A stretch of 64,000 nt of DNA from Monocercomonoides exilis PA203. Its lineage: Eukaryota; Protista; Preaxostyla. Positions 1 through 64,000 of the stretch are shown here, piece by piece; positions within the stretch are counted from its first letter, which is position 1; each line of letters begins with the position of its first letter. The translations under genes and the position numbers were made by a program. The stretch covers positions 372,001 through 436,000 of the forward strand of contig LSRY02000061.1 of NCBI GenBank assembly GCA_001643675.2, written 5' to 3'. Below the pieces are notes generated by a model. The model did no database searches. It saw only the letters and a program-made list of their open reading frames with translations, and was not told the DNA's origin.

Positions 1-699
1 GAAAATGTGATTTTTTCGAATTGAAAGTGCTTGCATTATTATATAGACTTATTTTATTTGTAAATTTTCATCATTAACAATAATGATCATAAAAATTTTT
101 TTTTATTAAATATCTTTGATCCAACCCACAAAAAATTTTCTTATTTGATGAAATTTTTAATAAACAATTTTGAGTGATAGTTATTGTATTTAACTTTTAT
201 TCGTAAATGAGCAATTTAAATACTTCACATAAAACATTTTTATGAAAAGCATGTATTAATGAATTCGATGCTTTAGTTTCATAGTTGATTTAATTATTAT
301 TCGTGAATTAATTAAAGAATATTTCTTTATAACTTAAATCTTAATTTGAAATGGGTTTTTCTATTTGTTTTCCTTTTGAAATAAATGTTTTTCTATTCGT
401 TGTGGCATTTCATACTCACTTTTTTTATGTGTTAATATCATTTGCTTCAACGATAAATAAGTTGTAAAATGTCTTGTTTTCAATAAAAAAGTTTGTTATG
501 ATAATATAACAATGCTATATCTTTCTTCTTTTTTACACAAAAATTCAATTTTTTTTCTGCTAATTTAGTGTTTTAATGAATAATAATCATATAAAAATAT
601 TATATTGTTTATTAACAAAAATTCAATAAGAGAATAACAATGAAGCAAAGCTGTCAATAATCAAAGAAATTCATAAAACTAATTCAAAAGCCAAATCAC

Positions 700-2007
700 T
701 CGGTTAACAAAGTTCAACCAAATGGCTTATCACCATACATCTTCTCCATCTGCTCAACCAGATCTTCTCCATTGATTCCTTCTGTCAGTGGCCTCACACC
801 ATCTCTCATCATTTCCCGCGCTTCTTCTGCATCACATTCGCTCAATGGCGCTTCGCCTGTTGTCATCTCATGGAGAATCAATCCAAGTGTGAAAACAACT
901 GCCTTTTCGATTTCCTCTTCTTCATCTCCCGCTTCAGGCGCCTTCCATCACTTCATTTCTTCCTTTTCCTTTTCATCTTCCAACTCCTCTGTCAAAACAA
1001 ATATTTCATTTGTTTCTTCCTCAACGAAGATCAAATATGGTCACAATTGTTTCCCCATCATTTCCACCCTTTCGTCTCCAACTGATATCAAATGCTCAAA
1101 CAGCTCTGCAACTGCCAACTCCACTTCCTATTTATTGCAATTTCATTTTCAATTAATCTTCTAACATTGACATTAATTGCATTGAATCCTATCATTCAAC
1201 AAGTGAATTCCCCGCATTCAATTGAGACTGAACAATTCTTCCCACCGAGAGTTGAACTTGAATGAATGAATGCCATTCTTTTCGAATTCAACTGACCTTT
1301 CACAGCAAATGAAAGTCTCCTCATTGTCAGCGAACTCGAACATCCAACAAGCGATTCTTGTGTGAATGATCCTTCATCATTCCCATCCACACCGCCTCCA
1401 ACCGCATCCACAAACACACAATCAAATCCATTGTTCGCTCCAGCTTCTAAATGGAATGAACATCCAGTAATCACCAATTCCCCTTCTTTGTTTGAAATTA
1501 TTGTTTTGGCCGAGTTGTCAAACCCCGATGTTAGTTGAAGTTGGATATTCATCAATTCAAGATGAATATCATTTCCCATGAAATATTCCAATTGATTTCC
1601 AACTGCCTTTTCAAAATTCAAAGTTGCTTTCACATTCTCTTCTCCCATCTTCGTATCATTTTTGATCTGATAATTGGACAAGTTGAATGAATCTCGAATA
1701 ACAGTCGATCCTTCAATCTGAATTGTTTTCATTTCATCTCCCTCTTTCATATTTTAAATCCCTTTTCACATTGTGAAACATGGATCTTCCTCGTTTCCAC
1801 ATATTACAACATCAAATCCATTAGAAAAGCATAATCAATCTCATTTTTCATTTTTTTAAAAAAACATTAAAATGACAAACTCTTTTTAAGTTCATTGTTT
1901 TTATAATACAACATTGAATTGTTTTGTGTGATTATTGTTAAATCCAGCAAGATTTATTCATAAATGCATGTTTTGATCGAGTCTAATAAAAAAATACATT
2001 AGCATAT

Positions 2008-2064
<57 letters not shown>

Positions 2065-2265
2065 AAAGAAAGAAAGAAAAAAAATATTTGAAAGAAAAAA
2101 ATAAAATGAATATTTATTTGATAGAATGAATCACACAAAACCTTTTACGTTCCATTGCAATCAATTTTGAAATTTCCATCTGCATGCTAATGAAAATTAA
2201 AGTCAAAAACCACACTTTAATGAAACTGTGAAAAAAATCTGTTTTCAATATTATTAAAGAACGCA
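700..2265 (-). pseudogene. Cargo of element #1: internally deleted surface-protein gene fused to a protein-kinase-like C-terminus
   Basis: ORF 1196-1750 is preceded by a CGNEEDPC motif. The minus frame at about 700-1150 reads *WKAPEA...KAVVFTLGLILHEMTTGEAP...GVRP (kinase subdomains VIII-X) with in-frame stops. An AT-rich/poly-T intron-like segment and a possible first exon lie at about 1930-2265. Confidence 0.65.
2009..2062. repeat. Poly-A homopolymer (about 54 nt)
   Basis: Directly visible. Confidence 0.95.
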
Positions 2266-2700
2266 TATAATAATATACTTAAATTAACATATGAAAGTGA
2301 ACGAATTACATACTTTTAAGTTTTATTTAAACGAAAAAAGCATATCCAACTTTTCCCGACATTAAGATTTCTATTGTGGGTTGGATCAAAGATATTTAAT
2401 AAAAAAAAATTTTTATGATCATTATTGTTAATGATGAAAATTTACAAATAAAATAAGTCTATATAATAATGCAAGCACTTTCAATTCGAAAAAATCACAT
2501 TTTCTTTAAAAATTTGAATATTTTTCAATGAAATTCATGTTTTTATGGGTCATTTTTCAAAAATCATTTTTTCAACAAGAAAAATTTTTTTCGAAAAATC
2601 GGTCCATAAAAAGTTTTTTAATAATTATTATCTATTAATTCGTTATAATTTGAAGGTTTAAAAACGCAAATTGCAAAAGGAACACGTTTGAACCTATGCC

Positions 2701-3585
2701 CGAAATCCTAATTCCAGGCAATGGAAGCGCTTCAGATGCATTAAAACAGCAAGCCTGCTGTCAAATCTATCAATAGAAAATAAAAAAATAGGAATCGGAA
2801 AACTAATGCATATTTTCCTTATCAAATGGATGAAGCTTTCAATCATGCAAACTTCTTCACTTCTTGGTGTGCATAGAAACACAGTTGGTTTTTCCTATTC
2901 CCTTGCGACAGCGGCAATGGCACAGAGCGCAGCATCATCGTTTCAGCCAATTGGAGGTGAAAATACAATTGTGGATATTTTCGAAGCAATTATGAACAGA
3001 AGAAAATATCATAAAGGCAGATGGAAGAAGCAGATCTGGCTATTTGGAGATGTGCAAAAATTAGAGTATGTTAATCATGGAAGCTTTTTAATCATCAGAG
3101 TCTCTAATAGAAAAAAAGACACATTTCAATCAATCATTCAAGCGAACATCTTTCCAGGAACTTTGATTCACAGTGATGAATGGAGAGCATACTCATCTCT
3201 CAGTGATCTCGGTTACGGCCGCAAAACAGTCTGCCATAAATATCATTTCAAAGACCCAGAAAGCGAAATATGCTCCAACATGATTGAGGGACTTTGGAGT
3301 CAATTTTGAAGAGATTTATTTCGAACGGGGCTGAAGGAGGAATTCATTGATGATGATATATCTTCTTTTGTGTTTCAAAAAAGAAAATAATCAACATTTG
3401 TTGAAACTGTGAAAGAAATTTGCCAATATAAAGTGAATGAATATATTGAAGAAGAAAAGGATGACCACGAAGAAGATGATGACGAATATGATGTGCCAGT
3501 TTTAGCTGAACAAAACGAAGAAATTTATGAGGATTCGATGGAAGTTAGCGATGGAGCGGAGCATTCTGAATATGAACCCGAATAA
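2701..3585 (+). pseudogene. Merlin / IS1595 (ISXO2-like) DDE transposase, disrupted
   Basis: Reads VDIFEAIMNRRKYHKGR..WLFG..NR..T...II...I.PGTLIHSDEWRAY..L...Y...TVCH...F.DP......NMIEGLWS. The first catalytic D of the usual VEIDE motif reads F. There are in-frame stops at 3307 and 3388, an acidic tail to 3585, and the 5' end is cut by element #1. A possible right terminus is ...TGTTACC at 3747. Confidence 0.9.
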
Positions 3586-4582
3586 AAAACAGTTGCATTG
3601 CTTAAATCATATTTGTGAAGATATATTTGTTTCATATCAATCTCAATTTGCAAAATTTTTTGAAAATTTGATTGAAAACTTGAAATGATTTTTGATCAAA
3701 TAAAATTTTAAGAAAAATTTTCAAAAAAATTTTTTTTACGTGTTACCGCAAATAGTTGAAAGAAAAAAACAAGTGAGTACGACATGTGGGACAAAATATT
3801 TGACTTCGGGCATTTTCATTGAAAAATTATATACTTTTCATTGACTTTTTGAGATCAAAAAACATAAGAAAAATGGATTTATTTTTCGACATTAGTTAAA
3901 TGTCACAATACTTTTTGTTTTTATTTCAATAATGCTTGTTTTGGATATGAAAATTAAATTTAAAATGGAATCTGAGAAAGTGTGACATAGTTATGAGTGA
4001 AGCAATTTTTTTATTGCCTTGTGCAAAAAAAGCTTGAAAGTTTGTATTTTCTCCCATTTATTAATTTTTTGTTTCATACATTTGCTAAGCTCGAAAAAAG
4101 CTTCAGAATGTTTCAAAAAAAATTGAGATTTATTTTTGAGGTCAAGATAAAGTGTGCACCCTTTGCAACTTTGAAAATAAACTCATCACGAAAAGAAATT
4201 TATTATTTTTTGACATCACATTTTGTTGAAAAAAATCTAGGAAGGAGAATTTGCCTTGAAAACCTGAAAATGAACAATGAAAATCAATTCACCAAGAGTT
4301 GTTATTTTGCAATAAAATATTTTCAGATATTGGTTAATAAATGAAATGATACAAATTTTTTATTTGAGTGTTAATTTTTGAATCAAAGAACAACAACTTT
4401 TTATAAAAATCATTGCCAAGAGCAGTGTAATGATTTCAACACAAACAATACTCATTTCAAAATAGATATTTTCAGGAAAACTGTTAATAATTCGTTTGAA
4501 ACGTACAATAAATTACAAAAACAAAATTCACATGTGTTTTTTAATTTGAAAGTTGTGAAAGTGAAATTATCGATTTCTATTT

Positions 4583-4840
4583 GGGTTATAATTTTTGAAA
4601 TCATATTTTTTCAAACAAAATTTTCGGTTTAAAAATATGATCTTGTATTTTATCAAATGAACATTGAAAAGTCAAAAGGCTTATTGAATGCATTTAAATC
4701 TTTGATTCGGAAAAGCCATTTGTTCATAAAAACAATTATTATGTTTTTTCTCTTTAAATTATAAATTTTTCTTTCATAAACTTACAATCTTTGAAAAATA
4801 AACACCCCGAAAAAAGATATGATTTCAAAAATAATCACTC
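4583..4840. mobile_element. MITE (about 258 bp), 4-bp TSD ATTT; same family as 43133-43387
   Basis: TIRs GGGTTATAATTTTTGAAATCATA / TATGATTTCAAAAATAATCACTC are flanked by ATTT on both sides. The interior resembles the 43133 copy. Confidence 0.7.
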
Positions 4841-4905
4841 ATTTTGTTGTTTTCATACAAATTTTTTATTTTCATTTTTGAAACTTTGCAAAAAAATGAA
4901 GATTT

Positions 4906-5112
4906 GGTTTGTTTTTTTTTTGAACTCTAACTTTTATTCGAGTTTTGATCAAAATTTTAATCTCAATTGGATTAAGAAATAATGAACTTCAATTGTTAAT
5001 ACATACAGCACATAACGATGTTTTCAAGAATTACAATTTTGTCCAAATTGTCATTGAGATGAACATTTTGATCAAAACTCGAACAAAAGTTTGATTTCGA
5101 AAAAGATCATTC
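4906..5112. mobile_element. Degenerate palindromic MITE related to the GGGTGA..TTTTTGAAA family
   Basis: Inverted arms AACTTTTATTCGAGTTTTGATCAAAAT / ATTTTGATCAAAACTCGAACAAAAGTT, flanked by ATTT and ATAT. Confidence 0.5.
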
Positions 5113-6149
5113 ATATAACTTGATAATACCATTTTCAACTTAATAAATAGAGTTATGTGAGATGGAACAGAAATTTAATCAGTATATGGGTCACTCTTTT
5201 TGAAAAGTCGCAAACGTTTAACTGATCTGAAAATATGATCATAAATGATCAAAAAATGTTGATCATTCCGTTCCCATTTTGGTTTAATAAATGTTATTTG
5301 TTATTGTTTTTTTCACCTTATCATTGAAAAACATGTTATAAATCTGATGATAATATATTGAACGTTAATTATTTAATAGAATACGCTTTTGTTAGCTCTT
5401 CTTTCGAGCGATTTAAATCAAATGAAAATTAAGTTTAAATTTCTTCAATTTCTACTCATCTGTTCGAATATTCATTCAAAATTTATTGATATTTACTAAG
5501 TTTTGATTATTTTCTTTTGTAGATAGACAAATAAAATTGATTTGCTTGAATTACAGAATATTTTTATAAAGATTTATTAAACAGGAAAATTTTATCAAAA
5601 CTACACTCGTAACAATCGAAAGATATTCAAAAAGTTGTTAACATAGAGTAATTATTTATGTAATTATAAAAAATTGAAGTTAGATATTTTAAATTTTAAA
5701 AAAAATCTCCATTAATTACAAACTCAAAAATGAAATCTCTTCAAATATTAATATTCAGACAGTTTGTATCAAACAAGTTTTTTTCATCACAATATGTTCA
5801 TTTTCACTCTCTTTTTCATTTTATTTCAGTGTATCTTCGAAAGATATTCTGTTGCATCTTTTCGAATTGTGCAATAGAAGTAGGTTTTCAAAAATGATAA
5901 ACCTTCCTTATCATAAAAAATTGTTTTGTCTATTTTTCATATAAGTAAATTAGTCGTCCCTTCGCTCTTCCTCTTCTTCTGCAGCAGCAAGCCGGAATGC
6001 TTCTTCATTTCTAAAGTGGATCGGTGAAGAAAAAAAGTCAGTTGAGATTAAGTAGTAATCATCATCGAAATTTTCATTATCTACGTCTGAAATTATCCCT
6101 TCGGATGTATTTGCTGTGGTGGCATCATTCACTTCGACAGCATAGATAG

Positions 6150-7560
6150 ATAAATCGATATGTGGCTTCAAATTGTGGTGTCTGAGGCAGATGCGGTGTA
6201 TGTGAGTTAAAAGAAGTTGTCACTGAAAGAACAGACGCCACCGGGATATAATTTGAAGCAGTTGGTTGTGCTGTATGGATGCGTTGTAAGTGCCTATGAT
6301 GTGGTGCTTTCAGCGATGTTTTCAATTCCGCTGGTGGGGCCACTTCCGTCGCTTGCAGCGTCGGTGGGCACGAAGCCAGAGAGAAAGCAGATTTTTATGA
6401 CAGCTGTATGAATGCATTCCTGTCGATCTACGATCAGTTTGACCCTTCACTGCAGATATGGTGATCGCAACAGTCGAGGCGTGTGGTGGTGAAGTTGGAC
6501 GACGAAGAGACGTGGCGAGTGATTGTTGTGAAAGAAGTTGGGAAGATTGTGGAAAAGGGGCTGTCGGCTGCGGGACTGAGGATGGAGAAAGTGGTTGTGT
6601 CACATTCAGCAATTGTTCTAATTGTTTCAGCGGAACGAACAGAGGAAAAAAAAGGAGGAGTGAAAGACGAAGAAGGAACAGGAAAAAAAGAAGAAAAGAC
6701 ATTCTAGGCTTATCATGTTGTTCCAAAAGAACCAAAACGAAGTGTGGATATTGATTCAGAAAAGCAGGCTGGAGAATAAGTTGCAGAAGGACAAGATCAC
6801 TCCGATGCGGGAGAGGAAGATTCTGAAGATTACTGAAGAGCACATCACAGAAGTGAAGGAGCTGAAGGAGGATAAGGAGGCGAAGGGACAGTTTGTGGCC
6901 ACGAAGGAGAAGGCGGGGCTGATTGGTGTAAGGATTGAGAAGGAGAAGAAAAGCTGTTCTCTTCAAAGCGAAGTGGTGAGTATGGATGGCAAGCGGTAAC
7001 TGATGTATCGGCGGTAACAATTGCCATATGTTCTTCGTTGATTTCTGCGGAGGGCAGGATAATTCCATCTTTGACTACGTTGATTCTGACTTTTGGGTTG
7101 TGCGAAAAGTTTCAGGAGAAGATTGCATCTGTCATCAAGGATGGAAGTGCTGTGATGCTTGGGCCAGATCTCAATGGGAAGTGGGTTGTTGTGAAAGTGG
7201 GAAGCGAAGTGAGTGTTGTGGGAGAAGCAAACGGAGGTGGTGGAGGAGGTGGTGGAAGTGAGTGAACGAGATCTTCGATCAGAGAGGAATCAGAAAAGAA
7301 CAGCGCTGGGACAAATGGAAGTGGGGGAGGCAGTCAGGGCGTAAGAGCAGATGTAATTGTGCAACAGAAGATGAACATGATGGAGAAGGAAAATGAAGAT
7401 GCTGATGTTACTGTCATAAGTACCGGAGCAGACGATAAGCGAGCATAAGGCGGAGTTCAAGGAGGTGATTGAGAAGCAGCACACAGCGCTTGCGCAAAAG
7501 AAACAGTGTCGGAAGAAAATGAATGCGAGGAATGAAAAGACCGTGCAGCTGTCGATTGTG
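6150..7560 (+). pseudogene. Degenerate copy of a multicopy gene family of unknown function (paralogue of 56590-58240 and 63600-64000)
   Basis: Shares the peptides VLYG.VV.AYDV.LSAM.S.PLV..LP.LAASV and VVVKLD.E...V..I.EKGL.AAGLRM..VV...AI with the 56590 copy. Many frameshifts and stops. Confidence 0.6.
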
Positions 7561-8574
7561 TATGTGAAGATAAGGTTGCAGAAGTCACTTTTGAAGATGT
7601 TGTCGAGGATCTGGAGTGATATACGGAGACAAGATTGTTTCTGATTTTTGCAGGGGAAGCCTTTTGTGGATATAGGAAGAGTTTCCAAATCATGGGATTT
7701 TTTCTGCTTAATTCCCACTGTTTTGAAGCAGAGATGAAGAAAGGAGGCGATAAAGGTGCTGTCTGATGCGATCCATTGTGTCGATCCATCAACTTCAACC
7801 TCTTCGGAAACATTATCATTTTCATCGAGTGCAGCGTGCAGAAGAATTCCATTCAATTAGACGGAGTTTCTTTGTGTGTGTTATTCGCAGATTCCGCTGG
7901 GGCTGTCTCTGAGGATCTTTCGGGATGCGTCCCTGCTGAACGGGTGCTATCTTTCACCATTAACTTCGGAGCTTGAGGCATGTCAACTCAACGACTTCTT
8001 CCGCTGTGCCCACAGTTGCTGGATGAGTGTGATGCAGTGGACTGAAGAGTGTCTCTGTTCCTGTCAGAGAACAATGCTGTTGTGAAGACGGTTAGCCGGC
8101 GCTGGATGACAATATGCAGCTGCTTTTAAAGGTGTAAGCTGGGGAGGAATGAGGTGGAAGGGGCTATCTGCTCTGGGCTGCGGCTGTGAGACGGTCGGCG
8201 TGTTTTACAGCTTCACGTTACAATGGAGTGGAAGAGGGAGGGGAAAGGAGTCAATATCTTGTCACGCATCATCTGTATCTGCTTCTTCAGCAAAAAACAA
8301 ACAGGATCTGAATTGTAAAAAATTGGAGATCAGTAGCATAGTTCTGTTCTTTGAACGTGCATTGGATGTGATCGATCCTTCCAATTAGCCTCCCACATTT
8401 TCATCAACTTTTTCATTCATGTTGCATAAGTCTTCTATTTTTCATATTCTTTCTGTTTTTACTCTTTTTTCTTATCGCATTCAATTCCCTTCAAAGAATT
8501 TCTTGAAAAAACAAACGTTTCACAAATTCTGAGAATTCTTTGTTTTTTTTGTCAAACAATAGAACTAAATGCAT

Positions 8575-8752
8575 GAATAAGAGAAGAAGAAGAAAAAGAT
8601 AATGATGATGATGATGATGAAGATGACGAGAAAATTTGGTTTTATTATTAATTTTTGGAGAATTTGAGGATAAAAATGAAGAAATGGAAGAAGAAGAAAA
8701 AGAAAGAGGAGAAGAAGAAGAAGTAGAAGAAGAGGAAGAAGATGAAGAAGAT

Positions 8753-8820
<68 letters not shown>

Positions 8821-8965
8821 AGAAGAAGAAGAAGAAGAAGAAGAAGGAGAAGAAGAAGAAGAAGAAGAAGAAGAAGAAGAAGAAGAAGAAGAAGAAGAAG
8901 AAGAAGAAGAAGAGGAGGAGGAAGAAGAGGAAGAAGAGGAAGAAGATGAAGAAGATGAAGAAGAG

Positions 8966-8997
<32 letters not shown>

Positions 8998-9085
8998 AGA
9001 AGAAGAAGAAGAAGAAGGTGAAGAAGAAGAAGAGGAGGAAGAAAAAGAAAAAGAATAAGAAGAAAATGCTGATGATGATGAAACA
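8575..9085 (+). repeat. (GAA)n/(GAG)/(GAT) trinucleotide tract (poly-Glu-like)
   Basis: Directly visible. The poly-E, poly-K, poly-L and poly-F ORFs here are by-products of the repeat. Confidence 0.95.
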
Positions 9086-9853
9086 GATGATAAAAAGTGT
9101 GCATACTGTTTGAAGAATCACTGTTGATTTTTCTTCTGTGTTTGTCGTGATAATTAAAGTCTTTCACCTAGAACTTGTTTATTTGAGCACCAAAAGGAAT
9201 ATGATTGTGGGGAACATGATGTGGCAATGTTAATGATATATATTCTGTTTATAAGGAGGCAGAAAAAGATTAAGCTGCAAAAAGCTTGGAAAGTGACGCG
9301 AATGAGAAGTGATTATTAACAGAAGTGCATGTTTGGCGTAAGATAAAGGATTGTCGCCTTATGGTGTAGGGATAAAGGTTGAAAAGAATGCTGATGATTG
9401 TTTTTAGAGATGTGATTAACTTGAATGAAAAAGATCATTGATTTACTTTGTGTATTTATTTGCGAATTCGTTGAAAAGAAGAAGTTGCTGCGGATGGGTT
9501 CTGTTGATCTTTCAATGGCACTGCTGTTGATGGAGTTGGAGCTTCAATGGATTAGGTATCTTCTGCAGGGAAACATCAAACTATCATCTGAAAACACTTC
9601 TTCCGCTCAACGTCCATATCACAGCTTCGCAAGCATGTACTCCTTTTTCTGCTTCTTTAACTTTTAACTTCTGCTCTTCCTTTGACTTTTCATTGATGGA
9701 CACATCTGTCGTTCTTTTAACACCAGTCTGCAGCTGTGCAGATTCTGTCTATTAATCTAACATCCTGTTCGGTTGGTGCCTCTGCATGCGTGTCTGTGAC
9801 TTTCTCCTTTCAATGGAAACTGGCAGATTCGTTGTTGTTATTTCAATCCAGCA

Positions 9854-10140
9854 TTAGTCGTGTTCAAAAATAATTTTCGATGATTTGTTTGTTGAATTTA
9901 ACGCAAACAACAAAACTGTAGAGATAGTCTTTGGATCGTTAACGCTTTCCATCTGCAACGCTCCATTCTGAACAATTATAAGCTCCGCGGTGAACGTTGT
10001 TTTTGAATATTTCCCTGTTTCAAGAGAAATTTTCAATCTCCTTGCTGATATTTCCTCTGCTTCTGTAATCTCGAACAGCCTTGTGCTGTAGTTATTTTCA
10101 GATGCCATGTCATTCGTCAGAACAATTTTCACTGACAGTC
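9854..10140 (-). pseudogene. Probable exon remnant of a surface-protein-family gene
   Basis: 92-aa ORF with a beta-rich composition like the cargo genes and no full gene context. Confidence 0.3.
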
Positions 10141-11552
10141 AAAATGAATGTCAAAACAGAAAAAAGAGATAAATATGATTTTTCAAATCAAACTTGCATT
10201 GAAAAACTAAAAAAATCGCTTTTGTCATCTGACGTGAATGTATTGCACAACAGTCCACACTTTTGGTGTTTGTTATCGTCCCTAAAAGAATCTCGATATA
10301 AGTCTCAACATTGGGGATAATCAGTCATTGTTTGATTCAGCTGATGCTGAATGAATGAGTCTCTTTTATTACGTGTGAAAATGTATGTGTGATATTCGGT
10401 TGCATTTCAATCGAAAAAACATATTTGACATTCAAAAACAGTTATAAAACCGATCACCACCATTAACATTGAATCAAGACTTGCTCTAACACTGTTTTCC
10501 GTTTTCAAGGCAGATAATTTGCTGAAGACAATATTTTTTTGAAGATTTGAAAAGAAAAACATTATGATACTCTGCAACACATGCACAAAGCGAAAACAAT
10601 ATTATTAGCCAGACTTATATTATCTTTCGCATTTATTTCTGGGATAACAACACCAACTCCGCATATAGAGAAATAATTACGTAATAAATAATATGTGATG
10701 ATTGCTATATTTGTTGGACAAAAGGAGAATCACTCCTTTTTCGTTTCACAAAGAATTGCTTTGAAAAAAGAAGTCGCTTTTCTGTTCGCTTTTGTCCTTT
10801 CCGGATTACAGAAAAAATTCTGAAGATAAAATGAATAGATTTGCGACGAAGAAATTCTTCAAAGCGACATTATTTGAATCGTTGTATGAACGCATGAGGG
10901 AAAACAAATAAATGTTCATTTTCAGTTCAAAATCTGGCTTGTTAAGCAATTTGGCCCATTTTTGAATAGCAAATAAAGATGGCTATTTTTGCGAAGAAAT
11001 AAATGTATTCGGTATAAAACTCGATTCTTCTGTTATTAGCACACATAATATAGACAAATGTTCACTGCCAACGTTTTCATTCTAACTGAAGAATAGCAGA
11101 ATCCTAAAAAACGTTTTTGTCACTGTTGACATTCCTGATTTCAATCTTTTCATTCCTGAGAATGTATTCTGCTTTCCGAATAAATTGCTATTGGTATTAG
11201 AGTGAAATTATACATTCTTGAATTGCCTTGTCAAAAAAAAGACAGTTATTATAAATACATGAGTTTGAAAGAACACCTTTGTTTATCAATGATTCATTTC
11301 AAGAGTTGTCTTGTTCTTTTGATGTCTCCGCTTTGAGAAAACATATCACAAAACAATGAATACAAATTAAACAGAAAATCTATTTTCAAATTGATCAAAA
11401 AATAATATAAAAATTGGAATCTTGAAAACCAAAACTTTTTGAATGAATCGATTATTTGTTATCTAATTCATGTTAAAAGGAAAATAAAACCATATGTTAC
11501 ATATAATGGAAACGGAGTGTTTTTGAATTAACTGCGATGGGACAAATTTTTG

Positions 11553-14500
11553 GGCAAGTTCCAAGTATGTGGACCATCGATAAATAATTTTTTTCATAAA
11601 TTATACGAAAGAAAACGTAATATTAATTAATTTAAAATTAGTTTTATTTGTCGAAAATGCACTGTTAATAACTTTCTATTTTTAATTTGATCTGTCCCAT
11701 AAATATTTTCAAACAATCATTGTTTTTTGTTCTTTCATTTTTTCTCAATTGGACACGTTACACATTTTTTCATTCGAGTTTTTGCAATGTTTATTTTTTG
11801 AGAAATACAAAAAAATAATATGTTAACTCTTTTCATTGTTTTTTCTGATGTATGAGCCCAATTCACTTTTTTCGTTTATTTCATCGATGATATTGATTCC
11901 CGTTCATTTTAAACCATCAGAATCTTTAGCAAAATAACATGCATAAATATAATTTTTATTTTGCATTACACTTTAAAAAGGAAAAACTTAAAAACAAAAA
12001 ATTCAAAGACGAAGAGGATTTTTCAACAGCCATTCTTCTATTGCGATCTTCTTCATTCAGCAGCGTCAACAACGGAGTTTTAAATCCGTGTTTTTCGATA
12101 TTCAATCTTTTGAACAGCTTCGAAGTCGAAGTTGTTGGATGCACGTTCCAAACAATTAAATCAGATGGATTCAAAAATGGAGGAGCTATGACTTTTGAGC
12201 TGAAAGTGGCAGATGGACATCTGAAGATGAGGAATGAAGGAGTGACGGACAGGATCTGCAGTAGTTCTGAAGGATCTGGGGGAGGAATCTATTTGACATG
12301 CACGACAAACAACAACGACACATACACATTTACGGAGATGAGTGTTTGAGGAAATAAGGCACACCAGGGAAGAGACATGTTCATTGTGGCGAATGATCTG
12401 AGGAAGGGAGTGAATTCTGAGTTGTTTGTGTTCGTTCAACTTTTAAAGGAAGAGAATGGATTTTGTATCTGAGCTGATGCAATTCGATCGATGGATTTTA
12501 TTTGTCTGATTTGGTGTTTTCTGAGAATAAAGCATTTGTTGGCAGAAACATGTTCATATTGAGCTCCGATTTGAATGCCTCTGTTGTCATTGGAAGGTTG
12601 ATGTTTGATTGGACTGAATGGAAAAACACAACAGCTTTCTTTGGGGCAGATGAAGTGAACTTTACAGAAGGCATATCTTTGGACAAGCTGCTGTTTGAGC
12701 ACACAGACACTTCTGTTGTTGTGTCGTCGAGTGGAAGAGACATCCACGGGTGCGGATCAGAAATGGAGCCTTGTCTGTCGTTTTGGGAAGGGATGAGGCA
12801 TTTCAAAGAAGGAATTCAGTTCAGAGAAATCAAAATCAACACAAGTGCTACCATTTCAGACGAGTGGGAACTTTCAAATAGCTCAATAAGCCCAGCTGTT
12901 CCTTCTTCTCCTGGCTATTCTTCTTCTTCCTCTTCTGATGAGCCTTCCTCAGATGAATGCACAATCAACGTGGGAAAGGTTATTCAATCTCTTTCTGAGC
13001 CTTCTGAGGCTGTGCTCACAAACAAGCTTGTGCTCACCTTCACCTCCATCAACTTCTGCCTGCCTTCGTCATTCGAAACATCGCAAAAGGAGCTTCTTTT
13101 CACTGAGACAGGAACAGCCACGCTTAACGAATGCTCATTTGCGATGCAGACAGCAGAAGAAGGTGTTGCTTTTGTGCTTTTCCATGTTTCGTCGGGGAAA
13201 CTTTCGATTGAAGAGTCCAAAATGGCCGAGCTATCCTTTGCGACATTGGCCATCCGACTTTCAGCACCCGCTGCACATTTTGTGGTAAACGCGTTTTCTG
13301 TTGATGTTCTGAATTTTGCAGATGGATCGTTTATTTCTGTGGGGGATGCAGAAGAGAAGGGGGATGAGGAATCAGTCTAATCAGGGAATGGCAAAGAAAC
13401 GAAAGCGAGCAAAGAAGCGATCGAAATCAGACTGGAGAATCTTCAGTGGCATCTCATCCGCAGATCAAATGTGAATGCATCGATCATTTCTCATGAAAGC
13501 GCGCTGTCTGATGCGCTGGAGATGGATAACTCGATATTCAGCGACTGCAACAGCGAGTCTCAGCTGGGAGGGGCGTTTCGTGTGTGGATGAAGGAGAAGG
13601 AGGGTGGGTTGGCTGACAGCTGGGCAAATGAGGGATGTATGCAAGTTAATATATCAACTTTTGAAGGGTGCGCATGTTCAACGACTGAGGGAAAAGGAGG
13701 AGCAATTGCATTGAATTGCTTGGACAATCCAGACAATTCAAATGTTACTTCTTCAAGTATTGTGAAAGGTCTGCCAATTTCTTTTCGCCAAGTCAGGTTT
13801 TCTTTAAACAGAGCTGAAGTTACGAAGGATCTTTTCATTGTCTGCCGATCGATTGCTGAGCAGATCAACGAGGCGCTGTTTGCGATGGACTTCAGCGAGT
13901 TAGCCTTTGACAGAGAAAATGCCATCTTCGGGATGGACAAAGAAAACGAGGAGCCAATTGATTTGGTGCCATTTATTGTGTTCTACAAGTCAGAGCGGAT
14001 ATTTGTTTCAGGGGAGAAAGGGAAGAACGAGAAGGACTGTGGGCGAAGTGAAGACCCGTGTGAGACGCTGAGCGAGGCTGTGCGGCATCTCAACGAAGGA
14101 TCATCTCAAAAAGTGTTTGTAATGGGAAAAGTTATTGTTTCAGTTGAAACAATCATTCATTCTGTGACAGTTCAGGCTGTTGGAAACACACAGACTGCGG
14201 TTATATTTGACTCGGAAATAACAAAATCAGATGAAAAATCGAATTATGTTATATCCTCTTGGCTGGAAAGCCAGTTTTTGAAGATAAACATCGCATTTGG
14301 ACCGGGGTTTGCTTCACCTCATCACTCTGTCTTTAGCGTGAGGAGTGGAAATCTGACGCTCAGTGATTGTTTCATAACCTTAGAAGAGTCTGCGCAGTTG
14401 GAAAACACCGTTATTTGTGTTGAGAGTCATTGTTTGTGTTTGAGCAATGTTTCGTTCTCAGCCATCCGCTTGCAGGCATCGAGGCAGCAGCCATCAGCAG

Positions 14501-15228
14501 AAGCATTTGGAGCAAAGCAATCTGAACAGTCTTCTTTTGCTTTGTCTTTGTAAGAGCCAGAAGCAGGAAATTCATTCTTTGAAGCATGCTCAGGTGCTGC
14601 TGTGGAGTTGCTTTGTATCAGCTTCAAAGAGCTATCTTTATTTGTCGTGTCGGGATATGCCACACAATCACCAAATTCATAATCAAGTGCAAGCCATACT
14701 TATATCAAAACTCACACAGGAACAGATGCTTGCTCTTAACAATTCTCTGGATTTCTTCCATAAAAGTTCTTGATTAAATTCAGTTTGAAAAATTTACCAG
14801 TTGTTCAAATATTGTTGAACATCAGTTAATAAAAGTATGCTTTCATTCAACGTAATTCAGATCCAAATTTTTGAAAAAGAAACAAACAAAAATAAATAAA
14901 ACACAAAGATTTAATTTGTTTTGAATAATAACTGTCAAAAATGATGATGTGAAAATATATCAAAAAGATAAAAGCAAATAATAAAAAATAAAACTATAAA
15001 ATTACTTGTTATGAGATGATAAAGCTCCAAGCCTTCATTAAAAATATTAAATAAAAACACGAAAGTTTAAAAAAATAATTATGGGATAGATCAAATGAAA
15101 AATGGAAAGTTTCAAACAATGCATTTTCGACAAATTAAACTAATTTATTATTCATTTATATAACATATTCTTTCGGTTACGATATAAGAAATATTTTTTA
15201 TCGATGGTCCACATACTTGGAACATGCC
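11553..15228. mobile_element. Non-autonomous long-TIR element (Pack-Merlin-like #2), 3676 bp, perfect 8-bp TSD
   Basis: TSD AATTTTTG at 11545-11552 and 15229-15236. TIRs GGCAAGTTCCAAGTATGTGGACCATCGATAAA... / ...TTTATCGATGGTCCACATACTTGGAACATGCC extend imperfectly for about 160 bp (11553-11714, 15065-15228). No transposase inside. Confidence 0.9.
11820..14777 (+). pseudogene. Cargo of element #2: Cys-containing repetitive (beta-helix-like) surface-protein gene with stops and frameshifts
   Basis: Consecutive ORFs 11939-12349, 12502-13380 and 13471-14553 carry recurring modules (G.GGGIYL / GKGGAIAL, G(K/R)(D/N)MFI, CGSEMEPC / CGRSEDPC). They are broken by single stops (12347, 13378, 14551) and frameshifts. 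Confidence 0.75.
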
Positions 15229-15311
15229 AATTTTTGATCTATAGCGACTTTTCAAAAATAAATTTCCATATGAAACTTTTTGAAAATTTTGAAAATTCAA
15301 CAAAACGATAA

Positions 15312-15688
15312 CAGATATCGCACAAAATACCGGACAAGATCGAATTCACAACAACTGTAAGAAGAAAAATTCTTACTATTTTCCTCAAAATTCATCTCAA
15401 TGATTCAAACTCAATTGATAAACGAGACTTTTCAAATAGCTTCGCTTGAGCTCAGAAAAAATATATATCGAAATCTCGGAGAAACTCAAAATCCTATTTT
15501 TCCGAGATTTTAAAAATATTTTATTCTGAGCACAAATGTAGCTATTCATTAAGTTTCGTTTATCAAATGAGTTTGTCCTGATGAGATGTATTTTGAGGAA
15601 AATTGTCAGAATTATTCCTCTAACAGTTGTTGTGAATTAGATCTTGTCCGGTATTTTGTGCGATGTCCGGTATCTTATGCGATATCTA
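15312..15688. mobile_element. Fully palindromic MITE / foldback element (about 375 bp)
   Basis: Arms GATATCGCACAAAATACCGGACAAGATCGAATTCACAACAACTGT / ACAGTTGTTGTGAATTAGATCTTGTCCGGTATTTTGTGCGA pair inward to about 15480/15500. A 19-bp unit is duplicated in tandem at the right end. Confidence 0.8.
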
Positions 15689-16164
15689 TATTTGATATTT
15701 TTTTGCAAAAAAGAAAGAAAGAAAGAAAGAACGAAAGAATAAAAGAAAAAACCATCTCAATACAAAATAATAAGTTTCATTCATACGTGTGATTGATTTA
15801 TCATTAATTTTTAACAAAATGTTGTGTTATCCAAAAAATCTTTTCAATGAAATATTTTCTTTTGGGATAAAAATGTTGAGTTTTTTTTCTTTTTTGCAAT
15901 TTAATAAAAACAAAATATTCATTATATTTTTATTTGAAGAATGTCAGATGAAGCATCTGATTTTGTCACGTCTTTAAGAGAAAGGGCTCTTCGAGCAAAA
16001 AATTCAAAACAAAAAGAATCTGAAAATTAGTTTGCAATCATTATCCTGAAAGATTTTAGTAATTTTTTTTTTAATTTTTTGCTATTTTGTTATGAAATGT
16101 GCGTTGAAATTGCAGTTCCATTAAAAATGCAACAAAAAGACGTCAACATGTGTATGATGGGAAA

Positions 16165-19100
16165 ATGGATGCTCAAATCTTTTCAAGAAAGAATCCAACA
16201 CCGAAAATAATTCCAGGATATCTCAGAGGTTTTTTCTTTGTGGGTCATTTTATAAAATGTATTAATATTATTTATCTGAAATAAAAAAGTGAATCCAAAA
16301 TTTCTAACGCAAGCTGAAATTGCTCAAAAAAAGCAACAGGCTGCGGAATCAAAGACAAGAGCACAGAAGTGCATTGAAAAAGCAGAAGCGCTGTTGTCTA
16401 AAGATCTTCGACAACTTATGGAAATCGAAGGAAATGAAGAAACTTCAAAAATAAGAGTTTATGCTCTTCCAGAATTTAATCTTGCTAAAAGCGATGCCAA
16501 TGATCTCAAAGGAGGAGACGACTTGTTTTTATCTCAACTTCGTTTGAGCATTTCGACTCTTATTGGAAATTTACGATTTGAAGAGAGATCAGAAATGTTG
16601 AGTGAATTGAATGAATGGCTGAGTGACCACAGCGTGTCAAAGCAACCAATTCCTACTTTGACGGATATTTCTTCTTTTCCTTTTGATAACAGCTTTGCTG
16701 TTTTGAAAGATGCAAAAAATGCTAACGGATCTATGAACGAATTTGAATCAGCAAGCGACATTAATTTGAAGGAATCTTCTTCAAACCCTGTTTCATTTCA
16801 AAAAAACGAGGAAAGTCAAAAAGAGGACGGCTTGAAAGAACAAGTGCATAAACATCCGATTATACAGGTTCCAGTATCTTTATCACATTCTGTGAATACT
16901 CCGACTTCAGATGCAACGCCTTTGTTGTCGCTCACTCCACTCAATGCGATGGAAGATAGAGAAAGAAGCAAAGATAGAAAAAGAGAAGAGAAAAATAGCT
17001 TAAATGAATTACCTGAAAATAATATGGAAGATGGAAAAGGTGATGCTTCCATTGAAAAGGAAAAAATTGATGAAGAAGAAAGCTCAAAAGCTGAAGCAAA
17101 AGCGAATGATAGAAAAAATGAAAGCGTTGATGACGACAAAGAAGAGGGAGCTGGTGAGGAATATCCCATTCGTGTTCGCGAAATTGAAGCAGAGGAAAAG
17201 AAAGAGCAGCTCGACAGCATTGAAGCTTGGATTAAGCAGCTGAGCGAGGAAATCAGTTGCATATGGGAGAAATGGACTGAGGTGCAGAAACAAGCAAGTG
17301 GTATGCTGGAAATGGATTTTAAAAGAGAAACAAAATTAACAATAGATTAGAATAGAAAGAGAAAGAAAGAATGAAAGAGAAAGAAATATTTTCAAAAAAG
17401 TTCGAAATTTAAACGATTTTTTAATGATTTTTGAACGAAACAATCAAACCCACAAAACAATTTCTTTTCAATCGTATCTAAAAAATAATCTTATTGTTTT
17501 TGGATTTTTATTTTAATTTTCACTTTAAAATAATACTATTTTCCTCCCTAATTTATTCTAATTTGTGTATGCATTTTGAACATGTTTCATAATTTATTCT
17601 TTTTTATTTCTTTCAGAACTTCAGAATATTGAGCGAGTGATCCAACTTCGCCAGTCAGAAATAGAAGAAGAAGCCAACAAAGCAAACGAAGAAGGCGAAG
17701 CTGAAGAAAAAGAAAGAGCTTTCAAAAACAAGAAAAACACAAGAAAGACGATGGGAAAAAGACTTCTTCAGAGTGAAACAAAAGAAGAAGCAGAAGCAGA
17801 AGATGAAGAGGAAGAGGAAGATGAAACAAACGAGAAAGACAAAAAACCTTCCAAACGCGATTTATTTTTTCTTCAGCAGCGACAGAAACTGCTTCTGATG
17901 CAGAAGAACACACAAGCCTTGGAAGAGACGCTGATTGAGCTGCAGACGAAGATAAACGAGAAAGAAAGAGAGCGAAAAGAGCTTCAGCTGATTTATGAAG
18001 AGCACTTGAACCGCCTGGTGATAGGCACACATGGCAGAGGAGAGGGAGACAAAGACGCTGAAAGGAAGGAGAAGAATGCGAAGAAGAAGAAAGAGAGAGA
18101 GAGAGGGACAGAAGCAGAGCGGGTGCTGTATGAGAAGGCGCAGATTGAAGGGAGGATGAAGCGGATGGCAGTGCGGCTGAAGGAGAAAAGAGGCGAAATT
18201 CAGCTGCTTCTGCGGCAGATGCAGTCGTTTGGCGGAGATGAGCAGATCCGAATGATACTTGCCTCAGCCAGCTCCTCTGCTTCCTCTTCTTCTTCAGCCT
18301 CTTCTCTCCTTCTGGACGATCCACTTTTTGTCTCTTCGTCGCTGTCGCTGGCAGAGCTGGATGAAATTCTCAGGTTTGATGAGAGAGTGAGTGTGGCTGT
18401 GCAGACAACAAACAAGAGAGACGAGGCGAGTGGAAGCGAAAGAACACCCAGATCGCCTTTTGCCTCGTCGTCACGAGCAGAATGGAGAAGCAGAGAGAGA
18501 TCAGCAAGATCAGCCAAGTCGCTGAGTGTGCATTCACCACTGTTGATGCAGAAAGGTTTGTGCTATTTTCTCATTGATGAAGAGAGAATATGAGTGAGAG
18601 TATGGAAGAATGAATTTGTTTATGCAAATATGTAGTTATGAGAGATAAACATATTTCAATCATATTATTGCTTTCGTTTTAATTTTTTATATTTGATTGC
18701 AATTTATTAACTTGTGAATATTTTTCTAAATATGTTATTGGATTCTCATTTAAATACAAAAGGAGATGAAGACGACATAACAGAAAACGGAAGCACCAAA
18801 GGCAATGCCAATGATCAGTTTGAAGAAGACGAGTTGCTTTTCTCGCAGCCTCCATTTTCAGCTGATTCAGTTGTGAATGAGATCTTTGCAGAAGAGCAGG
18901 AAAAAGACGAGGAAGGAAATTTTGTGTTTGGAACGAATGAAGTAAATGTGGATATTTTGATGAGGAGGAGAGCGGACCTGCTGAAGATGCTGATGAAAGC
19001 AAGTGCGCTGGCTGAAGAGAAGAGAGAGAGGAAGAACAGAATCGACGAATGGGAACGAGAACGGAAGGAACGAAGGAGCAGAAGCAGAAGAAGCACAAAG

Positions 19101-21357
19101 AAAGGAGAAGGAGAAGGAGGAGAAGATGAGGATGATGAAGGGAATGAAGAAGGAATCAGATCTCGTGACAGGCCAATTCCTCGTTCTTTTGCAGGTGTTT
19201 CTGCTTCTGCTGAAAGGGATGATTCAGATTTTGATGAGCGGTCATATGAAAAGCTGAAGAGAACAATTGAAGTTGTGGATGAAGATGGAAATGTTGTTGA
19301 TTTGAAGGGTTTGTCACCGAAAGAGAGGGAGAGGCAGATTGAAGCTGCATACAACAGCGGAAGAGCAGTGACAACAGGAGGAATGAAAATGGGGAGGAGA
19401 AAGAAGGGAAGAAGGGAAGGGAAGGAAGGGAAGGATGAAAAGGATGAAAAGGAAAGAAGAAAGAGAAGAAAGAGAATGAAGGAGGAAGGAGAAGATGAAG
19501 GAGAAGGAGAAGGAAGAGAAGGAGAAGAAAATTCTAGTTCTGAATCTGATTTGGGATTTGGTGTTGTTAAGGAAAGAGAGTTTAACAGAGCAGCAACAGC
19601 AGATGAAATCAGAAGAATGAAAAAGAGAAAACACAAAGAGAAAGAGAGAGAAAGAGAAAGAGAAGGATCAATTATCAGTGAAAGTGCTGAATCAAATGGA
19701 GATGAGAAAGAAGAAGGAGAATATGAAGGATTGGATGGGAAGAGAGAAAGAGAAAGAAGGAAAAGGAAACATTCAAAAAATCAAAGAACAAAAAGGGGAG
19801 AAGAAGAAGAGGAAGAGAACAAAAAAAAAGAGCAAACAGAAAGAATGAATAAACAAAGACGAATGACACCACACAGAAAATCAGAGAAAGAAATGAAAGA
19901 GAATGAGAGGAGGAAAAGGAAGAGAAGGAAGAGAAGCGAAAATGGAGAAGAAGAGGGAGAAGAAGAAGATGATGAGAAGAGGCGGAGAAGAAGAATAGGA
20001 AAAGACACATTATCTATCATTTCATCATCATCTTCTTCTTCCTCATCATCTTCCTCTTCTTCTTCTGACAATTCTGCCCCATTTCCATCTTCTCCTCTTT
20101 CTCCCAGCGATCTTTCGCCCTCTTCCTCCTCCTCCTCCTCCTCCTCTTCTTCTTTCTCTGACTTCCCTTATTCCTCATCGGACTCTTCATCTGATTCCTT
20201 TTCTGACTCGTTCTTCTCAAAATCATCAGAAAAACGTCATTTGCACAGCGAAGACGGAGAAAGCAGCACAAACAGAAGCGATTTGAGTGGAGAATCGCTT
20301 CTTTCGCATTCGATTTCATTTTATTCGACACATCAGTCAGATTATGAGGATGAAGAGGAAGGAAAAGAGGGAGAAGGAAGAGGAGGAGAAGAATTCGAGA
20401 GAAAAGAGATGAAAAGAGATGAAGAAAGAGAAGAGAAGGAAGAGAAGGATGAAGAAGAAAGCAAAGAAGACGATGAAGTTAAACAGAAAGAGTCGAAAGA
20501 AAAAAGAGAAAATAACATAAAAAAAAGGAAGCTTGATCGACTTTTGAGAGAAAGAGGATATGTTTTTGATGAAAAGCAGCACATTTATGAGAAAGAAGGA
20601 GAGAATCATTTGGATGGTGAAGGAGATGAAAGAGAAGAGAAAGAGAAAGAAGGAAAAGGAATAGGAATAGGAGAAAGAGGTGGAAGAAATGAAGAAGAAG
20701 AAGAGAGAGAGTTTAGAAGGCATTCGACTTCAAAAGGAAAAGAAGAAGACGAAACGAGAAAGAAAGACTCAGATGGCAAACAAACTGAACAAGAACAAGA
20801 GAATGGGAATGTTCAACAACGAACATTGAGTTATTCTCAATTGAATTCTTCTTCTTCTTCTTCTTCTGATTTGGCAGATAACATTACATCGCCAAATGGA
20901 TGGAACAACATATCTTCTGATGGACAGTCAAATTTCAATGAAAATGAGGAAAATGCAGAAAACACTCAAAATGAACAGCAGGGATTCAATTTAGGAAGTG
21001 CAAAACATTCAACCAATAATCTTGCCAAAGGAGAATCAGAACAAGGCAGCAGCAGCGAGCAGGAAAAGACGATTGGAACGAGGATGTTCTCATCTTCCAA
21101 ATTAGGCACACAAATAAATACTCAAATGGATAAGAATGGCTTTTCAGCAGAAAATGAAAGAGGAACAAAAACGTTGTCTCGTTCGTCTTCTTCTGCTGCT
21201 GTTGCAAATGGGAAAGGAAAAATGACAGCAAATGTGAAAGAACAAGGCGAAATTGAAGGAGAAGAGAAAAGAGGAGAATCCGAAGGCAGAATGCAAATAC
21301 AACAGATAGACATCAATCCAGCATTCCCATCCGCTCCACAGCATTCATACAACACTC

Positions 21358-21388
<31 letters not shown>

Positions 21389-23874
21389 TTATCATCAGCC
21401 TCTTCTTCATAACAATTCTTCATCCTCCTCTTCTTCCTCTTCTTCCTGTCCTCCTGTCTCCTCCTTCTCTCCCCAGCACTTCCTCACCCCCTTCATCGAT
21501 GCCTTCTTCTCTCTCCGCCAGAAAGAAGTGCTTCCTTCCATGCGGCAGACACTCAGCGCCAATGGAGACATAGACAAAGCCCTCAAAGTGATGCAAGCAG
21601 TCGTCCTTCTCTCTCTCTCTTCTCTTCACGACAGCCTCTCATCCCTCCTCAAAGCACAGCCTCAGCTGCAGCAGAAGAAGCAGGCGTTGGTTCCTGTGTA
21701 TGAGATCAGCAGGCTGTTTAGAGAGCTCTACAGAGAAATGGACGAGGAACGAGGGAGAATTCAGAAGGACTGCACGTGGCTGACGAGGCAGATGCACTTA
21801 AATTCTAACCATATTACGCGAGTGCTGGAGAGGAGGCTGCTCGACAACCCGAAATTTGCTCTGTTTGCGAGAGAACAAGCAATGGCAGAGGGAAACAATG
21901 TGAATGAAAGGAATGAGATGAAGGAAATGAATGAAGGGAATGAAGAAACAGCGGATCCTTCTTCAAATGCTCAATTGGCTTCTCCTCTTTCTCCTCTTTC
22001 ACCTTCTTCTTCTTCTTCCTCTTCTTCTCCTTTTGCATCTGATATCAGCAACACAAGTCAAGAGAGAATGCCAAACAACTCACAAATTCGCAGCACTTCT
22101 CAATCTCCTCCTCGTTTTGCACCTCTTTCGCCTTCTTCGTCTTCTCCTATTTCTGCTGTTTCATCACGTTCATCACCCAGCCTTCCATTGGATGTAACTT
22201 CTCCAAAACAATCTTCATCTTCTCAACAATATTTTCCCTCCAATTTTCCTGTTATTCTTTCTCCAACATCTCCATCATCATCATCTTCTTCTTCTTCTTC
22301 AACATCTTCCTCTTCATCCTCTTCCGATAACATCCCTCCAACATTGCTATCTCCACAACTTCCTCCTTCTTCCTCCTTCGCAGCAATTCTGTCAGAAATA
22401 CTCAACGCCAAAGACAATTCCAAAACACACCCAAAAAGAACAGCAGAGAAACAAGAAGAGAAAACCACTTCAGACGAAGCAGCTGATGAAGAGAGGGAAA
22501 GCTGTGAGGGCATTGTGAATGAGAGGGAGGTGCTCAACAGCATCATTCTGCGCACAAACAGACGGATAGCACGGGGAGGAGAGACAGAAAAGGGGATAAA
22601 AGAACTGCAGGAGTCTTTGGCACATGCGATGAATCAGTTGGCATTCTGGGCGAATGAAAGCGACAAGGGAAGGCTGCTCGACGCAATTGTCAGTTCGAAG
22701 CTGGGGAAGAAGGGAGAAGAGAAAGGGAAAGAGAAAGGGAAAGGGAAAGGGAAGGATTTTACTTCTTTTCCTTCTTTCTCTTCTTTTCCTTCTTCTGTGT
22801 TGGTAAATCGAACTGTGGGTGATGGTGTAGGCAGGATGAAAGGATCATCAGATGCAAGTGATCTTCCATTGATGAGGATATCGTTTCTGACGAAGGAAGG
22901 AGCGAAAACAAAAGGAGATGCAACAGAAGAAGGAGAAGAAGGAGAAGAGGGAGAAAATGATGAAGATGGGAGAAGAGACAGAGAGAGAAGGAGAGAGAGA
23001 GAAAGAACGAAGCGTGACAGATTCGATGAAGGCAACCCACGACTCGAAGAGAAGAGAGTGAGAGAAAGGCTGAAGAGAGATTTGAATGCGCATCTGCAAA
23101 GAAGTAAAAAACAGCAGAAGAACAAACAAAACATCACAAACACAGAAAAGGAAGGAGGAAAAGGCAACAAAAGCAGTTTGGCTGCTGGAACTTCTGTTGA
23201 TTCGTCGCTGGATGACTTTTGCATCGGAAAGCGCTCACAAACAGAAACAGCAGAAACGCAAAGCAGGACAATGAGGTTGATTACGAGGAGCTTTTTGAAT
23301 GGAATGAACGGGAGAGAAAACAATTCTATGGTTAGATCTTCATATTCATTCACGCCTCCTCCTCATTCATCATCATCATCATTCTCTTCCTCTTCCTCTT
23401 CTTCTTCTTCTTCTTCCTTTTCAGACGCTTCACAAAGCAATCAGTTGTGCTTTTCAGGTGCCATTCGCACAACAACACCACAACAGCCAGACAAATCACT
23501 TCAACCAAATGGAACCATTTCATCATCATCTTCCTCCTCCTCCTCCTCCTCTTCTTCTTCTTCTTCTTCTGACATTTCATCCAATCAGACACGAGATAAT
23601 TCTACAGTACCCATTTTAGATTCGACAATTAACATTTCAGAATTCATGCCATCTTCCTTCTCTTCCTCTTCTTCTGCTTCTGCTTCATTTCCTTTTTCTT
23701 CTCCTTCTTCTGTGAATGCAAAAGGATTTTTGAAGGAGAAAGAAGACAGAAGTTTTGATATGCTTGATGACTTCCTTCTTCTTCCTTCGATTCATACACA
23801 TTCTGTTTCGCAGCCATCTTCTGCTCTTCCTTTGACCCCCACTCGTTCTGTTTCTCCTTTTGCATCTTTTTCAC

Positions 23875-23912
<38 letters not shown>

Positions 23913-24749
23913 ACTTCTTCTTCTTCTTCTTCTTCCTCTTCTCGAAATGAATGTGTTTCATCTGATTCAACTTCCATTTCACCCCATCCCACACAACAAA
24001 CCTCTTCATCATCATCATCTTCTTCTTCTTTCATTTCATCTTCTCATCCACTTGACAATTCAATTTGCGTCAGCAAGTCGCTCAACATTCCATCATCTCA
24101 TCCATCCACAAAGCAATCACCTTCCATTCCTTCATCGTCTTCTTCCTCTTCTTCCTCTTCTTCCCCTTCCTCTGCTCTCTTCCGCTCTTCTTCCCCGTCT
24201 TTCCTCTCTCCTTCATCTTCCTTCCATTCGCCTGTCAATTCATCTGTCAATTCTCGTCCTTTCACTTCGCAAGGACAGCTCTCCACAAACACACAACGCC
24301 ATTCTGTGACTCATCTGCCTCCTCTTTCCACTTCAACTCAGCTGCCCCTCAAAAGCGCTTCTACCTCTGCTCGCCCATTCACTTCATCGCCTTCTACCAT
24401 TTCATCATCATCATCTTCAACATCTTCTTCTTCTTCTTCTTCACTTCGTCCTTCTTATTCCTCCACTCCAACTCCAACTGTCTTTCTTCGCCGTTCTCAA
24501 TCACCTGCTGTTGGCTCATCTGCTTCGCGTTCATCTTCTCCTTCTCTGATGCACACCCGCCTTCCTCCACTCCATCCAAACAAGTCCAGTTCAACCAAAT
24601 CTGCCACTTGCTCTCAATCTTCTCAGTCATCTTCAACAACAACAGCAGCAACAAACGTATCTCCTCATCTTTTTGCTTCATCTCCTGGTTTTTCTTTGTC
24701 GCAAATATCATCTGACGAATGGCATCTGATGCCTTCTGTCTCACATTAG
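16165..24749 (+). CDS. Very large low-complexity / coiled-coil hypothetical protein (4 predicted exons)
   Basis: Exons at about 16165-16228, 16290-17300, 17617-18555 and 18763-24749, joined by GT-AG introns. Long open frames rich in E/K/R and poly-Ser. Confidence 0.75.
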
Positions 24750-25074
24750 TATTGTTTCTTCATTTTGGATTGCTATTAATTTGCTTTTGTGATATCTTGT
24801 TTTGTTGAAAATATATTTTTTTTAAAATAGATTACAGTTGGAGAAGGAATATTAAAGATGAAACTGTATTAATTGTTTGATATGGAATTTTTAAATGTTG
24901 TGCGAATACATAAATAAAATGTCTCAATGGAGAATAATCAGAATTTGTTTGAGAAAAATACAAGTTTCAAAAAAACAAATTCTCCGCTAATAAATAAAAA
25001 TGTTGTGGAAAAGATCCAATAACTGTGAAAATTTGGCACTCATTAGTTTCAAAGCATTTATTAAATAAAGTTAA

Positions 25075-26507
25075 ATGTCGAGCCAAACATTATCAACCGA
25101 AAATTTGCTATTGGCGCTCGGATTAAAAGATCTTCCATCTTCACCTGGAATAAGGGCTAAAATGATTTTTATTTTATCTCAGACAGGGCGAACTTTAAGA
25201 CTTTTGCTCACAGACAAATCTAAAGACAAATTTATCGATATGCTGCACAAAGATTTTGAAATGACTTCAGCATCTTCAACTCCTCTTTTGTCGATGCTAA
25301 CGGATGATGTTAGTATGTTGCTGGTTTTATTTTTTCTGAAATTTTATCGAATGCTTTCTTATTTTCAGAAAGCATGCCTTTTGAAACGGAGTCCGAGCTG
25401 CCAGATTGCTTGAAGCAACAAAAATTTGAAGAACCAAAAGAAAATCCAAAAAGAGATTTAAATGAATTTTTCAAACTTCTTCAAGAAAAGTCACGAAAAT
25501 TGAACGAGAATGGAGAAAATGAATCAAATACAGCAGTTGATTCAGAACAAACGAAAAAGTCAAAAGCTAAAAAGGAAAAGAAAAGCTATAAATCAGACAA
25601 ATCAGAAAACGAAAACTCCGATTCAGATTCAGATTCGGATTCGGATTCGGAATCTGATTCGGATTCAGATGAAGAAAAAGATTCAAGCTCAAGCTCCAGT
25701 TCGGATTCCGATGATGATAGTTCGAGCGGTTCATCTTCTTCTGATGATTCAAGTTCAGATTCAAAAACGAAAAAATCAGGAAAAGTTAAAAAAATGAAGC
25801 CCATGAAAAGTATGACCTATATCAAGAAAAATTGTATTTGACATGTACAATTGTTGTTTTGACTTTTCATTACATTTAATCTGAACTTTAGAACCAGCCT
25901 GTGGATTTGCCCCTGGGCATAGTTCATATGTTGTAATTAAAAAGAACTTGGCAACATGGCCAGGGACTTTGGGATGCATGGCGCTGGTGGACAAAGCAAT
26001 GAAGAAAGGCATATGGCATGTGGAATTTCAGATCAAAGGAGCCATCGGGATGGGATGGACTCCGCTTATTGGCCTTTGCAGCTATCCTTGGTCATTAGGA
26101 GTAGATTCCTGCTTTGGCGATTCCTCGTCTGTTGCATACTACACAGAAGGTTATATTCAAGCACCAGTAGACTCTTACAGAGGAAATGTTCCGTGGAGTT
26201 CAGTGAATCAGATGGGAATGGAAGTTGATACAAAGAAAAAGACACTTCTTTTCTTTGTCGACGGAAAGAGACAGCCTGTTTACTTTACAAATATTCCTGT
26301 TCCATGTCAATTTGGGGTGTGCAACAAACTTTGTTTTGACATTTCGACTATTTACAAAAATTGGTTTTATAATGCTATTTATTCTGTTTTTATGTTTAGA
26401 TTGGGATTGGTGATACTGGAGCTACAGCAAAGATTATTGTGATGAAGCAGATGAAGAGATCTTCTTTCAAGAAAGATAAAGCAGATAGACCTGTTATGTG
26501 GACATGA
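25075..26507 (+). CDS. Protein with an SD-rich linker and a C-terminal SPRY/B30.2-like domain
   Basis: Three GT-AG introns. The C-terminus GIWHVEFQI..WTPLIG...MGMEVDTKKKTLLFFVDGKRQPVYFTNIP matches the SPRY-like pattern. TGA at 26505-26507. Confidence 0.7.
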
Positions 26508-26809
26508 TTTTTCTCTAATTTATATGTATCACATTACAAATATTCCTGCTCATCTGTTATGAGTAGTTTACGAAAATAATTGATTATTTTAAAATAATAA
26601 TTTTTTTTTACAAATAATCGTTTCTTTTTCTTGTCATTGTGATTTCATATGTGCACTTATTTATTTTTTATAATTAGGTTGTATTTTTTATTTTTTGCAA
26701 ATTTATGTTTGAATTTTGTTGTCATCTCTTAAAAAAAAAAAATAAAAATGTGAACCTTTATAAAAATTTTGAAATTATTGAATTCAATAAAATACTGTGC
26801 TATCGGGGA

Positions 26810-27511
26810 ATGGCAACAACTAAGCAAGTCGATTATACCGATCTTCATCGTTTGTTGGGTAAAAAATTTGAAGATTCCATTGTAACATCTTTTTGTGGCA
26901 AACTTGGATCTTGTTTGATTTTTTAGTTGTGTATTTTAAAATTTGCAATTATCGGTAATTTCAAAGTCGAAGGTTATTTAATAATAATTAATAATTAAAA
27001 TAATTTCAATTTATGAATTATACGGGAAATTTTTCGACATAGAAAAAAGATATTCAAATAATGATTGTTTCAGAAATTTCAAACAAAATGGAATTTCAAT
27101 ATTTCTTGATGGGAAAACATCTAAAATTCAAACCATCTTTCTGTACAACGAAGGAAAGGATGGGTTTCAGAAATTTAAAGGTTTTTTCCTCATTTGCAAA
27201 TGATTTACTCGAATAATACTTTGTTTTCATACCTTTTTGAAGGCGAATTACCGCTCAACTTAACAATGAGCATGACAAGTTCTGATGTCGTTCGATTGTG
27301 TGCATTTTTTCTCAGTTCTTTGTACAATATTATTATTTTTATAAATTTTACTTTTAACAGACTTGGAGAGCCAGATAGAAAAGGTGGACCACCACTAATA
27401 GGAGTTTGGATTTCGTATGAATCAAAAGGGGTGCAAATTGAATTTAAAAATAAAACTTGGGAAGATAAATTAAATCCAATAGAGTTAATATCCATTTTTC
27501 TTCCTGAATAA
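26810..27511 (+). CDS. Small conserved-looking hypothetical protein (multi-exon)
   Basis: Spliced reading MATTKQVDY...IFLYNEGKDGFQKFKGELPLNLTMSM...LGEPDRKGGPPLIGVWISYESKGVQIEF...W.D..NPI, with canonical GT-AG introns. Confidence 0.65.
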
Positions 27512-27658
27512 AAGCAGAAAGAAAATTAAATAAAACTTTTTTTTTTTGTTCTTAATACCTTTTTTCATAAAATTGTTTGAAAGATGTATTTAAAATCATT
27601 TCATCCCACTTCGAAATTTCACATTTTTCCCATTGTTTTGTTTGTCTTTTGAAGAATA

Positions 27659-29069
27659 ATGAGCTCGTCACGCGGTTTGCAAATTAATAGATATGTTTCA
27701 ACATTTTTTTATCATTAAATTTTAAGAAAAATCAAAAGACGCATATGCAGACTTTTATGTATGCAAGATTTTGTTTTTATAGCATTAAAAATTGTTTTTT
27801 AACTATAATTCTTATAATTGACTGAAGGATCTTCTATCTGAATTAAAAGTTCGAGATTCAACTTCTTGGAGATCTTTCAAATCGCTTGCATCGCGTGATA
27901 AGCGATATCTTGGTATATATTTTATTTTTTTTAAATATTTGATTTTTAATACTATTTTTCATAAATATTTCGCAATAAGCAATTGATAATGATGAAACGC
28001 GACAAAAATTGTTTGACAGGTACATAGATAAAAAGTATGGCACGTACTCATCAAAACATTCATCTCGCCGTTCTTCTTCAAGAGAAAGAACTCATCGTAG
28101 AGAAATAAGTAGTGAAAATTCTGATAGAAGTGAATCAGAAACAAAAGATAAATACCAAGAGCGAGATGAAAAACGTAGAAAAGAGGAGAAACTTAAAGCA
28201 GAAGCACGAGAAAGATTTCGACTTTTGTTAGATGAAGTGATAACTGTGCCTTATTTAACTTTTGAAGAGGCTGTTGGATTTGAGGTTAAAGAAAAATCAG
28301 AAGAAGAAATTGTAGATAACTTCTCAAATTCCAAATCATCATCGGCTTCTTCTTCATCATCTACAACATCTGACGACACTTCAAAAGAGAATAGTTCAGT
28401 TCATTCATCAAATGATTCATCATCAACCACATCATCATCTTCTTCTTCGTTAATTAGCTCATATCTTTCAAAGCCTGTAAATCCACTTCTTGTTATCCCA
28501 GAAAGTTGGGCTGTTCGCAAGCGACTGACTGTTGAAGAAATGAAGGAGATATTCGAAGCAAAAATTACTTCTCTTCAGCACAAATCTGCAACAAAATGGA
28601 AGCAACTTCTTGATTCGGAGAGAAAGAAGATTGGCATTTCTAACGATTGGGTGCAGAAGTCGCAAGATCTGAGTGAAAAAGACGGTTATGATGACATTCC
28701 CTTTGAACATGTGAAGCGAGAGTTGCACTCGAAATGGGTTGACGAGACAATTAAGAACTCACTGAATGCATTGGATACATATCTGAGGACAAATAGGGAG
28801 TTTCAGCGAACCTTGCGGCTTCCTTATTCGACTGTTGATGATCTTAGACAATTATTAAGAGTTTGTTCATTTTTTATTGGGATTCATATAATTCAGCTCT
28901 TCTTCGCAAACAAAAATTCTCATTTGATGGACTTTTAAAATTATGAATTAACTTTTTTTAGAGAGAAGCATCATACAAAAGATTAAAGCATCTGAGAGAA
29001 GAAAGAGATGATTTAATTGTTAGATACATTTCAAGTATTAATCCAAAATTCAAACACTGGCCAATGTAA
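27659..29069 (+). CDS. FF-domain repeat protein (Prp40/TCERG1-like FF repeats)
   Basis: Splicing gives MSSSRDAYADFYDLLSELKVRDSTSWRSFKSLASRDKRYLAIDNDETRQKLFDRYI, a canonical FF repeat. Further repeats follow (ARERFRLLLDE..., ERDDLIVRYI). TAA at 29067-29069. Confidence 0.75.
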
Positions 29070-29239
29070 GCCAGGTTTTTGAATTTGTTAATTTTATGGA
29101 AAATAATTGATTTTCGTTTTCATTGTTGGATTTTGCGTTTTTTTGTTGTTTGAGTTAAGTTATCAGTTGTTTCACTTCAAACAAAAATATCCCTTAATTC
29201 TGAAATCTGTTTATCATTTAGTTTTTTCTTTTTGGATTT

Positions 29240-32200
29240 ATGGAAGAATCAATGGAACAATTGATTCTTTTTTGGGATCAATTGAAGGAAAAAATACCAG
29301 TTGTTGAAAGGCATGAAATTAAGCACTTGATTGGAGAAAGATTAATTGATGAAAATGAGGTTTAATATCCTTACCAATTATTGTTTTTAACTTAATATTT
29401 TCATAAAGAGTCTTTATAAAGAATTAATTGGATTACTAGAGATATCTGGAAAGTATGAAGAGTTTGTGGCACAAAAAGTTCAAACCCCTATTGAGCCAAA
29501 GCCAAGGTTTGATTTATCAAAAATATTTTGACTTTTAGAAATATCGCAAATGCAATTCATTTTATAGACCTATTTTTTCTAAAGAAAGAGATATTTTGGA
29601 GCAAGACATTTTACTATTTTTAAAGAGGATAAGTGCAGTTTGGATTAATATTAATTTTCATAATAATAAATTCAACTTTTTCAAAGCGATTCACTTCACG
29701 TTTTGAAGACAATATCGCTATTGAAGCACTTAGCAGCATCATATCTAAGCCACCTTTTCTTTCTTCTGACAAAAACTTGTTATCTTATTTGACTGCCAAT
29801 GAAGCAACAAATGTGCAAAGACCTTCAACTGCTTCTTCATTGCGGATGTCATCAACTTTCTCGCGCCCAAGCAGTGCACTTTCCCTCTCGGGTGGGATTC
29901 CATCAACACCTCGGTATTCAAGATGTTGTTGTTCTTTCACTTGATTTCATCAAATTACTTTTTTTTTTAAAATATATTCAAAATTTTGAAAATTTTCGAA
30001 GTGCTCCCACACCTCCATCACTCCCTCGTCAAGTCACTTTATCGTTTTTAACTCCAAAGCTTATCCATTCTCTAAAGGAAACATTTCAAAGCGAGAACAT
30101 GCTGCTAAAAGGAGAGATTGAGGAAATTAACGAGGCCATAATGATGAATACATCAGCTGAGATAGAAACGAAGCAGTTCGTAAAGAAAATGAAGGAGCTG
30201 AGCGATCTGGCAATGAAGCCACCGTCTTTGGAGTCACTGACGGGATTCAGAACGCGACTGAAAGAGTGGGAGAGGAAAGAGAAAGAGAAAGAGAAAGAGA
30301 GGGAGAAAAAAGAAGGGAGAGAAGCTGATGAAGAAGATGCTACAGGAAGTGATTGGATTCCAATGGCAACTCCAAAAATGAGAGCGATGTCGAAAGACGA
30401 ACAGAGAAGAAGAAGCTCATTTGGAGGAAGGCCAACATCGCCAATACTTCGTCAGAGCCTTGAAAAATCTTCTTTTCCTTCTTCTTCTTCCTCTTCTTCT
30501 GCAGCTTCTTCTGCTTCCACTTCATCTTTCGCATTTCCATCTCCATCTTCGCCAGCTAATCCAAACATCCCACAACTTCTTCACGCTCAAAATTCTTCTT
30601 CTTCTTCTTCTGCAAATTCCAATCTTCGCCCCGTTTCCCCTTCTTCTCCGCGTCTTCCTCCAATCAATGTGGAGAAAGCTGACTCTTCTTTTCTCTCTTC
30701 TTTGTCTTCTTCTGCTGCCTCTTCTCTTTCAATTCCTTCTCATTCGTCGCCTTCTGTTCGGCGTGCATCGCGTGGATCTTCGTTTTCTTCCACTTCATCT
30801 TCTCTTCTCAACACAACAACACTTTATTCATCTTCTCCTTCTGCTTCCTCCTCCTCTTCTTCTTCTTCTGCTTCTGCTTCTTCAACTTCTTCTTCACTTT
30901 CACTTCATCCTTCAAAAGTTCGTTCGCAAACACCTCCATCGAGACAGCCACATCACTCGCTGAACACTTCATCCCAATCAACACCTTCATCCATTCAATC
31001 ACAAAAGACTCAAAATTCCTCCTCCTCCTCCTCTTCTTCTTCTTCAGCGATTGTTCAGAGCCAGTTGTCTTCTTCTCACCACAACTCAGCAGTCAGAAGA
31101 GGCATCCACAGTGCAGATGAAGTTCTGTCTTCGTCAAATGACGCTCGTTCTGCCTCTCCAAAAAGACCAGCTTTTTCATCAGCTGCCATTTCACCCAAAA
31201 AGAAAAGTGTTCAAACAAACAGAAGTGTTCAGCCAATTATTCAGTCTGCTAAGCCTCTTTTGAGTCAGAAGGAGAAATCATCAGCAAGTTCATCATCATC
31301 ATCATCATTTTCTTCTTCTTCTTCTGCATCTGCTTCTTCTTCTTCTTCAAATGCTCAAACAATATCGCCACTTCAGTCTCTGATTGATCGTCTGTCGATT
31401 GTTGACTCATTTCAGACAGCTTCTGCTTCGAGTGTTGAGTTGAATGCTCCTCAAAATTATTCAAATTTACCTGAAAAGACAACAGAAACAGCTGAGCCAT
31501 CAAAAGAAGAGGGAAATTATAAATTGGATGATGAAGAAATAAATGAAGATGAATTAAGTGATGAGGAGGAAGATAATGAAGAAGAAGATGATGAAGAAGG
31601 AGAGGAAGGAAGAAGGAGAAGTGCAAAGGAAGGCGATCGCAATGAAGAAATGAATTTAACAAAAGATTCATCTCTTCGAGACAAAGAAGATAAAAAGCCT
31701 GCCATTCTAACACAGCACACTTCTTCATTGCAGCCATCACAATCAATTCATTCATCTGCTCATACAAATACTTCTCATTCAACATTAAATACATCCTCCT
31801 CCTCCTCCTCTTCTTCCTCTTCCTCTTCCTCTTCTTCTTCTTCCACCCGTTCCATTCCAGTCACTCCAAAGAAGCATCTTCTGCCATCCACTCCTCAGTC
31901 TCTCTCATCTGGCAGCACTTCCTTCGGCCGCCCTCGTCCCTCTCAAAACACACCTCATCCTTCTTCTCCTCATCAGCCAATCAAACACACAACACAGTCA
32001 CAAATGCCCCTCTCCACTCAAAAGGATGCACATTCAGACAATTCAGAGGTGCTGCCGATGTTGTGGGAAGACGACGAAAGAGTCGGGGCGCTTTTGGCGA
32101 AGGAAGGCGATGCTGAACGAGAGAAGGCGATGGAGGAAGAGTTGGATGTGCTGTTGATGACAGTCAGAGGAGATGGATTGAAGGAGAACGGGAAGGAGAG

Positions 32201-33398
32201 GAAGAAGGAGAGGAAAGAGAAAGAGGATGAAGAGGAGAAAGAAGAAGAGAAAGAGGAAGAAGCATTTCAAGAAAGTGATGATGATGCTGATGATGGTGGA
32301 AAAGAAGATGTAGATGAAGATGATCTGATTGGAATACATTTATTGAATGAGATAAAAATTGATAGCCAACAACAGAAATCTGTTTTTTATCCTTCTTCTG
32401 CAATGTCTTCTCTGCCTTTGTCTTCTTCTTCTTCAGAAACAACAACAACAACTTCTTCTTCTTCTTCATCTTTGTTATCTTCACCTTCTTCTGCACAATT
32501 GTATTCATTCCCTTCGTCTTCTGTTCTTTCTTCTTCTTCTTCTTCTTCTTCATTCAAAATCAACACACCAAATCAGCTGAAAAGTGGAATTCTGTTTGGT
32601 GCTGGTGTTCCTGCTTCACTTGCTTCTACAATTCGTCCTTCTTCTTCTTCCTCCTCGTTCTCTTCAACACTTCGTCCTTCCTCTTCTTCCTCCTCTTCCT
32701 CAAAGCAATCCAATTCAGTTCCAAAGTCCAGCTATTCTGCCAATCACACACGAAGAAGTGCTCCTTCAATGACACCTCGTCCACACACAACAGCTGTGAG
32801 CAGTCGGAACACAATCAACATTTTAGATGAAGAAGCAGCAGAAGAGCCAAAAAGAGCGAGAAACGAAGGAAGAGGAAGAGGAAGAAGAGCAAAAGAGGAA
32901 GAAGAAGAGAAAGGAGTGATGGAGATGGTGCTTGTGGATGGAATACAGAATGTGATATCAGATTATGAAGATGTGCTGAATGAAGAGGAAATGAGGAGGA
33001 GAGAAGAGGAGAGGAGGAGGAAGGAGAGGGAGGAAGACGATGATTATGCAAAGATGGCAGAAGATGATGCAATGGATGGTGATATTTCTGAAGATGATGT
33101 TAGTCAAATTAACAAAGAACAAAAACATAACAAGTCTGCAACAAACAAAAAAAAGCAAGCATCTGCAAATAAGCGTGTGAAAAGAGGAGGAAAGGAAAAA
33201 GAAGAGGAAGAGGAAGAGGAAGAAGAGATTATTAGAAGGACAGGCTCATATGAACATTTTAAGGATATTATGCATTTGAATCAGTTAAGCAGAAACCAAA
33301 AAACACAAAAGAATATTAAGGGTAAATATTTTGTGAAACCTGATGATGAAAAAGCTGTTAATGAAGAAGAAGATAGATTGAAATCGTTCTTTTCTTGA
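29240..33398 (+). CDS. CCDC24-like N-terminus followed by a long Ser-rich low-complexity region
   Basis: FWDQLKEKIPVVERHEIKHLIGERLIDEN and LKETFQSENMLLKGEI...PPSLESL resemble the CCDC24 family. Several short introns precede a final exon of about 3.4 kb. Confidence 0.55.
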
Positions 33399-33652
33399 AT
33401 GACTTTCAATAACTTATTGATTTGATGCGACTGACATTATGCTTTCCGAATTTGTATTTTCTTGAAATACATGTGAAAAAGGAAATTTTTGTCAATAATT
33501 ATTTTTATTTTTGCCTTTTAAAATATTTTCAGGTAAAGTTCAATGGCCAGTATGCTTTATTTCTTGTGCACTTGATTTTGTTTTCTTTATGAAATTTTCT
33601 TTTTTATTGAAATACAACATCAAAAATCCCCATAATTAAAAGCTGATTTTGT

Positions 33653-36248
33653 ATGGAAAGCATAAATGATATAACAAGCCCATACAGTGATGTATGCATA
33701 TTTTTAGAATGAACATCTCTAAGTTAATATAAAACTCATTTTTTACCAACATCAAATGTTTTTGATTTTTCTTTTTATCAATCCTTTCAGACAAATTTAT
33801 CTGAACGAATTAAGTTTTGCTGCAATTTGTTTTTATTGTTTTGAGTTAAGTTCTTATTGTTATATTGCTTTTAAAGCACGACTTTTACAGAAGATGATTC
33901 TCTGTCCCCTTTTCCAATTGCGTCAAATATGGCGTTTGTTTATTCTAATCTTTTTTGTTTTCTCTCCAGATATTTCAAATTCATAAAGAACTTCATCAAT
34001 TGAGACACAAAATGCTGATGTTCAAAAGAAAATGTATGCTATTTTGTGGGAAAAGCACATGAAAAGACAGGAAAATGATGAAAAAGAAATTAAAATGGAG
34101 CAAGAATTAAAAAGAAGGCAAATCCAACGACAAAAACGAAGCATGAAACGTTTTGATAGTGTGCTGTATCGCTGCGACCATTATGCAAAAGTTCCAACAT
34201 CAAGAAGCGTCAATTTTCTTTCAAATTCTATTTCCATCATGCCAAATGATTTTTCGCATTCTTTGTATGAAAGAAAATCTTCAGAAGCTGATCTGTCGAA
34301 AGACGCTCCATATAGCTTATCTTTTACAAATTTACCTTTCGATTTTCAAGAAAATCATCCTTTCGGTTCTCAAACAAGTAGATCTTTCACTCGTGATAAG
34401 CAATCAAGAAATTCCATAACATCAAGATCTTACACTTTTGATCATTCAAAAAGCATTGATAACGATTTTGATTTTAGTCGTTCAAACTCTGTGCAATACG
34501 GATCAGTTCCGCGTTTGGATAATATGAACTTTTTCAATGAGCAATCAAGAAACTTGAATTTTTCTCCAATGACACTTTCGAGACAAGGAACAACAGAAGA
34601 TTTAACTTCAAGTCGATTATATATCAACCCTTTGGCAGAACACACTCGGCCGCCATTTTTTGTGAAGAAAAGAGTTGGAGAGATGGAAAGGACATTGTCT
34701 GTGAGGATGAATGAAGAAGCAGAGAAGAAAGGGAAAGTGTTTGAGAGGGATGTGAAAGAGCAGATTAAAGAAGAGGAGAAAGAGGAAGAGGAGCTGAGGA
34801 AAGAATGGGTGGCTCGCATGAGGAGAAATGAAAGAGAGAGAAATTTTGGTATGCAGAGAAATGCTGTTTTTGACGAATGATGGCAAAGAAATGTTGAAAT
34901 AGTAATCATTTGTGGCAACGTTTCAGCTTCACAAAGTTTTTGTTTTTCGTCTGTAATTTTATTATCATTTTTCCTCTTCACATTTTATTTGGAATTTCAA
35001 TGTTTAATTATTCTGCTTTCTTTTCATTTCAATTTTTATCTTCTTTTCATCATTTTTACTAGCTCGACGATCTCTTAGTTTGCAGCGATCTTTATTAATA
35101 GGAGAACCATTTGCACAGAAAAAGGCAAAGAAGATGGCAGAGAAAGCTCATTTGTGTGACTCATCTGCCAATTGCACTGTTGCAACTTCTGCTTCCTCTC
35201 CATTTTCTTCTTCTTCCATTCAAAGCATTTCATCGACGAATCATTTTTCTCCGTCTTTGAGATCTTCATTCACGTCTTCTATTCCTTGTATCTCGCAAGC
35301 AAGCAGAACGAGTTGTTTTGCTTCTGCTTCTTCCTTCCCGTCTCGTTCATCTCCTTCGACATCTGCACCATCCGCATCATCTTCATTATCTTCATTATCT
35401 TCTATTTCTTCTATTTCTTCTGCTGCGATGACTCCAAGTTCAAACAGTATTTATTCCATCTCCCCTGTTTTCTATCCACCAACTTCAAAAGCAAAGCATT
35501 TGAGTGAAAGATGTGACACTTCTGCAGCTGATAGACAGCCTTTCATTGGCAAGCATTTCACAGCCAAAACTGCTTTACGTCCATTCAGTGCTCCTCGTGC
35601 CATCAGATATGCTTCTTCCTCTTCTATTTCTTCTTCTTCCTCCTCCTCTTCTTCTCCAACAGCACATTCTTCTTCATCATCTGAGTTGCCTGAACATTCT
35701 AACTGCCTTTCTGCATCGCCTACAACACCCCCTTCGTTCCCGTTTGTGTCTGTGCTGCCGCCTCAGAAGGCTGTTTGTGGTCGGCCTGGCTCATTCACAG
35801 AAAGGCCAATGCCACGCAATTACTGCCACAGGGCGTCTCAGCATCCAACTGTAATGGCTCAGCCTTGTTCGAATGAAGGAGATAGGTGCATCGGAGCTCC
35901 GATGCTTCCAGCCACTTCAGATGCAACTTGTCAAAACAGAAGGCAGATGAATATCCAATCTGATGATTGCATTGCGAATTCTTCTTCGGCCAAGTCACTT
36001 TTTGATGTTATGAAACTCAGAATGCTTTCTGAATGTGGGAAAACGTTTGCGATTTTTTGAAAGATTGTTTTGCTTTTCTAATTTTTAACAATGGATGTCA
36101 TTTTTGTCTCATTTTTGAATATTTTAGTCCTGTTTGCCCATATTCATCAGAAGCAGGAGCAGAAATTAGAAAGAACTGTAGAAGTTATCGGCCTTCTCCA
36201 AAACTTTATGGACTTGTCAATTCTGATAAGCATTACAGAGAAGAGTAA
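33653..36248 (+). CDS. Hypothetical multi-exon protein (coiled-coil and Ser-rich)
   Basis: ORFs 34032-34880, 35080-36060 and a terminal exon to 36248 are separated by AT-rich GT-AG introns. The start is uncertain. Confidence 0.55.
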
Positions 36249-37021
36249 CATTACAATAAATGTCATTTCCTATTCGATATATTTATATTTGATTTCAACT
36301 ATCTACTCTTTTCAATTTGGTTTTCTTTATTAATTGTCATTTTATCAGAAATTATCTATTTATTTTCTTTCTTTCTTTTATTAAAGCTTTTTAAATTGAT
36401 TTTTATTTATATTGTCATCTTATTTATATGTATAATGTTTTTTTATTTTTTGAACGGATAAATTTTCATCAAATTTTCTTTCTTTTCAGGAAAGATTTTT
36501 AAAATCAAAAATGGTTATGCTATATATAGTGGTAATAAATTAATGAATATTTGATTTCAATTCTTTATTTTATTGAAATAAATCATTTATATCGAAGAGT
36601 TAGAAAAAATATGTTATTTTTGAATTCATCTTAGGATTAAAAACACGATTTAGTGTTTTCTCTCAAAACAAAAATGAAATCAAATGCACCCCAAATAACG
36701 AGAATAACTTTGGATTTCAAACAATTTCCATCAGCATCACTGCAATTTTTTTTTTTTTATGTTTATGAGAAAAAAATAATTGATTGTTCAAAAAAATGTT
36801 TTTTATTTCAATAAACATCGAATTAATAAAAACAATTTTTTTAAAAAATTGAACAATAAAAATTGATTAACAACATGTGACTGTCTGATTCGATTCTCCT
36901 CATAAAACAGTTTTTTTCTTTTTAATAAAGAATTATAATTCAATATTTATCGAGCAAAAAATTGTTTTCTATTTCTTTAGTTTTTCAGTTAACAATTTTT
37001 CTCATTTTTTGATCTCTTCAA

Positions 37022-39533
37022 ATGGAAGCATGGACAAAAAATAAAATATCTCGTGAATGATTTGATAAATGAAAACCGATCAGTGAACCATAAACTTTAT
37101 ATTATTAAATTTTTTGTTGTGTCTCTGAATTCAATGCAAGTGGAAAACGGAGAAAGTGTTTGAGGTTATTTTTCAGCATAGAATTAACGAAAATCCTTGT
37201 GTTGAACCTTGAACGATTGTTTTTAAAAAATTATCGAAAATAATGTTTTATTTTTTGGTTTTTCTGAAGTACTCAGATGTAAATCAATCCATACAAAAAT
37301 TACCTCATGTACTACCTCAAGAACAGCACGACATACTCGACGAACTTGGGACAATTGCTTGGGAAGGTTTGAATTTATGAATAGATGTATTTCTTCTTCA
37401 TATTTGTAAAAGACATTGGAAGCAATGAAAGTCATTTAAATAATTTAACATTAATTCGATATATTTTGGAATCTTTGGCGACTTCTCAGGATGAATCGAT
37501 AAAGGTTGGCTTTTTTAATTATTTTTTAAAAATTTCTTAAAAATGCTTTTTTGAAATTTGAAAAGGTGAAAACTTCAATTCTGCTCATATTAATAGGTTA
37601 TTCTTTGAGTAAAGATCGACCTTTGTTTCTTGCTCAAACAGTTTTTCCTTCTGTACAAGATTTCATTTTGGTGTGAATAATTTTGTTCGTTTTAAAATTA
37701 ACTAATTTCAATGAAACAGTCTTCTGATTCCGATATTTCTCGTGAGACAATTAAAGGGTTCAGGTATGCAGATTTTAATAAAATGATAAGACCTAATTTA
37801 TTATTGTTATTAAAATTCTTAGACATTTAATGGAAGCAACAATTCCGAAAAAACAACAAACACTTCATTCATTTGAAAAAACAGTTGATGAACATCCAAA
37901 ATCAACGACTTTTCAAGAAGAAAAAGATGAACCGATAACTAATGATAAATCATATTCGCTTCTTTTCAATCGACCAATTAAAGCAACTATCGAATATGTA
38001 TCTAATGTGCTGAAGTCTTCTACATCCCCTGATGATCTCAAGCTTGAAGCACTTGAACTGATTTCATCTCTTATCAAAAATGATGTACCACCGAAAGTGT
38101 TGAGTTATCTTGAAGTTTTGGTCGAGGGATTAACTAAGAATTCCGACGAGAGTGAAGAAGTCCAAGTTAAGGCAATTTGGATTTTGATGATCCGTTTTAA
38201 GAGGAAAATTTCTGTGAAAGAGAAAAATTGCATGACCGGAACCTGCCGTAATATTGTAACCCAAATGGAAACCAACGACAAATCAAAGGAACTGGAAAGG
38301 AAAAGCAAGACGAACGATGCACAATTAAATAAGCCAAAGAGTTTCCATCATCAATTGCTTCCTGTTCATCGAAACAGCCCTCAGTCAACAAAATCCCTTA
38401 CAAAATTTTCATCTCCAACAACACGCACGTCTGGTCAATCCGTCAAGTCTTTTGCATATTTCAGTCCTTCTGGAGCAATTTCACCTTCTTTTATTCCTTT
38501 TTCACCAGACAGTACCCAATCACAACCATCTTCGCATCTTCTTCCGGGTGCATTGCCTCCTCCTCCTCCTCCACCTTTACTGCATATTAATCATCATCAT
38601 CATCATCAATCTTCTGATCTGACTACAAAAACTTACCAACACGAAACAAGCTCAATTCCACCAGCAAATACTTCTAAGCAGAGTGCTGTATCAGGCAAAT
38701 CATCATCTATTTCCCCTCCTTTATCAGCTGAGCCTTCAGCTGCTGTTTTTCATATTCGCAATGAGATAAAAGAGAAATCTGGTGAAAGTGCATCATCTGA
38801 AACAAAAGCCAGAACAGAGTCATTTTACGCTTTTCCTGTTATTACTCCTTCTGGCCAAGTATCTACTTTTTTTAATAATCATGCGCTTCCTCAAAGTGAA
38901 AGCGGTTCAGTGAGCAAGCCTTTTTTCCACATCTCCCCGCCGCCTCGTATGTCATCTGATGCTTCAGCTCAGCCGGTTTGTGGAAAAGAAAAAACAACTA
39001 AGCTGGACTCTCCTCCATGTGAGGCTGATGGTTTTGTTGAAGTTGACAAGTTGCTTTCCAATCTTAGTAAAAAGGAGAGCCAAAGCTCGCACAGTCCCAG
39101 TGACACTCCACGGAGTACGTTTGAGCTATCGAAGCATATGCCAGATGAAAAAAAGAAACAAGAAGAGAAACTTCTAATCGACACTGTTCCTGAAAGCCCA
39201 TTTTTGGAGCTTCCAGAAAATGCCTTAATCGCAACGTCTGAAAATGAGATACCTGAGGATGTTTTGAAAGAATATATGGAAGAAAAACAAAGAAATGAGT
39301 TAGACCATATTTTTGCACTGAAACTTGGTATCATAACGAATGGAAAATGCGAGCTATGCGGATTGAGTGTACCGACTAACAAAGTGAATGAACATATTCA
39401 GCTGCATTCAGAATTTGAAGAATATGATGAGTCACGTGTGCAATGTCCAGTTTGCGATCGAACTGTGTTGAAATCAGAGTTTGAAAAGCATTCTCATTTT
39501 CACAAATTGCAGGATAAAAGCATAGATTTATGA
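37022..39533 (+). CDS. Hypothetical protein with a helical N-terminus and two C-terminal C2H2/UBZ-like zinc fingers
   Basis: Several short 5' exons, then ORF 37830-39533 ending in CELC..EHIQLH and CPVC..KHSHFH. The start is uncertain. Confidence 0.6.
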
Positions 39534-40283
39534 GTGCAATAAAATCAAGCATTATTTACGGAGTGATTTACAAACCCAATTTTTTATTTTAGAAAATCCG
39601 AACAAGGAATTAAATGAATTATGTTTGTGGAATTCATGTAAATTTTATTTTTTTAGACATATTATTTATAAACATTATCACCAAGATATCGTTTCACTAT
39701 TTTTTCCAAATATTTTTCTGACAGTCTGTCCCAAAAAAATGTTGATCTGTCCTTTTTTAATGTTGAGCATCCAGCAATAAATAAAAAATAAATTTCCCAC
39801 ATTCGCCTTTCGTCATAATTAGCATTATCACAACATGGAAAATATTCAACTGTTGGATGCTAGAACAGTCGAAAAGAAAAAGAAAATAATAGAATCAGTT
39901 CCAAGATCCTTCAAATTCAGAGTTAGTGCAGTTTCTTTACCTGCTGTTCATCCTTTTGAAGAACGTATTCATCAAACAATAAAAACGAGAGCAGCAATGA
40001 GAGCAGAGGAAGAATGACGAAAGAAAATTGAAGATCTTAGAAATGTTGGAATTTTTGAGAATCGAAAAACGAAAAATCCTCATGCTAATGCAACTGATGT
40101 GAAAAGAAAAAAATTATCTAATTTTTTTACAAATCCATGGTCAGGAGAAGAGCGAAACATGGAATGCTAATGAATGCACATTAACAACAATTGCTACAGC
40201 CAGGTCCTTGTCGAAATTGAAGGCGGGAATTGACATTACTCTTCCATTGCATCAAAAAGGAAGAAAGAAAAAGGTCGAGTATG

Positions 40284-43053
40284 GGCATAAGTGAAGAATA
40301 ATACCTCCTTCAATTTAAAGATATCTTGAACAATAATAGCATGGAAATAAATAGCATAAAAAAATTACACTTTTGGGTGGAGCAGTTCTTTGAAATATCT
40401 TCAAATTTTTATTAGATAAAAATATTTGATCAATCCCATAATTAAATATTTGAATATGATTTAAAAGTTTTTTGTGCGAACGCGGAAGAATTGAAGATTG
40501 ATTGATGTATTAAACAATGCACTGCTTAAAGTTACATAAATTATGTTTGACTTTGCTATATTTTTTTCTCTTTTTTCATGTTATTCTTTTTATTTGTAAC
40601 TTTCCTAACTTAATCAATAACATTAGATTTAATAGAAATTCATTTAATTTATTTTCATCGAACTGCACATTGAGTATTAATTTGTGATTGAAAATATTGA
40701 AAACTCCAGACAATTAAAATCATTTAACAAAAATGGATAAGTGAATGGTATTACTTGGCTGCAATCAGTCGAATACATGTATTTTCAGAAAACAGAGTGG
40801 AAAGTTGTTCAATCACAAATTGGTGTGGAACAGGCTGGTATTTTTCCCTCTATTATATGCCCTCAGATGCTCAATTCCTTTTCACCAAATGTAAGTGCAT
40901 TTCAAATTCTGGTGGAGATTCAACAGGTTCTTTAACATTTCATTATCCTCCACAAAATAAAACAAATCAATTTTTGGTTAATGATTTCCAGTTTATAAAC
41001 AATAAATTGACATCAACTTCAACTTCATGGGGAGGAGCTGCGCTTTGCAACACAGAAACTTATTCCTGGATGAGTGAAATAAAGTTCATCTCTTTCTGTT
41101 TCTTTGATGAAAATGCAGCAACAAATGGCAGATGATACGATGTATTTTTCAATGGAAGAAGCATCATTCAATCTCCATTTGAGAATTGCGATTCGGCTAC
41201 CATTTCATCAAAAGTCTTGAAAGCCAGTCCTTCTGGAAAAGAGGTTATCAACGTTTGCTCCCTTTCATCTATTCTCTCCATTTCAACTTCAAAGAAATCC
41301 CATACGTAATTTTTCCTCCTTTTTTTCTTCGTCTTCTCCTTTTCTTCTTCATCTCTCTCTCCTCTTCTTCCAATTCCTTCCACTCCTCCTCCTCTTCACT
41401 CAAATCTTCCTCTTCTTCTTCATCTTCCTCTTCTTCTTCTTCTTCTTCTTCTCTTTCTTCTTCTTCTTCTCATCCTCCTTCAACAAGCACTTTATTCCCT
41501 CCAGCCACACTTGATGTTCAGTGTGTACTGCAAACACATTCAAAACAGACAAAAAAAGAAATCAATTCAGAAAAGCAACAATTAAATAGAGAGCATTCTT
41601 TATTTACTCCTCCTTCTTCTTCCTCTTCCTCTTCTTCTTCTTCTTCTTCTTCTTCTTCCTTTTCTTCTGCAACATTATCACCGTCATCTTCTTATTCAAC
41701 TTTTTCTTCTTCTTCTTCCATTTCTTCTTTTTCTTCAAATTCATTAATTATTCAAAAATAATTGGAGATAAAAAAGATAAAAGTGAAATCCTAAATGCAT
41801 ATAATTATACTCATGCTTTTTATTCTTTGAATTATGTCAGTTGTGGGATAAAGAAAACATTGAGCTAAATAGTGGAATTGCGTGTGGTTTTCGATCAGCA
41901 AATAGTAACAACAAGGCAATTTGCATCTGAATAATTCGTTTCTGAAGGAGCATTGCAGACAACAAAACTTTGTTTGTTGATTTCTTGCTGTAAAGAGCAA
42001 TTATCGATTTCATTTTGGATAAGATACAGTAACAAATGCTATATAACAAAATGGCATCTGAATTCTTAACGTTTTTTTGGAGATTTCAGTGAGAAGAAAA
42101 GAAGGCAAGAAGATGAAATGAAAGATAAGAAAAGAAAATTAATTGATATTGATAAGTTTAAAAACATGGACGAATTGATATTTTTGATTAAGTTGTTAGC
42201 TTTTCAAATTCAATTCATAGATTTGTTTGTTATTGAATGTTATTAAAGACTTTTTTTGGATTCAATATATTTTGAAAATAATGAATAAAAAGTTTTTTTT
42301 TTTTTTTTTTTTGATTTCATCATTCCTTTTACGGAAACAACGAATAAATAATTTCTATTGATTAAAATATTTTTTTCTTTTCATTCCGCTTAAACGAATC
42401 AACAAAAAAATTGAAATGCTTCTTTGATAGCATATTTTTTTGAAAATAATAAAAGATATGAGATAACTTAATAAAAGTGAAATGGAAAAAAATCGGTATT
42501 TTCACACCTAAGAATCTATTGATTGTTATTTGAAAACGATTAAAATGACAACCTATTTCTCAATACGAAAGAATAATTGTTTATTCGAATTTCAACATCA
42601 CCAAAATAACAAATTTTCAAAAAGATGAAAAATGATCGTATTGAAACGTATATTTTAATTTTGAAATAATTTGTTTATATTGATTAAAAATGCTAATAAA
42701 TCAAACAAACTTTTCACTGTTGTCAGAGAAGTGGAAGTTACAAATAAAAAGAATAACATGAAAAAAGAGAAAAAAATATAGCAAAGTCAAACATAATTTG
42801 TGTAACTTTAAGCAGTGCATTGTTTAATACATCAATCAATCTTCAATTCTTCCGCGTTCGCACAAAAAACTTTTAAATCATATTCAAATATTTAATTATG
42901 GGATTGATCAAATATTTTTATCTAATAAAAATTTGAAGATATTTCAAAGAACTGCTCCACCCAAAAGTGTAATTTTTTTATGCTATTTATTTCCATGCTA
43001 TTATTGTTCAAGATATCTTTAAATTGAAGGAGGTATTATTCTTCACGTATGCC
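40284..43053. mobile_element. Non-autonomous long-TIR element (Pack-Merlin-like #3), 2770 bp
   Basis: 319-bp TIRs (40284-40602 / 42735-43053) with only 2 mismatches seen, and GGCATA...TATGCC termini. The 8-bp TSD is CGAGTATG (40276-40283) / CGAGAATG (43054-43061). It interrupts the Tc1 transposase frame. Confidence 0.93.
40700..41310 (+). pseudogene. Cargo of element #3: fragment of a beta-helix-like (F..N...GGA) host protein
   Basis: ORF 40755-41135 (CKCISNSGGDS..., FINN....WGGAA, FCFFDENAATNGR*YDVFF) continues through a stop and is followed by a Ser-rich TCT tract at 41320-41740. Confidence 0.55.
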
Positions 43054-43132
43054 CGAGAATGAACAATATCAATCAATTGTTTGGGAAAAAATGAAGCAGA
43101 ATCCTTTGAACATAGAGAGGAAAATATCATCT

Positions 43133-43387
43133 GTGTGATTATTTTTGAAATCATATTTTCTCTATCAAAATTTTCGGTTCCAAAAATTCACTTGAATATA
43201 AAAGTGAACAATGAAAATAATGACGAAGCTTATTAATAACACATTCATCAATGTTGCAACTCAAACATTGACTTTTGTAACACTTGTGTTAAATTTTGTC
43301 TCGAAATACAAAATCTTATCCAAATGACAAACAAACTTTGAAAAACATTCACACCGAAAAAAATTATGATTTCAAAAATATTCACCC
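43133..43387. mobile_element. MITE (255 bp), 4-bp TSD ATCT, inserted in the Tc1 transposase
   Basis: TIRs GTGTGATTATTTTTGAAATCATA / TATGATTTCAAAAATATTCACCC, with ATCT at 43129-43132 and 43388-43391. Excision restores ...KISSEL... Confidence 0.85.
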
Positions 43388-45289
43388 ATCTGAATTGTCA
43401 AAATATGGAAGCCTTATTAGGAAACCGACAATATAGTGTATTCTTTCAGAAAAAAAAATACCCAAAAATTTTCCTATTTTTTCTTTCAAAAGGATAACAA
43501 AGAGAGAATCCGCAGCTAATTCAGAAGAAAATAAAATTCTCTGTATTAAATTCTTAGAAAAACTTAACGATTATAAAATAGATGGTGCAATGATTTTTTT
43601 ATCGATGAAACATCTTGGAATGCAGAATGCATCCAAAAATTTGGATGGTCCCCAGTTGGAGAGAAGGTTCTAATTCCTCCTCCACCAGTTCATCAGTCAC
43701 TTACGGCAATCATATCCGTGTCTCAATCAGGAATGATGTATTCTGAAGTTGTCAGGGGGTCAATTAATCATGAAATCTTTGAGGCATTCATGAAAAGATA
43801 TTTGCTATCAATAAAAGTCCATCGATCATCTGTTATCGTGATGGACAACACTTCAATACATCATCTTAACACAGACGCAATAAAAATGAAAGCCTGACAT
43901 CATGTACTAGATAATGCCGCATATTCACCTATACTAAATCCAATAGAAAACGTTTTTGGTTTTTGGAAAAAAAGAGTTGAAGAAAGCTCTCACATCTGGA
44001 AAGGAGAAAACCATTTTATTGCAGTGCTTGTTGAGACCTTCAAAGATATTACAGCAAGAAAAGTGCGAAGAACCATTGCAAATGTTGAGAATGAAATTTG
44101 GCCACTGGTTTTGGAAAAAAAAGACCTTTAACATTAACGTTTCATTTATAAATTCATAATTCATTTATGTCCGATAGATTGATTTAATTTGATTTTATAT
44201 TTATTGTTTTCAAATCTCAAATCATTTAGTTTATATTTCTTTTATTTAAATCAACGATCTTTATCAATAACAAAGAAAATTGGCTTGTTTGTTCAACAGA
44301 TCTGATTTTTTTTTTCAAAAGAAAGTGAAAAATACTCAAACATTCTCACTAAATTAAGTCAAAAAAGGCTATTTATCAAAAACAATAAAAATCTTGAACA
44401 GTTAATTCAAAAGAGAATTATTGACAGTATTGAAATTATAAAAATAATTAAAGATTCAAATCAGCATTCAGTTAGAAAAATTATTACACAGTTTTCCTTT
44501 TTTTATGAAAATTCCATCTGCTTGATTCATTATTTGAGAAAAATTTGAAAAAAAATGATGTCTGAATTGACATATTAGATAAATTGTGAAATAAAAAGAT
44601 ATTTCAAAACGAACCGTTTATTTCAAGATTCCCCAGTAATTTTAAATAAAAGGCAGCGTTTTTAAGAAAAACCAGTTTTTTTCAATTGTGGCATAAAAGT
44701 CTTGCTTTTATCATAAAACAATGTTTTGAAGGTTGAAGTCAAAAACACGTCAACATTAAATATTATATTATTATTTTTACAAACAAAGCTTTTTTTGTAA
44801 GTTTTTTTAATTTTTTTGATCATTTTCCATCGAATGTGAAAATGAAACGTTTTCTAATAATAATGAATTTTAGCATGAAGATAAACGTTCAACAAACAAT
44901 TGAATCGATTTATTCGTCAGTTTTGTCTTCCTTTTGTTAAAATACACAATTTTGGAATTTAGAAATTTTTGTTTTTGCTTTAAACGTTAACACAATCATT
45001 CACGATAGGTTCCATTTTAATCTTTAAACAACATATAACTTCATAATATATTTATTAGACCTATTATGAAAAATTGGAATTGATTTACATTCATTTATGT
45101 AAATGATCAATTTATTTATTTTTCATTTTTACGTTTGTTTATTGAAAACAAAAATGCAGTTAAAACAAGTTTGTAAGCAATTTTTTTTTGATTGTTTTAA
45201 ATGTTTTCATGTTTTTTTTTTCATTTCAAAAGCTTTCTTTCATTAAATTTGAGAAATATTTTATTAACACATTCTGGTTGAAAAGTTTT

Positions 45290-46085
45290 AGCGAAAATGC
45301 TGCAGAGCAAAAAAAACAATAATGATAACATGTGTGAAATAGCAATTGAAATGAATTCATGATGATAAAATTTATTTCTTTGTTTTTTAACAGATTTGTT
45401 TTCTTGTTTCGAAGATTGAAATGAGGATTGCAAAAGCAGATATTCCTTGAAGTGGATGGAGTGATTGATGAAATGAATAATGAAGAATTCAAATCTGCTT
45501 TCACAAAAGATTTTTTTTTTTTTTGACGAAATATTCAAAATGATTGAAGAAAAGAAAATATCAGCGTGAAATGCAGCTTTGTCACTGAAATACATTGGAT
45601 ATTTAAATGTGCTGTTGAACCAGTGGAATGGAAGCTAAGAAAAATATTCGATGAACGAAAGATTTGAGAAGATGATTGATTATGAAGAAATGAAAAAAGA
45701 AGAAAAGAATGAAAAGCTTCAAACTGATCTTTACGAGTGCTTATTTTCACTTGACGGCTTGCGTTCTTTGGATCCATATCCGATGTGCGTGTCATTCCTT
45801 GTGAAAGTCGCATTGAACAAAGAGGAAAGTTAAAAAGTTCGGAAGGAAGGAGATATAACCTTACCAGCTTTGAGCAACATTAAACAATGTGAGGTGTGTT
45901 AATATATTTATAAATTCATTAATGCATTTTATTTTCTTTCTTTTTTTTTTTTTGCATTGGAAGAGAAAAAAGAACTGTATTTGAAAAAATCAAATGGATT
46001 ATCTTCATTATCAGAATTATCACACAGCTTGCTTATCAATTTGCTTGACAGTTTTTGACAAACAGAATATTCGAAAATGAAATGA
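45290..46085 (+). pseudogene. Degenerate member of a large lineage-specific helical protein family, inside the Tc1 TIRs
   Basis: Fragments IDEMNNEEFKSAFTK, KMIEEK, FEKMIDYEEMKKEEKNEKLQTDLYEC...CVSFLVKVALNKEES, with intron-like gaps and frameshifts. Confidence 0.6.
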
Positions 46086-48639
46086 AAAAGATGTTATTGC
46101 AATTCTTTGCCAATTTTTCAATTTTTATTTGATGAACTATGTATTACAAAACTTGTGAAAGCTTTTAAAAAAGATTTTTATCCAAAGAAATCCAATTCAA
46201 ATTGTGTTATTTGAGAAACATCAAATATTTCAACTTATGAAAACTCAATTTTTATTTTTATTTTTTGAATTTTTTGAATTTTTTTTTTGAATTTTTCAAA
46301 CAACAATAACCAAAGCAATTTCCTTTAAATCCCAAAACGATAAATCTCAGATTTCTTTGATAAAACAAAACAAGCAAAAATAATTCTGAACATGGTTGGA
46401 ACCATTTATTCAATCAAATAAATGCATATCCAATGCTTTTTAAAAATGGCCAGAAGATTTTAGTTTTTTAAAGTTATTTCAAAATAACTGTGTTAATTCA
46501 TATTTCGTGGCTGAAACTTGAAATAACACAAATAACTTGAAATGACCAATTCATTTCACATTTTATCTATTATTTTATGAAAGTCATCTTTCCTATGAAT
46601 AAAAAAATAACATTAAAAAGAGAGTTGGTTATTGATACTCAAAAAACTTTATAAACAACAAAAGTGACAAAGCTGAATAAATAATTTATTGAAATCAAAC
46701 ATCCCTTGATATATTCAAAAAAAAATACGAAAAAACTCGATAAATCCTGCTTCTAAACTCGAAACAGTGTTAAACCCTTTGAAAATAAAATGTTAATTAT
46801 TACGAAAGGTGAATGTGGGAAATGAATTTTTTATTTTTTGCGGGATGCTCAACATTAAAAAAGGACAGATCAACATTTTTTTGGGACAGACTGTATCATT
46901 GTTTGAAAAATAATTGTTAAAAAATGGGAAGATATTTTTTGCTTTATGAATTTTGTTCCATTCTGCACATTAAATTTTATTTCTCTGTTTTGAAAATTTT
47001 CCAATGTTTTTTTGACACAGAAATGAAAGACTTATCATGATAAGGTTGTGGAAAAAGTTTGAAACAAATGGTCGTTTTTTTCATAAATGCAAAAATTTTG
47101 CCCCAAACTTCAATGTGTTGAATTTACCAAAATGTGAGTTTTCCATTCTCAAAGAATTTTCAATTTATTCTTTTTCTTTTTCTTTTTCTTTTTTTCTGAC
47201 TTTGTTATATTTTTCTATTCTGTTTTTCCTTTATTATATAAATTATTTATCAATCAATAAAAAATTCCCGTTAAATAAAACCAGTTCGTTATTCTCTTTA
47301 TGAACCCGAAAGTTCTCTGCGCAGCTCCGAATGGATTCCATCTTCAAGATGAAAATGAACAGATTTTGACGTTTTTGTTGTTTTAATCCTTGATAGCAGC
47401 AACGAATTATGATGGACTTTAAAATAAATTTCAATGAGTGCTTCTCCTCTCAAAATTTCAGAAGATCATAATGAATATTTGTAACAATAGTCAAAATTTA
47501 TTTTAAAGACATTAACAAAAAAACACTTCAATTCAAAGGTTTTAATAATGCAAAAAGTTTGGGGAAAGAATAAGCAATTATAAACTGGAGAATCAGAAAA
47601 GTTCTACCGTGTCTGGAAAAGCTCTCGAAGAATGTGAGTCAAAAAGTATAAAGCATCATCAAAATTTAACTTTCACAATTCTATTTGCCAAGATTTTTTT
47701 CATAAATTCCTATTGTATAATTTTCAAATAAAATAAAAAATGCCACATTCCGATCAAAATTTAGCTCCCACTAACGAAACTTCACTAAAATAGTAATAAA
47801 CACATTATAGAGATATTGTTTTCATTTTGGCAAAATTTCGTGAGAGGGAACAGAAATTTAATGGAAAAATGATATTCTTATTATCATAGAAAATAAAACA
47901 AAAGGAACTTTTCAAAATATTTTTGACTTTTTTTGAAGGATAAGAAGTTTGACTTTTTCGAAAAAAATGAATAACACATAATAAACTTCTGTGACATGAC
48001 AAGAGAAAATTGAAAAAATGACAAAATGACAGACAAGAAATCTATGATTTGTCAAAAATTGTTATTTCTAACTTTTTCAATACTCTTAATTACTATAATA
48101 ACTAATTTAATAATCTTCATGTGACAATTTTTATTACTCTGAAAATACGATATTTTATATTTATGTTATCAAGTTCCCAATTTTCATTTTATTTGACACG
48201 AAATGTCAGTTGAGGTATTTTTTTGTCAATATTTGTTATTGACAGTCACTGACCGTCGCTAACAAAAGAGAAAAGGATAGACATTTCTGATTCTATCAAC
48301 TGATTTTCCCCAAAGGTCTTCAAATAGTTTTTAAAAAGTTTTCGCTGTTATTTGTTTTGTTTTGTTAAAATTAATTTTTTGTATTTTATTTTATTTTATT
48401 TTATTTTTTATTTTTTTATTTATTATTTTTCGATTCGAACGCGTATAATACAACAAGGAAAAATAAAAATAAAAATGTTCTTGCTCAAACATCTGTAGAA
48501 TGAATTTTGATTATCCATAGTTTTTTTGAAACAAAAAATTTGAAAGTGAAAGAATGGAAAATTTATTTTATCCAAGATAATGGGAAACGGAATTGCTTAA
48601 AATTTATGTAATAGATCCTATTAGAAAGAATTCGAAGTG

Positions 48640-49020
48640 ATGTTCACTTTATTACTCATTTCTATCCTATCAAAGGCTTTTGCATACACCGAGTACTATG
48701 AAGAAGATGAGTTCCCGGATTATGAATCATACGAAATTGATGATTCTGAATTCGAAGATTTGGAAGATGACGAAGAACTCGACGAAGATGGAATTCCAAT
48801 AGTTTGCGGATTGTGTAAATGGTTGGTAGGAAAAGCAATTGAATATGCATATGGAAAAACAAACAAGCAAATTACAAACTTCTTATGGTCACAATGCGAC
48901 AAACACCCAACCTGGGCCCACAAATGCCGCGAAGTTGTTCCACCTCTTCTTAACGTTGTATACATGATAGTTAAGAAGTATGGACCACCAATCATTTGCG
49001 GCGCAGCGCATTTGTGTTGA
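48640..49020 (+). CDS. Secreted saposin-like protein (SapB; amoebapore/NK-lysin-like)
   Basis: Signal peptide MFTLLLISILSKAFA, an acidic pro-segment, then six Cys in SapB spacing (CGLC...C...C...ICGAAHLC*). Intact and intronless. Confidence 0.88.
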   Translation: MFTLLLISILSKAFAYTEYYEEDEFPDYESYEIDDSEFEDLEDDEELDEDGIPIVCGLCKWLVGKAIEYAYGKTNKQITNFLWSQCDKHPTWAHKCREVVPPLLNVVYMIVKKYGPPIICGAAHLC

Positions 49021-49899
49021 TATGAGATTTTTCTTTTTATTTGGCCAGACATTGTTTTCCATCTTTGGCCTCATTTATTTATCGAGATTTTTTATTCCTT
49101 ATTTTTTTGTTGAAAAATTTAATATATTTTATTGAAAGAATAGAGTTCATTCATCCTTTTATATCAACATTTTGAGTATTCTGTATGAAAATGTTAAAGA
49201 ATAATTGTTTAATGAGTCTCATTTGATTATTGTTGTACCAGCGGAAAAAAATGAAAAAAAAAAAAAATAAATAAAAGAACCTTCGAAAATTGAAGAAAAA
49301 AAAATATTCTTTTTTGAAAACTTATAAAAGAACGCTGGATTTCTTCCATGACGAATCAAAATCTCGTTTTAATGAAATTGCAAATCGAGATTGAAAAGCG
49401 AGAAGTTAAAATGTTGTTTTCTCAATCGAAATAATCAAAAATAGAATTAAAGATTTTTTGTCATTTCCAGAAAATAAGTTGAGTTTTTTTGTAAATTCGA
49501 AAATTCATTTTTTTGTGTATATCATTCCACTGAACTTTTCAGTTGCTATTATTGACTTCCACAGTCCATATTTGAATATTTGTTATGATCTATCCCTTGA
49601 TAAATTGGTTTGGTGTAATTCAAACCATTCGAGAATCGTGATGATTCATTCACAAAAAGATAGCAGTGGGGAAGAATGAAAAGGAACTCAATGAAGCACT
49701 TGGATTTCTGCAGACAAATCCATAAAGTGTCTATATTTTGCGATTTTGTGAGAACAACTGAAATGTCAGGAGCATGCCACAGTTGAAGAATAAAAGCTGG
49801 AAACACTCATCAAAAAGCAGGGGAAAAACAATTCAATAGAGAATTAACTGAATGGGAGACAAGAGCCGATATAATTTAAATAGATGGATTTCACTTCTC

Positions 49900-51230
49900 A
49901 AAAAGAAGTGTTGGTGCATATGTTTGATGACATTTTGCAAAAGAACTTTACAAGCATTCAACAATTGATTGTTGTGCGGGAATGGAGTCAAAGTTTGCTT
50001 TGGATATGAACATCTGGAAGCTGAAAAGCATCCTTATACTAAAAGTACTCACGCCAGATGGAATTCTGAAAGTGAATGCCATGGATCTGTTGAAGCTTGA
50101 TCTGCATCAGTTTATTATAAATGTACCATTGTGCTCATTTCCAGGGCTTTTGGACCTGATGAGGCTATGTCTTTCGAAAAAAAGACACACCCGTCTAATT
50201 TTCAGGTTGAGTCGATGATTAACCAATAACAAAAGCAAGGATAAGTTAAGATCGAAGTGCTCAACAATAGCTGATGGGTGGAGATGATGGTGATACGGAT
50301 GGATCCAGGGGTAGATGTGGTGTTGGAAAAAGACAAAAACGCTCAGGATGAATACTTTGAGAAGATTTGGTATATAGTGCTCCAATTGAGCTACACAGCA
50401 CTTTGGATGCGGGCTTTGCCAACGAAGATGTGTGTGATAACTGAGAGCCAGAATTTGGAGAGGCTTTTGAGCCTTGAAGTGATCGAGAAAGGATATGGGC
50501 ATGCTGAATCTGATTACGGGAAGAGCAATATGTTCAGTTATGAGCTTCGAGTTGATGCAGGTGACAGGAGAGTGCAGGTATGGCATCAACTGAATTACCG
50601 TAGATGGAACAAAATGAGACACATTTTTGATGAACAAGCTTGCGATTCATTTCATTTTGCAGGATGTGAATAATCAGATTCCAGAAGCTCATTGAAGAAG
50701 TTGAATTGCAAGATTTGATAACAGATTCAAAGCTGAAACATGGAGAGATGAATATGAACAAAGTGAGGTCGAAAGAAGCCAACGAATATTTTGTACAGCG
50801 ACTGATGGAAAAGAAAGAGCTTTCCGTTGCAGACGAAAACGAAACATTCTTTGATTTTAGAAGAAAAGCTGAAGAAGTTCCATCAGTGAAAGTTGTTGCG
50901 AATAAAGTGAGAGAGGTACATTTGCGCGAGTTTGATGAAATCATATTTTGTTTTAGCTCACCGATGCATCGAGATGTGGATGCGGGAATGGAGGTGGATT
51001 GACTAAAGAAGAATTTCGAACAGATGCTGGATTATTCTGTATATTCAAATGTGATCTCTCGTGCGAGCGCAAATATCCTGCTGCTCCATCCGCTATTGTT
51101 CCGTGAAGTTACTGTATCTTCTTGGACGGCACACAGATGATTGGGCGAAGGATGCATCGGTTACTGTGGAGTGGACTGATGCAATGTGGAAGATCAAAGA
51201 ACGAGCTAAAGCAGGAAACATGGATGATTG
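49900..51230 (+). pseudogene. Degenerate coding remnant, unknown family
   Basis: Chain of same-strand short ORFs (49982-50218, 50278-50673, 50706-51002) with coding-like composition, broken by stops. Confidence 0.35.
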
Positions 51231-51422
51231 TGACGAATAACTTTTAAAAGTCTGTAAGAGTTCATTCATTTTTGTCTTTCATAGCAGTTTCTCCTGATCC
51301 GAAGAAGCAAGCACTGCAAAGATGATCTCTGATTCGATTGCACCAGATAAATAGTTGGACAGCAGCCGCAGCAAAGCTTGACGTTTGAAAGTGTTACAAA
51401 GAAAAAAACAAAGGTTTTATTG

Positions 51423-51423
<1 letters not shown>

Positions 51424-51456
<33 letters not shown>
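51424..51456. repeat. (AT)n microsatellite
   Basis: Directly visible. Confidence 0.95.
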
Positions 51457-51461
<5 letters not shown>

Positions 51462-52099
51462 GATAATACAAAGCTCCATATTGATTTTTCCTTTTTCAAC
51501 AATGTCAGAAACAGGCACATCTTACAAGAATATATTCGAAAAAGCAAAGTTATTAAACAAAATACGCTGCAAATGATTGGAAAAGAGTGAAGGAAAGGAA
51601 ACATATTTATTTTTTAATGAACAATCAAAAGAAAAACATTCAAAAACAACTCTAAAACTCTTTTTGTCCGATACATGTCAGCCCAATACGTTTACAAATG
51701 GTGGACAGCATGCCATTTTGATGTATTTTCTCCATTTATTGAAATGAACGATAATTCAGATCAGATTACAGGAAATTATTCAGTAGGCCAATCGTCAAAT
51801 CAACATTCAAAGACAAAAGTTTATTCTATCAAAACCATGGAGAAATGGAAAAGAAAATTGGTTTTAATAAAGTAAGGAAAGTGATAAAGAGAGCACGGGT
51901 TCTGGTTGTGAAATTCAGAGTTCAGTTTGATGAAGCAATAAAAAGAGTTGTGCCATTGAAAAAATGAGCTCAGAATGCAGGCAATATTGAATTTCACTCC
52001 CGCTGAGAATATTTAATTTGAAGATTTTCATTCTTTCATTTCTCACTACAACGTGTAACAAAACAATAAAAACAGTATGAAAATATCTGCCGAAAATCG

Positions 52100-52530
52100 G
52101 ACATTGTTGAATTGCGACGTGCACATTGGAATAATAAAGGGAATTGTAAACTCTTCGCTGATGTGACTTTATTGCGTGATGGATACTCGCATGCGCCAAT
52201 TGTCCGTTCTTGTGAAAGAATTAGCAAAGTCTAAAACATTCGCGATGCTTCTGTAAAATCTCTCTCCAGCTATGGATGGATGCTTCTTGTGCTGACTTTC
52301 CTGATGGAGCGGAAGACATCTGCGATTGTGTCACTATAAGACAAAGCATTGCCTTTTTGAGTCTGCTTGGAGAGAGCTTGAAAAATTTGATGATAAGTAT
52401 TTTGAGGAAAAGGAGATTAGAGAAAATGTTAGAGACTCATGGAGAACAAATTGCTATCTCGTGATTGATGAAGACATTGAAGGGGAAAGATTACTCTTCA
52501 GAGTCGATGCTAATACATGGCACTAATTGA
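52100..52530 (+). pseudogene. Cid1/TUTase-type non-canonical poly(A)/poly(U) polymerase fragment
   Basis: Manual translation LLNCDVHIGIIKGIVNSSLM*LYCVMDTRMRQLSVLVKELAKSK/NIRDASVKSLSSYGWMLLVLTFL matches the Cid1 central-domain consensus. It has a stop and a frameshift and is absent from the ORF track. Confidence 0.75.
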
Positions 52531-53220
52531 AATGAAGAAAGAGAATTTTTGATGCCATTTGCGAGAGAAACAGAAAAGTGGAAGAAAGTTATGATTTTAC
52601 AAAAGAGAATATCTCTGAGACAGACAATTTGTTTGCAACGGACAAGTGAAACAAGAAAAGCAAGAAAAGCGGCAATAGAAATAACAGAGTCGTTGCCTTC
52701 TTTAGTATTATCACAGGCAACCTAAAAAAAACACCAGAAGAAAAAACAACTTCATCTTCATCTTCTGGAAAAAATAAAAACAAATCATTAACTCTTCTTC
52801 CATTACCCCCAAATCTCGCGAATCAAGATTTGTGAATTTTCCTTCGCACAACAAACTGCCAAAAAAATTAAATATAATATTTACAGAAATCCTTCATGAG
52901 GCATCTTCTTTTCATCACAGAATATTCATCTGGTTTTACTCCTCAATTTCCGGTGACTCCCCTCCTCATATTCTTTTTCATCAACGTTGTTACACTGCTC
53001 TTTTGTGAGAGAATGTCCATCTTCAACATTTTTGACTGAAGCATATGAAACATAAAAGGAATGGGAAAAAGGAAAATGAAGATAATTAAAAAGAAAGAAA
53101 GACACAACAACAAGGTTCAAATAACAACGGAAAAGAAAGGTGCTAAAGCGAAAAAACTCTGAACAATGCGAATCTTAAACAACTTTAGAAGACAACTTTT
53201 TCGTTTTCTAATTTTTATTC

Positions 53221-53221
53221 A

Positions 53222-53252
<31 letters not shown>

Positions 53253-53510
53253 CTTCCCACTCTTCTTCTTCTTCTTCTTCTTCCCACTCTTCTTCTTCTT
53301 CTTCTTCTTCTTCTCCTTCTTCTTCTCCTTCTCCTTCTTCTTCTTCTCCTTTTCCTTCTCATTCTTATTCTTCTTCTTCTCCTTCTTCTTCTTCTTCTTC
53401 TTCTTCTCCTTCTTCTTCTCCTTCTCCTTCTTCTTCTTCTCCTTTTCCTTCTCATTCTTATTCTTCTTCTTCTTCTTCTTCTTCTTCTTCTTCTTCTTCT
53501 TCCCACTCTT

Positions 53511-53541
<31 letters not shown>

Positions 53542-53885
53542 TTCTTCTTCTTCTTCTTCTCATTCTTCTTCTTCTCCTTCTTCTTCTCCTTCTCCTTCTT
53601 CTCCTTCTCCTTCTTCTTCTTCTCCTTTTCCTTCTCATTCTTCTTCTTCTTCTTCTTCTTCTTCTTCTTCTTCTTCTTCTTCCCACTCTTCTTCTTCTTC
53701 TTCTTCTCCTTCTTCTTCTTCTTCTTCTTCTTATTCTTCTTCTTCTCCTTTTCCTTCTCATTCTTCTTCTTCTTCTTCTTATTCTTCTTCTTCTTCTTCT
53801 CCTTCTTCTTCTTCTTCTTCTCCTTTTCCTTCTCCTTCTCCTTCTCCTTCTTTTCAAACATCATCATCATCATCTTCTTCTTCTT
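53221..53885. repeat. (TTC)n tract with recurring variant units
   Basis: Directly visible. A 9-bp CAACCTCT(T/C) tandem repeat also lies at about 53981-54043. Confidence 0.95.
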
Positions 53886-56589
53886 TGTCTTCTATTTCTC
53901 TTCTACCACAACTACTACTTTTTCTTCTTTTTCTAATCGTATTTCTTCATTTTTTGCATCTTCATCGTCTTCTTCGTCTTCAACCTCTCCAACCTCTTCA
54001 ACCTCTCCAACCTCTTCAACCTCTTCAACCTCTTCAACCTCTTTTTTCTTTTTTTCTTTTTCACCTTCTTCAACACAGAATGAATATATATATACTCATA
54101 CTCATATCCTTTCTAACTTTTATTTCATCACATTTGGAGGACTTTTAGCAAGACGTATTTTTTTGTTGCAAAATCCTGTAAAAAGTGCCTATCCTTCTCG
54201 ACAAATGACGAGCCTTTGAAGTGCTTAAATGTTTCTTTGATGAACATGAACTTATGCTCAAAGGAGAAGTGAAACAGACTCAATATCATCACATTCAACA
54301 GAATCGTCTTTTCTGTATTTAGATTGCAAAAGTCTGCAACAGCTGATAAGGAATGGACTTCTATATCACAGCAGCAAATAGTACAATAAATGAATGAATC
54401 AGCATGAATTGAACAAATAATACAATGTGATACAGAAATGTTGCCTTTGTAGAAAAATTTTGTGACTTCGTGGCTGAATACATTCAACAGGATTGACTTT
54501 TGTGTACAAAGAAGATAACAGAGGAAACTTTATTATTTTTTGTTTGTGAAGAGGCGAAAGCTAAAGAAGAGAAAGAAAAAAGGAATGAAGAAGAAAGAAT
54601 CTTTTAAAAAGAGAGCAGAAGACGGAGAATGGAATTATGAAGAGCGACGAGCTACTCACGAAAAATGCAGCGATTGAATGGTATCTGAAAGTCCTTACAA
54701 GCATCAACGGAATAACTTTCAACAACAAATTCTTTGAGACCATTTTCTGCTTGACTAGCTGCAAAGCTGATGAGGTTTGATTCGTATTTCTTTCATTCTC
54801 TTTAACACTTAAATTCATTCATTCATTCATTATATTTTCCTTTCATTATCTTAAAATGCATATGTGATATGAATTATATTTTTACAAAATTAAAATTTAT
54901 AATATTTTCAAAATTTTGATTCTATGAACACAAAGTGACTCCATTCTAGTTCTTCGAGCTACAACCTTCAGCTTCTTTGCACTTTTCAAATGACAGCGAC
55001 AAATATATCCAGCGTCTCCTTCTGCAATCATCTTTTTTCAACGTCTTCACAACCAATCTGGTCTTCTCTTCGTCCTGTCTGAGCCACGAGGCAGCGATTT
55101 TTGTATCCAACATTGATGAAGAGACAGATTCACGGGAATGCACCCTCCTTTGGCCGAGGTGTGAGTGTATTCTCTCTGTCAGATTTTATTGACAGATGCA
55201 TAGTGCGCTGTATCATGCGATGAGTGCTCTATGAAATGTGAGGATGTTTATCAGGGCAGCAGAGAGGCAATGGAGGATGCTTATTGAGGTTGTGCGAGTT
55301 GAGGTGATTGTACAGACACTGAAAATCGAATGACATTAGAAAGTTGTATGAGAGGCGATGCTTCAGATATGAATGCTTCTTGGGGAGTACTAAAAGAAGA
55401 ATAATGAGGAGAAAGAGAAAGAGGAAGAAGAAAGAAAAGAAAGAGATGAATTGAAGTTGTTTATCGTTTCGAGAAAGTAAACAAACAAAATTGATGATCA
55501 GCTTTCAGAAAATGTCCGAATTACAAGTTTGGTTGAGCTTTCACTGGAGAAAATTGAAAATGTGAAGAAGGGATGTGTTTTTCTGCTTAAAAAGTACTTT
55601 CCAGAAGCAGTTGAACAAGATGAGATGGAAGAAGAAGAAGAAAAAAAGAGAAGAAGAGGATGAAAAAGATGCAGGTTATACCGATAGTTGCAACATAAAC
55701 ACAACAATTATTCCATTCAATGGAAAGCTGCAAACAGAGAAGCCGATGGGAATGATGGGGAAGAGATAAAAGACTACAAGATCTTTTAATTTTTTGAGCT
55801 GATAGAAACATATTCTTCTATTCTATCGTCAAATGTGTCGATTTATCAGACTTTGGATTCATTTCATCTCGACTCTTTCGGAGTCTTCGCTTCGAACAAA
55901 AGAAAATGCAAGTCCTTCTCTTTCTTCAACAACTGCTCTTCTTTAGCTTCTGCTTCTGTTTCTCCTCATTCACCGTCTTCTCCTTCTTATTAAATTCTCC
56001 AACACTCATTTCACTCAATTCACCAATCCTTCAACAAAATCCAGTTCTCTTACACAATTAACCCAAATTTCATCTAGCACCCATCAAATTACAGGATAAC
56101 AATCAAACGCATTATTCTTTTTTTTCATCCAGTTTGGGAACATCGCCAAGCCTTCAACATACATTTTTCGAATTGCTCTTCTACATCCGCACAGCCTCCA
56201 ATATCTTTCATATCGATGCCTCATGTTTCCAACCTGCGAGAGCCCTTTATCTTTGGCTCTTCAATCAATCTGAACAAAAAGCTCATTCTTCCCTTTCCCT
56301 GCTTCCCATTTCCTGTGTTTATTCTTCCTCAGCTATCACTTGAACACATTCTTTTTGCTATTAGCATTGTTTGTGATTGCTGTTTTAAGTTTTGAACTGA
56401 CAATTGGCCAAATGCAGATGAATAATTTTTGAAACAGAAGCGTTTCTCAAATTTCTTCTTGTTTCAGGAGCCGTTCAACCATCGTCTATTCACTCTGTTT
56501 CCTCATCTTCTTCAACTGGAGCAGCTCGCTGGTCTGCTTTACCATTCTGTAGCAGGAGAACCGAAGAGAAGAAAGTAACAGGAGATGAT

Positions 56590-58240
56590 CAGCCATCATT
56601 ATCAGCGCATGTGATTGACCCTTCGGATGCCTCGGCGGTGGCAGCATCATACACATCAGCAGGAGCGATGGATGACATCGAGAGGCGGCTGCGGATTGTG
56701 GTGCCAGAGGCGGCTGGGGTGTATGGGCGGCACATGCCGCTGTCGCTGTAGACGCTTCGAGGGATATGTCGTGGCGTGGAGGGCGGTGCTGTATGGGGGT
56801 GTTGTGTGTGCGTACGATGTGGCGCTTTCGGCAATGCTTTCGGTTCCGCTGGTGATGCAGCTTCCGTTACTTGCAGCGTCAGTGTGGAAAGAAAAAGAAG
56901 AGCAGGAGGGTATTTGCAGCTGCAGATGTGAATGAGTAACTGTTAATCAACGATCTGTTTGACCAGTCGCTGCAGATATGGTGATCTCCGCAGTCGAGGC
57001 GTGTGGTGGTGAAGCTGGACGAGGAAGTGATGAGGCGAGGGGTTGCAGTGTGTGAAGTGGAGGAGATTTTGGAGAAGGGGTTGGATGCAGCGGGGCTGAG
57101 GATGGTGGATGTGGTTCTGTTACCAGCAGCGATTGAGCTGGCGGTGAAGGAGGAGCGCGAAGAGGCAGAGGAAGGTGAAGGGAATGAGGAGAAAGGCAGG
57201 CATCTGACAGCGCACAGAGAGTTTGTGGAGAGAATCAAAGAGAACCAGGGGAAGCTGGAAGAAAAGATGGCGCAGCTGGTTGTGGAGGCGTTTGGGCTGA
57301 GTGGGCTGAGGTTTGTGAATGCAGAGGCTGAGGCGGATTCAGACAAGCAGTATTCAGTGGAACCAGAAGTGTGCAGTTCCTCTCCATCCGATGGCATTTA
57401 ACGTGAGAACAGGAGAGCAGAAGAAGCAGCAGATGGGTCTTTGGGTATAGCTTCAGATAGAAGTTCAGAGGGAGTGAGAAAAGATGAGGAACAGGTGGAA
57501 ATGTCTGCGAATGGTTTGGGGATGAATGAGGAGTCAGGGAGAGAGGGTGGTTCCATTGATTTGGAGAAGGAAGAGGAAGAGGAAGAGGAAGAGGAAGAAG
57601 AAGAAGAAGGACAGATTCTGGATGTGGAATCGCTGCTGAGTGTTCCTGCGCACCCGGAGTGTGTGACGCTGGTTGACGAGAGTGCGTGTGGGAGCTGGCG
57701 GGACTATCTGGTGACGATGAACGTGGAGGAGGTGCTTGTGGAGCTGTGTACAGAGGGGGAGCTGATTGTGGGGGAAGCCAGTTGTGGAAGGGATAACACA
57801 GTCGGACGGGACGATGATCATCATGTTTATTAGGGAGAGTCAAATTCAGAGAGAGAAGAGAAGAGAAGAGAAGGGGACAGGAATAAGTGTTTGGCAAAGG
57901 ATTGGGTGTTGTTTCATTTTTAAATAGACAGACGGAAAGAGAGAAAGAGGATGGAGGAGTTTATTGCGATTGGGGAGGTTGTGCTGCAGGAAAGTGTTCC
58001 GTTAATTGCTCTGCGGGATGCTACGTGTGCGATCAAGCAAGTGTGCCACAGGAAAGGGATTATTGTGGTGTTTGGTGTTTTGTATTGTGTGTTTGAAGAC
58101 GAGTCTGAGTCGTTGGCAGCGTCGTCAGCGTTCCGGTGGATGTCGTATCTGCTGCAGGGGGACATCGAGATCGCATCTGGAAACTACCTCCTTCCGCGCT
58201 GGCACTGCCCCTTCGCATGTGCATGCTCCGTCCTCTGATT
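56590..58240 (+). pseudogene. Degenerate copy of the multicopy gene family also seen at 6150 and 63600
   Basis: ORF fragments 56615-56935, 57003-57401, 57441-57833 and 57951-58238 align by eye with the other copies. Confidence 0.6.
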
Positions 58241-58378
58241 CTGCGCATTCTGCCTCTGCTCGGCCTCAGGGCTCTTCGAATGCAACGCACAGCTTTCATT
58301 CACCACATCTGCTGACAACTGTTAGGCGTGCTCTTCTTCAGTCTTTATCCAATTTGTTTTGCGATTGAAATAATTTTT

Positions 58379-58846
58379 TCAATGATCCTTCTCCTTATTC
58401 TTATCATTCCCATGAGATAACAGGAACAGCAAATCTCTCATATCAACGATCATTTTCTCACGAGTCGAAGAACAGGCTATTGCATCTACCAGATTAGACA
58501 TCGAAGATGTGGTTGGACACAAATCCTCTCCTCGAACAAAAGCGGATTCTGTGTCTGATGTGTCTGTGGATGAAGTGGATGAAATGGATGGTGATGGTGT
58601 TCGCTTTCTTGTTTTCTCCTCTTCTTTTTCGTCAACCTTCTCCAGCATCCATTGAGGAATCTTGTCTGAATCTTTTCCCAAAATATATTCAGTTGATCCA
58701 CATTCGCATAACAAATGCTCTGATGATTCTGAATGTCCCAAGCTATTCTCATAAACTCTCTTCTTTATCCTCTCTTCATTCTTCTTCTCTGCCTCCCTCT
58801 CTGCCCTCCTCCACTGCTCTTCAGGAGACATTTCCATCGTAACCAT
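58379..58846 (-). CDS. Hypothetical protein exon
   Basis: 155-aa ORF preceded by an intron-like AG. Upstream exons and intactness are uncertain. Confidence 0.4.
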   Translation of the reverse strand: MVTMEMSPEEQWRRAEREAEKKNEERIKKRVYENSLGHSESSEHLLCECGSTEYILGKDSDKIPQWMLEKVDEKEEEKTRKRTPSPSISSTSSTDTSDTESAFVRGEDLCPTTSSMSNLVDAIACSSTREKMIVDMRDLLFLLSHGNDKNKEKDH

Positions 58847-59629
58847 CTAAATGCATTAGGATTCTTTTTAACAGTCATTACATATTTTCTGTTCTTTTCT
58901 ATTTGAAAAATAACTTTTTTGTTTTTTAATCACAACGTAGTACTTTCTTATTGCATAATAATAACGTCATGCTTGAATATTCGCGAAGTTATTGAAATTC
59001 TTTCAGAGTGTTCTTTTTGAACAATTTAATCCTTAAAATTTTTCTTTATCAATTCCAAATAAGTGACTTGTATATTCATATGTTTCAAATCTTCAGAAGG
59101 AAAAATTATTTTTCATGAGATTTTTGCATATTAAGGAGAATTGAAAATAAAATAAAATAAAACAAAAAAGAACTGATGAAATATTCACGAACGTTAAGAA
59201 GAGATCATAAATGATTCTTTGAAAAACTTTGTGAATAATAATCATCATCAGCATAACACATTTATTGCTTTTCTTCTGCTTTTTAACTTGTTTTTTTCCA
59301 AGAAAAAAGCTACCACTCCATTCCTGTGTATTTAATGAAATTGAAGTGAAAAGAAAAATTATCTTCATTTGCTTCAATCAATTTTTTGCTAATTGAAGCA
59401 ACTGTTTTAAAGAAAAATTTGCTCTTCAAACAAAGCAACAAAATATAAAACTATCAAACTGATGTTAACGTGTGAATGTCTTATAAAACTTCAAAATAAG
59501 AAATGGAAATTGAGAAATGGAAATTTATAGGTTCATATTATCATAGGTAGGGTTTTCATTTAACACCTACCCATTTTTTTTATTCTGATCCAAATTATTG
59601 AAGTGAAAATTTTAGAAAAATTCAAAAAA

Positions 59630-61110
59630 ATTCAAAAGAAGAATGAATTCTTCGAATTATCTTTCTTTTTCCTGGTATTCTTTTCATCTCTTCGTTTTCC
59701 TCTTCGTTTGGGTCATCAAAAATTTCATCAGAGCGTTTTCTTTTGATTTTAAAATTGAATTCAACCATATCATCTTTTTCGTTTTCTTTCTCTTGTTTAA
59801 TGTCTTTAACCCTCTCCTTTTCTTCATTTCTCCTTTAGAACCTATCCCAATCGTGGAGAAGTTCTTTTTTTGTAATTAATTTTCCAAAATAATCGAAACT
59901 GTCACAATGCGAAGGAAGATGTTATTTTGATGATTCTGGAAGTTTGCGAAGAACTGAACCGAACGTATTATGAAGGACTCCGCTTTGTTTAAAAGCTTTT
60001 TTGATGACAGAAGAAGTGAAATCGGAGTGTATTGCTTGAGGAAGCACGTCGACAAGTGCTTTTCTTGAAGCAGACAACGAAAAAGATGATGGTACATCAA
60101 ATGATGAAGAAAGAGAAGTTTTGAGAGTTGCAAAAACTCCTCTATCGAGTGGTTGAGACAAATGAATATTGTGGGGAATGAATGTTACGACGTCAGTGTT
60201 ATTTTCTAAGAAGGCTTTCCAAATCAAAGGATGCCCGCGTGAAGGATGAGAGTCGATGAAAAGAAGATATTTCTCTTTTTTAAGTGACATGCTCTTTCTT
60301 TTTTCAACGATGGAAGGGAAAAGAACTGTTTCTGCATACTTCTTGAAGTTTTTCTTGTCCATCCAGCCACTTTTATTAGGCCAGATGTCCAGAGTTGGAG
60401 AGAGAAGATGTTTCAGTTCGTCCGGTTGTTTCACACTTGGCCAAAGAATTATGCATGGCAATGAATAACCGTCTGCAGCCACGGCAGCGTCAAGTGTTGC
60501 ATTGTCCATTCTTTGTGCTTCTTTGCAATACCCACAGATTTGTCCAGATGAATGGATAACTTCAACACTGGCAGAAGATGGCACACGCAAAGATGATTCA
60601 TCAACGTTAAATATTAATGAAAGTTTGCAGTGATTTTTTTCGTGCAAACCTTTCACTATTTGATACCAGGGCTTCATCACAGTTTAACATGACACGGCCA
60701 ACCGATTAATGTATTAACTTTTTGGCTTGTTCTTCCTCAACTCAGGATGCCGCTGCAAAAACCCGTATGCCGCAGCATTTGAAACTGTAATATGTGACTC
60801 GTTTTCTTCTTTTGTGTTATTTAATACATTTTCCATCTAAAGAAAGAATGTAATTGTTACAATAAAAAACTTGAACAAACCAATTCTCTTGTTTTTTTCA
60901 TTATCAAACTGCTTTCACAAATAAAATAAATTTAAATCACATCAAGAACTATCTCTTCCTTCTCCTTGCTGATAACCTGTGGTCTCCCTCGTTTTCCAAC
61001 TTTCCTTTTTGTTCGCAAAACCCGAACTGCGTTTTTAAGGCTGCTGCGGCTGAATTGCTTAGAATTGATGGCGTCTGTGATCCTAACGACACCATCACAT
61101 TCAATGTGTG
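59630..61110 (-). pseudogene. pogo-family (DDE_1, DD35D) transposase
   Basis: Motifs IFNVDES, SGWMD, LLFIDSH and HLSQPLDRGVF, with 35 residues between the second and third D. The N-terminus has KRGRP and GFLQRHPEL. Frameshifts on both sides of ORF 59922-60680. Confidence 0.9.
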
Positions 61111-61138
61111 CTATTTGTTCAAGTTTGTTCCTATATTA

Positions 61139-61378
61139 GGGCAATTCTTTTTGAAAAGTCGCAAATGTGAAATTTTCAAATGAATCAAAATTTTCATATT
61201 TTGCTCAAATCTCTGTATTTCCTCACGAACCTTTTCAAGAATGTTTGAAACAGCATTATCCAGAAATAGATTCCATATTAGTGAAGTTTGGTGAATGTCG
61301 ACTAAAATATGAGCAAAATATGAAAATATTGATTTATTTGAAAATTAAACATTTGTGACTTTTCAAAAAACATCACAC
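61139..61378. mobile_element. Palindromic MITE nested in the pogo element
   Basis: Arms TTTTTGAAAAGTCGCAAATGT...ATTTTGCTC / GAGCAAAAT...ACATTTGTGACTTTTCAAAAA, flanked by ATTA and ATTT. The left arm also matches 5188-5220. Confidence 0.7.
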
Positions 61379-63599
61379 ATTTTCTGTATAGAAAAAATAA
61401 CATGGCAAGTTTAAATTTTTTCTACCCTGATTATCTTTTTTCTTCAACAAGAATATTCATTTTTTATTTTAATGTTTTGATCAAATTTTCATTCTTTAAA
61501 AAAAAATTGAATTTTTTTAAAAAAAAAATAATAAATAAATAAAAATATATATTTAAAATGAACAAAAAGACTTTACATCCCTTGAAACCAATCAATTTCT
61601 CGTGGAAGCTTGATGGAAGGTTTTAAACCCCATCTCTCCCTTCCCACCCATGAGAAATAGGCTTCATTTCAAAATACATTTAAAAATTCAACATAGATTC
61701 CAATTGTTCAAAAAATCAAGTTGAAGTTTCAAAAAGATGAACATAAAATTTTTGTTGAAAAAAAAGGTCGGAGTTAAAAAAAAGGTGGGGGCTTTGTAAT
61801 AACCATACCTATTTTTTTTTGGAACCTATAATTTTCTGGTTTTTAAAGCTTTTGTGGACAAAGTTAGATAAACAGAAACCTTTAAAACATTTATATTTTC
61901 AATTTCCGTGAATATTTTTTACCTTTACCATTTTTCAAAAAAGATCTTGAGATTTTTATTTTACAAATGCGATCAAAGACATGCTCGTATTTCCACGAGC
62001 TTTTGAATTTGATTATTTTTCTTTTTGATACCACTTTTAAACTTTTCTTTTTTATATTTTTGGTTATTTTAAAACAATGAGAACTCTTTTATTTCCATAG
62101 ATTTCACACCTCACCATTTTTTTATAAAACTGAAATATAAACAAAGCTAAAAATATTTTCACCTTTTTCTTTTGTTCGAACAAAGTGCTTAAATGTATCA
62201 TATCCTTTTAATGAAACTCTTATTCACATATAATTGTGTTTGACGAGTTCAAGACGAAAAATTAAATTTCAACTTTATCATTTTTTGTGCCAAATGCTAT
62301 TAGTTAAATATTTGGGGGAAAATATGGACTTTCAAGCTTTTCATGCACGACATGTCGAAATATTTTTTATTGCATATTTGAATGGAGTTCACAAAGTTGA
62401 ACAAAACAATTCATATTTTTCGGGCAACTTATTCTTCGTTCAAATGTTATTGAACATTTAAAAATTTTGATCATTTCCCACAAAAGATCAAAATTTTCAT
62501 TTTTTCAAAATTCGACAAAAAAAATAATAAATCCACTCTTGGAAACTTATTTAAGCTTTTGATTATCACTAAAAATGTTAAAAAAGTTTGGATATTATGA
62601 AAAAGTTTTTAAATGAATAATTAGTGGGATATGATCTCTCAAAATATTTCGCACAATTTCCTGTGCTCAAATAAGGAAGCAAAGAAATGTGAAATGAGAT
62701 AAAATGAAAGTCAATTTTCATCAAAAATATCAGAATGGGAAGAAAGCAACAATCACAACTTTCTCTGTTTCGGTGATCGATCTTTTTATTTCACTGTCAT
62801 TTGATTCACGTAGAATTGGCGCCAAGCGGTAATTTCTTCATAACCTACATAACCTCTTCACATTTCAACATTTAACCTGAAAAGCCACTGTTTCATTTGC
62901 ACTTTCGCTGATTAAGAAGAGCATTTTTGGTTGGTCGATCTTTCTGATCCGAATATGGATATCGCGTTTATGCTTCCGATGGATCTTCTGTCCTATGAAT
63001 GTTTTTCACAAAAACAGTCTTGCAGAAAGGACATTTCATCTATCGTCTCTTCTTTTGGAATCTTCAAATTCTTCTCTTTTTCATAATCTTTCTCTTTCTC
63101 CTCCCCTTCTTCTTAACCAGAAGCAACAAAACAATGCTTTTCGCCATTTCATTTATAATGAAAAGGAGAAAATAAAAGGAGTCGATAAAAGAGATTGAAT
63201 ATTCTTCACTTTATCTCACACTTCATACGCAAAGATTTTCAACGATGACTGCTTCATTCGCATGAGAAGGAATGATGAACATTATCAAATTCCTTTGAAG
63301 ATTTCTTTGCAATATGCAGGTGACATTTATATTCATCACAAGAAGCTAACACCAAACGCACGACGAACAATGCTGAGATAATATTTGGACGAAGCACACT
63401 CTTCTGAATATATTTTTTTATGTTAAGGAATTATGTAACGCTTTCTGAAAAATTTTAAAGCACCATTGTGAATTCAATTACCATAAAAATCTCTCTAGCG
63501 AAATACGGACTTTCAAAGAAAGCAGAAGTTTGTGCGTTGGAAGTGAACGCGTGACTGTTGATATACAATCTGTTTGAGTCGTGGATGTTTTCATCAGCA

Positions 63600-64000
63600 A
63601 TAGAACGACAGGTGACCAGGCACTTACAGTCAATGCATGTTGTTGTTAAGCTTTCCGAAGAAGTGATGAAAGAAAAGTTGTGCAATGAAGGATAAAGGAG
63701 AGTGTGGAGAAGGGGCTGGAATAGGTCTGGCTGAAGATGGAGGATGTGGTTCTGTCACCAGCAGCGATTGCGCTGGCTGTGCTGGAGGAGCGGGAAGAAG
63801 CAGAGGGAGAAGAAATGGGAGAAGAAAAGGGAGAAGAAAAGGGAGAAGAAGATGAAGGGAGAGATAGAGGTGATGGGAACGAGGAGAAAGGCAGGTATCC
63901 GACAGCGCACAGAGAGCATGCGAAAAGAATCAAAGAAAACCAGGGGAAGCTGGAAGAAGCAATGGCGTCGCTGGTTGCGGAGGCTCTTGAGCTGAGTGGG
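63600..64000 (+). pseudogene. Third degenerate copy of the multicopy family (runs off the window)
   Basis: VVLSPAAIALAVLEEREEAE...GNEEKGRYPTAHREHAKRIKENQGKLEEAMA is nearly the same as 57110-57300. Confidence 0.7.

Follow-up and report, generated by a model that had tools for sequence, protein, structure and literature searches.

In plants, Pack-type capture has been described for MULE, CACTA, hAT, PIF and Mariner elements (PMC8903248), and in animals host sequence has been found in TIR elements, the Pack-TIRs (Tan et al. 2021, PMC8277862). Merlin is not mentioned in the first of these papers and is absent from the main text of the second. In bacteria, transporter ISs and mobile insertion cassettes carry passenger genes, with or without a transposase, and are moved by a cognate transposase in trans (consulted sections of PMC3129680, citing Siguier et al. 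2009); IS1595 is the prokaryotic sister group of Merlin. For the protist Monocercomonoides exilis, the consulted parts of Lopes et al. 2021 (PMC8101967) describe seven Merlin families, F1-F7, all with an 8-bp TSD, and contain neither the term “non-autonomous” nor gene capture. The largest gene family of this genome is made up of tyrosine kinase-like genes (PMC6759080), and 28.9 Mb of unclassified repeats overlap that family (kinases), the nature of these repeats being left as a puzzle (Treitli et al. 2021, PMC8767320). Targeted literature searches, with most subscription papers and Repbase outside their coverage, returned no report of gene capture by Merlin elements, a process that is expected in principle and apparently undescribed.

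We analyzed a window of 64,000 nucleotides from M. exilis (GCA_001643675.2, LSRY02000061.1:372001-436000), with about 28 kb to the contig end, and compared it with 12 M. exilis loci (L001-L012).

Three GGCA-ended elements in the window

Inverted-repeat pairs in the window were found by filtered self-BLAST and alignment; in an unfiltered search of the whole window, Ser/Glu triplet tracts dominate the repeats. The results confirmed that all three elements in the window (E1, E2 and E3, numbered in order) are real. The GGCA(T/A) termini and long TIRs ascribed to them in the initial annotation were recovered, with TIR lengths of 327 bp for E1, about 175 bp for E2 and 319 bp for E3, as were the 8-bp TSDs of the two elements that are complete within the window (8/8 matching positions in E2 and 7/8 in E3).

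E1 occupies positions 1..2700 and runs past the left edge of the window; extending the contig gives the whole element, with its true left end at window position -195 (2896 bp; L006 1122-4017). The left TIR (+ strand) spans -195..131, 327 bp, of which the inner part, 1..131, lies in the window; the right TIR (2374..2700, - strand, 327 bp) starts GGCATAGG and is 100% identical to the left one. The right TSD (2701..2708, + strand) matches the left copy at 7/8 positions (CGAAATCA/CGAAATCC). E1 has inserted into a Merlin transposase gene, within its zinc-finger region; this gene, a dead member of a GGT-type TIR family, continues at 2709..3585 (+ strand). This relic, which had been recognized from the beginning, is supported by Pfam (E 2.8e-12); it has lost the first catalytic Asp, contains a stop and is interrupted by E1. 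A paralogous Merlin copy, the place where an empty site had been suggested to be sought, indeed provides one for E1: in L001, identity across the junction is 91% and the target 8-mer occurs once. The cargo of E1 consists of two pieces. Piece B (699..1127, - strand) is a C-terminal kinase-like tail of the WKAPEAG-motif subfamily (80% aa to MONOS_3540), and piece A (1376..1843, - strand) is an internal ectodomain repeat of another subfamily (73-75% aa and 81-83% nt to the L007 giant gene). The pieces of the 198-aa spliced model of E1 were compared separately. The cargo is chimeric, with the ectodomain repeat of one subfamily joined to the kinase tail of another, and no protein among those fetched matched both pieces at more than 35%.

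E2 (11553-15228) is flanked by TSD copies at 11545..11552 (+ strand, AATTTTTG) and 15229..15236 (+ strand) that agree at 8/8 positions; lengths of 7, 9 and 10 bp give a poorer fit than 8 bp. Its TIRs of about 175 bp (11553..11727, + strand, and 15052..15228, - strand) are 82% identical to each other and enclose cargo at 11975..14697 (+ strand), an internal fragment of a MONOS_524-type receptor kinase (aa ~1855-3093) that has four in-frame stops and is missing a 1018-bp segment near 12430.

E3 (40284-43053) interrupts the transposase gene of a Tc1/IS630-type element with CAGT ends (39722..46893, + strand). Its TSD copies (40276..40283 and 43054..43061, both + strand) agree at 7/8 positions, and its TIRs (40284..40602, + strand, 319 bp, and 42735..43053, - strand) are identical at 318/320 positions over 319-320 bp (99.4%). 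The cargo (40781..41216, + strand) comes from the N-terminal ectodomain part of a giant receptor gene; it matches the L007 gene at 79-81% nt and 54-58% aa and is followed by Ser-rich tracts to about 41740. Merlin elements are not alone in capturing cargo in the M. exilis genome: the Tc1 host of E3 carries a host fragment too.

The structure of the three elements agrees with that of Merlin in several respects. All six ends start with GGCA, as expected of the 5'-GG terminus of Merlin, the TSDs are 8 bp in every case (7/8, 8/8 and 7/8 for E1, E2 and E3; 8-9 bp in Merlin), and the TIR lengths lie inside the Merlin range of 24-462 bp. At a fixed junction, a TSD match of at least 7/8 arises by chance with a probability of 7e-4. 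No Merlin transposase match was found inside E1, E2 or E3, and Pfam found no transposase in the cargo ORFs tested. The three elements had been thought to carry different host-like fragments and no transposase; the second part of this description stands, and the first needs qualifying, the cargos being different parts of one gene superfamily. Since the TIRs are unrelated past the first 5-6 bases (5-11/20 terminal bases match), E1, E2 and E3 are three separate families.

To place these elements in a wider sample, 261 kb were scanned with a terminal-dinucleotide constraint. The scan returned seven GG-ended TIR pairs with an 8-bp TSD, compared with zero in five shuffles of the scanned DNA. These seven matches comprise only three Merlin-transposase elements and four cargo (Pack) elements, namely E1, E2, E3 and L008b, a fourth cargo family at L008 16506-18956 to which the TIR of E1 is loosely related across its first 60-100 bases. 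The sole TAG-ended element with an 8-bp TSD that was found (L011 14638-17887) is distinct from the GG-ended ones. In about 110 kb from five loci chosen on other grounds, there was no TSD-bounded Pack-Merlin.

Mobility and classification of the elements

The E2 family has at least six copies on six contigs: E2 itself and copies in L003, L004, L005, L008 (L008c) and L012. These copies have TIRs, spacers and cargo ends in common, and their flanks are unrelated; the L004 copy is shortened at its 3' side. The TSD scores are 8/8 in E2 and in L012 and 6/8 in L005, and the TSD has been lost in the L003, L004 and L008 copies (4/8, 1/8 and 0/8). In the DNA runs, an empty-site joint skips 3684 bases, which corresponds to E2 plus one TSD, and a second E2-skipping joint with 12 other letters, at about single-copy depth, is most likely a paralogous empty site, although an allelic one would look alike. 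On the strength of the six copies and the empty sites, the movement of E2 as one unit is supported; E1, with its empty site, and E3, which splits a Tc1 gene, likewise inserted as units. Across the E2 TIR and in most bins of the cargo, the summed contig depth exceeds that of the left flank by a factor of tens; this is not a copy number and gives only a rough hint of many more E2-family copies in the genome. The E2-family cargo of L012 contains a nested L008b-type element that carries a different receptor piece. The annotation of L012 merges the nested element and the E2-family cargo into one gene model.

These observations bear on an origin by transposition-independent gap filling, in which a TIR pair is filled in place with nearby gene sequence and never moves. 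This is the main route for single-copy animal Pack-TIRs (PMC8277862). Each of the families here may have been born in this way, and E1 and E3 were each seen only once; for E2, however, it is refuted by six copies on six contigs with common breakpoints and spacers and a parent on a seventh, and overall we regard it as very unlikely. An assembly artefact, or independent solo repeats that face each other by chance, has a negligible probability. Long-read assemblies can yield long identical inverted repeats, but the TSDs, the empty sites, the multiple diverged copies, the presence of an E2-type element in a 454 assembly (see below) and the zero matches in the shuffles refute it.

Direct evidence identifies the E2 family as Merlin, and E2 as a Pack-Merlin, since its TIR is common to an element with a DDE_Tnp_IS1595 transposase at two loci. 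The first is L008 3239-8819, whose TIR is 82% identical over 158 bp to the left TIR of E2 and whose cargo is similar. It contains an open Merlin ORF with all three catalytic motifs (QVDE/SDEW/NAIE; Pfam DDE_Tnp_IS1595 E 5e-17), the 5' end of which is truncated exactly at the Pack copy L008c. The second is LSRY01000484.1, from the older 454 assembly, which was read by eye in the consulted part of the PMC8101967 supplement. It is a complete E2-type transposon with a perfect 8-bp TSD (AAATGTTT). Behind its E2-type TIR, in which 29/30 of the first bases are as in E2, come a Merlin ORF without interruption, host pseudogene cargo of several kb and the other TIR. Thus transposase-bearing members of the family of E2 also carry cargo. 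The E2-type transposase was absent among the 120 matches listed in a Merlin protein search, and E1, E2 and E3 match none of F1-F7 as given in the consulted part of PMC8101967. The Merlin relic in the window was considered as a helper and rejected, as it is dead and has GGT-type TIRs. It is reasonable to infer that a Merlin transposase mobilises the cassettes in trans.

The initial annotation assigned all three elements to Merlin, which is borne out for E2 by the element that shares its TIR. For E1 and E3 the assignment comes from the terminal signature, GGCAT ends and an 8-bp TSD, and on this basis we consider them likely to be Merlin. No Merlin transposase with E1- or E3-type TIRs was found in the 12 loci or in the searched part of the PMC8101967 supplement, in which the only matches to E1/E3 TIR motifs were chance ones within coding sequence and a single L008b-type end that faces outward. 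The proposed comparison of TIR termini with those of transposase-bearing Merlin elements had a divided outcome, with a match for E2 and, for E1 and E3, 7-10/20 matching positions in the terminal 20-mers against the Merlin ends compared and no partner.

Long near-perfect TIRs and chimeric cargo are typical of Pack-MULEs. The TIRs of 319-327 bp in E1 and E3, the chimeric cargo and the lack of a cognate Merlin would fit an alternative in which these two elements, E2 excepted, are Pack-MULEs or belong to another superfamily with an 8-bp TSD, with GGCAT convergent with Merlin. MULE TSDs, however, are usually 9-11 bp, and the TSD is 8 bp not only in E1, E2 and E3 but also in L008b and in the nested L012 element. 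The hAT and P elements, which have an 8-bp TSD, have CA/TA-type termini and short TIRs, unlike the GGCA ends and long TIRs observed here, and the TAG-ended L011 element is distinct. Long TIRs do not speak against Merlin, in which they reach 462 bp, and one Merlin in the M. exilis loci has a TIR of about 140 bp. In the consulted part of the PMC8101967 supplement, moreover, 5/7 published M. exilis Merlin families start with GGCA(T/A), GGCAT is the commonest Merlin terminus in M. exilis, and most families have, as E3 does by eye, A at position 12 and ATA at 15-17. We therefore judge the alternative to be unlikely and retain E1 and E3 as probable Merlin elements.

Origin and fate of the cargo

The cargos of E1, E2 and E3 are pieces of one superfamily, whose proteins are 1600-4000 aa long and combine repeated ectodomains with a membrane-spanning stretch and, at the C-terminus, a match to PK_Tyr_Ser-Thr. 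The recommended search for a TIR-free parental gene succeeded for the E2 cargo: MONOS_524 is an intact, single-exon, TIR-free receptor-kinase gene of 3931 aa that adjoins housekeeping genes on a seventh contig. The E2-family cargo corresponds to nt 5561-9280 of MONOS_524 (aa ~1855-3093, 3.7 kb), with both breakpoints mid-ORF, and the L003 copy is colinear with this gene over 3730 bp at 90.4%. The 1018 bp missing from E2 are also missing from three other aligned copies. Because MONOS_13692, a decayed TIR-free paralog, is slightly closer (92-95%), MONOS_524 is best described as the parent-type gene, and the exact donor is, by sequence identity, one member of a small MONOS_524-type subfamily. L007 (MONOS_15264) was rejected as the E2 parent because of its 1018-bp deletion, which neither the L003 copy nor the intact gene has. 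For the E1 and E3 cargo, there are family-level homologues in long genes (78-83% nt). An intron at the 5' cargo border of E2 was likewise rejected, the parent being single-exon; since the parent has no introns, intron retention cannot tell a DNA from an RNA template. The sense strand of the cargo has no poly(A) tail.

The cargo is pseudogenic, every one examined being a broken fragment. Each E2-family copy has 3-6 in-frame stops, in agreement with a neutral decay of about 4.5%. The short E2 homologues that were fetched, five in number, all lie inside E2-type elements, so that some of the short MONOS gene models labelled “hypothetical” represent transposon cargo. The view that such elements are a major route of gene duplication goes further than these results, in which the cargos are broken and the roughly 110 kb of other loci are without such an element. 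RNA contigs cover the E2 cargo and not the TIRs; they come mostly from divergent paralogs, some run beyond the cargo end like the parent, and they do not show transcription of E2.

Compared in pairs, the cargo copies and TIR-free paralogs gave dN/dS values of 0.30-0.54, against 0.86-0.88 (minimum 0.57) in a neutral simulation with the observed mutation spectrum. Identity along the E2-family cargo is patchy, the cargo in some pairs is more alike than the TIRs or spacers, and the TIR-free L007 paralog has its 1018-bp deletion and the junction sequence in common with L008c, 90 kb away. These findings hint that the cargo was in the past under purifying selection or exchanged sequence with functional paralogs by gene conversion. 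They would also be expected if the cargo were useful, in the past or at present, either under purifying selection during its spread or as a dispersed archive that exchanges with receptor genes by gene conversion. The stops, however, are as numerous as neutral decay predicts, RNA contigs, here mostly from divergent paralogs, cannot show transcription, and one-way conversion from genes to dead cassettes accounts for the data without function. We hold usefulness, which is compatible with the explanation preferred below, to be possible but doubtful. Somewhat more speculative is a wider role in which several Merlin families would be a genome-wide shuffling and archive system for the giant surface receptor-kinase superfamily of this oxymonad, capturing, nesting and recombining modules, with conversion back into working genes, helping to diversify the family and making up some of the “unclassified repeats” (35%) with which it overlaps.

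Taken together, it is highly likely that E1-E3 are non-autonomous Pack-type derivatives of several Merlin families, which arose by capture, spread by cut-and-paste and decayed. First, template switching onto a host gene during the repair of a break within a Merlin copy would put a mid-ORF host piece in place of the transposase, with the giant receptor-kinase superfamily as a frequent donor. Second, in the movement observed above, a transposase of the same TIR family from another copy would cut and paste the cassette whole, so that it reaches other chromosomes, often landing in other transposons, and leaves 8-bp TSDs. Third, as seen in the copies, the cargo undergoes internal deletions, more captures or nested insertions, and decay. 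The dN/dS of the cargo counts against this explanation, inasmuch as a single capture followed by decay does not account for values below neutral. So do the loss of the TSD in three E2-family copies and the lack of a cognate transposase for E1 and E3 among the 12 loci and in the searched part of the supplement.

Comparison with known systems

The M. exilis elements resemble bacterial transporter ISs, as far as the consulted source describes them, in that IS ends surround passengers with or without a transposase. Bacterial passengers, however, are usually whole working genes, whereas those of M. exilis are broken eukaryotic fragments. A transposase that moves cassettes of 3-7 kb might serve as a starting point for developing a genetic tool. 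The Merlin families F1-F7, in the consulted part of PMC8101967, occur in the same genome and likewise have GG termini and an 8-bp TSD, and the partner of E2 has a DDE_Tnp_IS1595 transposase; they are about 1.4-1.5 kb long, with 23-29-bp TIRs and a transposase only, whereas the E2 family has TIRs of about 175-190 bp and host cargo with or without a transposase.

The animal Pack-TIRs (Tan et al. 2021, PMC8277862) also hold host sequence in TIR elements, and their multicopy cases are attributed to template switching followed by transposition. They are mostly single-copy, near the parent and short (median 224 bp), whereas the M. exilis cargo measures 0.4-3.7 kb and is dispersed over chromosomes. 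The plant Pack-TYPE elements, Pack-MULEs among them, are likewise cassettes with TIRs and TSDs, no transposase, host gene fragments, chimeric cargo from multiple loci and several copies; these are described from plants only (PMC8903248), and in the Merlin elements the donors examined belong to one expanded receptor-kinase superfamily. The Pack-Merlin elements offer a testable partial answer to the unclassified-repeat puzzle of PMC8767320. They extend Pack-type capture to Merlin/IS1595 and to a metamonad protist, with a parent, copies, empty sites and a transposase element of shared TIR for one family, that of E2.

A fourth Pack family

Beyond the three transposase-free elements of the window (E1, E2 and E3), we found a fourth Pack family, with GGCATAGGTC termini and TIRs of 190-209 bp. 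Two copies, at L008 16506-18956 and L012 10275-13967, each have a TIR pair and a TSD (8/8 and 7/8, respectively), and a solitary end lies at L003 17753-17938. The cargo consists of N-terminal receptor pieces that differ between copies, and one copy is nested within cargo of the E2 family.

Flanks and TIRs of E2-family copies

The TSD is gone from the E2-family copy in L004, whose left end adjoins an inverted repeat of 997 bp with 99% identity (L004 6517-8755). To the right of L008c, the copy inserted in a Merlin, the flank (L008 after 12670) is a ubiquitin-peptidase-like fragment instead of the remainder of the interrupted element, so that an adjacent deletion is likely. The TIR pairs in L004 and L008 are 97% alike within one copy versus 68-91% between copies, which suggests that the two TIRs of a copy undergo conversion with each other.

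Dispersed repeats and other traces

A palindromic MITE (window 15307-15690), very deeply covered in DNA runs, lies about 70 bp to the right of E2, and a 78% relative directly adjoins a Merlin in L001 (11008-11411). Another palindromic MITE-like repeat (61148-61369) has a relative at L004 3824-3997. Window 4579-4838 and 43129-43385 are copies (68%) of a dispersed repeat also present in L001 and L007; by eye, the complete cargo-bearing Merlin of LSRY01000484.1 appears to sit within another copy. A gene-like repeat has three dispersed window copies (6074-6615, 56596-57305 and 63627-64000; 71-86%) and recurs at L004 15332-16689.

A Pogo-like DDE_1 transposase fragment lies on the minus strand at 59922-60680 (Pfam E 1.3e-10), and the element at L011 14638-17887, which has TAG termini and is flanked by a perfect 8-bp TSD, is possibly a hAT. 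A small ORF (48637-49020), with no Pfam match at E 0.01, combines a signal-like N-terminus, an acidic linker and a Cys-spaced helical end resembling, by eye, a saposin-like fold.

The element hosting E3

The Tc1/IS630-type element that E3 interrupts (window 39722-46893) has CAGT ends, with the TA intact at the right and mutated at the left. It also contains a host fragment from another expanded family (45370-46075), and is thus itself a Pack-Tc1-like element.
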